64,000 nt of DNA from Lama guanicoe (Eukaryota). A program made the translations under genes and the position numbers. Below, piece after piece: positions 1 through 64,000 of this stretch (positions within the stretch are counted from its first letter, which is position 1; each line of letters begins with the position of its first letter). The notes beneath the pieces were generated by a model. It searched no databases. It worked only from the letters and a program-made list of their open reading frames with translations, and was not told where the DNA came from. The DNA is taken from assembly GCA_013239625.1 (NCBI GenBank), contig MU053347.1, forward strand, positions 154,132 through 218,131. Reading direction: 5' to 3'.

Positions 1-690
1 GGAAACCATAGCCTATCCTAGGACCACAAAGATTTATACTATGTCTTCTTTTAGAAAGTTTATACATTTAGTTTTTACGTTTTTGTCTTTCATCCATTTT
101 GAGTTAATATTTGTTATATAAAATACAGGGGTCCAGATTCAAGATTCATTTTTTGCCTGCAGATACCCAGGTGTCTCTGCACCATTTGTTGAATAGACTA
201 TCCTTTCAATGGAGTGTTGTTGACATATTTGTGGAAAACTGACTGTAAATGTAAGTTTCCCCCCTGGATTTTTTTGTTTTGTCTCATAGATTTATGCATC
301 CAAACTTATGCCAGTACCATAATGACTTGAGTACTATAGATTTGTAGTAACCTTTGAGTGAGTCCTCCAAATTTCCTCTTCTTTTTCAAGATTGTTTTGG
401 CTGACCTGGTTCCCTTGCACTTCCATATGAATTTTGGGATCAGTTTTTCAATTTTTCCAAAGAAGTCAGCTGGAAATTTGATAGGGATTCCATTAAATTT
501 GTAGATCACTTTGGGGAGTCTTAACATTTTTAACAGTATTGTCTAACATTCATGAACATGGGATGCCTTCCATATATGTAGATCTTTTAAATTTTTTTTG
601 GTGATACTTCAAAATATTCAATGTACAAATCTTGTAAAATTTTGTTAAATCTATCTCTCATTTTATTTTTAATGCTGTAAATGGAAAGGC
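1..690 (-). mobile_element. LINE-1 fragment (ORF2 3' region), degenerate
   Basis: ORF 306-527 (-) reads [40 protein letters not shown], typical of the L1 ORF2 C-terminal part; flanks have antisense L1 wording. Confidence 0.9.
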
Positions 691-3600
691 TGAGCTTCCT
701 GAGGGTGGGACTATATAACAATTTGTTTATTTCTAGGATTCCTACACAGCAAATACCCTAGGTTTATATTTGCTACATAAATATATCCACAATTCTTCCC
801 ACCCCCGTGTTATAAGAAACCAATACCCAGGTTAAGCTACCTGAACACCTATGTGGAAGTGAGAAATGAGACCTTTGGGTGGGGCTTTGTGCAGATTTTA
901 CTGAGCGCTTATTCAGAATGGCTTCATCTTAAATTCTTTTCAACAATCCTTTCAGTCTATATAGTCAGATACATTAAGAACATGCCCTTTTGATGTGAGG
1001 AGGAGCTAAGATTATAATTTGCAAATAATTTCTAGAGAGAGTGTTGTACTTGAAACCTAATTTACATCAATCTTTGAAGATTTATGTTTCAGGAGCTTTG
1101 ACTAAAGAACACCTGTCTTTATTCAAAAACGACAACTAAATGCTCAAGCAACATGTAAGAGTTTGAGCAAACTGCCCGCCCCGTAGTGTTGGGTGGCTGC
1201 AGCTATAACTGGGGTCAGCGCTTACCTCTCCAAGTACAATTGTGCTGATCTGCTCAAAGGGTTCGTCCAACAGTTTGTCAGTAGTCTTGGACAAAGTCAT
1301 AAAACATTGATTGAAGGTTGCTGGAATGCAATATATTCTTATTAATATTAAGTAAGCACATATTGAGTGCTTACTGTATGATGGAATTGTTCCTCAGCCT
1401 CACATGAATATTATTTATCTTAAAACCTCACATATTTCCTTGTTATTCTCACTTTACAGATAAGGAGACTGAGAATTAGTCTTCTCTCTTTTGGGGGGAG
1501 CTCATTATCAATGATTGGAAGTTGTAAGGAAAAAGATATAGAGTCATCTTGAGAAAACATTTTTCTAAGAGTCAGCAATGAATAGGGTGGCCACTGAAGA
1601 AGGTGATCATTGTTCGAGTGAGACAAGCCCTGGGTTGTGTGGAGTCAGCATCCCTGTCCGGGACACGGCACGTGTAGAGCTGCTTGGTGGGTGAGGCGCC
1701 GCGGCCGCGCAGGGAACGAGGATGCTGGGCCATTGGGCTGTGCTCAGGCCCGGTGGGGCTTTCTCCTAAGGGCAGTGGACCGTCATTGACAGATTTTAAG
1801 TAGGGGAATGGGGTGCTCTCGTAGTTCACTTTTGTCTTGTAGAATGCTTGGAAACATTTAGAAGGCTTGGCAGGAGGTGATGAGTCAGAGTAGGGTGGCT
1901 GCGAGCTGTAGCAGTGTTCAATTTTCAAGTGGTTTTCAGTCCCAGGCTTGTGGCTCAGTAGCCGTGTCACTTTGGATGACGCACTCAAGGAAGTGAAACA
2001 ATTTATCTAATCAATTGAAGCAGTGATATACCCAATTCCCGGGACTGTTGTGGAGATCCAGTGAGATAAAGTGTGCAGTGTGCAGCGTGGTCTCCAGCAC
2101 AGAGTCAGTGCTGAGTAAGTGCCAGTTAGTATCTGGTAGGTCAGGTGAGGGTGGTGGGATTCGGTGACTGAGGATATCTGGGCCCTGAAGGAGGGGTCCA
2201 TTCACATCTGTGAGTGATGGGCCTGAGTTGGGAGAGGCAGGGAGACCTTACCCCCCGACCAGGTGCCCTGGGCAGGACAGCAATGGGACGAGCACCGTGA
2301 AGTCAGCTCTTTGCAGGTGAAGTTGGAGGTGCCCTTGAGACATCTAAGTGCGGTGTCACGAGCTGAAACAGGAGATCTGGGCCCAGGCTGTACATTTTCC
2401 TATAATCTCAACTCCTGAGGACGCCGAAGTATTGATCACTGAACGTGAAGTCATACTTTACAGGACAAATGAATAGTAGTATCATCTCTGTCGTCAAAGT
2501 TCACGTCTATTTATTCATCACTCACTTTGCTAATTGTTACAGAGCTCACTTCACCATCCTCCCGTGGGCTTAGGCTCCACAGAAAAGAGCTGGTGAGTCT
2601 CCCTCTTTTCCAGGAGAAGACACATTTAGCTTGTAGCCTTCTGTACCTCGCCAGACTTAGGATATTAGTTTGATAATTTAATTGTATTTTCTGTTGGCCA
2701 TGTCCTGACAGGAGAGAAATTTTACATCATGGTCATGTTTCAATTAGATGTTACTGAGAATTGCTGATCTGATACATAGTGTATGTATTATATTAACTTT
2801 GTAGAGTAGTTATCATTTTTCTGTCTTTGCCCTTTAATTTTGTTTGCCCCTTCAATGTTCTATCCTATTTGAGGCCTTATTTTTTTTAATTAAAAAAGTC
2901 TGTTAACAGTTAAGAAAACAAAAGCAAAGAAAAAATGCACATGAGAACTAAATTTAGAAAATCTCTAGTGTGTTTTCTGTCTCAGCAATGGAGGGTTCTA
3001 AAAACTCGTGAAAACCTTCATTACACAAATTCCTTAAAATGCTGATTAAGAAATAAAACCTTCCTTCCTCATCTTTCAAGCTGCACAACTAATTGTCAAG
3101 GAAGTGTGGGGAAATTCTCAGAAGCCAAGACAAATGAGAAAGCAGGGATTCTGGGAGATAGGCAAGCCTTAGAATCCCTGGGGTGCCAGTTGGCTCCTGA
3201 ACTGATTTTCAGTTGCCTTGACTGGAGGGCAGGAGGTGAGCCCCAGGCCTCTCACACTAGGAGTTGGATGGCTGATCATATTATCGGCCAAGCCCATCCT
3301 GAGAATCTTGGTTTACTAAAGGGTGAAATAGGAAAAAAAAAATTCCTCAAGGCAAGAAAGTAAGGAAAGTCAATTTTGTTGGAAGAGGGGAAAAATAACA
3401 AATCCAAATTAAGGATATAGTTTAAAGCTGTTCTGGCATGAGAGTGACCACAAACTCCTGGCAGAAAAGCACAGCTACTCCTTGATTGATAAGTTGTGTT
3501 TTGAATGAATCAGTGAACAGCTATTCCGAAAAAGGCCTCCAGAGTCTTGTGGATCAAGATACTGGACAGCAAACACCTCTCTTCCAAGGTCTCATTCAAA

Positions 3601-4728
3601 TAACCAGAATGGTTTTAAAGGAAAGTAGCAATAATCTGAGTTCTATTTATTGACATTACTATATGCTAAGAATTCAGAGGTGACTATGTAGTTGTCTCCT
3701 CTTTTATGGACCTTACTTTCTCTTTGGGGAGACAAAATGACATAGTTGGGTATCTTGGTGGAGGGAGGTGTTAGTCTGTTGCAATTAGCCAGGAGAGGAG
3801 ATTAAGAAAACAGTGAAGGGTGGGTGAACTTTTTAGCTGAGGACAGTCTTGTTCACTTGGCTTTTAATTGCAGGCTCAATGAGTTGTCACTGGAGGGAAT
3901 AGATCTTACGGAGGATGGACTTGGCTCAGGCCTCTTTGGAATGGACAAATGAACCTGGAGAAAGACAGTCAAATCTGTGCAGACATTAAAGTTCACTTGA
4001 ACGTGCTCCATCCCTGAGCCAAAGATAGGACAAATATGCAGCACTTCTTGAGGACAGAGGAGTGGTTTTTAAGGTTCTCCAAGAATGAATCCCAGGGAAC
4101 CGAGATGGCCAGTTGTCAAACTGAGACTTTGCTCTTTGGACAGTGTACCCAGCAAGGTTATTGGTCTTTTATATGTTTCCATTTCTCTTTAATACATGTC
4201 TGTTGATGAGGACGTGGGCACAAGTGTTTGACACCTTGTCGAGGCGACTTTGGATACCTGCCTAGAAGCACGGGCACAGTTGCGGCTGCGTCATACATCT
4301 TGCAGCCCATCCCTTTCCCCGGCTCCGTGATAACGGCAGACTGATTCCTTGTTGACCTGTCCATCTCCTCTGTGACATCATAACCCATGAAAAGACCGGA
4401 GCATATTAACTTGGCTTTGTTAAAGTCAAAGGAACAAATCAAATATGGAGTCAGATTTGTTCTTTCCTATTTCAGTAGTGCCATGGAGAAGGCAGTTTGG
4501 TCAGCTTTTTGTAGTGTCCTGGAGGCTTTCTCTCTCAGCTTCTGGGCGCCTCTATTGAAAACCCTTCATAGCTGTCTGGTCTGCTGGAAAAGCACTCTGC
4601 CTGTTTTGCCCTGAAGATGTGTTCTGTTTCTAACTCATCTCTACACCTTGGAAAACAACTCAATAAAAACTCAGTTGGTTTTCCACAAGCCATGGGCAGG
4701 GGTGAGGTATACCATATTATTATTTCAT

Positions 4729-4783
4729 GTAATAATAGTAATAATAGTAATAGTAACAACAACAACAACAATAATAATAATAA
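4729..4783. repeat. Compound (AAT/AGT/AAC)n microsatellite
   Basis: gtaataatagtaataatagtaatagtaacaacaacaacaacaataataataataa; explains the poly-N/poly-L ORFs. Confidence 0.95.
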
Positions 4784-5274
4784 AAGAAGTCTTAAAACAG
4801 GAATGAGCACATTGGAGAGAGTCAATAAATGCTTTCTGGCTTAAATCAAAAGGGATGACTCAGTGATTCCATGGCTACTGTATTTGCTAAGCTAGTTACT
4901 CCTTTGCTCCATTACACATTTATTTTAACTGAAAAAGAAATACAAGCAAATGGTTAAAAAAAAAAAAACTCAAACAGAGCATAAAAATACACAAGTGAAA
5001 GAAGTTTTCCCTCATCCTCTGTTCTTTCAGCCCTCTCTGGAGATGCCACTGTTTACTATCCTTTGGGTGCTTTTCCAGATATGCTTTGCACATCCCCACC
5101 TATGTATGTAAATTCCTTTAAAGTTTTAGTTATTTTTAACTTAAATGGATTTAAATTCTCAAGTGGCTTCTGCCCCGGTAATAGAACAGAACAAATCTGA
5201 CTCCATATTAGATCTGTTCTTTTGACTTTAAACCTATGCTCTTTCTCCTCGGCTTCATCTTGCTTGTAAAACAA

Positions 5275-5660
5275 TGTTGCCTAGAGCCTGAAATATACAG
5301 GAGAGCCTATTCTGAAGGCTCTGACCTTTAAGGATATTTAACACTTTTTCATTCATAAAAAGATAACAAATTGCAGAATAGAAAATAACGTTTGTTTTGT
5401 TGGAGGTTTACGTGGATCTGACCCAGGCAGATAGCTGCAAGAACAAAGGATTCTAACAAGAAGGAATTCCTACACTAAGAAGTTTGCAACAACCAAGTAC
5501 GTAGGAAAGGAGCCTGAATTGTGACTTGGGGAGATGGTTTTCCAGGACATTTGTTTGCCATCTAGGTCTACATAAACTAGCTATTCCATGCCCCAACACC
5601 TGGTCTCCCAACTTATTGGCATGTCCTGCACTGAGGAGAATGAATTTGGAATTGGTAACA
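5275..5660 (+). mobile_element. Older ERV1-type solo LTR
   Basis: Starts TGTTGCC, ends GGTAACA; the 3' end matches the reverse complement of the element at 42186-42724; no TSD recognised. Confidence 0.65.
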
Positions 5661-5697
5661 CTCCTATCTACCTAGAAAGCTGGGTACTGGAGCTGAG

Positions 5698-6104
5698 TGT
5701 TATGGAAACAGGCCAGCCAAGAAACAAGCACCAATCGGAGAGTTGGAGTACTCAGAATTATTATGCCGGCGGGCTCAGAGGGGCTTCTGCTCCGAAGTTC
5801 TGAGCACCTCCAGGATGTGCACATGAGGTTTTAAAGGCTCAATTACAAGTAAGGGGGTATTAGCCAATAAGGCTCAAAGAACAAAAAGCAAGGAATCAGT
5901 ACACTGCAGCTTATTAATTTGTAAAAGATCACGTTACTGACACTTGTTGAGCTTGGATTTACAAGTTAGGTTGTTAGCCCAATAAACTGACACTAAACTT
6001 CAGATTTATGAGATAGCCCAGCAGAATTTAGATCAGTAAACAGACACTTATCACACTTACATTTGTGACTTAGCTTGTTAGCCTTGCTGGACTTTTCCTT
6101 CACA
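5698..6104 (-). mobile_element. Solo LTR, same family as the provirus at 47092
   Basis: Reverse strand starts TGTGAAGGAAAAG and ends TAACA; 4-bp TSD TGAG at 5694-5697 and 6105-6108; R-U5 matches the provirus LTRs. Confidence 0.93.
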
Positions 6105-6699
6105 TGAGGACAGCTCTACCACACCCAGGGAACAACTGTGAGCCCTTGATATTTCCACTAGGGTGGGGTGTGGTTTACCCAGGAGGGATGGAGACTATGC
6201 ACCAACACTCAGGCAGTCTGCTCTGTCTGGGGCTCTAATCTTGTACCACCCTGCTCCCCGCCAGCCCAACACCTGGGACAGTGGAGCTAAGGCAGAGATC
6301 CTGCCTGCTTGTTTCCCAGCGTGTAAAAGGGGAATATGTACTCTTCCCAAGGTACTTCTGAGCGACAACACCTGCGGGTGCTTGGTTCTCAGAGCAACAG
6401 CAAACCCAGCTCCGCGTGGGGGCAACGGGTGTGATCCCCGTAGGGTTTCTGCAGAAGCATCGGATGGAGGGCTGGATCAGGGAGGTAAAACTTGAGCTGC
6501 GGGCCTTGAAGGGTTACCGAAGGGTAAAGAGGCCGGTCTGCTGCCTCCTTCGGGGTGCCCCAGAGGTAAAGCTTTTTCTCTCCATCTCAGCTACGACCCT
6601 CCCCTCTCCAGATCCCTCCCTTCTCTCTGCTCCGCCTGTCCATCTGCCTCCCTCCACTTTTCCCCTCCTCTCCACCCGCTCCCATCTTCTCCCTCCCTC

Positions 6700-7500
6700 G
6701 CTGCCCCACCTTCTCTCGAAGAACCCAGAAAGGATCGCTGGCCCTCCTGCGCATGCGCAGTCGGTGCTAGCTGATCCGCTGGTTGGAAGCTCCATCTCCG
6801 AGCCGGGGATCGGCCCCAAAGGCTTCTTAGCTCTGTCGCCCGGTAGGCCTTTGGCTCCTGCCCCGGGCCGGGGCCTCTGGCTGTGGAAGTGCAAGTTGTG
6901 GGGCTCCCGGGAAAGGGGTCAGGCGGCTGCTGGAGGGCGGTCCGCCTGTCACAGCCCCCTAGGGCGCCAGTCAGCGTGTGTTCAGCTGAATTGCTCCGGC
7001 CAGACCCCTCTACCCTCGCCACCTGCCCCGGCGCCCCGGCCACAGCTGTCCAGGGCCAGGTGTGCATCTGCCGCCTCTCGCCCCAGCCGGGCTCCCCTCA
7101 GTTCGCGGCTGGCGTCCCCTTCCCCGCTCCCGCCGCGAGTCCTCTCCTCCCGGGGTTCCTCTCCTTGGCCGCTGGCCCGTCCCTGCCCCTGGGCGGGCTG
7201 TGTCCCGGGCGGGCGGGGTCTGCGGATCCGGACGGGGGAGGGCGGCTGGGGCTGGGGCTGGCCTCCGAGCGGGGCTGCAGCCCGCGTTTCCACACCTCCC
7301 CGCTTTCCCTGCCCCTTGACCCCGGGGCTGCCCTCCTCTCCGTTTCCCCTCCCTGAGGACCAGCTCAGTGGCGTGGGCATTGCTCCCTGGGCTGAGAGCC
7401 TCCGGCTGGAACGCCCAGCTTCTCCTGGTGGAGTCGGGAAAAGGGAGCGCCAGTGCTGAGCAAGCTTCTGTCTCCTCCCTCAGTGTTTCTGCCCCAGGTA
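6700..7500 (+). promoter_or_regulatory. CpG island / promoter and probable non-coding first exon(s) of the TRAPPC9-like locus
   Basis: Very GC- and CpG-rich; perfect NRF1 palindrome TGCGCATGCGCA at 6748-6759; GC boxes; consensus donor CAG|GTAAGT at 7497/7498 and weaker CCG|GTAGGC at 6842/6843; lies 4.5 kb upstream of the ATG-bearing exon. Confidence 0.8.
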
Positions 7501-8109
7501 AGTACCTTGAACACTTTTCAGGTATGATGGCGGTGCTTGTTGATGTCACGTGTTTTTATAGTGAGAGGGATTACAGTGGTGAAAGCAGGGCTTGGTTCAG
7601 TTAAAGATGAGCTGAAGGGGTGAGGCTGTTACATCCTCCTTCCTTCCCTCTCCCAGGGTGAAACGTGTGACTGTCGATTTTAATGATAGTTACAGTCCCT
7701 AACTAGCCCAGCCCAGCTAGTGTGTGTTAACAGGAATGGCACCACCAGAGGCATTGGAGACCCAGAGACATTGCAGTCCTAAAGAGCTCCTGGCACAGTA
7801 TGGTTTGTTGTGTTTTTTTTTTCTTAAATTGTGGGGCAGACTAGTTGTATAGAGGGAAAAAAATTTGTCAAGAAATATTTTTTCATATAACAGCTTTATT
7901 GTGATATTTTTCACACACCATGTAGTCTATCCATTTAAATGTTACAATTCAGCAGCTTTTAGCATATTCACAGATGTGCAACCATTATTATTCCAGAACG
8001 TTTTCATCACTTCAGAAAGACCAGTGGAAATGAATGACCTATCCACCCCTCCCCAGTGGTGGTTCTAAAGAATTTTCTTGGCTGTTCCTGATCATAAATT
8101 AACTTGTTA

Positions 8110-8518
8110 TGTGAAGGAAAAGCCCAGCTTGGCTAACAAACTAACTCGCAAATTTAAGTGTGATAAGTGTCTGTTTACTGATATAAGTTCTGCCGGGCTA
8201 ACTCGTAAATCTGAAGTTCAGTGTCAGTTTACTGGGCTAACAACCTAACTCGTAAATCCAAGCTCAACAAGTGTCAGTAACGTGATCTGTTCCGAATTGA
8301 TAAGCTTCAGTGTACTGATTCCTTGCTTTTTGTTTTATGAACCTTATTGGCTAATAGCCCATACTTGTAATTAACCCTATAAAACCTCATCTGTAGGTCT
8401 TGGAGGTGCTCAGAGCTTCGGAGCAGTAGCCCCTGTGAGCCCGCCGGCCTAATAAATCTGAGTACTCCAATCCCCCGAGTGGTGCTTTTTTCTTGGCTGC
8501 CCTGTCATTTCTGTAACA
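8110..8518 (+). mobile_element. Solo LTR, same family as the provirus
   Basis: TGTGAAGGAAAAG...TGTAACA; 4-bp TSD GTTA at 8106-8109 and 8519-8522; TATAAAA box; AATAAA at 8451-8456. Confidence 0.95.
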
Positions 8519-8934
8519 GTTACATTCCATGAAAAATATGGTAGGAATTCTCATCAGAATTGCATTGAATCTGTCTATCAAAGCAGGAAGAATTAATGTC
8601 TTTGTGGCATAAACTTCTTCTACCCATGAATATATTTGGCACCCTATCTTTTCATCTGTCCACAGCCTGGCCCATGGGAAGCCCTCACTAATTTTTGGAC
8701 TTGTGAATGATGGGATTCTATACATCGTTAGTTGCAACTGTAGCCTTTCACAGAAGAGAAAAGTAACCTCAGTGAAGCCAAGTGACTCTCTGATGGTCAG
8801 AAAGAGTGACAGTCAATGCTGGAGAGATCCAGTGGACTTCGTGCTTGCAACCAGAATTCTCCACCACATAAAGATAAGGGGATTACAGTGTTCTTTTATT
8901 TTTTCTTAATGGCGTTACTTTTATTTTTCCTTTT

Positions 8935-9200
8935 TTTAAAATTATTTTTTATTGAAGTGTAGTCAATTTACAATGTTAGTTTCAGGTGTTCAGCAGAGAT
9001 TCAGTTATAAACATATGCATATGTATATACATATGATTTAGATTGTTTTTAGTACAACTCATTACAAGAAATTGAATATAGTTCCCTGTGCTGTATAGTA
9101 GGTCCTTGTCATTTATTTTATATTTATTAATGTGTATCTGTTAATGCTCCCTTTCCTGCCCGCTAACCACAGTTTGCTTTCTTTGTCCATGAGTCCATTT
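8935..9200 (-). mobile_element. Short L1 3'-end fragment
   Basis: ttttattgaagtgtagtcaatttacaatgttagtttcaggtg...; similar copies near 11345, 58720-58980 and 63900. Confidence 0.75.
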
Positions 9201-11429
9201 CTAGGAGCACCGTTTTTTCTAGTAATATATGCTGCTTGGCTGCTTTCAGTTTCAGTAATTCCATCTTATCTGTGGGTGCTTTTCTTCTGGTGGCCTTTAT
9301 GTGGTTTGCACACGTGGTAATAGAGATCTGTATTTGGGAGAACTCCAGGCCTCGTGTAGTCCCTGGTACAGAGTGCCCACTGAATTGATGCTTGAACTGG
9401 GAAAAAAGCACTGTAAATATTGGAATTTCCTCTATGTTTGAGACTTCCAGGTTTCTATAACCTGTTTAGCCCACCTTAATATTGGCTGCACCCATACTGG
9501 GTAATTGGGTGGAAATTCATGGTATAATGGTGTAGAGACAGGGCCTTGTATGCTTCTTCTCTTTCCTTTTTCTAGCACTCATTCTCCTGGGCCTCCCAGA
9601 TCCTCCCCCAGAAGTGCCCAGGGCTGGCTTGGTGCTGCGCTGAGGCAATATTTGTCAATATGGCCCTTTCCTCATCTCATTTGAGCCTCAGTTTCCATCT
9701 CTGCACAATGAGGGCTTAGACTAGATAAGTGCTTTTCAGTTTCTTTTAAAGCCATGTTTCCTTTGAGAAACAGAAAATGCAAATCTCTCCTCCCATCCCA
9801 ACCCTGTAGATTTTGACAAGTCCTCCAAGGAGTGACATAACTCTTTGTGGAAAATTGATGTGATTGTGATTCCAGGTGGCACAGAAAAGACTCTTCAGAG
9901 ATTTATTGCAGGGAGAGGGCAGGAAAGGGGCAGTATGCCACACTTTCTAGTGTGAGCACTGGAGTAGGGGCTTGGATTTATATACGGTGTCTGACGTGAC
10001 CTCTCTCTAATCTTGCACAATGTGATAAACCTCTCTCCCTCAGTTTCTTAATGTGTCAAGTTGGGGTGATAATATTTTATGGCTTTTGTGAAACATTATA
10101 CACATAAGCCATTTGTGTCTCGGTCAACAAGACCTGCTAGGGAGTCAGGGATTTCTTTAAAAAAAAAAAAATCTTGTTCACAGCACTCTGTCTGTGTGTA
10201 TTTTGAAGTTCCTGGTGGATGAGGGTTGAGTCTAAAGTCCATCATGGGACAGGTGGCCCAAGGTTCTCTGTGCCCCAGATTTCCCTCTCCCCCCCAGTCC
10301 TCTTCCTTTCAGTCCAGGAGGAAGTTCCCTAGTAGATTTACACAGAGGTCTTTTGGAAATGGCTTTTCATTTTATTGTTTCACCAAGAAGGGCTGCCATC
10401 ATGATCTCTGTTGTCAGGTTTTGGTGATTTGAATGCTATGCAATTAGGGGTTTCTATTTAATAAAAAGAAAAATATTACAAATACAACCTTAGACCTAGG
10501 GTGGTGACAGGGGCTCTTGGAAGTGGGGACCATTAGCTTTGTTAGCTTCAGGTGCAGTGGCCTCTGGCCACAAGGACCCATCCTCGTGCTCTGAAGTTGG
10601 AGGGACCAGTAGGTTCAGTGGGAATGTTTACTGAGTGTATCTCATGGGCTGGGCATTGTCCTATTTGTACTGTGTGTGCCTTATTTGAGAGAGTGAGCCC
10701 ATTTAACCTCAAAAGCCTCTTTAAAAAATTAGAATTTTTATTTTGAGATGTAATGTAGTTTCACATGTAGTTGTAAGAGATAATATGGAGAGGGCCTATG
10801 GACACTTTGTCCAATTTTCCTTAATGGTTCCATCTTGCAAAGTTGGGGTACAATTCATCACTGACTCACTAACCCTTTGAGGTTTGTGTTATTATCCTCA
10901 TTTCTATTCATGATTAAGCTGGGGCTTAGAGAAGCTCACAGGCCTGCCCAGGTCACCCACATGGTTAGTGCAGAGTCGGATGGAACGTGGGCTTGGGATT
11001 TCCAGGCAGTGCCATTATGATGCTCTATGGCAGGGAGCAGCATTCACTTTGCTTGTTTATTCATTCATTCAACAAACATTTATTGAGTAAACTCTGTGGG
11101 TCAGATGCTTTTAGAGGGTTATCTGATTCTTCAGCAGTACTGAGAATAAGGTAATATTTATTTTTTTCTAATCTGAGAAAATTAGCTCTGAGAGGTTATA
11201 ACCCCCCCAAAGGAAATATAGCTCATAAATGAGCGATACTAAATTTGCACAGTCCCCCCTTTTTATGCAGGTGGTACCCTAAGCATTTTACATATACAGA
11301 CTTCTGTAATCCAGATACATTCTTGCAAGGCAAGGATTTTTTTTTTTAATTGAAGTATAGTCAAGTTTACAATGTTGTGTCAATTGCAAGGTGTTTTTTG
11401 AATTTTGAATTAAAGAATATTTTTTCAGG

Positions 11430-11540
11430 AGGGTAATTAGGTTTATTTATTTGTTTCAATTTTTAAAATGGGGTACTGGGGAATGAACCCAGGACCTCGT
11501 ACATGCTAAGCACGTGCTCTACCAATGAACTGTACCCTCT
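11430..11540 (-). mobile_element. tRNA-derived SINE, camelid Vic-1-like
   Basis: Reverse strand gagggtacagttcattggtagagcacgtgcttagcatgtacgaggtcctgggttcattccccagtacc has A and B boxes and an A-rich tail. Confidence 0.8.
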
Positions 11541-11977
11541 TCTCCAAGGCAAGTTTTCTTATCCATTATTCTGCAGCTTAGGAGTTCAAATAAATTGGAG
11601 TTGAGATCCAGATCTTTTGATCCCACTGTGGTTCTTTTCTTTATACTCTGCTGAAGGGGGTTGGGGAAAGCAGTTCCTTTGTTCATTTCTTTATTCAGCA
11701 GTTTTGAGCACTGACTTTGCATCAGGGTCTGGCTAGGTGCTTGGAAACAGAAAACAAGAAATGACCCTTCACTGAAGGGACAGGAAGCGTAGACCAAAAC
11801 CTGAGTAATGTGATCCGACCTACGGTAGCCATGTGCAGACTCTCAGGACAAACTGTACCCCGGATTTGCTTTGGCTTCCCTTGCCTTCTGGCTGGTACAC
11901 ACCAGGTCACCACAGCCCAGATAGGCCCACAGCACACAGCAGAGTATTTACCTTGATCTCCTCTCTCCTCTCGGCAG

Positions 11978-12527
11978 GGCCTGCAACATGAGCATCCCTG
12001 ACTACGTGCAATGTGCTGAGGACCACCAGACTCTCCCCGTTGTGGTCCAACCTGTGGGGATCATCTCAGAGGAGAATCTCCTTGGTGAGCCAGATCAGCC
12101 CATGCGGCTCCCATTGGGCACTCTGTATCCACTACAGGCACCACTATGCGCCCGAGAATGGGTGGAGCGGCTTCCAGACCCACCGCAAGTTCGTGGGCCT
12201 TGTCACCATTACCGACTGCCTCTCTGCCAAGGCCTTCGAGAAGCTCTACGTGCAGATGAGCTGTATGGCACCGCGTTTAATGACTCTCAGCTCTTTGTCT
12301 TTGTGCTGCATGAGGAAGTAGCTGAGCAGCCGCGCACCGACGTGGCCTTCAATCTCCCAGGACTTCAGGGTGGTGGAGAAGAGGATCGAGGAATTCACTG
12401 AGTCACTCTTCATCTTGCTCAAGTCCAAGTGGCTGGATGGGGCCCCCGAAAATTCTGGGGACAAGATCCCCCTCCTCTGCATCCTGTTTGAGAAGGAGGA
12501 CTTCATGGGACTGGACACAGACAGCAG
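11978..12527 (+). pseudogene. TRAPPC9: TRAPPC9-like pseudogene, first coding exon (exon 2 equivalent)
   Basis: Polypyrimidine-CAG acceptor, 10-nt UTR, ATG 11988: [30 protein letters not shown]; then in other frames [54 protein letters not shown] and [24 protein letters not shown]; donor AG|GTAAGT; several frameshifting deletions. Confidence 0.95.
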
Positions 12528-12761
12528 GTAAGTCTACCTGGAGGCCCGTCTGCCCTGACTCTGTTCCGGGTTGCTTCCCTACATCCAGAAAGGGATCAGC
12601 AAGGAAGAGGGCTGTCTTGTAGCCAAGGGGGGAGGGAGGTGCAGCCCGCCGGTTTACAGACATTTTAAAGTGAATCCGCCTTTGTTTCAGAGAGATCCTT
12701 TTAGGGTTAGTGTGGACACTTACTACCGCTTTTTAGCCAGGACCATGGTGGGACCCCTGGA

Positions 12762-13092
12762 TTTGCTGTCCAATACATTAGCCACAGCCACTGATGCTAG
12801 GAGTACTGGGGAGGAGGCTGCTCTGAGCTGAGATGTGCTGTAGGTCAAATGCACATCAGACGCTGAAACTTGTCTAGTAAAAAGAATGTAAACTATCCTG
12901 TTACTTTCTATATTGATTACATGTCATAATGGTAGTATTTTACATACAGTAGATTAAGTAAGATCTGTTCTTAAAGTCAGTTTCTAGTATTTGTTTTTTG
13001 TTTGTTGGTTTGTTTCTTTGTTTACAGTTTTAAATGTGGCAACTGGGAAACTTTCTTTACATGGTACTCATTTCATTTCTGTTGGGAAGCCT
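12762..13092 (-). mobile_element. MER33-like hAT-Charlie DNA transposon remnant
   Basis: gctgtccaata...tagccac...gagatgtgctgta...aaagaatgtaaa...tatattgattacatg...aaatgtggcaact resembles the MER33 consensus as remembered. Confidence 0.7.
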
Positions 13093-16000
13093 GTCCTGGG
13101 ACAGTCTCATCCCTTTGCTTATAGATGAGATGCTGAATCCAGAGATGCAGAAAAGGCACTGGTTGAGCTGGGGCTGGAGCCGGTGTCTCCTGCCTCCCAG
13201 GCCCAGCACCTGTTCGGCTCAGGCCCTCTCTTCCTGCCCGACAGCCACCATGCCAAGTTAGGACATCAGAAACACCGCCAGGGACTTCTGAATGAACTCC
13301 TTACGCAGGGAAAGGCATGTCACGGAGTATGGGACAGAGCAGTGAAAGATTCCTCCTCATTCTGTCCCTGTGATTAGGTCAACGGCCCCACTTTGCCTCG
13401 GAAGTGTAGACGAGATCTTCTGGGCTGCCCACACCCCCCCCCCACATTCTGCTCTGTTTCCCCGTGTGTCCATCGTGCTGTCCCTCGGGCAGAAGAGGGT
13501 GAGATGCATTTGCCGAGAGGTGGTCCCACTTTGCTGGGGAGAGTGAGGGAAGCTATGTCCCCCCGGCCTACGGCCTCTGGCCTTGAGTCTGGAGAGTGCT
13601 CATGGTGGTCCCACATGTGACGGTTGGAGGACCCTGCACGTGCTGCCGGGCCCGCTGTGGAGGCGGTGTTCTGTGATTCTTGAACTTACCTAAGATCAGA
13701 TCCTGCATTCTGGTTGTTGGTAAGTTGGAGTAGAAGATGCCAGAGAATTGATAAAAAGAAAATCCAGACCGGTCCTGTGAGTGACAGGCACATGGGACCC
13801 GAGTCCCACATGCGTGTGGTGCCTGGCAGGCTCTGGATGAATTTTCAGTTCCTCCCCGGACATACCTCTGTGGCTTAAGGAAGTGGCAAGTCATGTGGCC
13901 ATGATCTGTACTTGTCCTCACAGGGCCCTGTGCTCTAACTCCCACACTTCCCTTCAGCTCCTTAGAGATGAGGTGGCAGTTTTAGGAGCCTGGGCACTGC
14001 TGAGGTCACAGCTACCAGCACAGTGCTACACCGAGGCTGGCTCCATTCACGTCAACTGTCACCTCCTGCTGAGCCCCCATGCATTAGTCAAGGTAGGAGC
14101 AACGGTTCAACGTAAGCAGGGACCACCTTCTCCCCCTGGACAGACTGGTGGTTGAGCAGTGGAAGCCTGGAGCCCTGCGGCAGCCCTTGGCCAGTGCTTC
14201 CTCTTTTGTCATAGGAGGCACTGGTGACATTTTTGCTCAGCAACTGCTTGGCTCTGAGTCTGCAGACCCACCAGAGAATGTCAGCTTGTTTTGCCTTTTG
14301 AAATCTGTCCTTGGGATTTGGCAGAGTAGATGGATGTGTGCTTAGTCAGTAGTGGTTGACACTGTCACCATTGTTTACCCAGTACCTCGTGTACCAGGCA
14401 TGGCTCCCGGCATCAAAATACAGCAGCGCATTAAACCTCCCTCCTGGTGGGTCTGTATGTTCTGGTACCATAAGGGCCAGCATCTGAACGTCAGTGAGAT
14501 AACGCAGCCAGTGAGCTCGGGTCAAGCACGTTCTTCTCCAGTCACTTTTATTCCATTGTTGCTTTTACTATTTCCACAGTCATTAATTTTTAAAACAATG
14601 CTTTGGTGCAGGAGCAGAGCCTAATTCTCTCCTGTTACTCTTGGTGGGAGTGAGAAAAATTGTTCAGCTTGAAATGTGACCACATTTTGTAGCTCAAAAG
14701 CTGTCTCCACGCATCTAGGTGGAGTTTTGGTTAGGGGCGCTGACCACGTTGGGGTCCCCCGGCAGCGCCGCTCCCCTCAGGCCCCTTCCTTCCCTGGAGC
14801 AGGAGGTGATAGTGGGTCTCACCGTCCCCACGTCCCTGTCCTAATCACACACACATAAATTCTTGCAAATACTGTCAGATATTGTTGTTCTCGTGTGTTT
14901 CTAATTTTCGCTGTTCCTCTTTTCCTTTTTCTATTTCCCTTTTTCTCCTGTACCGCCCTGTGAGCATGTTGTTGGTCTGAAAATGTGGGCTGTGCACACC
15001 CTGCATTGGAAATAGCCAGATCGCCCTCTGTGCTGTCTCCATCGCTTTAAAAAGCAAAAACTTAACAGCTGCCTTGATCCATATATTATCCTAGTCATCT
15101 TTTTATTTTCTAGTTTTTTGGAATTTTCGCTCTGTTAGAGCATCATCCACTGGTGTTTGATACCTGTTAAAGTCCTTGCTTTGAGGAACCTGTTTGTTCC
15201 TCCTTATATTTGGTGACAAATGCGCTCTTACTAATTTTGTTTATTTGTTTTGAAGAAGTGAGATGCGAATTGATTTAGGCGGCTGCTGAGGGATTTTTTT
15301 CATGGAGTATTTAAACTTGGAAAGTCAAAATCTGCAGCACCTTGCTTGATTCTGGCTTTTACACAAACCTGCTCGGCACGTGGTTCCTGGCTTGGCTGTC
15401 GCGACGTGCGTGACGGCGCTTCCTGGCCGGCGGTCACTGGTGAGGAAGTGGCCGGCTCGGGGCTGAGCAGCTGCAGGGGACGCTGTTGGAGGAAGCAGTC
15501 ACCGGTTTTTTGTTTTTTGGTTTTTTTTTTGCATTCACCTTCCCGGTGCCATTTACTTTACTTTGCATTCATAGAGGGGCAGGAGCGTGTCTAAAATCCA
15601 TGCCACTCACTTTTTCCCTTTACTAGGCTGGATTTTCTGAGTATCATGACAACATGCCCTCCTCCTAAGTAGCTGGCTCACCTGGATCTGGTGGACACAG
15701 GGACCGCTAAAGGGGACCGTAGCTTCCTCTCTGCTTCAGCCAGTGGGCATTCAGAGCCGGGTCTGTGGTTTGCCTCAGCAGCCGTGCAGGCCTCACTGCA
15801 CCGGCCTTTTCATTTAACCCTCGTTGGCAGTAAATAGCCGACTTTGTGTCTGTTGCAGCTGACGTCCACCACTGACGGCCGTGTCGTTATTTTGCGGTAG
15901 AGTCTCCAACACCCCTGTCAGCCGTGAAGGGACTTTGCATTCTCACCGCTACCCTGGTTCATCTCACCCAGGGGAAGGGTTTGGCCACCACCATCATGCT

Positions 16001-19000
16001 GACCATGAGACCTTGTTTCTCCATTCATGCTGTGGTCCAAATGTCGACACTTCATCTTTCACTGACTTGGTCTCGTTTGAGACAGGCCAGAATTTCTGAA
16101 AGAGTCCATCACGTTCTGGGGGAGAACAGAACAGAAGTAAGCATCGCAAGTAGGAGTCTATGCTATCTGGGTTGCAATGCAGTCTGGGATCTGTGATGGC
16201 TGGGCTGTGCCCTGGAAAGATGCCTTTCCCGTGGCTCCCGAGAGACCAGGGGTCGGAGTGAGAACAGACTTGCCTGGGTTCTGCCATCCTCATCTGCTCA
16301 CTGGCAGTTGTGTCTGCTAACTAGGAGCTCCCCCAGACTTCAGGCCCTTCAAAGTTCATACCACTGGAGAACCTTGAGTCCCTTCTCCTGGCCCTCCTTT
16401 GTGAGAATCCAGTGCCTTCTGAGGTGACCGGCGGCAGGAGATGCCTCCCCCTCCAGGGAGCTCTCTTCGGAGGACTGTGACTCACTGCACCTTGCTGTGA
16501 GCTTGTGGGGTTTCGTCCGTGGTTCTTGCAGAACCAGACCTGAGAATGGCTTAGGGACAGAAATGACAAGATTGATTCCAGGGCAGGGCTGGAGGGAGGG
16601 ATCAGGGGAAATTGAATGTGACCTCAAACACCTAGTTTTGTGCTAGGGCTGTTACTAAAATGGGGAGCCTGTGGGGTACCTACCAGGAATCGAACTCTAG
16701 AGTAAATGGTGGACATGAGGCATTTTTAAGATGTCATTTGTTATCCAAGTTAGGACTTCAAAGAGGCACCAGGTTCTATGACCCTGGGGCTCAGGTGAAG
16801 GAGCCGGACCAGAGATACACGTTGGGAGTCGTCATTCTTAGCTGGTGTTCACAGCCGTGCAGATGGATGAGCTCATCTTGAGAGCTGCAGACTGAGGATG
16901 AGGGAGGGCAGGGCGTGCCTGGTTTGGAGGAAAGCCCAGCCCGTGCAGCTTTGGTGTGTCAGGGGCGTTTGCGATTTTCAGAGCAATGCCATTTATCTTT
17001 AAGGGTCTTGGGGGGTGGGCGGGTCCAGCCAGGAAGAAATCTGAAGGGAGGCTTTTGGCCACGTGTGCGTGTCTTGGGACAATGCAGAGGCTGCAGGCTC
17101 TGGGAGGGGAACCTCCTCAGAAGCTGGAGTCGGAGTAGGAAGTGGGGAGAAGGTAGTCACACTCACCTGTGAGGGTGGGAGGGAGGCCTAGGGAGTCCGC
17201 ACCCTAGTGGGCTCTCTTTCTCACGAACAAAAGGCAATCAGACAGAAGATTTGAGGTGAGAAGGGATGGGCGCTAGGAGAGGAGCCAAAGTGGAGAATGG
17301 TGGTTGAACAGTTCTGGAATACTCTCCCTGCAAAATAGTTTTAAAAAACCCAGACTCTTAAGAACACTGATAGTGACTGGGGAGGAGATACTTCTTTTTC
17401 TGGCCTCCTAAGGGTAAGGCATGTATCTGGGGATACACAGAAGAATCGGGCAGTCTGGTCCGTGGGCTTGACCCTTACCAGGGGGAACAGTGCAAGTTTA
17501 AAGGGGGAGAAGGGCAGCAGGGGGAAACTAGCTGGGCCCCGTGTCAGGTACTAGTCGGCCGCCCTACTTGCTTGTTGCATTCACATCCATGCCTCCCAGG
17601 TGGGCGGTGGCAGCCCCCTTTTGCAGATTGGGAATCCTTCTCAGAGGGGTTAAGGAATTGGCCCGTTTAGTGGCTAGTAAATGCTGTAGCAGGATTCAAT
17701 CAGGGCCTTGTCAGACTTCAAGGGCGTGTTCTCTCTACTAATTCCAGTACCTCCCTGTTGTACCTGGAATGGTGAAGTGAGTCAGTTTCGGAAACTTTCA
17801 GAAAAAGTACAATTTAAGTGCCTCAGGACTGTTTCACAAAGCTCAGTGTTCTTTGCTGGTTTGGAAGCACCACAGTGCTTTTCGCCCCACAGAGGTAAGG
17901 TCTTACTCCTTTGTCGATGACGTGGTTGCAAATGACGTACAGTTGCAAAACCAGACTTAGCAGCTTCTAAAGGGAAACTCTCCAGTTCTCCCTTGATCCG
18001 CTTTCTTCCGCGAGTTGTAACTGTGCTGCAGCATAAGCCTGAGCTTTCCGTATGGAGTGAGGGTTTGATATCCAAAGTTAGCAAAGAAGGGTCAGATGGA
18101 GAAAATCGACGTTGACAATTTATTTTTGGGTTTCATTAGACAAGGTGCACTATCGCTTAATGGCCCATATAACGTATGAAATTGAGTACAGAACATTGCA
18201 TTTCTTACTTTCTACTGAGAGCTGTCTTGCAACATAAGGTTGTCTGCTTTGGAACTTTAGCTCAGCCACTAGGGCGCCTGTCATTGTGTTGGTGTGATTG
18301 CATTTACACAGTGCATGTAATCTGGGCTTCCTCAGCCCCAAACACTCCAGTGCAGAATCATAGGCTGTAGCCATCACTTAGTTATACAAATACTTCTACA
18401 ACTATATGATACAAAAAAAAGAGAGAGAGAGAGAGAGAGATTGCCTTTATCAAAGTTCCTTTGGATTTTAACTGCTAACCATTGTTGAACAGCTCTGGTT
18501 TCCTTTGGATATGAATATATACATTTCTTTGCATGTAACTTGGAATTTAGACTAGAACACCAAGCTCTTGCTTTTCCATGAGCCACAAAAATCTTAGCCA
18601 AATGACATATGTATTAAACATTTTATTCTTTTTTTCTGAGGCAGAATCCTTGAATTTGGGACTTGGGCTATGATTTTGCTTTTTGCTCTTCCCACCCCTC
18701 TTGTCACCTCACTCCTTTTTCCCACATGTCCTCCAAGAGGTCACGGTCTCAGAGAAGCAGGTGGACAAATACCAGTTGGTCGCCAAGTAGTGCTGCTGTA
18801 GATGGAGCCCAGCCAAGAGCTAAAGGTAATCATCAGAGAGGACTTCCTGGAAGAAATTGGCTCTACATTCAGTTCTGAGGACAGAGTAAGAGTCAGCCAG
18901 GAGAAGGAATCAAGAGGGTGACTCAGGTGGCAGGAGCAGCCCGGGCAGAGGCCTGGAGGCTTGTGGGGTGGGGACTTGGGGAGAGTGCCCTGTGTGGTCT

Positions 19001-19623
19001 AGGGTGGAGGGTGTCCCTGCTGGGGAGGACACTGGGGAGGGCCTGGGGGTGGAGGGCTTTGGAGGAGCTTGGTATTTCCTAGAACTGACACAGAGGAGGC
19101 AGTGAAGGGTGTCAGCAGGAAGTGACCCTCAGAAGAGGTACTCCTGGTTTTGCTTCTGATGTTCTACAGAAAGAAGGGGTCGGGATGGGCGAGAGCAGCT
19201 CTGCCTGTCCCTTTGAGACCCACCCCGTCATTCATTTATTCATAACACATGCAATTCTGAGTGTCTAGGGGAGAGGGGGTGGACCCACAATAATAAGCAA
19301 AATGTACTTGTTTCTTGAGAGCTTAGCAGTGTCAGAAGTTGTCTTAGCGTAGAATGTTCTAGGAACACAGCAGGGGCACCTAACCCAAAGTGCGGAGGTT
19401 GGAGGGAAGGAAGGCTTCCTTAACAAACAGTCAAAATGAGCCTGGAGGCAAGTGGGAAGTAGCAGCATGTCAGGGGGCTCCTGAGGTCACTGGGGACCTG
19501 TGTACTGAGGTGAGGCTGGGCGAGCCGGGTCGGGGGTGGGGCTAGAACTCTACCAGGGAGCCTCTGAAGGGTTTGAAGTGGGGTGATTTAATCATATTTG
19601 TGCTTTGGGAAGGCTGCCCTGGC

Positions 19624-19626
<3 letters not shown>

Positions 19627-19657
<31 letters not shown>
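19627..19657. repeat. (TG)n microsatellite
   Basis: About 15 TG units. Confidence 0.95.
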
Positions 19658-19658
<1 letters not shown>

Positions 19659-20843
19659 CGGGGAAGAGGGGAGGTTGCCACCAACTGGTAGGGTAATTAG
19701 AAGACCATTCACAGTCTGGGAGGCCACCAGTGGGAGAGGGGCATCGGGGCTGCTTGGGGACGGCAGGGGCAGTGTGGATGCTGAATTTCCTTATGGGGAG
19801 GGCTTGTTAGCGAGGTCGCTTTAGCAGCGCCTTGTGGCTGGAAGAAAACAGATGGAGGCCGCCAGGTGGAATTCCTCTTCTCTCCTTCCCTGCCTTGTGT
19901 GATGATCTTAGCTCAGCCAACATTTGGAACAGAAGAGCTAAGTTCCAGGGTAGCCCAGGACTTTGTTGAGCTCGTTCGAGGGAGATCTGATAGGATTTAG
20001 GCTTGTGCTGAAATCTGCATGTTCACTTAGCTAGAAAAGTCCCGTCTTTTGGATTTCCATAGGGGTATTTATTCTTCATAAAGATTGCTTTCTTGGTGAG
20101 AGGAAATTTAATACAGCTGTTGTCTTTATCAAAAAAATCTTATCTTTTAAGAAATTTAATATTCAAAAGAATAGGAAAATTTAAAATGATAAAGTTAGGC
20201 TTTGGTGTAGTTTCTTTGGTTTCTGAGTTAATGTAGAGTTAGAGCCTTTGCATTACTTAATAGCACATCCTTGTCAGTATCTAAAGAGCTGTTAGTGAAC
20301 ACCCCAGGCCCCGCTTCTCAAAGCATCATTAAAGCTTGCTCTGAAATAGTGAATCATAAATGTCTTGTTTGCAGAATCCAAACAGTTGGTTTATAATCTG
20401 AAGCATAGCTCCCTTTATAAAATAATAATAGGTTCAAAATTAAGAAAGTGGAAGATAATGGATTTTTTTTAAAGCTGAAACATAAACTTTCTTGTGCTAA
20501 TGTTGCAACTGGAAATTTCGAAAAGAAAAATCCTACTGTAATAACATCTACGTGAAATATATATATGTCTATCACGTTTGAAATGTAACTGCGCAGTGTT
20601 TTTTGAAGTCAGGACAATTCCAGCTGAGATACTGGCAGTGATGTTTGCTGGTTTTCAATGGAAGACCCTAAATTTGCCTTCTTAGCTGTATTCTTTTCTT
20701 TTCTGTTCTCTCTCTCTATTTTTTTTTCTTCTTTTTTTGTAAAGAGAGGGCTGAGTAGTGCTTAGCCAGCATGATTTTGGGGTAGTTTTGTGGCAGATAT
20801 CGTGCACCAGCAGTGAGATATTTTCATGCATTTTACTTTCCGG

Positions 20844-20964
20844 TCATCACCAGGGCACATGTGGGGTTTGTGCCTGCAGGCTGGGATGCTGCAGGACTCC
20901 CTGGTCCATCACCATTATGTCTTGGAGCTGCTCCAGTCAGTGAATGACTTTCTGTGGCTTGGAG
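20844..20964 (+). pseudogene. TRAPPC9: TRAPPC9-like pseudogene exon 3 equivalent
   Basis: [15 protein letters not shown]...[14 protein letters not shown] versus TRAPPC9 [32 protein letters not shown]; donor G|GTAAGG intact; acceptor appears as GG rather than AG; 5' deletions and a frameshift. Confidence 0.93.
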
Positions 20965-21309
20965 GTAAGGTGATCTGATGCAGATGATCAGATGTGTAAC
21001 TAAAGAACTGTTACTTGAAATAAGAGAAAACCTAGCAAAAATGGCTCTAAAACACAAGATGAGGGAGGAGAATTGGCTGAGCTTCTTGCAGTGGGGAATA
21101 TTCTCAGGTGACTCCCTCATTGTGTCTCCTGTCACTCTCCCCCACAGCCCTGCAAGGCTGTCATGCTGAAGCAACCATGCACTTTCTCAGAAACGCGCTG
21201 AATTTCCTTGTGCCTCTGTTTGTTGGCTTTTTTTTTTTGAAAGCACATCTTGCCCTTTGCTTAAATGCCATCCATGCTAGTCACCTCTTACACTCATTCT
21301 TCTGGACCT

Positions 21310-21865
21310 CGTCCATATATAGCTGCTGAATGGATGAACAGAATATAGTATCTCCATGTAGTGGAACATTATTCAGACGTAAGAGTGAATAAAAATGGAA
21401 AAATAAATAAAGGGGAATATGGAAAAAGCCACCTGCTCTGGGAAGTCCACCCTGACTGCTCAAACGGCCCTTTTCCCTTTGAAATCCCACCACTTATGCT
21501 CCACTCTACTCTTTTTGATAGTACTTACCACCTTCTAATAAACTTTAACGTTTTCAAAAAAAAAAAGAGAGAGAGATGCTGAAACCACTTCAAAATGGAC
21601 AAGCCTTGATAACAGCATGTTAAGTGAAAGGAACCAGACACAAACGGCCACATATTGTTGATTTCAGTGATCTGAAATGCCCAGAATAGGCACATGCAGA
21701 GGCAGAGAGCAGGTGATGGTTGCAAGGGGCTGGGTGGAGGGGGATAAAGGAGTGACTGCTAGTGACAGAGGGATTCTTTTGGGGTGATGAATTGTTCTGG
21801 AAATAGATGGTGGTGAGGGCTGCACAACCGTGAGTGTGCAGAAGACTACTGAGCGCTGTGTCTGG
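21310..21865 (+). mobile_element. Old L1M 3'-end fragment
   Basis: tgaatggatgaacagaatatagt...taagtgaaaggaaccagacacaa...gttctggaaatagatggtggtga, typical L1MB/MC 3' end. Confidence 0.75.
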
Positions 21866-22929
21866 GAGTGCCTGTGCTTGGGGCGGCTTTATTTTGTTCT
21901 CATCCTGCATTGTGAAGAGTCATCTTGTGCTGAGGCCATTCTACTCCTGTGAGAGGTGAGGCTCAGAGACTTTGAAGAGTCATGTGTTATTATCCCCCTT
22001 GCTGAGTGTAGGCAAAGTAGGTTTAAGCCTGAGAAAGTGCTCCATCTGCAGAAATGTTTTTTAGTTTTGCATGGTGTAAAAATCTTGAGAGCTTTTTAGT
22101 CGTTGAGGGCAGTCTGTGGGGGGAAACAGCCCGTGAAGCCTGGGTGATACCTGGAAGTGCCGCGCTTCCCTCCCAGACATGGGTAGGGATTTCACCCCCG
22201 TTCAGGCAGAGAAGGGCCCAGACCCGTGAGCAGAGTTGACAGTCATGAGTATTTACGTGTATCCATTGCTTCATCTTGGATATTAATTTCAAGCTGAGTC
22301 AGTTTGTGGTGGCAGCCTCATCCTACATCAGGAATTTATAGGATCTGCTCTTTGAGGTGAATACCAGACAGACTTGATTATTTAATAGTCTCTCTTCAAT
22401 TGATATCTCAGATTCCTTTGTCAATAGTAAAACAGCAGAAATACAGACATCCTTTAATGCCGATGTGACCTGGGGCATATTTAGTCTCTGTGCCTCAGTG
22501 GCCTTATCTGTGGGTGCGGAAGATGATAACAGTGCTTCCCTCAGAGGGGCTGGTGAGGGGGGAGTGAGGAACACAAAGGGAGGACTTACAGGAGATGCTC
22601 ATGGATGACAAAATTAAGTGCTCTCAGCCTGGTGAGGCCTCAGGGGCAGAGATGTCAGAACAGAGCATTCCTAGCCGGAGCTCGATCCGTGTTGGCAGCT
22701 GTTATGATCAGCATCACCACTGTGGATTATCAGGTAGTTTTAAGACTTGGTAATATGAATTCATGAATAATGTTAAAAGACTAGACAACTCAGATCCGGT
22801 TTACATAGTTCTCAAGATTTCCTCTGAGAAATGGATGTTTTATTCCCCATCTTAAATCTGAGTTGATTCTCTAAAAAATTTCTGTATTCCTCCATCTTTT
22901 AGCTTTAATTCTCCATTTCTTAAGAAAAA

Positions 22930-23017
22930 AATTTTTAAATGGAGTTACTGGGGTCTGAACTGTGGGCCTCATGCATGCTGAGCACATACTCTCTCAAGTG
23001 AGGTATAATCTCCCCCC
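22930..23017 (-). mobile_element. tRNA-derived SINE (Vic-1-like), diverged
   Basis: atggagttactggggtctgaactgtgggcctcatgcatgctgagcacatactct; homologous to the 11430 copy. Confidence 0.7.
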
Positions 23018-26000
23018 TGATTTTTTTTAAAATTTACTTTCTTAGTATTCAGAGGTTAGAGGTCTCTAATTATTTTTCTGGAGACTTGTCCATGAACCTG
23101 TAAATCTATAATTAGTGGACAAAATTTGGTTTATTTAAAAACTCAATAGAACATTCTGTAATCTATTCAAAAGTAAAAGTTCATTGACATAAAATGTTTC
23201 TCCTTTATGGTGATTTCTAATTTTTGGTCTGGCTTAACTTATTAACAGCCATCCTCTTCATCATAATTACCAAACTAGCTCTGAGTGGACACCTACGTAA
23301 GGCTAAAATGCTTTCCTCATGTTTTACTTCATAGCAGGTGTTTGAGTGTAAGTATCAGTGTCTCCTTTTTTGCAGCTGAGAGATTGAGAGATGGGGTAGC
23401 TTTTCCCAAATCTCACACAGCTGGTGCTGGCAGGCTTAGTGCTGGAAACCAGGCTGCACAGGATGCATTCTCAATTGCTCCTCTGATCAGCCTCCCTTTG
23501 AGTGGTTTCCTGATCTCCTGTGACTCCATAAATTGCTGATTTTAGCTATCTCAGCCTGTTGAAGCCTTCAAAGGAGAAACACCAGTGAGAATGTGAGACA
23601 GAGTGGCATAAATTAAAATTGTACATTTTCACAAATGTTGCATTCTCAGGTAATGGCTTAAATAGTTTATATTTTTTTATTTTAGTGCTCTGTAAACACT
23701 AAAAACAAAACATTAGATTATAGTGCAAAATAGGAATGGGCTTTGAAAGCCCAACCATTGCTAATGATGTTGCTTGTTTTTCTCTAGTGGTGCTTATTGA
23801 CAGAAAAATTTACAAAGACTGAATTGAATTTATGTAGTCTTAGTATGTAAAAAAAGTTTGTCAGTGAATATTGTAAGTAAAATCTTTACTCTTTTCTTTC
23901 CTGATGATGAATATGTAAGTTGTTTTCATGGCTTAAGTACATTTCCTCATTTTTGAAATTTGAGTGATGCCGTTTACCTTGTCTGACTGTGAAAGGTAGA
24001 TGCCTTGTATACGAAGCACCCAAGAGCTGCTTAGTAAAAAGGTGCCGTCACAATGACAGATAGTTTAGAAGGATCAACTCTGAATACTAAAGAGGGTGGC
24101 TTGTTTCTGATGCATATTCAATATGGATATATATGAATATATGAATATGGCTTATAGTAACAAGGATTCAGGGTTTTGTGTGTGTGTGCAGTATGAAGTT
24201 TTAATGAAATCTGTATCATTCTAGTGAGACAGGGTCTAGTAAAATCGCCTTAAGCAGACGGCCTTGAAGATTATTTACACAGAATGTGAATTGTTACAAC
24301 TCAGAATTCATGTTGCCGTGTAACCATCTACTCAGACATTTAAATTCGTAGGAATCTGACCAGAAGCATTAAGTTTAGAAAAATCCACATTGATCATTTT
24401 CAGGGAATAAGCTTCTCTCTTTTGTGATTAAAGAAAATTTTGATTTATTTTTCTGCACTCTTAATAGGTTTTAAAATATCAAAACGTTGATTTAACATGT
24501 CACTTTTTTTAATAGAATAAAGCTCATGCTGTTTTAATGTGCAAATAAATGTTTTTGTATTTCAATACACTTGTATGATTTCCTGACACTTTGAGAAGTA
24601 TTTTGCAAGATACTTAGATTACCTACTGTTGGAAAAATACAGACGTGACTTTTATGAATATAGGCCTAGTACAGGTCTGTTGGTTTTTGCTACAGTGCAA
24701 GACATGAGGCCTAGGAGAGCTATGCTGCCAATTGCCAGGAGGACAGATCCCAAATCTCAGTCTCCCCTTCAGTAAAATGAAGTGGCTGGACTGTATTCTT
24801 TCCTCTTCTAAGATGAGTTTCCATGAGACTGTGTCTTTTGTTTATATTCAGGAGTATTAGCAATGTCAGATTAAATACTGAATACCCCTCCCTTCCCCGA
24901 AGTGAAGTGCAGTATGTGCTAAATATCCTTTTAGTTATCTGATTCTCGTTTCTCATCCTACAGGGAATTTTTGTGTTGCATCTTTCCCGGCAACCTGGAA
25001 GGTCTTTTTAGCCATAGGTGGCGCTGTTGCACTTTCTTACAGTCTTAATTTTCCTTTTTGTAAAAGAAGGCTTAACCAAAGTTATTTTGTTTTGATTCCT
25101 TTGCTTAGTGCTTCAGAATAGCACAATGTCCATTATGTCTGTCTACCTGGAAAAATTATTCTGCCTATATATTAGTTTTATTCTGTCATCTCTCTGTGAA
25201 CATTTCAGACGTGCTGTGCAAACAATGGCAAAATCGGACTTCTCTTCCAGTGATAGAAACCAGTGAGCTGGGATTTTATAAAAGAGCTAGAAGCGGCCTC
25301 TGGAGCAACTGAAAGCTGAAAAGTGTGTTGAGTTCCCTGAGTATTGACCCCGCTGCTGTGTGTTAATTGGTGGTAGGAGATTTGGTACATATAGGAAGGG
25401 GTGTAGTGTTTTGACTTGGGTTTGGGTGCACGTGCTGCCACTGAGCCACGTGAGCCTGAGTCAGTTCGTTCTGAGTTTTTCCCTCGTCTGTGAGATGGGG
25501 ACATTCGTATCTGCTTTGTAGAATTGTGAGAATTAGAAATTATGTAAAGTGTTTACCGCAGTGGGTATGTCAAGAGGGCTCATAAACTTTAGCTGCTGTT
25601 TGGTGTGAAGCCATCATTTTACAGTCTTTGGCAATTACTAAGAAACAGGAAAATTAGAAAAGCTGGTTTTATGATGAAAGATATTTGAGTAGGTTCCATA
25701 GTTCCTATACCCATAATTTAGCATCAGCAGAGTCAGAACTGTTACACAGTCACCCTGAAACAACGTTAAGCCACAGAATTTTTTGTTACTTCATATATGT
25801 TGGGGCCTAAAGGGATCCAATACTTATACACATGTTGTCTCCAGCAGCCAACTGACAGATGACACAAAAGACTAGGCAGGCGAAAAATGTCTTCTTTGTT
25901 ACTGATGAAGCCACGTTCTCTATGAACTTCAGGGCTGTGGGTAAATGAGTGTCATGATACTGTGTCCCAGAAATAGAGACTCACCCTGTCCCAGGTATCT

Positions 26001-28044
26001 CTGGGTCACAGCGAGCCTTCCCTTGAGAGGATCTGCCAATCATGCACAGGGCTGTCCTGCCATGGAGCTGAGCATCCAGGGTGCTTCCCAAGGGTGGCCA
26101 ACACTGGAGGGAAAGGAAGGGTTTCACATGCCCTGCTTCTCTCCCTGGACTCACACCTCACTCTGTTAGTGTGAGGAGGGCTAGCTGTGGGCCAGGGGCC
26201 AGGGGTGTGAAGGGAGAAGCACTCTCCATGGCCCAGAGGAGTGGGGAGGAGACATCCCCTCCCTCAGTTTAAACAGGTGGTGGGATGGAACCGAAGGGTA
26301 TTCCCCAAGAGTTTATAAAAGGAGAAATAAGGATTTCCTTTGGGACTTAGTCTAGCCAGGAAACACAGAAGATGATTAGAAAGGAGACTTGTAAACCACT
26401 GTAATATTAATTTGACATTTGTTGAGCACCCAAAATGTGCTACATTCTTTTCTGAGCGTTTTACAGAAATGAATCCTTCAATCTTCTCAACAAGCGAGTA
26501 AGGAAGGTTTGCTTGTTATCCTAGTTTTACAGTGTGGAAATTGAGGCACACAGAGGGTAAGTTGGCCAGGGTCACAGAACTAGTAAGTGGCAGAGCTGGA
26601 ATTTTAATCCTGGTTGCCTGGTTTTGAGGCTCCCAGAATGGGCTTTGTGTGCTTAGATATATCTGCATCCCTGGTTTTCTGTAAGTCTGTGCATCAGTTA
26701 GCCCAGAAAGGACAGGGAAAGGAGAGTTATATAGGTGCTCACAGTCGTGTCTCGGCCACTGTCCATGAAGAGTGCACCGTGATTGGCGTTGTTTTCCAGG
26801 CAGTAGATCTGTTGGTATAACAGAAATTTAGTCCATTGAGTTAATCTAGAAACCCTTCCTGCTCTGCTTCTGTCCACGCTTGCCATGTGACTCCCTGCCT
26901 GTGATTGGGCCGTGGAGCAGAACATGCAATCATGGTTGAACTCTGATATTTCAGTCTGGTTCATAGTTTCACATCTTCTGTTACATTAAAAATTTAAATT
27001 TCAGTGTCTCATCAGTTTGGTTAATGTGAAACCAGTCCATGGGAGCCCAGGGGTAATGACAGTATAATTTCTTAGCATGTTGTGGCACTTCTAGACGTGC
27101 AGACCTGACTGAAGGATGTCCGGCTTCCTCACTGATTTCTCCCAACAGCAGGGTCCTCTCCCACCCCAGGATGTGAGGCTGGGAGCTCTCTGAGTAGGCC
27201 AGTCAGAGGCCAAGTCCACCAATCAGAAAATGATGAAGTACCTGGAAGTGGGATTAATAGAAGTAAAGGACTTCCATGTAGTCCGATGGGCTGTTCGAGT
27301 AATTTGATGAAAAGCTGTCCACTGTCTGTGGTTGAGCTGCTTCTTTGCTGTAGAAAAGTCTGGATTAGATGAAGGGATTTTAAAACACAGAAAGGAGTGA
27401 TTTCAGGTGGTACATTCTCCCCGGTGAGAAGTGATGGGCGACCGCCTGTGTGAGGCATAGACAGAGTCTTACAAACATCATAAAACAGCTTTAAAAGCTC
27501 TTCCATCTGAGTGCACTTCATAAGGGGTCCAGTTCATCACTGGTCGCGCTAAGAGGGCAAGTAACTGATCATGGCAGAAAGGACACGGAGGCATCAAAAA
27601 GGTCTAAGTCATTTTCCCTTTTTCAATGATTCGGCACAGTGTAATATATTTGAGCTGGTTTTTCACTGAAAAATTTTCAGTGTTTTCTAGGACTCCACAG
27701 TGCCCCAAGGTTCCATGCAGCTGGGTGTCCCCTCAGAGCAGCTCCGTCAGCGCTTGCCCTGGGCTGACGTGGTGTCATGGGGAGCAGGACGGTCAGCGTC
27801 CCCGGCTCCTCCGAGCTCCGTCCCCTCATCCGCAGCGCCGGGTTTCTCATCCATGTCTACTTAGTAGGGTTGCTGAGAATCACACGTGATGGTTGTCAGG
27901 AGTGATTTGTGGTTGTGTCTGTGATTGGCATATAGTCAATATTTGATAGAAACACTTGGTTTTTTATTGTAATTGTGGCTCCTAGATTGCAGTGGTTTTT
28001 AGTCTGCATTTTTTATAACTTTACTCTTAGTTTTAAATATGCAC

Positions 28045-28140
28045 TTATTTTTATTTATTTTTTTCGAGGTACTGGGGACTGAAGCCAGGACATTGTGCAT
28101 GCTAAGCAGGTGCTCTACAATCTAGTAAAACCCACCTTCC
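28045..28140 (-). mobile_element. tRNA-derived SINE (Vic-1-like)
   Basis: gaggtactggggactgaagccaggacattgtgcatgctaagcaggtgctctac preceded by a T-rich tail. Confidence 0.75.
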
Positions 28141-29003
28141 TTGTCTGCACTTAAAAATAAATATTTCAATACATAAAATAGCTCTTAAACACCATCATGG
28201 GACCTAATTTCTGTATAGGCAATTGAACACATATGGTATTTCAATAAGAATAATTGTTGTTGGGACATACCTTTCTGAATCTGTTAATGTGCTTAAAAAC
28301 AATCATAGCTAGTGATAAACACGAGACTTGGATCCAGTACTTCTTAGGGTATGTTTTGCCATCATGGGAAATTACATTCTACCGAGAAGGCTAATTGGGT
28401 CTCTTTGATATGGATGGTTTAGCAGGTGATCAAGGCTTTCAAAAGCTGACAGTTTTGTATTTTAAACTAACTACAAAGATATCTTCTAGAAGTTGGAAGT
28501 CCTAAGCTTGTGAAGTGCCCAGTAATCCAGGGGGAATATGTCTGTGTCTGTGTGAACGATTGTGTGTGTGATTTCAGAAAGGTGAAAGAAGTTCCATATA
28601 GACTTCTGATATATTTCTCCTCTAGTTTAAGATGTAGGCATATATTTACACAAATAAACTGATATTCTTTTGTCATTTGGCATATTGGTGAGAATAAGTT
28701 GTTCTCATACTTGTTTCAGAAGGGTTGGGAAGCATGAGCTTAGAAATTGGGAGGAGAAAGAGGCAGGGAGGCACTGCACACTTTATGCAGGTTATGGGAA
28801 ACAGTAGCTTTTCTTTTCTCTTTTCTTCTAAAGCAAACTGGCACTGAATTGTAACATACTATTACTCAGAATTGCTTTTCTGATCAGATACAAGTGCCTC
28901 AGATTTTTCAAGGCAACAGGAATGATGAAATGTGTTTTAACATTTATCTTTAAAAGTAATTTTATTTTTCAAGTAAAAGGCTATAGCCTGTTCTTTCTTC
29001 CAG

Positions 29004-29030
29004 CGGTACATGAAGTTCTCATTGATCCAG
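29004..29030 (+). pseudogene. TRAPPC9: TRAPPC9-like 27-nt microexon (exon 5 equivalent)
   Basis: ttctttcttccag|CGGTACATGAAGTTCTCATTGATCCAG|gtacat = xVHEVLIDP(G) versus TRAPPC9 GAQEVLIDPG; phase 1-1, both splice sites canonical. Confidence 0.88.
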
Positions 29031-31654
29031 GTACATGATCTATGTGCTTAGTTTCTTTGGGGTTTTTGTTTTTTTTTTTAAGTGCTTGTTTCATTTTGGT
29101 GTGAATGAATGTTTAAAATTTCTGGATATTAATCTTTAGAACATGCTGATTTATCAGAACTGTTAAAAACCTGATTGTTCTTTTGTCCTTGTATGGTGGG
29201 ACACCCTATTGATTACTGTTGTCTGTTAGAGAAATTCTTCCTCTAGCCTGAAGATTATTAAGTGAATGGTTTGCAGTGTGCCTTTAAATTTCATTGAATG
29301 CGTTGAACATGATTGTCCAGTGAATTTTGAATTGACTCATAGTAATGACTTGGCTTTGTTTCTGTGTCTTTTGCTCCTCTCCACAAGAGTTTGAATTCTC
29401 TGTTGCATTTTGTATACGTGTTCACAGGGGAAGAAATTTTGCATTTTTTACACAGGTGGGTTTTCCTATCCCCTCTGAATGCATTCTGTAATTGATACAA
29501 CAAAAACCAGTTATTGCAGTGCTTAATTATTTCATAAACTAGTTTTTGGCTTAATCAGAAACAATGAAAGAGTGATAATAAAAAATAGGAAAACCTTCCT
29601 TCCTTTGAAGAATAGAAATCAGATGGTCAGGCTCCCGCATGCTTTGTGCCTGACACACTTACTCTCATGTCATTGTGTATCATGATTCGGAGATGGAGTT
29701 GCTTCAGATTTATACATTTTTGTTTTAACATTTGTGTTGAATTCTTTCTCCAGGCTGTTGTATCCTGTTGGGTTTGTTGAAAGTGTAGAAGGGAAAGAAA
29801 TGCTTTTTTTTGTTTTCCGGAGGACTGAGTTGCTGATGATAAAGAATTGAGGGTGGGCTAAGCACACAGTGACACTCCCTCTACTCCCAGCTGAAATTGA
29901 TGAACAATGAAATCAATTAAGTTTATCGCTATTTGACCAATAGAAGTTAGCGAGACCAAACTGGCTAGTTATGCCCAAAGAAAGTACTGAATTCACCTGC
30001 AGAATTAGGTGCTTTACCAAGAAGAAGCAGCTTAGAGCAATCAGAAAAATCAGTCCTATGATGAGATATAAAATGAATATAATATCTTTTATTTCTGAAA
30101 CTTTTCTACGTTAAGTTGTGTAGAGCTAAAATTAAGTTTCAAGCACCAGGGGTTAAGAGTGTGGGTGGTTCTATAGGATCGTTATTCAGGGATGTGCCTA
30201 GACCCTGCTAGAGTGGCTGAAGCTGGTAGGAAAAAGCCCAGAGCCAGGATTTGTCACCCTAGGGTGTCCTCCATAATGGTTCCATGTGGGAGACCATGAT
30301 TGGGTTAACAAATTTTAACAGACCCCAGCCGCCTGTCAAATTTAAGAAGAAAAAAATATGCTTAGTTAGTGCTTTGTAAGCAAGTGCCTGTGCATCCTCA
30401 CTCCTGTCTCCTTGCCTTAAAAAGCAGAGATAATGCTTTGCTTGCGTAGATGATGTTTTAGATAGCACTCTGCTCATCGCAAAGCAATGACCCAGGCCCA
30501 CAGCTATAAACGCTGGGATTAGATAGTCTATTATCCCCAAAACAAGGACCTGGCTGGTCTGGTGGTCTGCTTTGTAATTCACATATCTAAAGAATGTATC
30601 TTGTTCCCCTCACCCCATGACTTCCATAAAGATACACTAAGCCTTTGTACTCATGGTGGATTCTACAATCTCTGTCTCATCCCTCCTTTCCCCAAGTTCC
30701 TGCCTACTATCTCACAACTCTAAATGACTGTTTCCTTTGATTATACACAATAAATATGGGAGAATTTGAGAGGCTCGTGGAGTTGGCTCCCTACTCCCTC
30801 TTGTTTTCTTGACTTTTTCCACAGAGACTTGAATAATCATTCCATGTCGGTAAGACTTCTGCCAGCCAGAACCCACAGTTCCAGGTGAGAAGGATGCAGG
30901 CTCTATCTCTCCTACCAGAGGGAGAGAGAGAAGAGAATTGAGATCAGCTCCTTCGTGGTCCCTTCCTGCCCCAGGGCCACTCCAGTTCCCCTGCAGCCTT
31001 CTGGCCTCTGCTCACAGGGCCTCTGTCCCAGGACTGACTGCAGTCTTTTCTTCCCTTGTCAACATTTCCTGTGCCTATTAGAGGTTGGTCTCTTCTCTGC
31101 AATACAACCCTGGCAGATGTGATGGTGGTAAACGTGCTGGAGGGCAGTCACTTGGGGACTGCCAGGAGCATGATTCTCCTGAGTCTCTCATTCAGGTTAC
31201 AGAACTGTCGAGCACCGGAGGAAGCCCATTCACGTGAGGCCAGCACAGCATTGCGTCACTTTCATTTTAATTTTGAATTTTCAGTGGAGAAATTATTTGT
31301 AGCTAACTGTTCCAGAATTTCGGCCTCCTGCTTTCCTCACCACCATTTCCTTGTTGGCTCTAGTGCTTGTTTTAAGAACCAGGCTTCTTCTCTGGTCATT
31401 TGTAGCAGGTGGGCTTGCGAAATCCTTGATCTGCATTTGAAGCAGAATGCTTCTTCATGATGTCAAGCTGATTTTCCTATTTCTGAATATTTTGTATACA
31501 CTCGGCAACTGTTTCAAGTGAAATGCTCTTGTCCAATTTCGGTTAACTGATATTTGCTGATATCCTGCTTTCATGCTGAGGGCAGTTTCTTCTTCCTCTA
31601 ATAAATGTTAGCAATTTGCATATACTATTTGAAGGTACTGGCCCTAGGTGCTTT

Positions 31655-32690
31655 TGTTCTTAACAGTTTTAATACAATTCACCCATTAAAATGTACAACG
31701 GCTTTTACTCTTTGCCCAGAATTGTGCATCGCAGTCAATCTTAGAATATTTTCATCCCCTAATAGGAAGCCCCGTATGCACAAGCAGTCATTCCCATCTT
31801 CCCCATCCTCCCCCAGCTCCAGGCAGCCACTATTGTCTCCCTGTGGATTGGCCTGTGCTGGACATTTCATGTAAAATGAGTCATTTCATGTAAATGGAAC
31901 CATCTATTGTGACTGACTTCTTTCACACTGAGAAACGATTTCAATGTTTGTCCACGGTGTGGCCTGGGTCAGTACTCTATGCTTTACTATTGCTGAATTA
32001 TATTCTACTGTATGGCTGGGCTCCACTGCTTACCCATTCATCAGGTGATAGGCATTTGTGTTGTTTCTGCTTTTTGGCTGTGATGAGTAATGGCGCCGTG
32101 AATATTCCTGTAGGAGTTTTTATGTGGACATTTGTTTTCAGTTCTCTTACGTGTGTGCCCAGAGAGCAGAATTGCTGGGTCATTCAGAAACCAAATGTTC
32201 AACACTCTGAGGACCTGCCAGGCTGTTTTCCAAAGTGGCCACTCTGTGTTACGTCCTCACCTGCAAGGGCTGCGCGCTCCGCATCCTCTGTGTCCTCATT
32301 AGTGCCTGTTATACTTTTTTTTATTATAACCTATTGTAGTGAGGGTGAAGCGGTTTCTCCTAGTGGTTTTGACTTGATTTCCCTTACAGCTAATGCTATT
32401 GAACATCATTTCATTGTGCTTATTGGCCATTTGTATCTTTTCTTTGAAAAATATTTTTTCAGATCCTTTATTCACTTTTTAATTGAGTTCCCTTTTCATT
32501 ATTGAGTTGTAGGAGTTTTTTATTTGGAGATACAAATTCCTAATCAGATAAATGATTTGAAAAAATTTTCTCCTGTCTGTTGTTTTTTCACTTTCTGGAT
32601 GGTGCCCTTTGAAGCAATGTTTTATATTTCGATGAATTCGAATTTATCACTGTTTTCTTTGTTCCTTGAGCTTTTGGGGTAATATTTAAT
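31655..32690 (-). mobile_element. Old L1M 3'-end / ORF2 tail fragment
   Basis: ORF 31998-32183 (-) LGTHVRELKTNVHIKT..IFTAPLLITAKKQKQHKCLSPDEW resembles the L1 ORF2 C-terminus; antisense L1 3' UTR wording. Confidence 0.85.
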
Positions 32691-34319
32691 ATCTGAGGTA
32701 TTTGATTTAAACTTGTATATATAAAATAACTTATTTCTTAGGACCGTTCTAGGAGACGGGTGCTGTTGTTGTCCCCAGTCTATGGATCGGATACTGAGTT
32801 ACAGAGAATTTGACTGACATATCAGTGTCAAAGCTACCCAGTGCTGTGGGAGTTCAGACCCTCATGTTTGTCCCCAGCATCTGTGCTCTTCACTATCATG
32901 CTCCACCCCTTCCTGGAATCATTAATGAAAAAGTCTTTCCTTTTTTGATTTCTTGTTAGTTTGTTTTCTCATTGGGGAACTCATCTCCTCATTTTCCTTG
33001 CAGAGATCAGTGTAGATTTATTTTAGGTCTCATGTAGGCAGAAGGATTGCTACTAATTTACTTCTTTATTACTCACTCTCCAGTGATGATTGTTGCTAGT
33101 TGACCTAATCATGCTTAAGTCTTTTCTGCTCATGACACTTAAAAGAAAGTCATGACTTACAGAATGCTCAAAGAAGAAAGTACTTGAGTGATTTATTTTT
33201 CTAACCAATCAAACCAATCAAAGAAAAACCCCGGTGTTGGCAAAAATTATAAGCCCTCCAGAATAGGGTCACTGTCTCCTTGTGTTACATTTGTTTTTTC
33301 ACAGTGTCTGGATAGTATCTTGCTGTCCAGCAGTTTTGTCAGGATAAAGTGTTCGTGAATCATTGAAAGGACAGAATTTTGACAACAGACTGTGTTGTCC
33401 ATTTCACGAGGGAAAAGATCATATAGAAATACTGCTCAGATCTATTTTAAAATTAAGCTTGGGATTTTGATAAAGTTCAAGAAATCATGCAAAGATCTTT
33501 TTCACTAATTTTAGATCTATGTTAGGTACATTATTGTTACATAGCCGAGTAACTTATCAACTAGATTTGACAAGAGGAGTGTATTATTGATTATTTGTTA
33601 TAGTTGAAATATTCTACCTGGGATAAAGTAATCAGTGCCTATAAATGAACATATATGTTTGTATTTCTATGCAACATGGGAGCAGACTTCATATGTTTCT
33701 ATATAATATATATGGCTGTGTGTTTTAATCTATCTGTCAGTGTTTTTATAGTTTTTCAGCAATGTTGTAACTTTAGAATTCTTCTAAGAAAATCACCCCC
33801 GATTCTAGTGCCGTTTGTACTGTGTATCCTGTCTTATGCATGGGATTCCACTGTCCCCTCAGTGAGGAATTAAATTTCCTCTTGAGTTAGTAGCAGATTT
33901 AAAGGAACTGTGATTTCTAGGTCTTTGATCTCCATGTGTTTGCAGTTGGCTGTCAATCACAATTTTCCCTTTCCTGAGTTTTCATTGTTCAATTAGAATT
34001 TTTGAAAATAACTATTAATATGTTGCATTGGTCTCCCTAGAAACTTGATGCATTTGTACTTTTCAGTTTTCAATTTATGAAAAATGTAAATGCACTCTTC
34101 TTTTTTAAGTAGTCCTCTTTCACTAGATATTTGTTTAACTCTTAGTAGTTAAAATAATTTTTCCCAATGAATGAATCGTTGTGCATGTTTTAAAAGATAC
34201 CTTACTTTTTATTTTTCTTATTGTAATAGTTATATTCATTGTAGAGAATTTGAAAAATGAGGATAAACACAATAATAACTTAAAAATGGCCTCTAACCTC
34301 ACCTGGAGATACAGTTGTA

Positions 34320-34610
34320 AGGTTTGAAATTGAGAATTATAAGTCCTCTCAAATTGTTCTTTTTCAAGTACATTTTGGTTACTGAGACCCTCGAATTCCC
34401 ATATGAATTGTAGCAGCAACTAGTCAGTTTCTGCAGAGGAGCCCGCTGGGATTGTGATCGAAACCACGATGTATGCATGGATCGCTCTGGGGAGCACTGC
34501 CATTCCAAGAGCGCTGTCTTCTGATCCGGGAATCTGCGTGGTGTGTCTGTCCAGGTATTTAGGACTTCTTTAATTTTTTTCAGCAATGCGTTGAATTTAC
34601 AGAGTATTAT
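34320..34610 (-). mobile_element. L1 ORF2 fragment
   Basis: (-) ORFs include LLKKIKEVLNTWTDTP, LQFIWEFEG and LKKNNLRGLIILNFKPY. Confidence 0.75.
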
Positions 34611-37043
34611 TTTTCTTCTTTTCTTTGCCTTTATACTGAGGACAAGTGTGCAAGTTACCGGGATCAGAAGTGTATTTGAGCCCCGCCACTTGCTGCCACC
34701 ATGGACGCTGTGGTCTTCCTTTGCCCTTTGTAAAGTCTTGCACAAAATAAGACCTCAGTAACTCTCTCTTGAATGCATGATTGATTATATGATTGGATGA
34801 TGTTTGAGAGTCCTAGTGATGATGTATTTTTCCCAGCCTTTCCCCTCTTCTTAACTATGCCCTTTCCCTTCCTTTCCTCCAGCCTGGGTTTCAGCCTGCC
34901 TGTGGCATTGATTTTCCCTGTCTGTAGACTCTTCCTTTCACTGGTTCACGATAATGTTACAAGTGAGCTTTGGAAACTTGCTACATATCAAGAAAGTGCA
35001 AATCCATTGCATGCTAGTATTTTTAGACTGTGGTATTCTTTTATCGATTGAAATTAAATCAGCCTGACCCCATGAGCCCTCCCGTAGCTGTTTTTGCCTT
35101 CCTACAGGTGATACTGCTCTGGTTGCCGCATGTACCCTTTCCCCAACCTTGGTTTTGGAGTTGAGTAAGTCACCATCAGTGCAGCCGTCTCTTTAAAAGA
35201 TGAAGAGAACATTTGCTCCTTCTCCCTGGTTGGGGACTTGGATGAGATGAGGTACCAGATACAGAATGGAGCCCCAACTCATACTGACCCCAGCTCTTTC
35301 CGTTCCTTTCTCCAGTGGAAAAGAGTACAATTCAACAGTATAAAGATTGATTGTGAGCTAATGAGATAGACAAGACAACCGACCATTTATTAAATATCCT
35401 TTCATGCCAGAAACAAATGTATTTACACACAAAAAGCACATAAATTACGGTAGTACTGTGGTTACAAACATGGGTCCGAGTTCGTGTCCTGCTCTGGAAA
35501 GACCAGTCCTGTGAGATGGAGAATTGGTAGGTCGGCTTAGCCTCTCCCGGACGTGATTTCTGTCCTGCAGAGACGGAGCTCGCTAGGCGTCCCCCCCCCC
35601 GTAGAGGTGCTGAGGGGTGTAAATGACGCACGTGGACAGCCCGAGCACAGCTGCTCGTTCCTCGTAAGTGCAGGATCGCATAGCTTTTGCGGTGACGGCT
35701 TTATGACCGCCCTGTTTAGACTCTCAGTGCTCCGAAGGGATGCCTTGTGGTTTGGAGATGGGATTCTCACTTCTGTAAATACCCAAGAATTGTGTTATTG
35801 GGCCCTGCTGATTTGAATCTATTCTTTAGAAAGTACATATTGCAGATATATTTTTCAAGCATGCATGCATTTTTTCTTTTATTATTTATAGTTCTACCCT
35901 CTCATCTCTTGGTGTGACTTTTCATGGAATCCAGGAAACAGTCCTCAGCTACCTGCCTCTTCACACTTCTCCGTTGTGGTTTCCTTCCCTGACTAGAAGA
36001 GGGTTTTGCATAGGAAATTTTCTTTGTTCCCCTTTTCTTGGAGTCTCTCAGTCTGTCTGCCCATCTCTTATCTGTCCATTTGTGCATTTCTCTACCCATT
36101 CATTCTTCTGACGTGTTCCAAGAAGCATTTCAGGCAGCTTATAGAAGAACAGATACCAAATAAACAGGTGAGAAAATGGGGCCAAGTTCAGACAGTGAGG
36201 CTAGAAGGTGAGCCTGTGTGAGGGTTGCAGGCGTGAGGCACATGCCTCTGCCCTGTGACTTATAAGATCAACAGTAAGAGTGTGCCTGAGGCTCCCAGCA
36301 GACACAGGGAAGCAGGGTTTGTGGGAGATGCTCACTGGCTGTGAAATAAATAAGTGGCTTAGGAGAAGCCCAGCCTTTCCAGCTACTAAGGCTTAGGAGA
36401 ATATTTTGAGTGTCTTCCAAAATCAGAGTATTTCATCTTTTCTTTTGTCAGAGTTCTATGTATAGTTGGTTACATTCTATACCTGGAAATTTCTCCAAAA
36501 CTGCTTCCCACGTGAGTCCCATGGCTCGGGAATGGGGTGGTTCTGCTCATTGACGGGTGTTGGCCAGAAAAAGAAAATGACAGCCTCAAAGTAGACTGGG
36601 ATTTGTCAGTTATGTTTTGTCATTGCTGTGGATTTCAGAAAATGCTTTCACAGTTTCTCTCCATATGAGGCGGCAGCGTGCTCTCTTACCAGCATCAGGA
36701 ACTCAGGGCCACCGGATGGTGGGGGCTGACTGCACTGCCGTCAAGACAGCTAAGGTAGTCACTACAGGCGTGGTGCTTTTACGTAGTGCATTTCATGTTC
36801 TTTAATACAATGTTTCAACAGGGAGTTAATTAACTGAGTTAATTAACATTTAATAAATATGATCTTTGTTGAAAAGACAGTTATAGGCAGAATATAAGCT
36901 TTGAAGGCTTTAAAAACGGTTTCATTACTGAAATTTCAGTAGGGAAGATACACAGTTTACTTATTTATGCCTCTCTTTTAAAGTAAAAAGAAACAAGACA
37001 GAAAAAGTAGAGGATGATTTCTGTTCTTCCTCTCGGCTTGCAG

Positions 37044-37164
37044 GCGCCCTCACCTCCTGTGGCATCCATCCAGACACCAGCACTGACACTGGCTGTGCTC
37101 AGACCTGCCTCAGCCCTGAAGACACCGCTGACAAATTGAAGGGGGCCACGCCCTGCGACAGCAG
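37044..37164 (+). pseudogene. TRAPPC9: TRAPPC9-like pseudogene exon 6 equivalent
   Basis: ttgcag|GC then ALTSCGIHPDTSTDTGCAQTCLSPEDTADKLKGATPCDS versus TRAPPC9 [40 protein letters not shown]; one base short of phase 0 before GT. Confidence 0.9.
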
Positions 37165-39193
37165 GTGCTCTCACTTTGTGGGTCCTTATGTAACTGCGCG
37201 TCGTTATTCAGGATCTCCCGTTCAACATTGTGTGGTGCTGCTACCGTGTCTCCTAGTTTCTTGTTTCTGTTAGTACTCGTGTATTTTCTCCAATGTGTGG
37301 TACTAGACATCTAAAAATGCTTCTTTCAGATGAAAAATAATGTGTGTTTAATATAATAAGTCTGAAAAAAGGGGCAAAAGAGGCTATCCTGGTCCCACTA
37401 CTCAGAGATAATAATTAACACTTTAACATCTGTTTTCTGTTCTTTTCATCAATGTGTATCACCTCTGTCATAAAAACCAGCGAGCACTCTGTGCCTGTTT
37501 ATTGTGTGGAGACCTCCATTTTCCATTCGGCTTTACATGTTTTTCTACAATATTCTATCTCCCCTGGCATGATTTTTAATGACCAGTATAGCATTCTGTC
37601 TTGTGGAGGCATCGTCCATTTTACTTTGGACTTAAATAAACTTTTAAATTCCAAGTATACTTAAATGAAATACTGAAAAGAGAACTGTGGTGATACTGAA
37701 AGGCCCCTACATGCCTTCCCCTTATTTCCTGAGTATAAAAGATGTTGACAATGTGGTGTATACATTTCATGACCTTTATGCCTATGACATATATACACAT
37801 ACATACATACGTGCATACATACACGTATATGAGAAATCTATGTGTGTGTGTATATATGCTTTATTGAAAAATAAGGCCTTACTCTATGTTTTCTGCAGCT
37901 CACTTTATTCACTCAGGTGTATATCATAGACGTCCTTCCAGTCCAGACTCATCCGGTCCTTTCAGATAGAGTGGAGGGGTCTCCTGATGTGCAGGTTTGG
38001 TCTCTTGTGCAAGGACATCTTTGGTGAGAGAGTGCTGTGTACAAGGCCCTGGACCACGCCGAAACGCCGGATCCCTCAGAGCCCACAGCTCGCCGTGATT
38101 TACCGCATCATCGTCTTGATGGTGGACACACGTTTTCTCCATTTCCACTCTCAGAAAGGATGTTTGATTGGCATCCCTCTTGTACAGACATTCCTGTGAT
38201 CTTGTATGAGTATTCCTTTAGTTAAGGCTTCTGGAAATTTAGTCCCTGGATGTGACATTTACATTCATCACAGGCTCCTTTCAAGTGACTCTTGAAATTC
38301 CTTCTCCAGTGGGGAATGAAAAGCTGTAGAATAACTTATGTAACCAATTCTCTATTGCTGGATATGATTTCACTTCAAATTTTCTTCCCACCAGTGTAAA
38401 CAGTGCTGTGTAAATGCCCTGATGGGTAAATCTTTTTGAACTGATTTTTTTTTTCTAAATGACACGATTCCTAGAAGTGGAGTTGAGTCTGTGTGTATGC
38501 ACGTTTTTTAGAATTTACATATACATTGACATGTCGTCCTCCAAAAAGATCGCTCACAGTTTGTTCTCTCAAAGATGGACACTAGCTAGAATATCTTTTA
38601 AAAATATTTGCCAATATGATGAGCAAAAGTGCTTTTTCATTGTTTTAGTTTGCACTTGATGACCAGTGAGGTATTGAGCATTTTTGACTCATTAGCCATC
38701 TGACTTTTAAAAAGTGAATGATCCCTTTTGTCCTTTGCACACATTTCAGTGAGGGACCTTCTTGTTGCTTTCTGACAGCTCTTTGTATATTATGAATATT
38801 AACCCCTTGTCTTTATCAACATGTATCACAGAGCTATTTCTTGTCATTTCTTGCCTTTCATTTCATTCAGTAGGTTCATTTTTGTTGTGGCCCAAAATAT
38901 TCTTAAGATAGTAAATGTCTTCCTTTTGGGTTTTATCTTTGGTATTATTCTTAGAAATACTTTCTTACAATGGTATAAATCTCTTCTGTAGGTTTTTTTA
39001 ATCTCTAAGATGGAGATGATAATAGTACTTGTTATAGTGAGGAGAAGTTGAATTAATATGGGCAAAAAGTTGTATTTGCTGTTATTAGTACTTTCTAATA
39101 TTTACATCACTATCTGGAATTTTTCTTGTGGTCATTATGACTGGAATAGAATTTGTTTTTTCCGGGGGTTTTCTTGATTGTCCCAAGAAAATT

Positions 39194-39453
39194 NNNNNNN
39201 NNNNNNNNNNNNNNNNNNNNNNNNNNNNNNNNNNNNNNNNNNNNNNNNNNNNNNNNNNNNNNNNNNNNNNNNNNNNNNNNNNNNNNNNNNNNNNNNNNNN
39301 NNNNNNNNNNNNNNNNNNNNNNNNNNNNNNNNNNNNNNNNNNNNNNNNNNNNNNNNNNNNNNNNNNNNNNNNNNNNNNNNNNNNNNNNNNNNNNNNNNNN
39401 NNNNNNNNNNNNNNNNNNNNNNNNNNNNNNNNNNNNNNNNNNNNNNNNNNNNN
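39194..39453. other. Assembly gap (N run)
   Basis: 260 N. Confidence 1.
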
Positions 39454-40749
39454 AGAATTCTAATTTGTTCAAGTTAAAAAAAAAAACAGATAAGAGTTTT
39501 CATGGGATTTTTTAGTAAGTTTTGAATTATCTTTAGGAGAACTTACATCTTTACAAAACTGCTTTCCTCCATGCAATATATTGATGTCTCTACATTCACA
39601 CCTCTTACTTTACCCCTCAGTACAGTCCTGTAGGTTTCTTCATGTAGAAAATGGACATTAGTTTTGAGTTTATTCCAGATTATTGTTGATGTTTTTGTTA
39701 ATTTTGTAAGTGAGAATTTTTTGCTATTATATTTTTTAACTGTTTAAACTGACACCTAGGAAGGCAGATTCGGTTTGTAAATACTCACTTTGTAACATGT
39801 CACTTAAAATTGGAAGTATTAAGTACTTGTTCCAGAATCCTTTCTTTTCTGTTTTTAAAATTTGTTTCCAAGATTATCAAAATGGTCAGAGCTAAGTAGT
39901 ATAGGTGGGGAGACAGATGGAGAGAGGTAGTGAGGCTCATGTACAAACTGTGAGCACTTTCATGGCTGCCTTTAGGCTGGAGAGGCCTCAGAAGAGCCCA
40001 GGTTAGACCAGGGGTGGCTTCATATGCACTTGAAAGCCAGCTTTCCTGCCTTTATGGTGAAGCCTGCCGGGCGAGGCAGATAGTTGATCAAGGTCCGATG
40101 GAGGTCATTGGCTGCACAGAGCGCTGTGTCTGTGAGAACTGGAGACCATAGCCATGGGAAATGCTTGGTGCCAGGAAAATGCAGGGGAGCTGGGGAGCCT
40201 GTGTGTTAAGGATTTTCCAGCCCTGGGAGTGGGAAGATCAGACTCTGCATTCAGATCTGAGTTTGAATTCATCCTCTCTTGTTTACTGGTCCTCTGACTT
40301 TTGTCAAGTTATATACCCTCTTTGAACTCCTGTTTTCTTGTCTCTCAAAACAGGAGAATTACGGCCTGCTGCTAGAGTGTTTGATCAGGGTAAATGATTT
40401 GTGCCTATAAGATGCCACTTACAGTCACAAGCTCAGTGAGATATGGGCTGTCGCCTCCTCTTCTGCAAATCGGTGCTTGACAAGACATGAGGGAAAGCCA
40501 GTCCCTAATTTGTGTGTGATGCAAGCAGGAAAAAAATTAAAGTTTTGCCTTTCCCTAGCAGTATTCTAACTCCTTTGCTTCATTTACTTCTTTCCTCCTT
40601 TCCTTTCCCCTTTCCCCTCTTCCACCAAAAGAGCCTGAGACTTTCTCAGAACAATAGATACAAATTATTTTAAAGGTTGGCTTATCCTCATGAAATGACA
40701 GTAACATAGAAAAAATCTGTTCACATCCCATAATTCATTGTATTTGATT

Positions 40750-40792
40750 TACACACACACACACGTGCTCGCGCGCACGCACACACACACAC
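40750..40792. repeat. Interrupted (CA)n/(CG)n microsatellite
   Basis: acacacacacacacgtgctcgcgcgcacgcacacacacacaca. Confidence 0.9.
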
Positions 40793-42185
40793 AAAATCAG
40801 GCAACCTCCCAATTACTGAGGGAGAAGGACCACTTTTTCTGAGTTTTCATTCACTGAGTGTAAGAGCAAAGTCTCTTACGCAGGCTTTCAACTGGCTTCG
40901 TGCATGGTGTTTTTAATTGGATTTCTGCTTTGTGGCCATAGAAATATTCTCCTATTAGAAGAGAGGAAGTGGAGACATAGACATTCTGCTGAGATATTGG
41001 TGTCATCATATTTGAGTTGGAAAGGACTTAAGACAGCATAGGGTCATACATTTTTATGGGTGAGAATCCATGATGGTGTAATTTGGACAAGAAGCTGGGT
41101 CTCCTGCCATCGTGTCCACGCAGGCGAAGAGGCAACTGGGTGGGGGATGGCAGGGATCCTTCTTGCTTGAGTTCCAGGGTCTTGCTAGTTTTCATTGCTC
41201 AGCTGCCTTTAGTTTATGTCCATGAGGCCTCTCATGGGAAGGTCACTATGTCCTGAGAGACTGAGTTTCTAGTTAGCAAAAAGCTCTGGACCCACTCATA
41301 TTTCCCAGAGTTTTCTGCTGACCTGCTGACACTTTATATAAATGAGATCTAAGAAACTACTGGATATAAAATCCTTATTGTTATCATTTGCCCTCGAGTT
41401 TCATAGTAATGAGGTGCTGTCTCAGGCTGTCTAAGGCTAAATCTGAACAAAAATAGGGTGATAGGCTGTGCTGCTGCAACCTCCCCAGTCGAAGGGGATT
41501 TCCACCTTAGTTTTTAGAATCAGGCAGATGAGTTAAAAGCTTGCCTTTACCAGTTATTAGCTTTGTGAACTTTGGGAAGAAACTGTACATTTTTGTGTCC
41601 AATTTTCTTTATCTGTAAATAAGTTCAGTATTTATTCTAAGATTTTTGTTTTAGAATTGAATGAGCTAATTCCCTCATTTATACCTAAAATACTGATCGC
41701 GTGGTTCTATGCTGGTTCATTGCTAGTTGATTACTAAGGGACTCGGCAGTGAGAATGGGGGTGGGGGACTCCTGGATCATAGAGCATTTATTCCAGGATA
41801 TGCTTGTAAAAGACTAGATGTGCAGTGGATTTTTAGTAAATATCCATTCCTTTCCTAATCCGCATTGATTGTTTATATATCATTATACTAATATGTGAAC
41901 AATTTTTTATTGCAATTTAAATCTTTGTAGTATTTAAAATATGTAGCTATAACACAAATACATGAAATAAAATGATTTGACTTTTATTTTCTTTCAATAA
42001 GCAAAACAAAATAAAATAGAAATGAAAAAAGTTTTGAAGGAGTAGAAATAATTTTATTTCCGTGGAATCAATTCCCTATGATAGGTTTTTTTGTTTTGTT
42101 GTTAAACAGCATATAAAAGTGATAGGTTGTGACATATTGGAAATGAGGAAACAGTGGAGACATACTACCTCCAATGCAGTCAGTT

Positions 42186-42724
42186 TTTTATCAAGTCCAA
42201 ATTCGTTCTGTTTGCTGCATGACAGGCCAATAAATTGGGAGATAAGGTGTTGGATCAAATAATAGTGACTTTATTTGAAAATCTGGCAGACCCAGAAGAT
42301 GGCAGAATGATATCATGGTGAACCCTCTTCCCCAAGTCAGAATTCAGTCTCCTTTTATACTAAAAAGGGGCAGGAATGTGGTTGGTTGTTGCAAACTTCT
42401 TGCTGTATGAATTGTTTGTCCTTGGAATCCGCTGTTCTTGCAGCTGTCCATGTGGGTCAAATCATGATGCCACTGTAAAACCTCCAAAAAAAACAAAGGT
42501 TATTCTCTATTTTGCAACTTTCCATCTCTACATAAGTGCAGAAGAGCTAACATCTTTAAAGATCAGAGCCCGGAGAATAGGCTCTCCTGGATATTTCAGG
42601 CAAAAGGCAACTTTGTTTTACAAAAGGTGCAGAGCAATCAAGTTTGAGCCTAGAAAACTGGGGACAGGTTTAAAGCCAAAGGAACACATCTAACATGGAG
42701 TCAAATTTGTTCTTTCCTATTACA
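42186..42724 (-). mobile_element. Older ERV1-type solo LTR (related to 5275-5660)
   Basis: tcaagtccaaattcgttctgtttgctgcatgacaggccaataaattgggagataaggtgttgg is the reverse complement of the 3' end of the 5275 element; ends ...cctattaca. Confidence 0.7.
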
Positions 42725-43882
42725 ATTTTTTTCCACCTCATAAATTGTTTTAGTAAGAAACATGAACAATTTTTTTTATTTTTGCTTCTTAGTAACGGAG
42801 AAATGAGCCAACTACAGTTTTGTGAGCAGGGATGCTGTGCGTGCCTTGGGGTCACAGCAAACTCTTGTTGGGGGTGGCCGACCCTGCAACATGTCTCATG
42901 CCCCGTGAGTGTTGGTGAGGGTCTCCCTAACCAGGGGCTCTCTTCAGGAACCACCATATCTTCATTGACCTCTGGAGACCTCTTTTTCAGCTACAGGAAA
43001 TTTTTTCAGATACTGTGATGGAAAAATCACTCCAGCTGGGGATAATTAGGGAATAAAGGAAGAGGAAAAGGGCTTGGAGTAGATTAGAAGAGAAGGACAG
43101 AAGATCAGGGAGCCTGGGGGCTTGGCAGCGGGGCCTCGGGAGAGAGAGGAGCAGAGGTGGGGAGGGGCCCGGCTCCGGAACCAGCTCCTGCACCTGTCCC
43201 CGCGCCCAAGCCACACAGCTTTTAATTTGCCCAGGACGCTTTCCTGTCTGGATGACACCCTGGGCAGGACCTTGAGAATCAAAGGTAAGGTTGGCAGCAT
43301 TTACCTAGGGGGTAAATGAGGACTTTGGTCAAGTCCACAGTGCCTTTTCTGGTCATGTGCCTTCACCTGTTCTTTATCTCAGGATCTGAGAAGCAGTAGC
43401 AAGGAACTCAGGGAGAGATCCAGGAAGACATCTGACTGTTAAGACATGACAGTCACAGCGACACGGGGAGCGAGTACACTCGCAGCAAAGTAAAATAAGT
43501 TCACAACTATTGCTTCAGAGCTGCAGGTTTGAGAGAGCCTAAGCCTGTCTCAGAGTGCAGGGGACAAGCGGAATGGAATGGTAAAATTAACACTGACAAT
43601 TGAAATTTTGTTAAATAGCCTGCTACTGTTAATTGTATCACTTGAATGTATGCAGGTGTATTTCTGTGGGCATTTATAGGTTCACGCAACCCCACCAGCC
43701 CCTCTTGTCCCCATCGGGGATGGGATTTCTCAAGCACAGGGCCCCTCCTGCTTGGGTGGGCCACGCTGCGGGTCCTCGCCTGGGGCCGGGTGCTGCAGGG
43801 CACTGAGTCCCTGAGGCACGGCCTGTGAGACACGACAGGAACATCTCTGCTCTTGACTGAGCTCGTCCTTTACCCCCTGCAG

Positions 43883-44006
43883 TGTTAGAATGCCGGTGAC
43901 TCAGTTAGAAGCATGCTTCGAAGCTGTCCAGGTACTTGCCATCCAGAAGCGGAGCCTGGAAGCTTCCGAATTTCTCCTGAATGCGGTTTACTTTCACCTT
44001 CGACAG
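43883..44006 (+). pseudogene. TRAPPC9: TRAPPC9-like pseudogene exon 7 equivalent (last one seen)
   Basis: ctgcag|TGT TAG AAT GCC..; [35 protein letters not shown] versus [35 protein letters not shown]; donor CAG|GTGAGT; stop in codon 2 plus a small deletion. Confidence 0.93.
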
Positions 44007-47000
44007 GTGAGTGTGTGTTCTTTTACAAGTAGAGGAATTACTGCCGTTTTCCTGGAACTTACTCACCACTAGTACATCTGATTTTTCTGTGCTAGGATTC
44101 AGTATGGCCTGCTAAAAATTCTGCAGTCAGATCTTGAAACCCTGATGAAGAGGATTATTTATTTCATTTCTTTATATGATAGTATTTTACTTTCAAAATT
44201 CAGAGTTCTCGGTTCTTTGAGGAATTTTTTCGGAGGTTGGAGAAACAAATTTGCTCTTACCATCTTTGCGACCTGTTGCTATATGCCTCTCACCTGTCTT
44301 CTGTCACTTGTGAGGCGGTTCCATTTGTGACCCTGTACAGATTGTTCATGTTATAAAACATAAACTCTGTGAAAGTACAGTCCCGTTTACTCCGAAGACA
44401 TTCCACAAATACTCCTTAAATCTGGGTGTGGTTTTAAGAAGACAGAATCATTAGAACATGTGCTTGCAGGTTGCTAGTGCAAAATCCCCAAATCAATAGT
44501 CTAGCTCAACATCTAAAATCTTTCTAATCTACCTTGGATTTGTAGGGATATACCTTGGATGGGATAAGTGAAGCAGTTTGCAAAGAACCCAAGACCAGGT
44601 TTAGAATACAGGCTGGTGTAGCTCAGCAGGTCCTCCCAAGCTGATGCTCAGCAGTGTCCTGCCCTGCCTGAGCTGACAGTTTCATGGCAAAGACCTTCAC
44701 CAGGTGAAGAACTTGGAGTTTCTTCTAAGAACAGTGGGTTTGAAAATAGTCCTAAAAGCGCGGAAGTGACACAATCCCATTTGTCTCAAGTAGGGGAGAG
44801 CGGCTGTGGGGCCACTTGGGAGACTCGTGAGTCCAGGTGGGCAGTGTTGGTGGCTTCCACTTGAGTGGTGAGACGGTCAGTGGGTAAAAGCGGACAGACT
44901 GAAGGCATGTTTAGATGGTAAAAAGGAAAGAATGAATGCTGTCTGTGAAAGTAGGGTGGAGTACGGCCCAGGTTTCTGGGTGGATTAATGAGGAAAATGA
45001 TGGCCCTGTCTGTGCTCTGAGGAGGGAAAGCTGCAGAGGGAGTTCTGGGGGAAGACTGATGAGTTCAGCTGTGGGTAAAGTGAAAGGCTGTTCGATTTGT
45101 GGTCTGGGAGCTCTGGTGGGAGCCAGTAGTGAGTAGGGGGAGGGGAGAGAGACCTTCAAATCATTTTGCCTTGTGAACATACAAATAAGTATGAGTAATG
45201 ACACAGTTAACACCTCTATATTCTGGATTTAAAACCCAGTAACATTTTGCTATATTGACTGCTCGGGTTCTTAATTTTTTTTAATAGAAATAAAATAAAT
45301 AGAAACAAAATAGTGGAGTTAATGAACATCTTAGAGTTGACGTGTGTCCTTGTATGTATTTTGATACTTCATCTGTTTATAACCATAATCTACAAAAAGT
45401 TAGCTTGCTTAGCATAAGAGTTAAACAGAGGGAAGTGACACACACTGTTGGGGGTTGAAGCTGATCTTCTCTGGCAAATTATGTTGCCTCTCTGTGACTT
45501 AGCTGCATCTTCTGTGACTGCCCCCCCCCCGCCCCTCATGACAGCTGATTTCCTAGAGTAGATGTTGGGAGGGAGGCTGCTGAAGGGAGTAAGAAGTGGC
45601 AACTGCAGAAGTGGCAAAGGGATACTGAAGAGAGAGACAAAAACAGATTAAAGCCGATAAACTGAGTACAAATACCCTCAAAACAGAAAGAATCCCGCAG
45701 TATTTTGAGCCACTTAGCGTAAGGGAAACAAAATCACCTGGACCCAAACTCTTGAGCATGTGAGTATTGTGGGTGGGAGGGTGTCATTAGAAAAGGGTTG
45801 AGAAAAGGCCTTTTGGTTTCCCTTGACATTTCCAGTAAGGATGGGGAGCAGAAGCGAAAACCCTCCGCTTCAGTGGAAGCTGCTGTTTTGTGTGAAACTG
45901 ACCAAAAGTTGGAAACCAGCAATCAGCGGTGCTGGCAAATGAACAGATTTCTGGATTGGGTGAGGCACTTGCTGTGACTTCCAGGTGACCTGCTGGCTGG
46001 GGGCTCTGTGGCGGGCAGTAGTTTTGCAGGGTGACCTGGGCATAATCCCTGGCTCTGTGGCTGCTGGTCTGACTAACAGACCTGGGCACCCGCAGTCCTA
46101 ATGGGGCAGCTCGAGATGTGGCCTGGGACACCTGCTGTGCTGAGGGCGAGAAGAGGGCTCCCCTGAGGGGGTGTCCCTGCGGAGACTGGAAACATCCTCC
46201 TGCAGGGGAGGAAGAGCCTCTGAGCAGGGGGCCGAATGCACAGGCAAGACCAGCCTGAGCACTGTGTTTTCCGGGAGCCGGAACTCATACAGTGGCCCAA
46301 ACCGCTTTGTTCCTGAGAGACTGGAGGGAAAAGATGCTGAAAAGGTAGGCTAGTGTCACACCCTGTGGTGGGTCATGAGTGACAGTCAGGGACTGGTCAG
46401 GTAGGCACGAGAGAACCCTGTGGGAGTCCCAGCTGGGGCGTCACGCCGGAGGGAGGAGCAGAGTTGTAGACTTTGCCACTTATTTGCTTTGTGACTTTGA
46501 GCAGTATCACCCCACCTCTCTATATATATATCTTCATCTGTAAAGTGACACAGTGACAAATTCGTGTCATCAGAAGGCTTAGTTTAGCTCTAATCCTCTG
46601 TGTCCAGCCCTGTCAGTGCTTCCCTGCAAGGTTCTGCAGCGACTGCTCTTACCCTGAGATGGGAGGGCGTAGAGGGTCATTGTAGCGCCCGAGGGCAGGA
46701 AGGGGTTGCTTTAAAAGCAGACATGTAGACTCCTGCAGCTGCAGACCTGCAGACAGTTTGGTTGACGGTCCTGGAGAGGACTTTGGAGGCCTTAGCATCG
46801 TCTTAAGTCTTGTTTTCCCTCGGGGACCGGATTTGCCTTTGCGGATTGATGTTGAAGGTTTGGGCTTCTGGCAAAGCTGTTTTCAGAGATGGGTATATAC
46901 GTAAAATATCGTATAAAATAAAATGATTTATTTAACGTGTGCGACTTTGCAGCTGTTGGGAACAGCTCTGTTGGCCTGGTCTGCACGGAGGACACTAGGG

Positions 47001-47091
47001 GTCAGCAGAGCGTGCGGGAGGGCAGGCAGCCTGCAGTGCTGCTGCGGGAGGTTCTCCCCAGCAGGGCACTCTGCTGAGTTGACTCTTTGCT

Positions 47092-47555
47092 TGTGAAGGA
47101 AAAGCCGGGCTGTTCTAAAAAGATAACTCACAAGTCTAGGAATGTGAAGGAGAGGCTGGACTGCGCTAACAAGTAAACTCACAAACCTAAGTATTGGAAT
47201 ACTGATCTGACTTCGGTTAAACTAAGTTGTAAATCTAAGTTAATTAGTGTTGATTTGCTGTTCATGTGTTTTGCTAGCCAGCTGGGATTTCAAAGATACA
47301 TATCTGGCTTTGGGATATTAGTTTGCTGCCTCCCCACCTCCACCTTTGTGATGATAATGCTGCTAAAGCTGTTCCATGCCTATTGCCTGTATACCCCAAG
47401 CTTGTACTTTACCCTATAAAACCTCATGTGCACGTCTTGGAGGTGCTCAGAGCTTCGGAGCAGAAGCCCCTCTGAGCCCGCCGGCGTAATACATCTGAGT
47501 ACTCCAAACCTCCGAGTGGTGCTTGTTTCATGACTGGCCTATTGTTTCTGTAACA
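47092..47555 (+). repeat. 5' LTR
   Basis: TGTGAAGG...TGTAACA; TATAAAA 47415-47421; AATACA 47488-47493. Confidence 0.95.
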
Positions 47556-47559
47556 TTTC

Positions 47560-47577
47560 TGGAGGCCCCAGCGAGAT
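47560..47577 (+). promoter_or_regulatory. Primer binding site, tRNA-Thr
   Basis: TGGAGGCCCCAGCGAGAT, 4 nt after the LTR; complementary to the 3' 18 nt of mammalian tRNA-Thr(TGT) as recalled (ATCTCGCTGGGGCCTCCA). Confidence 0.85.
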
Positions 47578-48802
47578 ACAACCATGCCGGCCCCTTGAGC
47601 CACTCGACTGGTGGCTCCGGCCGACCGAGGGACGGGATTCCGGCAGCGAAAGAGGTGGAGCCGCCCGACGGTATTCTGGGTTCTCCTCCGTGACGGCACT
47701 CGACCCCCGGGTGGCTGGGCTACAACCAGAGCCAGACTCCGTGGAGGGATGGACAGACTCACCAGGTGCCCGTCCAGCAAGGTAGGAACCTCCGGGAGGA
47801 ATCAGGTCCTGTTCCACTGGACAGAAAAGGAGTCTGATCCCCTCCTACTGGCTCTCCGTCTGATGGTATTTCAGATGGGGAAATCAGGAATCAGGTCAGG
47901 AATCAGGTCCTGTCCCAGTGGACAGAAGAGGAGGCGGATCCCCTCCTACAGGAAACAGGATATTGGTATTGGTGGAGAGAATGTTGTTAACCTCTGTGTG
48001 TGTGTGTGTGTGTGAGTGAATGAGCGGCCTGTGAAGCATGTGATCAGGCTCGAGTTTGTAGCTCCACGGCATTCTGCTTCAAAGTTCAAGAGAGTCCCAA
48101 CCTACCGTTCCGCGGTGACCTCATACGGCTCAGGGCAGTATCGATCCCTCAGGGTCCCAATCGGAGTCAGCGGCTTATACTGACCCGCCAAAGCTAAGAG
48201 GCACCTTCTTCCCTGCGAGGGGAGCGGCCAGGAGGACGCAACGAAAATCCTCCCTTGTCTTGTCTGCGACACCAGCACAGGGTGGCTACACTGGGAGGGA
48301 AAAGGACATAGCCAATGAGTCAACGCCCCCGTGCCCTCGGAGGCAAGGATGCTATTTCTTTGAGAAAGTCTCCCACCTGATTCTGTCACAGAACACCTGA
48401 GACTTAGTGTTCCCCTACAGAACAGACCCAAGTAGTGCCCATTTTGCCTAGCCTCAGACCCCCAGGACTCAAGTTTAGAAGACGAATTCCTTCAGGACCG
48501 GGCTCACCCAGCCTCGGAGGTCCCTTTTCTAGTCCATTTGTTTTACCATCTGCCGTCAGTCCCACACCCCTGCTACGTTAGTTCAGGATATAGAGAGGAT
48601 TTAATGAAAAAAGTCCCTGGAACTGCTTGAGGCCTTGAGCTCCAGAGACATCAGCTGTGACTGGAACCCAGAGTCTCTGACCAAATTAGCCTTCAGACAA
48701 CTCATAGACCCAGCAAGAGAGCAGTCTCTCTGGGAACTCCGGTGTTTTGAGGAGTGAAGAAAGAAAAGATATAAAGGCTACCTTCACATACATCTAAAAA
48801 GA

Positions 48803-50335
48803 ATGGGAGGCTCTAAGTCAAAACCCACCACTCTAGACTGCATGATTAAGAATTTCAAAAAGGGGTTCCCAGGAGACTATGGAATTCGAATGACCCCTGG
48901 CAGGCTCCGCACTTTGTGTGAGCTTGAATGGCCGGCCTTTGGAGTTGGGTGGCCCTCAGGAGGAACTCTGGACCTAGCAACAGTGCAAACAGTCTATCAA
49001 ATAATCATTGGAACCCCAGGCCACCCAGATCAATTCCCTTACATTGACTCCTGGCTGAATATCGCCCAGACTCTAACCCCATGGTTTCGGTTCTGCTCAA
49101 ATGGACCTGGACAATGCAAGATATTAGCAGCCCAGCCGGTCCAGGCCAAAAAGACAGACAGAAAAAAGCCTATTTTCCAGGGAGATGCAGAAGACAGATA
49201 TGCCTACCCCTCCGTATGCCCCCGGGGCATCAACACCTCCCCAACCTGAGGACCCAGAGGCAGAGCCCAGCCCCCAGCCTGAGCCGGTAGGGAGGAGACT
49301 CCGCTCAGCACAAGCCATGAAGCCAGCACCACCGGCACTCCAAATGCCGCTGCAGGAGAAACAAGTTCCGCAGCAATTTGGGGAAGACGGGACTGTTCAG
49401 CCTGGGCACCCCGTACTCTACTACAAACCCTTTAGCACCACAGACCTCAATTGGCGCCATCGTACTCCTTCCTACTCCGAAAAGCCGCAGGCTATGATTG
49501 GCCTCATATAGTCTATCTTCCATTCTCACCGGCCCACCTGGGAAGATGTCGCCAGCTGCTTCTGACTCTTTTCAATACAGAGGAGAGGAGATGCATTCTC
49601 ACTGAAGCACAAAAATGGCTGCAGGGCCAAGCCCCTGGGGACACAATGGATGTTGAGGGATGGATCATGACACATGCCCCTGACACCAGACCAGATTGGG
49701 ACTTTAACACCCAAGAAGGAAGAGAAGCGCTGCGTAAGTCCCAGGAGGCCATCCTACAAGGGCTAAGAGCAGGAGCCAAGAAGCCAACTAACATGACTAA
49801 AACGACCACAGTGACCCAGAGGCCAGACGGAACCCCCATTGACTTCTATGAGAGACTATGTGAAGCATTCTGAGTCTACACTCCTTTTGATCCTGAGGAC
49901 CAAGAAAACCAGCGGATGGTCAACGCTGCCTTTGTAGCCCAATCATAAACAGATATATGCCGGAAACTCCAAAAACTGGATGGATTTGCAGGAATAATTG
50001 CTACACAGCTGCTGGAAGTAGCAAAGTTTTTGTAAACTGAAAATGGGAAGCCCAGTGAGAAGCAGACCAGCGAATGAAGCAGAAAGCCACACTCCTTGCA
50101 GCAGCCCCGAGGAAAACAAGCTTCAGCCAGAATCCTGCACCTCCCAGAAGAGGGGACCCCAACCATGGGTGCCCCTGGGCCGAGACCAGTGCGCATACTG
50201 CCGGGAGACAGGACACTGGAAGAACGAGTGCCCAAACAGAAAGGATGGAAAGAGAGCACCCTCAAAAGGCCTACTTATCAGCTGGGGCCACCAGCCAGTA
50301 ATCACATCGGACCGGCTGGGGTCGACTCAGAATAG
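48803..50335 (+). pseudogene. gag: ERV gag (MA-CA-NC), disrupted
   Basis: MGGSKSKPTTLDCMIKNF..LRTLCELEWPAFGVGWPSGGTLD..GHPDQFPYIDSW (myristoylated MA); PPPY-like PTPPY; CA with QRPDGTPIDFYERLCEAF (MHR); zinc knuckle DQCAYCRETGHWKNECP; several frameshifts and stops; terminal TAG 50333-50335. Confidence 0.95.
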
Positions 50336-50575
50336 GAGAGACCAGGCTCCCTGCCCCTGGGCCCCTGGGAGCCCAAGGTCAAGATGTTTATAGGGGGCCA
50401 ACCAATGACTTTTATGGTAGACACAGGAGCAGAGTATTCTGTGGTGACCCAATCTGTAGCCCCCATGACCAAGAAAAAGGCGACTATTATAGGGGCTACT
50501 GGGGACTCAACTGCCCACCATTTCTGCCAACCACAATCCTGTCAAGAGTAGGGGGCCTCTAGTGACACATGCCAT
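50336..50575 (+). pseudogene. pro: ERV protease (N-terminal part), in frame after the gag amber stop
   Basis: ERPGSLPLGPWEPKVKMFIGGQPMTFMVDTGAEYSVVTQ; active-site DTGA at 50420-50431. Confidence 0.92.
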
Positions 50576-50582
50576 TATTCAC

Positions 50583-50700
50583 TGTAAGGGACCATATTTA
50601 GTGGTATTAACTACCCCTACAGCTGTTAAAGTTGCAGGAATCACCCCTTGGATCCACCACTCCAGGGTTAAGAAAGCGACTTCACCTCAGACAGAGGGTC
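50583..50700 (+). pseudogene. pol: ERV integrase C-terminal remnant (GPY/F region)
   Basis: [31 protein letters not shown]. Confidence 0.9.
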
Positions 50701-51119
50701 CCTGAAAAATTAAGTGTCCCGGGAGACCCGCTCAAGATCAAGATCAAGAGAGACCAAAAAAGGATCGACGAGCCCTGCTCTAGCCACACCCAGAAGCTGG
50801 CTAGTCAACGCTCGGCTGAAGCTTGAGGAAAGGTCAACGCAGCTGTTAAAAGTATTTCTTTTGTGCTCCCTTGCCTCTTTCCTTGTTTGCTATACTAGTC
50901 TGCGTACTAGCAGTGGGGCTAGCTAGCGCCGGCCCACCTGACTGGAACATAGGCCATAGAGTCCTGATAGCTATTTTATATCTTGGTATAATTAGTGCCA
51001 TCACTGCAGCATCATGTCTAAGATAATCGTAAGGCTGATGTTACTGACGCTAATGCCCTCACTCTCCTTGGCTGTACAATGCACCTGCATGGAATCGGGT
51101 GACAAATGGTCCATGTACC

Positions 51120-51600
51120 AACCTGTATTTTCAGCTTACAGGTGAATTCAGCCACGATCTCCAACAAATAGCAGAAACCCTGGGAACTCTGCAAAATCAG
51201 ATTGACTCTCTGGTCGAGGTGGTCTTACAAAACAGGAGGGATCTGGACATACTCACGGCCAGAGGGGGCGCTATGCCTCTTCCTAAATGAAGAGTGCTGT
51301 TTCTGTGCCAATCAATCAGGAATTGTCAGAGGGATGGTTCAAGAGTTACAAGACTGAGTGGAAAAGAGAAAACATATTTTAGATAAGAGCCCATGGACAG
51401 GCCCCTGGGTCTGGACCTCCTGGCTATCACCATTCATAGGTCTCTTACTCCTGATTTTTGCAGTTCTGCTGTTTGGGCCCTGTGTCCTAAACTTCCTGAC
51501 CCACTTTGTCTGTGAGTGGATAAAGGCTATAAAACTTCAGATGTTAGCCTCTAATTATGAGCCCCTGCAACAGATAAGTGATGATGCTTACTCCAACTAG
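51120..51600 (+). pseudogene. env: ERV env transmembrane subunit remnant
   Basis: LQNQIDSLVEVVLQNRRDLDILTA (immunosuppressive domain), frameshift, LCLFLNEECCF (CX6CC), TM helix WLSPFIGLLLLIFAVLLFGPCVLNFL, IKAIKLQML. Confidence 0.93.
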
Positions 51601-51615
51601 AGTGGTGAAAGCATC

Positions 51616-51627
51616 AAGAGGGGGGAA
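51616..51627 (+). promoter_or_regulatory. Polypurine tract
   Basis: AAGAGGGGGGAA immediately before the 3' LTR TG. Confidence 0.9.
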
Positions 51628-52092
51628 TGTGAAGGAAAAACCGGGCTGGTCTGACAAGATAACTCATAAGTCTAGGAATGTGAAGGAGAGGCTGGGCTGG
51701 TCTAACAAGATAACTCACAAATCTAAGTATTGGAATACTGATCTGAGTTCTGCTAGGCTAACTAGTAAATCTAAGTTAATTAGTGTTGGTTTTCTGTTTA
51801 TGTTTTTTCACTAGCCAGTTGGGTTTTCAAAGATACATATCTGGCTTTGGAATGTTGGTTTGCTGCCTCCCCGCCTCTACTTTTGTGATAATAATGCTGC
51901 TAAAGCTGTTCCATGCCTATTGGCCGAATACCCCAAGCTTGTACTTTACCCTATAAAACCTCATGTGCACGTCTTGGAGGTGCTCAGAGCTTCGGAGCAG
52001 AAGCCCTTCTGAGCCCACCGGCGTAATACATCTGAGTACTCCAACCCTTCGAGTGGTGCTTGTTTCTTGACTGGCCTGTCGTTTCCATAACA
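51628..52092 (+). repeat. 3' LTR
   Basis: TGTGAAGG...CATAACA; collinear with the 5' LTR; TATAAAA 51952-51958; AATACA 52025-52030. Confidence 0.95.
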
Positions 52093-52603
52093 TAAGCATT
52101 AAACCAGAATGCAGTGAGCATCTCAGGCAGTCAGCTAAGAGATTGCAAAGGCAAAAAGAAATGTCACTGTTCTATATAGCCAAGCAGATACAACCCATTA
52201 TATCAAAAAATTTAAAGTAAACAATAACTAGTTTTCAAGTCAGAGAAATTGGCAACACCATTTGTCACACATTATTCATACTAATTTTACCTGGTAACTG
52301 TACTAACCATCTGTGTTAGCTAATTAGTTTTATCTAAAAGAATAACAAACTTTTCATTATTACAACAAGAGATAGTTTTGCATCTTGGAGCAAGAAGGCC
52401 ACCAAGAAATTAGACTCCTACTCTCCCACAAAAACTGAGAGATCAGGAGTCCTATCTCCCTTGATGCTAGCATTTCCAGGAGATGGCACACAGGTTCTTG
52501 AGAAAAACTATCCTGGGGCATAAAGCTGACAAAAGGCCAACTAACAAAAGGCATATTTAACCTTCAAAAGGATGATAAGAAACTGCTACAATTACAAGCT
52601 TCC

Positions 52604-53044
52604 TGTGAATGAAAATACTGCAACCACATCAGTAAAAAATGCTGAAATCAGGTCATCAGCAGCTGCTGCCACCCCCCATCGAGGACAGGCCTGCAGCCCA
52701 GCCTCTGCAGCCACTCACAATGGTGCCCTCTGAGTGGACTCAGAATAAGAAAGAACAAAATAAAACACCCTAGATAGCTAGAGGCTTGTCAGAGGAATGA
52801 ATGCAGTGATCCCAAATGTTTGCTTCCTCCCATACATAGAAAAGCACTCCATTCTTGAAATTGAGATGCCTGGCTTTCTTTAGATAACAAGCAATCTTTT
52901 ATCATTCCCAATACCTGGCCTTTGTTGTAAAGCACCTGTATATCCTAGCTTCTCCCCTACCTCTTCGGAGCAGCCCCTCAGAGTTCTTCTGCCAGATGAA
53001 ACAGAACTCTCAACTTTTAGGCTGTGCATTTATTTCAGTCAACA
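52604..53044 (+). mobile_element. Probable older solo LTR (different family)
   Basis: Starts TGTGAATG, ends TTTCAGTCAACA; LTR-like text cctacctcttcggagcagcccctcagag...aactctcaacttttaggctgtgcattt. Confidence 0.6.
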
Positions 53045-56000
53045 ACACCAATTAGGTCTCAGAGATCCTGGACTGAATAGGAGTCCCAGGATTGGATGTT
53101 TTCCATTTTAGTATGCCTTGCTGGTCAAAGTGGGATCAAAGGGTAAACTTTCCATCACTAATCAGATCTGAAGAAATATTAGATATTGACACGATATTTC
53201 CATTCACATTATTGATAAAATGGTAACTCAAGCTATTTAATTGACTTTCCCACAGGTTAGATCATGACTAGTAACTTTTTTTTTTTTAAGTACCTGTCTT
53301 TTTAGCTGACCAGTGATTCCCTATTTTGGTGCATGGCACATTCATAAAATCCCACTCCTAATAATTTATCTTTGTCTTTACCTCTTATATACCCTAAAAT
53401 GGAATCAAAAGTTTAAGACTTAGTATGACTAAAATGATTCTGTAGAGCTGAATACTTTCTTTGTATCTTCTGATAGAATTGTCTAAGAATTTCAACATTT
53501 TTCCTTTTCTTAGAATTCCACAGTAGCCATAACTCAATTCCCAGAATTTCCCTCAAGAATATATTATTCTTTGGGTTTTTTTCCTAATAATTTATAATGA
53601 AGTCAGAAGCCATGGCCTCTTAATGTATATGCAGACTGTCTAGCACTCTGATTTTAGGTATATTAAAAATTATATTATATATGCATATATATAATATATA
53701 GGCATGTGAGTATTTATATAAAGTATCACTGGAAATATCAGAATAACAGTGGTGATTTATGTGGATAAGAATAGAGCTGAAAGGATGAAAAAAGATAGGA
53801 AAAAATTAAAATGTTCAATGTAACCTTATTCCTCAGAGTCTTGTAATAAATAGTGCACCAGTGGGCCATAGCTGGTCATGGTGCCTAAGTGAGGGCACAA
53901 TATGGATTTGCTAAGTGTGCTTTACTTTGAAATGGAGGCTCTTCATTCTCTGGTTATTGATGGTATCATTTGTAACATTATTTTTATTCAACCATGAACA
54001 ATGGAAAATTAAAACGACTTTGATCACTTTGGAAATTCTCGGCATGGCTTTTCATTTGTAACTATCAATTATTTAAGGAATAGTTTTAAATGGCTCTCAG
54101 AGCCCTTTTGGGGGTAAAATTACAGTAACTTAGGTAGCAAATGTGAATGATCTAAGTTTTTAGTTCCATATGGAATAAAAATGCCTTATAAAAGAGTCAC
54201 ACTGCCACCTACTGACAACTTTTTGTAAAAGAACCAGCATTTTCTCATTAGCCTAACTGACTGTGCACTTTAATGATCTATTACTTGGCATGTGGCTGTA
54301 TGGAAAAAAGGGGTAACAAAGTGTATCCATTGCTCAGTGCATCTACTTGAAATAATCTCACCATTCACAGAGGCCATTTCAAGCTATTCAGTTTTTAACT
54401 TTTACATACTGCAATTAGATACATTTTTTTTCAGATACATTTATTAACGGCATTACTGCATAGTATTTCATAACTGATAAAACTATTTTCAGGAAAGTGA
54501 CTGCAGAGTGTATGTTAAAAAATCTGCCCTGCATTTATAGTGCATAGAGACTTGCTAATAGGATTTTCATAACAGCATTCATCTCCCAGCACATTTTATA
54601 GTACCAACCACTATGTAACAGTAGTGTTGTTATTACATTATGTGAAAAATAGGATTTGTTCTAAGGACACGTGTTATAACCTGAACTGTGAAAGTACAAT
54701 GGTAGTTGAAGCACCTATGCACTAAACCATTTTCATTCCTATCCTTTTCTACCTTTGCCAGAGTTGATATAAGAAAAACATCCTGTGCTATTATAAATAG
54801 ATCAAAGATTCATATCAGTATTTCCCATGAACTAGGAGCTCAGGAGTGTAGCATCCTTCTGTACAGTGACTATGATGTTGCAGATAGCAAGAATCAACTC
54901 CTCCCAATTAGTAGCAATCATCATCAAATTGAATGTATTCCTCAGCTGATTTCCATGGAATCATGTTACTGATTTCTCTTTCTGCCATGTTCCAAGATGT
55001 GGAATTTCTCTCCAAGTTAAAGTTTAAATTCAAAGCATTATTTTTCACAAGAGAAAATTCATGAGTACTTTTATCAGTTTTTCAGATAACCACGTGCTGT
55101 GCATATTTTAAAACAAATACAAAAGAAAAAAATTGCAAACTTGGCCAAACTCATAATCCCTTACAAAATAATCCATACACAAAACCCGAGCTCTGAGCCC
55201 CATGTAACAATAGCCAAGTACCTCAGTTGTTCATAATCCTCACAAACAAAAAGAAACAATTTTCAACCTAAAACTGCTTAAAATAGCTTAAATGTAGGTA
55301 AAAATCAATCAGAGGACTTACCATCAGCCTACTGTTTTACATATTTGTTGCCTGAAGTCAATGAAAGGAGAATACACAATACTGCAGAGCTGAAAGCCAT
55401 GCACTATTCAGGTAGGGCACATGATTGCATATATTGTCATAACTGGCTTTCCTAAGATTTATTATAAAACACAGTGAATTAAAGGCTCTCTTGAATGGGG
55501 ACCCAAGAAAGCATAACATTCTGCTCTCAGAACTCCATCTCAGTTTGAATAAGAAATCACTCAAGAAGATATGAAAGGCCTAGATTTTCATGCCACCTTT
55601 TAACTAGGTCTAAATAAATGTTAAAGATTCTTGCTACATTTCTTTGCCTTACAAAATAGAGCATTTGCAAATGATAATCCAGTTATAGCCACTACAAAGA
55701 GCATCATGACTGAAAGATATCTAGGCTTTCTTTTCCCTCAACAAAACACATTTAAAAGACTGCAGAGAAATGCATATAGAATATGGAACATTTCCATTAA
55801 TAGCACTGTTATTTTATAGAAACTTGACAATGAAATATTTATAGTTGAACTATTTTTCACTTTATTTTGCTTGTTTCAGATCATTTTGCGCCACATAGTA
55901 AATTAGGATTTATATTTATCTTCAGATCTGTCTTTTGATTTTTTGGCTTAAATTAGCTGGATACTCTAATAATGGCTGAACCCTAATTAATTCTAGAATT

Positions 56001-57403
56001 CTAGAATCATAACGCTGAATCAGAAAGACCTTAGAGTTTCAGCCCTCCCCCTTAACAGGCAAAGAAAATGCTCCTGGCGGTACAGGGATAATGCCAGCTG
56101 AAAATATTCTGGGGAGAATGCAAATTAGAAATGTTAGAGTAATCTACCACACTGCAAAAGAGAAATTTCTTTTTTCTGAATTTAGATCTGATATAGAAAT
56201 GAGATTTACATCTGTGGAAACTCCTTGTGGTGAATTTCAACTGGAGACTTTAAAGTCAAAACAAAGCCAAGATGTTTTATATGGAAAGAGAGGAGGAAGG
56301 CATTTTCTGTCTTTTTAATTGCAAAAACATATCTGGCCGGCTAGCACAGAGGATATTTAGAAGATTGAACAGTCATAGTTCAGCCCTGGATCTCAGATCC
56401 CTGAGAAAGTTTAAGCCACTGATTATGACCCTTTTTACTGGTAAAGTGTCCAGTGTTTATTTTCCTCAAAACAACCCTTCCACCCCCAAATCTGCAGTTT
56501 TGTTTTTATTGATTCTGAGCCAAATACTCCAATGTGTGCTGATCTAAGCACGTACATGTCCTGGGTTGCCCTGACAATCCCAAATTCTGCTTGTTACCCA
56601 GAAGTAGATAATAATAGTGGCTCTTTTATGGTTGATAAGTTCCATTTTAAGTTATTCACGCCAATTCTAATCCAAGTGCATCTGTGACTGCCACCTTTTG
56701 CCTGCTCAGTGGAATTTTGTGGGTGGTCTTATTGTGAGTGGGTGGTCTTATTGTGAGTTGGTGGGTATAGCCTGAAACATCAGTGGACCCTCAGGCTCTA
56801 GCTCCATCCTCCCAGGAGGGCTTCAGGGCTTTTAGGCAGAAGGAATAGCATATTGGGAATGACTGTCAGTCCTGGTCTTTTCCAACACGTTTTCCTGAAA
56901 CAAGGAGGATGCTTGTGGGTGGGAGGAAGCTTCCAGGGAAGAAGGGAATAGTACAGCTCGTGCTGAAAGAAACTCAAGACTCATTATTTTCTTCTGCATT
57001 TGTTTGGAGAACATTTAATGAGGATGTGTGTTAGATACTTGGAAAGTAGGATGACATAGTCCCTACTATGAGAGACTCTTTGTTCAGAGAGAGAAAAGGT
57101 CAAGTCAAGTAACAGTGGATACACAGGGACATTTAATCACTCAGCTTGAGGATATGGGGACATGAGTCACAGAGAGATTTAGGGAGGGCAGTCACTTGAA
57201 CTACAATTTGGAGGACATAATATGAGTTAACCAGGCTGGGGTGGAAGGGATGGGAAAGGACCTCTGGGTAGAGGGAATAGGACCTGCAGAGGCATAGTGT
57301 ATGTTTTGTACCAGTTAACTTTTGCTGTGTAACAAGCCATCCCCCTCAATTAAATAAAAAAAAAAAACAGCATTATTTAGCTTACCCTTCTGTGGGTTGG
57401 CTG

Positions 57404-57880
57404 TGTTGCCAGAGAGTAGGTTCTTGCACAGGAAAGGATTCAAGAGTGAGCCATAGTAAAGTGAAAGCAAGCTGACTTAGAGAGGTACACATTCCATAGG
57501 CAGAATGCATCCATCTCAGAAGAGATACTGACCATGAGTTCTGGGGGTTGTTGGTGTTTATGGGCTGGGTAATTTCATATGCTAACAAGTGGGAGGATTA
57601 TTCCAACTATTTGGGGGGAAAGAGTAGGGATTCCCAGGAATTGGGCCATCACCCAGTTTTTGACCTTTTATGGTCAGCCTTGAAACTGTCATGGCACCTG
57701 TGGGAGTGCCATCTAGCATGCTAATATATTACAGTGAGCATAAAATGAGGCTCAGGGTCTACTGGAAGTTGAATCTTCTGCCATCTTGGTGCTAATTGGG
57801 TCTAACCAGTTTATGTCCTATCCTCAATGGCTGTGTCATTCTTTTAGTGGTTGCACCCTGTCCTCTTCCCTCTTGTCTCA
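57404..57880 (-). mobile_element. Probable ERV1-type solo LTR next to the gap
   Basis: TGTTGCC...CTTGTCTCA termini; aagatggc/gccatctt motif; appears inserted in a MaLR-like fragment starting about 57308. Confidence 0.65.
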
Positions 57881-57882
57881 AC

Positions 57883-57963
57883 NNNNNNNNNNNNNNNNNN
57901 NNNNNNNNNNNNNNNNNNNNNNNNNNNNNNNNNNNNNNNNNNNNNNNNNNNNNNNNNNNNNNN
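57883..57963. other. Assembly gap (N run)
   Basis: 81 N, ending 17 nt before the collagen exon. Confidence 1.
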
Positions 57964-57980
57964 TTCTTCTCCTTTGAAAG

Positions 57981-58315
57981 GATTCCACATAGATTTGTCT
58001 GTAGGAATTGATGTCTCCACCCCCAGGAGGCAAATTCAGCAGTCGCTTGAAGGGTTACTGCCAGAGCTGATGCAAGAGCTAGCCTTGCTTTCCAACATCA
58101 GCTGTAGCCTTCCTGGTCAAACCGACGTGATGTTCCACTACGTGGTTCCTGGTTCAAGTGGCCAGCTCATCTTTGACTCAGGTTTTGAAAAGTACAGTGA
58201 TGGGAGAATTCAGAAGTTCTTGATTCAGCAGGCTGCCAATAGCAACCACATGGATGTGGGTTTTTTGCAGTCCCTGGGAGATAGTGCTCTCCGCCTCTCT
58301 TCTGCTAAAGTGAAG
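57981..58315 (+). CDS. COL6A4: Collagen VI long-chain N1 (VWA-like) domain exon, best fit alpha-4
   Basis: tttgaaag|GA TTC..: FHIDLSVGIDVSTP..LLPELMQELALLSNISC..FDSGFEKYS..FLQSLGD..SSAKVK|gttaca; 335 nt, phase 1 to 0, open; homologous to but distinct from remembered COL6A3/A5/A6 N1 domains. Confidence 0.8.
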
Positions 58316-59581
58316 GTTACAAATGCTGAGAACCCACATTATCGAACCATTAGGCATGAGGAGGGATAAGGCTTTTGGGACTGAGGACAAATAAACTGTT
58401 CTTCACTGAGGATCATGCATAGAGGAAAACTAGTCTTATTCAGTCAAGATTGACAAGAGATGTGTTTTCATTCAATAAACAAGTATTTACTAAGCGCTAG
58501 AGGCTCTTTGCTAAATGTCATTAGAGGTAAAAGGTTAAAGTCACTGCCCTTGGGTTGCCCACAGCTTAGCGATCCAGGTTTTCCACGACATAAATTCCTT
58601 CCAAAGACAGCTTGGAAGATATTAGCTCCTCATGGTCACTCATTGTAAGAACCCATTGTTTCTCTCTTTCTTTCACTCTCTCTCTTTCATGATTTTATTT
58701 ATTTATTTGTTTGTTTATTTATTTTAATTGACATATAGTCAATTTCCAATGTTGGGTCTGTTTCTGGTATACAGCATCATGTTTCATATACATACATCTA
58801 TTCCTTTTCATATTCTTTTTTTGTCATCAGTTACTACAAGATATTTAATACAGCTTCCTGTGCTATATAGTAGAACCCTGTTGTTTGTCTTTTTTATATA
58901 TAGTAGTATCTGCTGATCTCACACTCCCAATTTATCCCTTCCCAACCCCTTCTCTACTCTGGTAACCATAAGTTTGTAGGACCCATTGTTTTTGTAATCA
59001 GCCCCCTGAACCATCTTTAGTGACAGTTAATGGCTTGTTAGCATAACCCCTCTCCTCCCTTTCTGCTGCCCCAGAACCATGCACCCACAGAAGTCATAGA
59101 AGTAAAAAGATCTCATATGACATCTATTAGGAAAAGACCTCCCCAAACTTTGAAAGTTACATTGAGTTTTTCCTTCCATCATGCATCCGATGGATTTATT
59201 TCTTAAAAAATGTAATTCACTTTTTAAATTCAATTTTTCTATGAGTAAAGGTAACAGAGGTAAAGAACATTGTAAGACAATTTTTGGACGATATCTTTAA
59301 GTGAACACATTAAGCTGCTTCAAATTCTTTTTCAGCGGTGGGGGTGTGTGTGGGAGGACATGGAGGACAAGTGAGTGTGTAATAAAGTAATAAATGAATG
59401 GGTAAAATGGAATAGAACAGGGTGAAAGGCTGGTTATAGCTTACCCTTGCATTTTTTAAGAAACGTGCAATTTACAGCATCCATCTTTTCCATTGCCCCT
59501 CCCCTCTGTCCTCCCTTCTTCTTCCTTCTCCCTGGTCCCTCTGTTCCTGCATCTCCCATACCCCCCTCTCATAAACAACAG

Positions 59582-59660
59582 GTCCTTTTAGTGTTTACAG
59601 ACGTATTGGATGATGATTTAGAGAGACTGAAGGAAACGTCCCAGCTTCTCCGCAGCAAAG
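59582..59660 (+). CDS. COL6A4: Collagen VI N1 domain exon (second)
   Basis: aacag|VLLVFTDVLDDDLERLKETSQLLRSK G|gtaatt; 79 nt, phase 0 to 1; compare COL6A6 VVLLFSDGLDDDVEKLEQKSDELRKEG. Confidence 0.85.
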
Positions 59661-60549
59661 GTAATTGCATGTTGTTGTTCCTCCCACAGGGGCAGAGATG
59701 GTCTTTCAGATTCCGGATGGCCCAGGAATCTCTGAGCCCCCGAAGGCTAAGCCAGGTAATTGGAGCTCAGTGCCCAAGAGGCTGCTGCCCAGTTTCTGGC
59801 TTCGTATGAATCAGGGGGCTATTGAGGGCTGAGAGACCCCTGGGTCTCTCTGACTGAGACAGGGCTGACCAGTTACCAGTCCAGCATCTGGTTCAGAAGG
59901 TTGTGGGTGCAACCCCTGCTTCGTGGGAAGTGGGTGCTCTCTGCTCTTTTCAGCTACCCAGGGGTCCAACCGTCTCTCTTTCCTAAACTCTAAAATCACC
60001 CTAAAGCTGCGTCTTACTTTTTCTACTGTCCTTCCTCCCTGATTCTTCTTTATCCATCTCCAAGGGCTGCTGCATACATACATGTATATGTACATATATA
60101 TGTATATAATCAAAGTATAGTTAGTTTGCATTACTGTATTAGTTTCAGGTGTCCAACATAGTGATTTGATATTTTTGCAAATTATACTCCATTTAAATTT
60201 ATTATAAAATATTGGTTATATTCCCTGTGCTGTACAATATATCCATGTAGCCTATTTATTTTATACATAATAGTTTGTATTTCTTAATTCCCTCCCCCAA
60301 TTTGCCACTCCCCTCTTTCTCTCCACACTGGTAACCACTAGTGTGTTCTCTTTATGTTAGTCTCTTTCTGTTTTGTTATATTCATTTGTTTGTTTTATTT
60401 TTTAGGTTCCCCACATAAGTGATAAATAACATAGTCTTATCTTTATCTGATTTATTTCACTAAAAGTGATACCCTCCAGGTCCGACTATGTTGTTGCAAA
60501 TGGCAAGATTTCATTCTTTCTATGACTGAGTAGTATACCTTTGAATATA

Positions 60550-61353
60550 CAGTTGACCCTTGAACAACCGGGGGTTAGGGGCACCAACCCTGAGTACAGT
60601 TGAAGACTCATGTATAACTATATTATTGCAGAAAAATGTGTGACAGCTCAGTGGTACAGCTCAGTGTTATGGCTCAGTGTTACAGCTCAGTTGTGACAGC
60701 AGCCTGGATCCGGGTGAGAGACCAAGCAGCACTCGGAGAGTAGGAGAACTCAGGTTTATTATGCCAGCGGGCCCAGAGGAGTTAACACTCCAAGCTCTGG
60801 ACCCCATCTGTAGGTTTACACAGGCTTTTAATAGGCTGTCAGTTTACACTTTGCAACATCATATGCAAATAAGATATAACAATAGTTGTCTAATTAGGAT
60901 CAATCAGGAGGGAGAGAAAGAACCAATCAGGTGTAAGCTCCATGCAAATGAAGTACTACAAATGGACCAATCAGAAGTTAGGGAAATGGACCAATCAGGA
61001 ATGAAGGAAATAACCAATCAGGAGTGAGCTCAGGGAACAAATAGAATTTTAGGGGTAAGTTCCACTTTCCTAGAAGTAAGCTGTTTCAGAGGCAAAAAGT
61101 GAGATAGAGCCACTGGGCCAGGAAACTGGATGGTGCTGGCAGGAGAGTAGTGGCCATGCCTGGGGGTCCTGCCGGTCTTTTTTATGGGGCTTCCCACCTC
61201 AATATAACCTCTGTATCCACAATTCATCCATAGTTGAATCCACAGATTCAACCAGCCACGCATCATGTAGGACTATAGTGGTTATTTATTGAAAAAAATT
61301 CGCATGTTAGTGGACCCATGCAGTTCAAAGCCATGTTGTTCATAGGTCAACTA
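60550..61353. mobile_element. Tigger2-type (TcMar) non-autonomous DNA transposon
   Basis: TIRs CAGTTGACCCTTGAACAAC and GTTGTTCATAGGTCAACTA, flanked by TA. Confidence 0.85.
60624..61201 (-). mobile_element. Solo LTR nested in the Tigger element
   Basis: Reverse strand starts TGAGGTGGGAAG; TSD ATAT at 60620-60623 and 61202-61205; AATAAA on reverse strand (tttatt near 60755); repeated ACCAATCAG and CAGCTCAGTG units. Confidence 0.85.
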
Positions 61354-63719
61354 TATATACCACATCTTCTTTATCCATTCCTCTATTGATGGACATTTAG
61401 GTTGCTTCCATATCTTGGCTATTTAAAAAACTGCTTCTATGAACACTGGGTGCATGTATCTTTTTGAGTTAGTGCCTTCATTTTTGTTGGAAACATACCA
61501 AGGAGTGGAATTTATGGATCATTTGTTAGTTCTGTATCTAGTTTTTTGAGAAACCTCCATATTATTTTCCATTGTGGCTGCATCAATTTACATTTCCACC
61601 AAAAGTGTACAAAAGTTCCATTTTCTCTACATCCTTGCCAGTATATGTTGTTTGTAGACTTTTTGATGATAGCCATTCTGACAGATGTGAGGTTTTGTTT
61701 TACTGTGATTTTCATTTGCATTTCTCTGGTGATTAAGGATATTGAGCATCTTTCCCTGTGCCTGTTGGCCATTTGTATGTCTTCTTCGTAAAAAGGTCTA
61801 TTCAGGTCTTCTGCCCATTTTTTGATTGAGTTGTATGTTTTTTCAATATTGAGTTTATGAGATGCTTATATGTTTTGAGTATTGACCCTTTATTGGTCAT
61901 ATCATTTGCAAATATTTCTCCCATTCAGTAGATTGCCTTGGTTTCGTTGATGGTTTAGTTGATGGTTTCCTTTACTGTGTAAAAGCTTTTACGTTTAATT
62001 AGATCCTATTGATTTTGCTTTTGTTTTCTTGCCAGATCCAAAAAGTTATTGCTGCAATTTAATGTCAAAGAGTGTTTTGCCTGTTTGTTTGTTTGTTTGT
62101 TTGTTTTTTTGAAGTGTTTTATGATTTTTGGTCTTACATTTAGGTCTTTAATCCATTTTGAGTTTATTTTTGAGGTTTATATGATGTGAGAAAATGTTCT
62201 AATTTCATTGTTTTACATGTAGCTGTTCAGTTTTCCCAGCACCACTTATTGAAGAGACTGTCTTTTCTCCATTGTATGTTTTTGCCTCCTTTGTCATAGA
62301 TTAGTTGACCTTAGGTGTGTGGGTTTATTTATAGTCTCTGTATTCTGTTTCATTGATCTCTGTGTCTGCTTTTGTGCCAGTATGTGTCTGTTTTGATTAC
62401 TGTAGCTTTGTAATATAGTCTGAAGTCAGGGAGCATGTTACCTCCAGCTTTGTTATTTTTCTCTTAAGATTGCTTTAGCAAATCAGGGTCTTTCATGGTT
62501 CCATATAAATTTTAGGATCATTTGTTCTAGTTCTGTGAAAACTGTCATGGGTACTTTACTAAGGATTGCATTAAGTGGAATATTTTCTGACAATTTGCTT
62601 TCAACTAAATTTACTGCATAGATTTCCACTGAAAGTTTAAAATGTTGCAACTTTTCTGGAAGGGAACTGGGAGTTCATGACAAAGGACTGCAAACTTTGC
62701 CTACGAGCTAGATCAGCAATTCCATTTCCAAGGATTTATTTTGAGGAGTAATTAAGAATTTGTATACAACTTTTAATCACAGGATTTTAAAGCAGTTTGT
62801 TTGCCATAGCCAAGAGCTGATGTGTGTGCATGTGTGTGTGAATTTACTGTTTAAGTATTAACGGTAATATTTGTTTGGAAATTCTACTTGACTTCTGGCC
62901 AGATTTGAGAAATGTTCTTGTCACTATGTTTTCTGTTACATGGAAAAACCCAGATGATCTCTCAGTGTCTGCATCAGTAGGAGACGGTTGTTATTCTGTA
63001 ATGACCACCTTCAAATCTCAGTGGCTTAAACTAGCAAGACTGTCTCCATCTTGTACCTCGTGCCCTTTCGTTCATGCCTCTTTCTCATCAGTCGAGGACC
63101 CAGGCTGAAGGAGGGATCTGTTTCTGTGGGAGGGGAAAGAAAATGGGCTGAAGTGTACACTGCTCTTAAAATTTCTCCCAGGGAGTGACAGTGTCACCTC
63201 TGCTCATATTTCATTTGTCAGAGCCAGCCATGCGGACAGTTGTAACTTTCATGAGATAATATTTTTGCAGGTGAAGAATTGGGGCTTAATGAGAGCTTAT
63301 AATTTTCCCAAAAAAGTCAAATCCTACCTCATCCTCTTCGGTAGAGGAACCAGAATATTTGTGAACAGCCTGCAAGATGGTCACAGAGTAAACCACAAGT
63401 CTACTTCAAGCATGGGGTTAAAGGATGTAACTTCATACCGTAACGGAGGAAAACTCTCTTTCAAATAGAAAACTGGGGCTATAAGAGCCCGGAGGGTCCT
63501 TTGTGGTTCCATCTAACTGTTTGACTTTCAGCTGCAGGGATTGAAAGATGTCAGACCAATTCTTCAAGAAGGCATGTCATGAGCTAGCTTTGATTTTAAA
63601 AGAAATGCAGTTTGAGACAAGATTGATGAGGCTGTAGGAGCGGTGATGGATATTGGGGCCCAAAGACAGACCATTCAAAAGATGTGCAAGGAAATCCCCC
63701 ACCTGTTGGTGTTTTGAAG

Positions 63720-63865
63720 GATTCTCTGGACTCCTTACTATTGGCCTGGAAGGTGTGTATAAATTGGAGGAGGTCCAGGAGCTAGAATTTGGCAGAGGAT
63801 TTGTGTATCATCAACCTCTCAGCATCACACTGCCATCCCTCCCGAGCATCTTACAGAAGCAACTT
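63720..63865 (+). CDS. COL6A4: Collagen VI N1 domain exon (third)
   Basis: ttttgaag|GA FSGLLTIGLEGVYKLEEVQELEFGRGFVYHQPLSITLPSLPSILQKQL|gtaagt; 146 nt, phase 1 to 0; the LEFGRGF motif is shared with COL6A3 (LEFGRGFMY). Confidence 0.88.
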
Positions 63866-64000
63866 GTAAGTTGTTTTTAGATTTTAAATTAATTAATTAC
63901 TTTTTTATTGAAGTATAGTCAGTTTACAATGTTGTGTCAATTTCTGTGTGTGTTTTGACACCATCCTTCACCAGATCTGTACATTCTAATAACTTTAAAA

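Follow-up and report, generated by a model that had tools for sequence, protein, structure and literature searches.

The window, a 64,000-nucleotide stretch of the Lama guanicoe contig C682, probably shows the margin of a tandemly arrayed amplicon derived from the 5′ end of TRAPPC9, abutting a mosaic of younger segmental duplications, and is most likely inert. On its plus strand, a CpG-rich promoter of the TRAPPC9 type is followed by equivalents of five TRAPPC9 exons, then by a defective provirus, and finally by three exons of COL6A4. These elements and their order, as described in an earlier note on this DNA, were confirmed by tblastn with four TRAPPC9 proteins, by Pfam searches, and by COL6A4 matches. 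The note's proposal of a lineage-specific partial duplication of COL6A4, with a TRAPPC9-type promoter and an ERV upstream of it, was likewise supported. What is given here on structure, copy number, junctions, and divergence was observed directly, and the surroundings surveyed on the contig span C682:54132-296970.

Positions 1 to 47087 form one unit of a ∼61-kb amplicon without its last ∼19 kb, as defined by alignment to C682:98082-139746, which matches positions 4420 to 47087 in five blocks (87.3 to 89.6% identity). Judged by homology, the source of the amplicon is the 5′ end of TRAPPC9, comprising the upstream region, the CpG promoter, exon 1, and the coding exons up to amino acid (aa) 380. 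The equivalent of the promoter and exon 1 (6500 to 7497, with a GT donor after 7497), a CpG island now decayed in part, is colinear with the CpG island of the parent TRAPPC9 at 68 to 77% identity. The GC content of this promoter equivalent is 0.70 and its CpG observed/expected ratio is 0.58 (6700 to 7500), versus 0.73 and 0.80 in the parent island. Three other promoter copies have ratios of 0.50 to 0.58, and much of the window lies at 0.1 to 0.3. The ratios retained by the promoter copies would fit the pattern expected if germ-line methylation were incomplete.

The exon 2 equivalent is a pseudo-exon at 11976 to 12528 (tblastn, 11988 to 12528) that corresponds to aa 1 to 195 in two frames, with 40 to 54% amino acid identity to mammalian TRAPPC9, versus 94% for an intact exon 2 with an open frame found on another scaffold (C55226:31088503-31089090), where the search suggested by the earlier note located the intact gene. 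Compared with this intact exon of the same genome, the window copy has deletions of 23, 3, 12, 1, and 5 bp, and the frame is broken by three of them (23, 1, and 5 bp). The exon 2 equivalent is thus not open but frameshifted, as the note had claimed, and no single frame can be read through all parts of the locus. Downstream lie equivalents of the exons for aa 208 to 244 (20856 to 20966; 73 to 78% amino acid identity, GT donor) and aa 296 to 331 (37043 to 37150; 58 to 66% by tblastn), separated by a weakly matching micro-exon, AQEVLIDPG, for aa 286 to 296 (29000 to 29030; tblastn to 29032, 8 of 11 residues, E value of 1.9, GT donor at 29031). The last equivalent, for aa 342 to 380, occupies 43896 to 44006 (tblastn to 44012), with 74% amino acid identity and a strong GTGAGT donor after 44006. 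None of the four TRAPPC9 proteins matched an exon for aa 245 to 285 in the window, and tblastn detected no exon beyond aa 380 in the window or in C682:54132-296970, in line with the earlier observation. The equivalents cover only aa 1 to 380, and the whole TRAPPC9 protein of ∼1,140 aa is not encoded. Its sequence marks the TRAPPC9 part as a pseudogene.

The idea of a one-off TRAPPC9 duplicate supplying a unique borrowed housekeeping promoter did not hold beyond the duplication itself, as this piece is one unit of a decayed head-to-tail amplicon with at least 39 further scored copies (119 to 159 candidates). The best 40 of 159 candidates were scored for a promoter probe (6500 to 7700), and the best 40 of 119 for an exon 2 probe (11900 to 12600). 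At least 39 full-length copies besides that of the window were found at 82 to 90% identity among the 119 candidates, and at least 39 exon 2 copies showed 56 to 65% amino acid identity, with stop codons in 38 of the 39. Positions 1 to 4400 matched at least 36 further places at 88 to 94%. All of these counts are lower bounds, given the fragmented assembly. Amplicon copies differ by 6 to 13% among themselves and by 17 to 19% from the intact TRAPPC9; unit-to-unit identity ranges from 82 to 94% by probe and copy, and is mostly below 90% (BLAST).

The arrangement is that of a tandem ampliconic array, with head-to-tail units of regular period. Ten same-strand spacings of 53.6 to 68.2 kb were found, on C682, C8825, C5985, C1175, C2129, C1369, C3610, C7593, C729, and C1869, together with two inverted unit pairs, on C837 and C6476. 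In the exon 2 tree, the units of the window and of C1369 are sisters (support, 0.994; divergence, 6.1%), a result that would fit equally well with duplication of the whole block followed by gene conversion or with separate ERV exchanges. TRAPPC9-like models account for 34 of 35 near-length matches, in Vicugna pacos, Camelus dromedarius, C. ferus, and C. bactrianus; these annotated models of four species indicate that the amplicon is spread camelid-wide. Three annotated camelid models (P0130, P0136, and P0150) run from a late exon of the amplicon into exon 2, as though transcripts read through from one unit to the next. We found no published description of the TRAPPC9 amplicon in the literature.

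The amplicon unit is followed by a provirus (47092 to 52093) composed of a 5′ long terminal repeat (LTR) (47092 to 47556), a defective gammaretrovirus-like internal region (47557 to 51627), and a 3′ LTR (51628 to 52093). The LTRs, delimited by their pairwise alignment, differ at 44 of 465 sites (9.5%); the left edge of the 5′ LTR forms junction J1 with the amplicon unit, and the right edge of the 3′ LTR forms junction J2. Pfam detected Gag_MA, Gag_p30, zf-CCHC, RVP (N-terminal part), MLVIN_C, and TLV_coat (positions 424 to 560) in several frames. The gammaretrovirus-like parts present are accordingly paired LTRs, Gag MA, p30, NC, the N-terminal part of PR, the C terminus of IN, and env TM, while Pfam found no reverse transcriptase, RNase H, integrase core, or env SU in the internal region. 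Gammaretroviruses duplicate 4 bp of their target site. The provirus has no such duplication, since the flanking 4-mers differ, TGCT preceding the 5′ LTR and TAAG following the 3′ LTR.

At J1, 35 of 40 other amplicon matches end at window positions 47085 to 47087 and four end earlier; only C6476:43283093-43285038 runs on through the LTR. On the other side, homology to C4153 starts at 52092, and C4153 has no LTR there. The flanks of the provirus are unrelated to each other. Divergence between the window and C1369 is 8.0 to 9.1% left of the ERV and 3.1 to 4.2% right of it, with 8.2% in the 5′ LTR and 5.8% in the 3′ LTR. Because a target-site duplication is lacking, the flanks are unrelated, and divergence steps down across the ERV, the ERV itself may be the breakpoint. 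A comparable case is the HERV15-mediated AZFa deletion on the human Y chromosome, which arose by ectopic recombination between ERV/LTR copies. The two cases share a provirus with unrelated flanks, no target-site duplication, and breakpoints at the LTR edges; unlike the AZFa deletion, the present event would be a fusion of two duplication families, and the exchange is deduced here from flanks and divergence only.

The provirus does not join the TRAPPC9 part to COL6A4 directly. The ERV does lie between the two parts, as the earlier note had it, but between it and COL6A4 come 3.8 kb that belong to a third, low-copy family of duplications (C4153-like; 52094 to 55873, plus strand). This stretch has homology to C1369 (96%, full length) and to C4153:634899-639705, C5183:3329612-3336297, and C8494 (90 to 92%). 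A high-copy repeat of ∼440 bp lies within it at about 52604 to 53045. The COL6A4 copy sits inserted in this C4153-like duplication, beginning at junction J3 (55873/55874).

The COL6A4 copy is a 56.8-kb internal duplicate on the plus strand that runs from window position 55874 (parent C6476:41289673) through the end of the window to C682:265174 (parent 41346440), where the C4153 family resumes. The match to the parent ends within introns at both limits, and the fragment starts in the N2/N1 intron and ends 0.5 kb beyond the C1 exon, without N7-N2 and C2-Kunitz. Segmental duplications are defined by a length of at least 1 kb and an identity of 90% or more. At 56.8 kb and 95 to 96% identity to the parent (BLAST; 2.7 to 3.7% substitutions, about 3%), the COL6A4 fragment falls within this definition. 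The copy had been described as 5′ truncated, which is correct for the 5′ end yet incomplete, as the 3′ end is cut too. No signal peptide or N7-N2 VWA exon was found in the window or in the preceding 100 kb, as the earlier note had observed for upstream collagen exons, and the C2 VWA-Kunitz exons are missing from the fragment, homology to the parent stopping at C682:265174.

All detected exons of the window's collagen copy (N1, about ten triple-helix exons, and C1) are open; they lie at window positions 57977 to 63865 and at C682:218226-264655. The N1 VWA exon (57981 to 58318; match, 57977 to 58318) has an intact phase 1 AG acceptor at 57979-57980 and 72 to 77% amino acid identity to cattle and whale COL6A4. 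It differs from the parent by 15 substitutions, 8 of them nonsynonymous, including a Cys-to-Phe change, with a pN/pS of 0.32 based on these 15 substitutions only. It is followed by an exon for the end of N1 (approximately 59567 to 59683; 67 to 76% amino acid identity), in which the TDG of the parent is changed to TDV, and by the linker exon preceding the triple helix (63716 to 63865; 80 to 86%). Because its exons are all open and the N1 pN/pS is 0.32, the collagen copy may possibly be under some constraint or in use.

The suspicion that this lineage, like the hominines, has a broken COL6A4, of which the window would hold the sole remaining 3′ half, could draw on the 100 kb before the N1 exon, which hold no collagen exon on this contig. 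We reject this scarcely credible reading, as it is contradicted by an intact gene on a 43-Mb scaffold (C6476:41272386-41365922) with the N7-N2, N1, C2, and Kunitz exons in order. The 5′ exons sought by the earlier note lie there (C6476:41272386-41287813), and the C2-Kunitz exons are single copy, matching solely C6476:41356471-41365922. The window copy, 95 to 96% identical to that gene and ending in introns on both sides, has the features of a duplicate. A scaffolding mis-join at an N gap or within a repeat is also very improbable, even though the contig is gappy (16 N runs in C682:54132-296970, 2 of them in the window) and the region highly repetitive. Both sides of each window gap are colinear with a paralogue. 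The flanks of the 260-N gap (39194 to 39453) match C682:131942 and 132169 of the neighbouring unit, so about 226 bp are missing there. The 81-N gap (57883 to 57963), once suspected of being a mis-join or of hiding COL6A4 5′ exons, corresponds to 78 bp of intron, with no exon, in the parent (41291663 to 41291740) and in C1369 (248310 to 248387). Because the junctions recur in other contigs, with J1, J2, and J3 all present in C1369 at 3 to 9% divergence, J1 at C6476:43284574, and J4 in C1743, the juxtaposition is not an assembly mis-join.

A transcribed chimera is more plausible than either of these, though still unlikely. Transcription would start at the CpG promoter of the last array unit or at the 5′ LTR, and the transcripts would be spliced by way of the pseudo-exons into the COL6A4 N1 acceptor. 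The product would be a noncoding fusion RNA or, with lower probability, a shortened collagen-like protein. One strand carries all the parts, strong donors at 12528, 20966, and 44006 face the intact acceptor, the CpG island is decayed only in part, neighbouring units are spliced together in annotated camelid models, and the collagen exons are open. The same open exons, retained promoter CpG ratio, and unit-spanning models also stand against an inert locus. However, exon 2 carries three frame-breaking deletions, the collagen fragment has neither a signal peptide nor the C2 end, and the sister copy on C1369 has an in-frame stop in N1. None of the nine matches listed in a length-restricted search was a camelid protein model with this N1 exon, which is weak evidence against a chimera.

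For the preferred reading of an array edge joined to younger duplications, we infer the following order of events. The 5′ region of TRAPPC9 would first have been copied at the DNA level long ago, and this copy, now 17 to 19% diverged from the intact gene, would have decayed and multiplied to about one hundred copies or more, mainly in head-to-tail arrays. Gammaretrovirus-like ERVs would then have inserted into one amplicon unit and one C4153-like member, and an exchange between two ERV copies may have fused the two families, leaving the LTR edges as breakpoints and no target-site duplication. The 56.8-kb COL6A4 piece was presumably copied into the C4153-like segment from the intact gene, located on the same scaffold at a distance of ∼2 Mb, and the right-hand block was probably duplicated once more (C1369/C1743).

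Primate segmental-duplication mosaics, as reportedly described by Bailey and Eichler in 2006, juxtapose gene fragments and can yield fusion transcripts. The present locus resembles them in its duplicated blocks of mixed age and origin and in its promoter-bearing 5′ ends beside foreign exons near a scaffold end; it differs in the greater age of its main amplicon (82 to 92% identity, against the usual criterion of 90% for such duplications) and in being known from sequence alone. The human and ape COL6A4P1/COL6A4P2 pair, in which a pericentric chromosome 3 inversion inactivated COL6A4 (PMC11919215), also involves a COL6A4 piece that a lineage-specific rearrangement has parted from its 5′ exons. 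The sole gene was split there, whereas here the gene is whole and an internal piece has been copied elsewhere twice. Closer to the guanaco, alpaca chromosomes 11, 17, and 36 contain multi-megabase, pseudogene-rich repetitive blocks with many fragmented, decayed copies of NEK10, ATF5, FMN2, ACTB, and ABHD17A, read as segmental duplication followed by degeneration (PMC13751797, Chromosome Res 2026). These blocks and the TRAPPC9 array are alike in being camelid, repeat-rich, multi-megabase, and made of decayed copies of ordinary genes. However, the array has regular units of ∼61 kb, unlike the blocks, and camel assemblies are reported to lack the blocks, whereas both Camelus and Vicugna have annotated TRAPPC9-like models. 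The available text of that report mentions neither TRAPPC9 (0 occurrences) nor COL6A4.

Because the TRAPPC9 part is a pseudogene and the collagen part has no signal peptide, N7-N2, or C2-Kunitz exons, the locus is most likely noncoding and inert in the guanaco or, at most, a source of read-through noncoding RNA.

The window is a mosaic of segmental duplications on the margin of a pseudogene amplicon, a structure that is real, undescribed and of an ordinary kind. The earlier note had read it as a duplicate of the TRAPPC9 promoter placed in front of a broken COL6A4 across an endogenous retrovirus (ERV). The juxtaposition itself is real, with TRAPPC9-type exons, a provirus and COL6A4 exons all recovered on the forward strand by tblastn and Pfam, and the note's interpretation is right in part, but the locus is neither a broken COL6A4 nor a demonstrated chimeric gene. 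The collagen and TRAPPC9 pseudo-exons were identified by tblastn and HMMER matches to named proteins, and a Pfam scan of their translations returned no family at an E value of 0.01 or better. Paralogous copies were searched for in the 2.05-Gb mammalian genome assembly of 55,231 contigs in which the window occupies C682:154132-218131 on the forward strand.

Four TRAPPC9 proteins placed amino acids 1 to 195 (the exon 2 equivalent) at 11988-12528, amino acids 208 to 244 at 20856-20966, amino acids 296 to 331 at 37043-37150, and amino acids 342 to 380 at 43896-44012 with a donor after 44006, all on the forward strand by tblastn. An alternative micro-exon at 29000-29032 on the same strand is a weak tblastn match, and the GT donor that had been named for it is present. 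The exon for amino acids 245 to 285 was not found in the window by tblastn, and no match past amino acid 380 came up either there or across the 243 kb examined of its contig (C682), in agreement with the earlier note, in which no later TRAPPC9 exon was visible. The promoter equivalent at 6700-7500 has a GC content of 0.70 and a CpG observed/expected ratio of 0.58. A run of 260 N at 39194-39453 corresponds to about 226 bp in the neighbouring amplicon unit.

The intact TRAPPC9 gene is located elsewhere, on C55226, where exon 2 has an open frame at 31088503-31089090 and 94% identity to bear TRAPPC9. Deletions of 23, 3, 12, 1 and 5 bp relative to this exon bear out the disturbed frame of the window exon 2, and the TRAPPC9 part cannot encode TRAPPC9. 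Colinearity between the parent locus and window 4476-13541 extends to the promoter and introns, and the amplicon copies are therefore DNA-level duplicates; a retrocopy origin is ruled out by the same shared introns and promoter. An insertion of about 410 bp at 8110-8518, relative to both the neighbouring unit and parent TRAPPC9 intron 1, overlaps a SINE-like repeat.

A 701-bp exon 2 probe found 39 more full-length places at 82 to 90% identity and one partial place, with 40 of 119 candidates scored. A 1.2-kb promoter probe gave a similar multicopy result (159 candidates), and window 1-4400 is likewise multicopy. The 39 other scored exon 2 copies show 56 to 65% identity, and 38 of them carry stops. 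Ten copy spacings on the same contig and strand range from 53.6 to 68.2 kb, and window 4420-47087 matches the preceding C682 unit at 87 to 90% with an offset of 61.4 kb. In a 1.5-kb alignment of ten sequences, copies differ from one another by 5.9 to 12.7% and from the parent by 17.1 to 19.2%. Four promoter equivalents, that of the window and those of three other copies, retain a CpG observed/expected ratio of 0.50 to 0.58, whereas the parent has 0.80. Among 128 open frames (at least 75 to 95 amino acids) from three stretches of C682 (the unit tail at 139747-158551, 264700-291500, and 54132-98081), none matched Pfam at an E value of 0.001, a scan that short exons would escape. In the interval C682:64132-78000, both strands hold unusually many long open frames, the longest of 257 amino acids; the interval may be a GC-rich repeat, as none of these frames matches Pfam.

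The collagen part consists of the N1 exon at 57977-58318, with an intact AG acceptor and a phase-1 exon start at 57981 as had been predicted, and further exons at 59567-59683 and 63716-63865, all matched by tblastn on the forward strand. The nearest named proteins to the window collagen exon are whale and cattle COL6A4. The N1 exon region occurs in three copies, in the window, at C1369:248388 and at C6476:41291741. The last of these belongs to the whole gene on a 43.4-Mb scaffold (C6476), in which open VWA exons N7 to N2 precede N1 at 41272386-41287813 and the C2-to-Kunitz exons have their sole copy at 41356471-41365922. Contrary to what the earlier note had supposed, COL6A4 is thus not broken in this genome. 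The possibility that the note named as refuting its reading, that the 81 N at 57883-57963 mark a misjoin or hide the missing exons, is not upheld either: the gap corresponds to 78 bp of intron in both parent COL6A4 and C1369, and both flanks are colinear with these two copies.

Homology between window and parent begins at window 55874 (parent 41289673), within the N2/N1 intron, and stops at C682:265174 (parent 41346440), about 0.5 kb beyond the C1 exon, so that the copied piece, cut short at its 5′ and 3′ ends alike, corresponds to 56.8 kb of the parent. It has neither the signal peptide nor the C-terminal end, and six N-terminal domains are missing. All detectable exons of the C682 copy (N1, about ten Gly-X-Y exons and C1) are open; relative to the parent, the window copy has Cys replaced by Phe at the N1 start and TDG by TDV in the exon that follows, and its N1 exon differs at 15 of 342 bases. 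N1 of the C1369 copy is interrupted by an in-frame stop. Substitution divergence is 2.7 to 3.7% between window and parent and 3.1 to 4.2% between window and C1369. The N1 pN/pS ratios are 0.32 (window/parent), 0.71 (C1369/parent) and 0.57 (window/C1369), each from 14 to 15 substitutions, too few to decide. Three more VWA exons on the same strand at C6476:41487727-41678160, with 32 to 41% identity to the COL6A4 C2 query, lie 0.13 to 0.32 Mb past COL6A4; they presumably represent COL6A5 and COL6A6, as expected from the usual clustering of these genes.

Between the two gene fragments lies a provirus at 47092-52093 with long terminal repeats (LTRs) of 465 to 466 bp. Its Pfam matches, in several frames, are Gag_MA, Gag_p30, zf-CCHC, the first half of RVP, MLVIN_C and the TM end of TLV_coat; the Pfam scan detected no reverse transcriptase, RNase H, integrase core or SU, and the provirus thus appears to be a heavily deleted gammaretrovirus-like element. 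The last 175 bp or so of each LTR (47381-47556 and 51918-52093) are 84 to 90% similar to short dispersed repeats in the window and contig, including 5698-5869 and 8345-8521, a resemblance suggesting that the LTR shares a module with, or contains, a SINE-like element. A second element of the provirus family, 88 to 90% similar to the window's provirus where alignable, lies at C682:291544-296455, about 26 kb past the collagen fragment.

The provirus sits exactly at the amplicon breakpoint. Among 40 other amplicon places, the match ends at 47085-47087 in 35 and earlier in 4, and only C6476:43283093-43285038, a solo LTR at the scaffold end about 2 Mb from COL6A4, continues through the LTR. Beyond the provirus, the window bears no relation to the sequence that other units carry past 47087, and the two flanking 4-mers differ (TGCT before the provirus, TAAG after it). 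The spacer at 52094-55873 is neither TRAPPC9 nor COL6A4 and belongs to a third family, found also on C4153, C5183 and C8494 at 90 to 92%; the homology with C4153, which lacks an LTR at this point, sets in precisely where the LTR of the window ends. The spacer passes into COL6A4 at 55873/55874, and at C682:265174 the collagen sequence returns to the C4153 family, which places the collagen piece within a C4153-like segment. The amplicon/LTR (as a solo LTR), LTR/spacer and spacer/COL6A4 junctions of the window recur in C1369, and the distal COL6A4 junction recurs in C1743.

Several neighbouring features were also observed. Two amplicon unit ends in inverted orientation (C6476:43284501-43285500 and 43288568-43290052), accompanied by a solo LTR that is followed by a reverse-oriented piece of the unit tail, are found some 80 kb short of the end of the 43.36-Mb scaffold and about 2 Mb from COL6A4. 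Within the spacer, a high-copy repeat of about 440 bp (approximately 52604-53045) matches many scaffolds at 78 to 88% and is missing at that position from the C4153 copy. The region just beyond the collagen fragment has copies at C73:81491-85807 and C1743:424-4366 (95 to 98% identity); C73, nearer to C682 (96 to 98%) than any other paralogue there, might represent either a very recent duplicate of C682 or its alternative haplotype.

Divergence between the window and C1369 changes in a step across the provirus. The amplicon side differs by 8.0% (225/2830) and 9.1% (184/2018) in two stretches, the 5′ and 3′ LTRs differ from the C1369 solo LTR by 8.2% (38/465) and 5.8% (27/465), and the spacer and COL6A4 intron differ by 3.3% (126/3772) and 3.1% (62/1996); the window's own two LTRs are 9.5% apart. 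This step suggests that two blocks of unequal age were joined at ERV copies. Alternatively, the whole block may have been duplicated and its amplicon side later subjected to gene conversion, a scenario toward which the sister relationship of the window and C1369 exon 2 regions leans. Neutral rates were taken as about 1 to 2.2 × 10^-9 per site per year. At such rates, a collagen copy at 3% suggests roughly 7 to 15 million years and an amplicon burst at 9% about 20 to 45 million years, which fits an amplicon that predates the camel/alpaca split and a collagen copy that is possibly tribe-specific.

The nearest matches of pseudo-exon 2 are camelid "TRAPPC9-like" models. Together with the whale and cattle affinity of the collagen exon, this fits a camelid source for the window. 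In a search for proteins of similar length, 34 of 35 matches are predicted TRAPPC9-like or uncharacterised camelid proteins (16 from Vicugna pacos, 12 from Camelus dromedarius, 4 from C. bactrianus and 2 from C. ferus). The amplicon is thus common to camels and alpaca. The models are spread over contigs of many sizes, and several are junk frames through pseudo-exons. In three (P0130, P0136 and P0150), a late amplicon exon is joined to exon 2, apparently of the next unit; such unit-crossing models may be genuine read-through transcripts or prediction artefacts. One model among these three and P0141 starts in the promoter-equivalent region, at about 6450-6840 of the window. In the literature searched, the only printed mention of TRAPPC9-like copies that we found is a table of PMC10568864, with annotated counts of 0, 4 and 8 in three camel assemblies, placed among what the paper terms melanin-correlated gene families. 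The same literature yielded no TRAPPC9 paper on ampliconic structure or under camelid names and none on COL6A4 in camel or alpaca. The alpaca pseudogene-rich blocks of a 2026 paper (PMC13751797) are comparable, but they are described as built from other genes, and TRAPPC9 is absent there. One idea considered is that the amplicon might belong to the NEK10-like block that this paper places on alpaca chromosome 17.

Judged from its sequence, the locus is a mosaic that is most likely inert. It could give rise to a read-through or chimeric non-coding RNA, since the donors, the acceptor, the common strand and the half-preserved CpG island permit it. Among 24 sequencing runs, 15 under three organism labels contain 0.57 to 0.61 of the words sampled from window 54000-63999 and five possible RNA runs contain 0.06 to 0.15 of them, shares that are no evidence for expression, junctions or species spread. 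A bolder proposal, which we consider improbable, is that the 61-kb or so TRAPPC9 5′ amplicon represents a macro-repeat specific to camelids, in which the CpG-island promoters, about a hundred in number and partly preserved, remain active. Such promoters would drive read-through non-coding RNAs along the arrays. At array margins like the present one, they would also drive chimeric transcripts that extend into captured pieces of genes, here the open N1-to-C1 part of COL6A4, and ERV copies would serve as the recombination joints for capturing neighbouring genes.

A COL6A4 broken and rewired to a housekeeping promoter is thus replaced by an intact COL6A4 with an internal copy in a duplication mosaic. 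The locus is an example of a promoter-bearing gene fragment multiplied about a hundredfold within one mammalian family, and of an array edge that acquires pieces of nearby genes, with an ERV exactly at the breakpoint. From copy count and unit length, the amplicon would total several megabases in camels and alpaca, and it inflates TRAPPC9-like gene counts; the two extra COL6A4 fragments may mislead read mapping, copy-number calls and annotation in camelids.

Follow-up and report, generated by a model that had tools for sequence, protein, structure and literature searches.

Proviruses of the HERV-K(HML-2) family with mismatched target-site duplications (TSDs) and non-sister LTRs were reportedly explained by Hughes and Coffin in 2001 (Nat Genet 29:487) as products of recombination between proviruses, by which host DNA was rearranged. 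The provirus described here, located in a 64-kb stretch of Lama guanicoe DNA (the window, 64,000 nucleotides), is alike in its differing target sites at the two flanks and in LTRs that do not pair in the tree, and the two cases agree in diagnostic logic and in outcome. It differs in being of the gamma type, with a 4-bp TSD rule, and in its host; furthermore, orthologous sites in other species were reportedly used for HERV-K(HML-2), whereas paralogous unfilled sites from one genome were used here and the LTR tree is not decisive by itself.

In humans, HERV-mediated non-allelic homologous recombination (Campbell et al., 2014; PMC4195946) and a recurrent HERV-H translocation (PMC3292815) have been reported. 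In these cases, dispersed ERVs likewise provide the homology for deletions, duplications, and translocations, but the events are recent or recurrent in patients or populations, whereas the event in the window is old and fixed, has flanks that are 3–8% diverged, and lies at the edge of an array of tandem duplicon units. Solo LTRs can also arise by recombination between different proviruses, as stated in PMC3228705; two paralogous loci, C1369 and C6476, resemble solo LTRs of this type in being single LTRs with unmatched flanks, whereas the window copy has retained internal sequence. Ectopic gene conversion among LTRs (PMC4921805) is another route to discordant LTRs; however, it alters LTR sequence and does not exchange host flanks, and in the window the flanks were exchanged. 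ERV-mediated ectopic recombination is a known phenomenon, to which the present case adds an example and no new mechanism.

A defunct gammaretrovirus-like (class I) provirus with internal deletions, the element has the following features (window coordinates):

47092-47555, + strand: 5′ LTR (l5), 464 nt, with TG...CA termini
47560-47577, + strand: primer-binding-site-like 18-mer, read from the sequence, starting 4 nt past the 5′ LTR
48758-50390, + strand: gag remnants spread over several frames and interrupted by stops (matrix, p30 capsid, CCHC zinc knuckle)
50336-50702, + strand: N-terminal protease half, directly abutting the C-terminal domain of the integrase (Pfam scan)
51054-51597, + strand: remnant of the env transmembrane subunit (TLV_coat) in three frames
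51616-51627, + strand: polypurine tract, read from the sequence, adjoining the 3′ LTR
51628-52092, + strand: 3′ LTR (l3), 465 nt, with TG...CA termini

The layout of a provirus is present, with paired TG...CA LTRs, a primer-binding-site-like stretch that may be tRNA-Thr-like, and a polypurine tract, and gag, pro, pol, and env domains of the MLV type occur in the expected order. A Pfam scan of ORFs of the window, in which all reported retroviral domain matches exceeded the Pfam cut-offs, identified Gag_MA (5.7e-15; ORF 48758-49246), Gag_p30 (9.6e-23; ORF 49436-49870), and zf-CCHC (4.2e-5; ORF 50022-50390). Positions 4-54 of the 101 in the RVP profile were covered (5.3e-8), MLVIN_C was matched at 4.1e-12, and positions 424-559 of the 560 in the TLV_coat profile were matched in three ORFs (9.3e-13, 4.7e-9, and 1.6e-6). 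Reverse transcriptase, RNase H, the integrase core, and the env surface subunit (SU) were found to be deleted.

The 4 bp directly outside the element, TGCT on the left (47088-47091) and TAAG on the right (52093-52096), agree at one of four positions, and the provirus is without a TSD, as the sequence-only reading had claimed. That reading had also pointed to perfect TSDs at related solo LTRs in the window, and these were found at both of the following, which have only the R-U5 part in common with the studied element:

5698-6104, - strand: solo LTR, related subtype; TSD perfect, TGAG as read on the + strand
8110-8518, + strand: solo LTR, related subtype; TSD perfect, GTTA

The 4-bp TSD rule holds in the family, and the window provirus is the exception: among the five readable family proviruses, three have perfect TSDs (ATAC, TAAG, and AGGG) and two match at three of four positions. 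Because other family members keep their TSDs, a match at one of four positions is not ordinary decay.

The two flanks belong to different duplicated sequences, with these features:

44099-47091, + strand: truncated unit, last ~3 kb, of a tandem duplicon with at least 40 copies
52093-52096, + strand: TAAG, the putative target site of an integration B, assigned from unfilled paralogs
52093-58929, + strand: right flank, in a four-copy family (window, C1369, C4153, and C5183), from sequence comparison
52604-53045, - strand: solo LTR of another ERV family, inside the right flank

For the left flank, the best 40 of 164 candidates were scored and showed 87–92% identity, most of them ending at window positions 47085-47087. 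Copies of the duplicon on one contig were spaced 60.6–70.5 kb apart, giving a tandem unit of ~60–70 kb. All seven LTR-free copies that were fetched run into a sequence, here called X, exactly where the window LTR begins; these unfilled sites read ...GACTCTT CTCT GAGTTTGGTTGCC, and in the unfilled copies CTCT, CTAT, or CTTT occurs once and is followed by GAGTTTGG. Sequence X was not found in the 64-kb window, save for a common repeat. The 4-bp position at the left junction is CTCT in C6476 and reads CTC in C1369, and TGCT in the window (47088-47091, + strand) is probably a decayed copy of a CTCT target site used by an integration A. Two changes are needed to derive TGCT from CTCT, which counts against this reading. 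The left flank is thus the last, truncated unit of the duplicon, and the proposal that the element marks the end of a duplicated block was supported. This block had been taken for a TRAPPC9 duplicate; the TRAPPC9-Trs120 Pfam family had no match in the 183 window ORFs scanned (64 of them hand-picked, roughly at least 90 aa long, from the 225 ORFs remaining), and the sole PF08626 match in the genome, from a genome profile search with a stricter first look, was on another contig, C55226, so that these ORF and profile searches lent the label no support.

For the right flank, the two LTR-free paralogs, C4153 and C5183 (2/2), are preceded by a different sequence, Y, which ends ...TTACTGAA just ahead of TAAGCATT. 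Both of these unfilled sites read ...TTACTGAA-TAAG-CATTACACC, with a single TAAG. Among the best 40 candidates scored, C4153 and C5183 carried the only two full copies of Y in the genome, and Y was not found in the 64-kb window. The contrast between a GC-rich left side and an AT-rich right side noted earlier is real (GC 0.54 at 46–47 kb and 0.33–0.42 at 52–56 kb), although GC is only 0.44 at 44–46 kb.

The unfilled sites, all of them paralogs and not orthologs, thus differ for each flank, the left leading into X and the right following Y, and since these partner sequences are distinct, they argue for junctions from two separate integrations that were joined by homologous recombination. This agrees with the hybrid origin by ectopic recombination that had been proposed from the sequence alone, and we consider it likely, with a probability of roughly 80%, that the provirus combines the left junction of one integration with the right junction of another.

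The same pair of left and right flanks was found at C1369 around one solo LTR of 465 nt, colinear with window positions 26940-47556 and 51628-58929; on the left, this colinearity reaches back to 26940 or beyond. This is independent support within the assembly for the junction pair of the window, and it indicates that the founding recombination is old and need not have occurred at the window copy. The end of the homology near window position 59168 was considered as a block boundary and rejected, as it coincides with an N gap on the C1369 side. Among the matches scored, the junction of the left flank and the LTR was spanned at only three loci, namely the window, C1369, and C6476. C6476 has the left junction in common with the window, but to the right of its LTR lies a third integration site, where four of four other fetched copies were unfilled (...CACACTA/ATACGAG). 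The left junction is thus joined to at least two foreign integration sites, B (window and C1369) and C (C6476).

Pairwise comparison of the window and C1369 showed 1085 substitutions in 14340 positions (7.57%) on the left and 183 in 5769 (3.17%) on the right, or 6.68% and 2.89% without CpG sites (Fisher p ~1e-34 for all sites and ~1e-28 for non-CpG sites). In 500-nt bins, the divergence stayed even all the way to the edge of the element. A left divergence 2.4 times that on the right suggests at least one further exchange that had a breakpoint within the element. A higher mutation rate on the GC-rich left was rejected as the cause of this step, because the step persists without CpG sites and many stretches on the left are AT-rich.

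Global alignment of the two LTRs showed 45 differences (44 substitutions, 27 of them transitions, and one indel; 9.7%), of which 36 lie within the first 299 nt and none in positions 300–378, matching the estimate of about 45 differences over about 464 nt, mostly in U3, that had been made by eye. The l5-l3 identity of 90.3% is below that of 13 of 14 other provirus LTR pairs (range 85.9–99.5%). Compared with 28 other copies, private changes make up most of the 45, the l5 base being rare at 25 sites and the l3 base at 13. In a tree of 32 LTRs, sister LTRs were recovered for four of four same-type control proviruses (bootstrap 95–100), and l5 grouped with the C1369 LTR (support 76/89), not with l3; the subtype as a whole numbers ~1300 LTRs. 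However, the family tree is star-like, and a clade of l5 and l3 was not rejected by the AU test (p 0.285; p 0.414 without the C1369 LTR), so that, judged by LTR sequence only, a single old provirus would fit. As to the discordance claimed earlier, the two LTRs are not sisters in the tree but a sister relationship is not rejected, and LTR discordance alone is weak evidence for a hybrid origin. Rare variants common to l5 and l3 numbered zero, compared with 3–11 in control provirus pairs. The C1369 solo LTR has three rare variants in common with l5, all in alignment columns 22–89, and two with l3, at columns 186 and 268, and thus resembles l5 toward its 5′ end and l3 toward its 3′ end; the background was a mean of 0.20 per pair, with zero in 402 of 485 pairs and a maximum of 3. 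These linking variants, 3 and 2, are few.

An explanation by one ordinary old integration, whose TSD was lost by mutation and whose 10% LTR difference reflects age, would agree with the star-like family and the AU result, with the private nature of most LTR differences, and with regional flanks that are 3–8% diverged from their paralogs. It is nevertheless highly improbable, because the left flank originally led into X and the right flank originally followed Y, neither of which is present in the window. In addition, three of four TSD positions differ although per-site divergence is a few percent, and controls of similar LTR divergence have kept perfect TSDs (AGGG in a pair of 93.4% identity and ATAC in a pair of 95.4%). 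Integration exactly at a pre-existing junction of the left and right blocks was also considered and rejected, since it would give a TSD and need three coinciding boundaries. That two loci were misjoined in the assembly through a repeated 5-kb provirus is suggested by the highly duplicated region, by the 55,231 contigs of the assembly, by N runs at 39194-39453 and 57883-57963, and by tiny contigs carrying 99–100% copies of part of the window. This we regard as improbable, since the sequence from 39454 to 57882 is free of N, even the nearest other internal copies reach just 93–94% identity and would be a poor substrate for misjoining, and C1369 shows both flanks around an LTR of 465 nt that is easily spanned; moreover, the leftover halves (LTR-X and Y-LTR) were not found among the best 40 candidates per search.

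The step in divergence could in principle be obtained without a second exchange inside the element, if one recombination between A and B was followed by plain duplication and the excess on the left was due to later gene conversion by unfilled duplicon units. At least 40 diverged donors are present in tandem, and since homology to unfilled donors stops exactly at the LTR, a conversion tract would end there as well. The LTR-bearing copies do not cluster by left flank either: over 3 kb of left flank, the window differs by 8.5% from C1369 and by 7.4% from the unfilled C8176, and the three LTR-bearing duplicon copies are no closer to one another than to unfilled copies, a point that also weighs against the two-integration reading. 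This course of events is nonetheless unlikely. For at least 7 kb, divergence stays uniform at 5.6–10.6% per 500 nt, and in the aligned blocks, 14 kb in all, it is ~7–9%, patches resembling the 3% level being absent; it also peaks (14/91) in the last 91 nt by the LTR, where a tract would need matching sequence.

Under the preferred reading of two integrations joined by homologous recombination, integration A would have used a CTCT site in one unit of the large tandem duplicon, and integration B a TAAG site in a low-copy segment unrelated to it. The two elements would then have recombined homologously, via their LTRs or internal sequence, so that the left junction of A came to be joined with the right junction of B and the intervening DNA, with X to the right of A and Y to the left of B, was lost. 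The outcome would be a truncated last duplicon unit, then one provirus, and then a foreign segment. This hybrid would be older than the split between the window locus and its C1369 paralog, and the C1369 provirus may later have been reduced to a solo LTR by a crossover between its own LTRs. A further exchange within the element may have been either a crossover with another unit bearing A or the non-reciprocal copying of such a unit. No junction of LTR to X or of Y to LTR, as predicted for the parental elements, turned up in the searches, in each of which the best 40 candidates were scored, nor did the reciprocal product or the copy with a TGCT right flank that had been suggested as a check; with this scope, the absence is weak counter-evidence.

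These results show that paralogs within one genome suffice to identify a provirus without a TSD as the mark of a real, old rearrangement breakpoint, and they link an ERV family with the edge of a very large family of tandem duplications. Dating by LTR divergence (~10%) would be meaningless here, the two LTRs stemming, on the preferred reading, from different integrations. For annotation, it should be noted that discordance of LTRs would not in itself prove separate integrations. Tentatively, and with considerable doubt, the single ERV insertion in one duplicon unit may have served as a repeated hub of recombination, so that recombination between ERVs both set the ends of these arrays and carried them to new places. 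If so, ERV–ERV recombination would be a main driver of the spread of this segmental-duplication family in the genome.

The window (C682:154132-218131) comes from an assembly of 2.05 Gb and 55,231 contigs. The features of the element of interest, and two related solo LTRs in the window, are:

47092-52092: LTR element, 5.0 kb
47092-47555: 5′ LTR (l5), 464 nt, TG...CA ends
47560-47577: PBS-like 18-mer, putatively tRNA-Thr-like
51616-51627: polypurine tract
51628-52092: 3′ LTR (l3), 465 nt, TG...CA ends
5698-6104: solo LTR, perfect TSD TGAG
8110-8518: solo LTR, perfect TSD GTTA

Pfam scans of stop-to-stop ORFs showed the domain order Gag_MA, Gag_p30, zf-CCHC, the N-terminal half of RVP, MLVIN_C and the end of TLV_coat (final ~135 profile positions only). 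Thus, this provirus is gammaretrovirus-like, with reverse transcriptase, RNase H, the integrase core and env SU lost, and its surviving coding sequence is interrupted by stops and frame changes. The leader between PBS and gag contains a 55-nt direct repeat (89% identity; 47797-47851 and 47898-47952) and a (GT)n run at 47995-48015. Proviruses with the same internal sequence (loci L046-L089) carry at least 2-3 LTR subtypes with a common R-U5 and different U3. An internal length of ~4.1-4.3 kb recurs (window, C8828 and C5730:1.77 Mb) beside copies of ~8-8.6 kb, so it seems that the deleted form was itself copied.

The outermost 4 bp of the provirus are TGCT on the left vs TAAG on the right, confirming the missing TSD described in the sequence-only reading. 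That reading had also put the LTR differences at ~45 over ~464 nt, mostly in U3; we counted 45 (44 substitutions and 1 indel), 36 of them within the first 299 nt. The perfect TSDs that it reported for the two window solo LTRs were likewise found; both belong to a sister subtype having only R-U5 in common with the provirus LTRs. TSDs of other proviruses of the group were perfect in three cases (ATAC, TAAG and AGGG) and agreed at 3/4 positions in two more. TAAG directly follows the 3′ LTR in three family elements (window, 52093-52096; L083; L089), extended to TAAGCAT in the window and L083, which reflects either target preference or chance.

The LTR family comprised more than 1300 first-look candidates. 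The identity between l5 and l3 was 90.3%, and each resembled unrelated copies more than it did its partner (l5, 91-93% to the 39 best other copies; l3, 94-96% to its best copies). For 15 other proviruses, the 5′ LTR was paired with its 3′ partner; 14 pairs gave alignments, with identities of 85.9%-99.5%, and 13 of these exceeded 90.3%. In a maximum-likelihood tree of 32 subtype LTRs, all four control pairs were sisters (bootstrap 95-100), while l5 grouped weakly (76/89) with the solo LTR of contig C1369 and l3 was unresolved within the star. Rare variants in common numbered 0 for l5-l3 and 11, 6, 3 and 4 for the control pairs (background mean 0.20). Most differences were private, the l5 base being rare at 25 sites and the l3 base at 13 among 28 other copies. 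The non-sister placement and the lack of common rare variants speak for the discordance proposed from sequence alone, but an AU test did not reject an l5 + l3 clade (p 0.285; 0.414 without the C1369 LTR), and the LTR sequences hint at a discordant origin without deciding the matter. Another provirus with strongly discordant LTRs (L071/L087, C5183:3638466-3645978; 85.9% identity) combines a 429-nt 5′ LTR subtype with a 465-nt 3′ subtype; its flanks agree at 3/4 positions (AGAC/AGAA), and it may represent LTR conversion, not a flank swap.

The left flank is part of a large tandem duplicon. The 1.5 kb left of the element gave 164 first-look candidates; all 40 scored were 87-92% identical, mostly stopped at window 47085-47087, and were in many cases on small contigs or spaced 60.6-70.5 kb along one contig. 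The duplicon covers window ~1-47091 and many contigs (at least 40 copies, 87-92% identity, period ~60-70 kb), e.g., C2129:7681954, 7750011 and 7820523, and C682:138265 and 199723. In 7/7 LTR-free copies fetched, ...GACTCTT and CTCT were followed by a sequence (X), GAGTTTGGTTGCC..., that is absent from the window. The left LTR edge is thus a genuine junction left by integration into the duplicon (site A), whose target is probably CTCT. The TRAPPC9 label previously given to this flank was unsupported by a genome profile search or by Pfam scans of window ORFs, and the 102 ORFs scanned left of the provirus (38 + 64) contained no Pfam domain. A 365-aa stop-free frame (6362-7456, + strand) without Pfam match, in a GC-rich stretch (57-58%), may reflect base composition only. 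Most units contain a ~6-kb provirus of a second ERV family ~170 nt right of site A, in solo form on C8176. An LTR of that family (2724 first-look candidates) is found at window 52604-53045 (- strand) and at X positions 171-662 in locus L010.

The right 1.5 kb had only three relatives: C1369 (95% along the full length), and C4153 and C5183 (~90%, broken by other repeats). Within this family the window and C1369 were sisters at 4.0% divergence, against 7.1-7.9% to the others. C4153 and C5183 lack the LTR, and in both a common sequence (Y), ending in ...TTACTGAA, precedes TAAGCATT; these were the only full copies of Y in the genome, and Y is absent from the window. The right edge is accordingly also a genuine junction, left by integration into another segment (site B, target TAAG). 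Further right, window 59200-61700 is matched at 99% on C5860 and at 100% on C46177, a contig of 539 nt; these copies may be haplotypes left uncollapsed or duplicates of very recent origin. A paralog at C6476:41.29 Mb is 96-98% identical.

Since the left edge lies in the duplicon and the right edge in another segment, one element could not account for both, and two are needed. Homologous recombination between them explains how the left junction of A came to adjoin the right junction of B, and how X and Y were lost. The separate unfilled sites for the left (7/7 into X) and right (C4153 and C5183, after Y) bear out the hybrid of two proviruses proposed earlier: a recombinant provirus with unmatched flanks is a real feature, and the core of that proposal was right. 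The reciprocal element it called for was not recovered, and neither a parental nor a reciprocal junction (LTR-to-X, Y-to-LTR) was found among the best 40 candidates per genome search.

An assembler misjoin could also have created the junction pair, but the same pair is present twice in the assembly, which argues against this and places the founding recombination before the two loci separated. C1369 aligns colinearly with window 26940-47556 and 51628-58929, with a single LTR between both parts; its homology stops at an N gap of C1369. At both loci the unit upstream of site A is typical and has the marker spacing of unfilled units, so at each locus an array ends in a truncated unit. The C1369 LTR has three rare variants in common with l5 (alignment columns 22-89) and two with l3 (columns 186 and 268), the pattern that a crossover between an l5-like 5′ LTR and an l3-like 3′ LTR would leave. 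The two loci showed 7.57% substitutions left of the element (1085/14340; 6.68% without CpG sites), uniform across 500-nt bins up to the LTR, vs 3.17% right of it (183/5769; 2.89%; Fisher p ~1e-34 for all sites, ~1e-28 without CpG sites), and therefore combine a young right half with an old left half, switching inside the element. We infer a second exchange between A-bearing units through the element, which would have served as homology for crossover or non-reciprocal copying. Conversion of the entire left flank by unfilled units would also give the step and is a weaker alternative. Over 3 kb of left flank, LTR-bearing units were no nearer each other than to unfilled units, which fits a rapid duplication burst or later conversion.

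The left-flank/LTR junction was spanned at three loci (window, C1369 and C6476) among 40 scored of 834 candidates. In C6476, a different sequence (Z) comes after a solo LTR:

L014 (C6476:43281593-43286071), 2982-3446: solo LTR; neighbour L013 (C6476:43287068-43291552)

Z, here inverted, is internal sequence of the other ERV, which most units carry ~170 nt to the right of site A. All four other Z copies fetched were unfilled at exactly the same point (...CACACTA|ATACGAG), and the LTR again has no TSD (CTCT vs ATAC), which makes this a third integration site fused to the A junction. This LTR joins a + duplicon unit to a second, inverted unit, truncated ~3.5 kb past its own site A; their left-flank divergence (5.9%) was the lowest among pairs compared.

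Hughes and Coffin reportedly inferred, in 2001, ERV-mediated rearrangements in primates from proviruses whose target sites do not match and whose LTRs are not sisters; compared with those cases, the window provirus is from another host and another virus class. In humans, non-allelic recombination mediated by ERVs has been documented (PMC4195946, PMC3292815). The window provirus is a fresh example of known ERV recombination, of modest novelty; its distinguishing points are that it lies where a very large tandem duplicon ends and that one junction has been used repeatedly.
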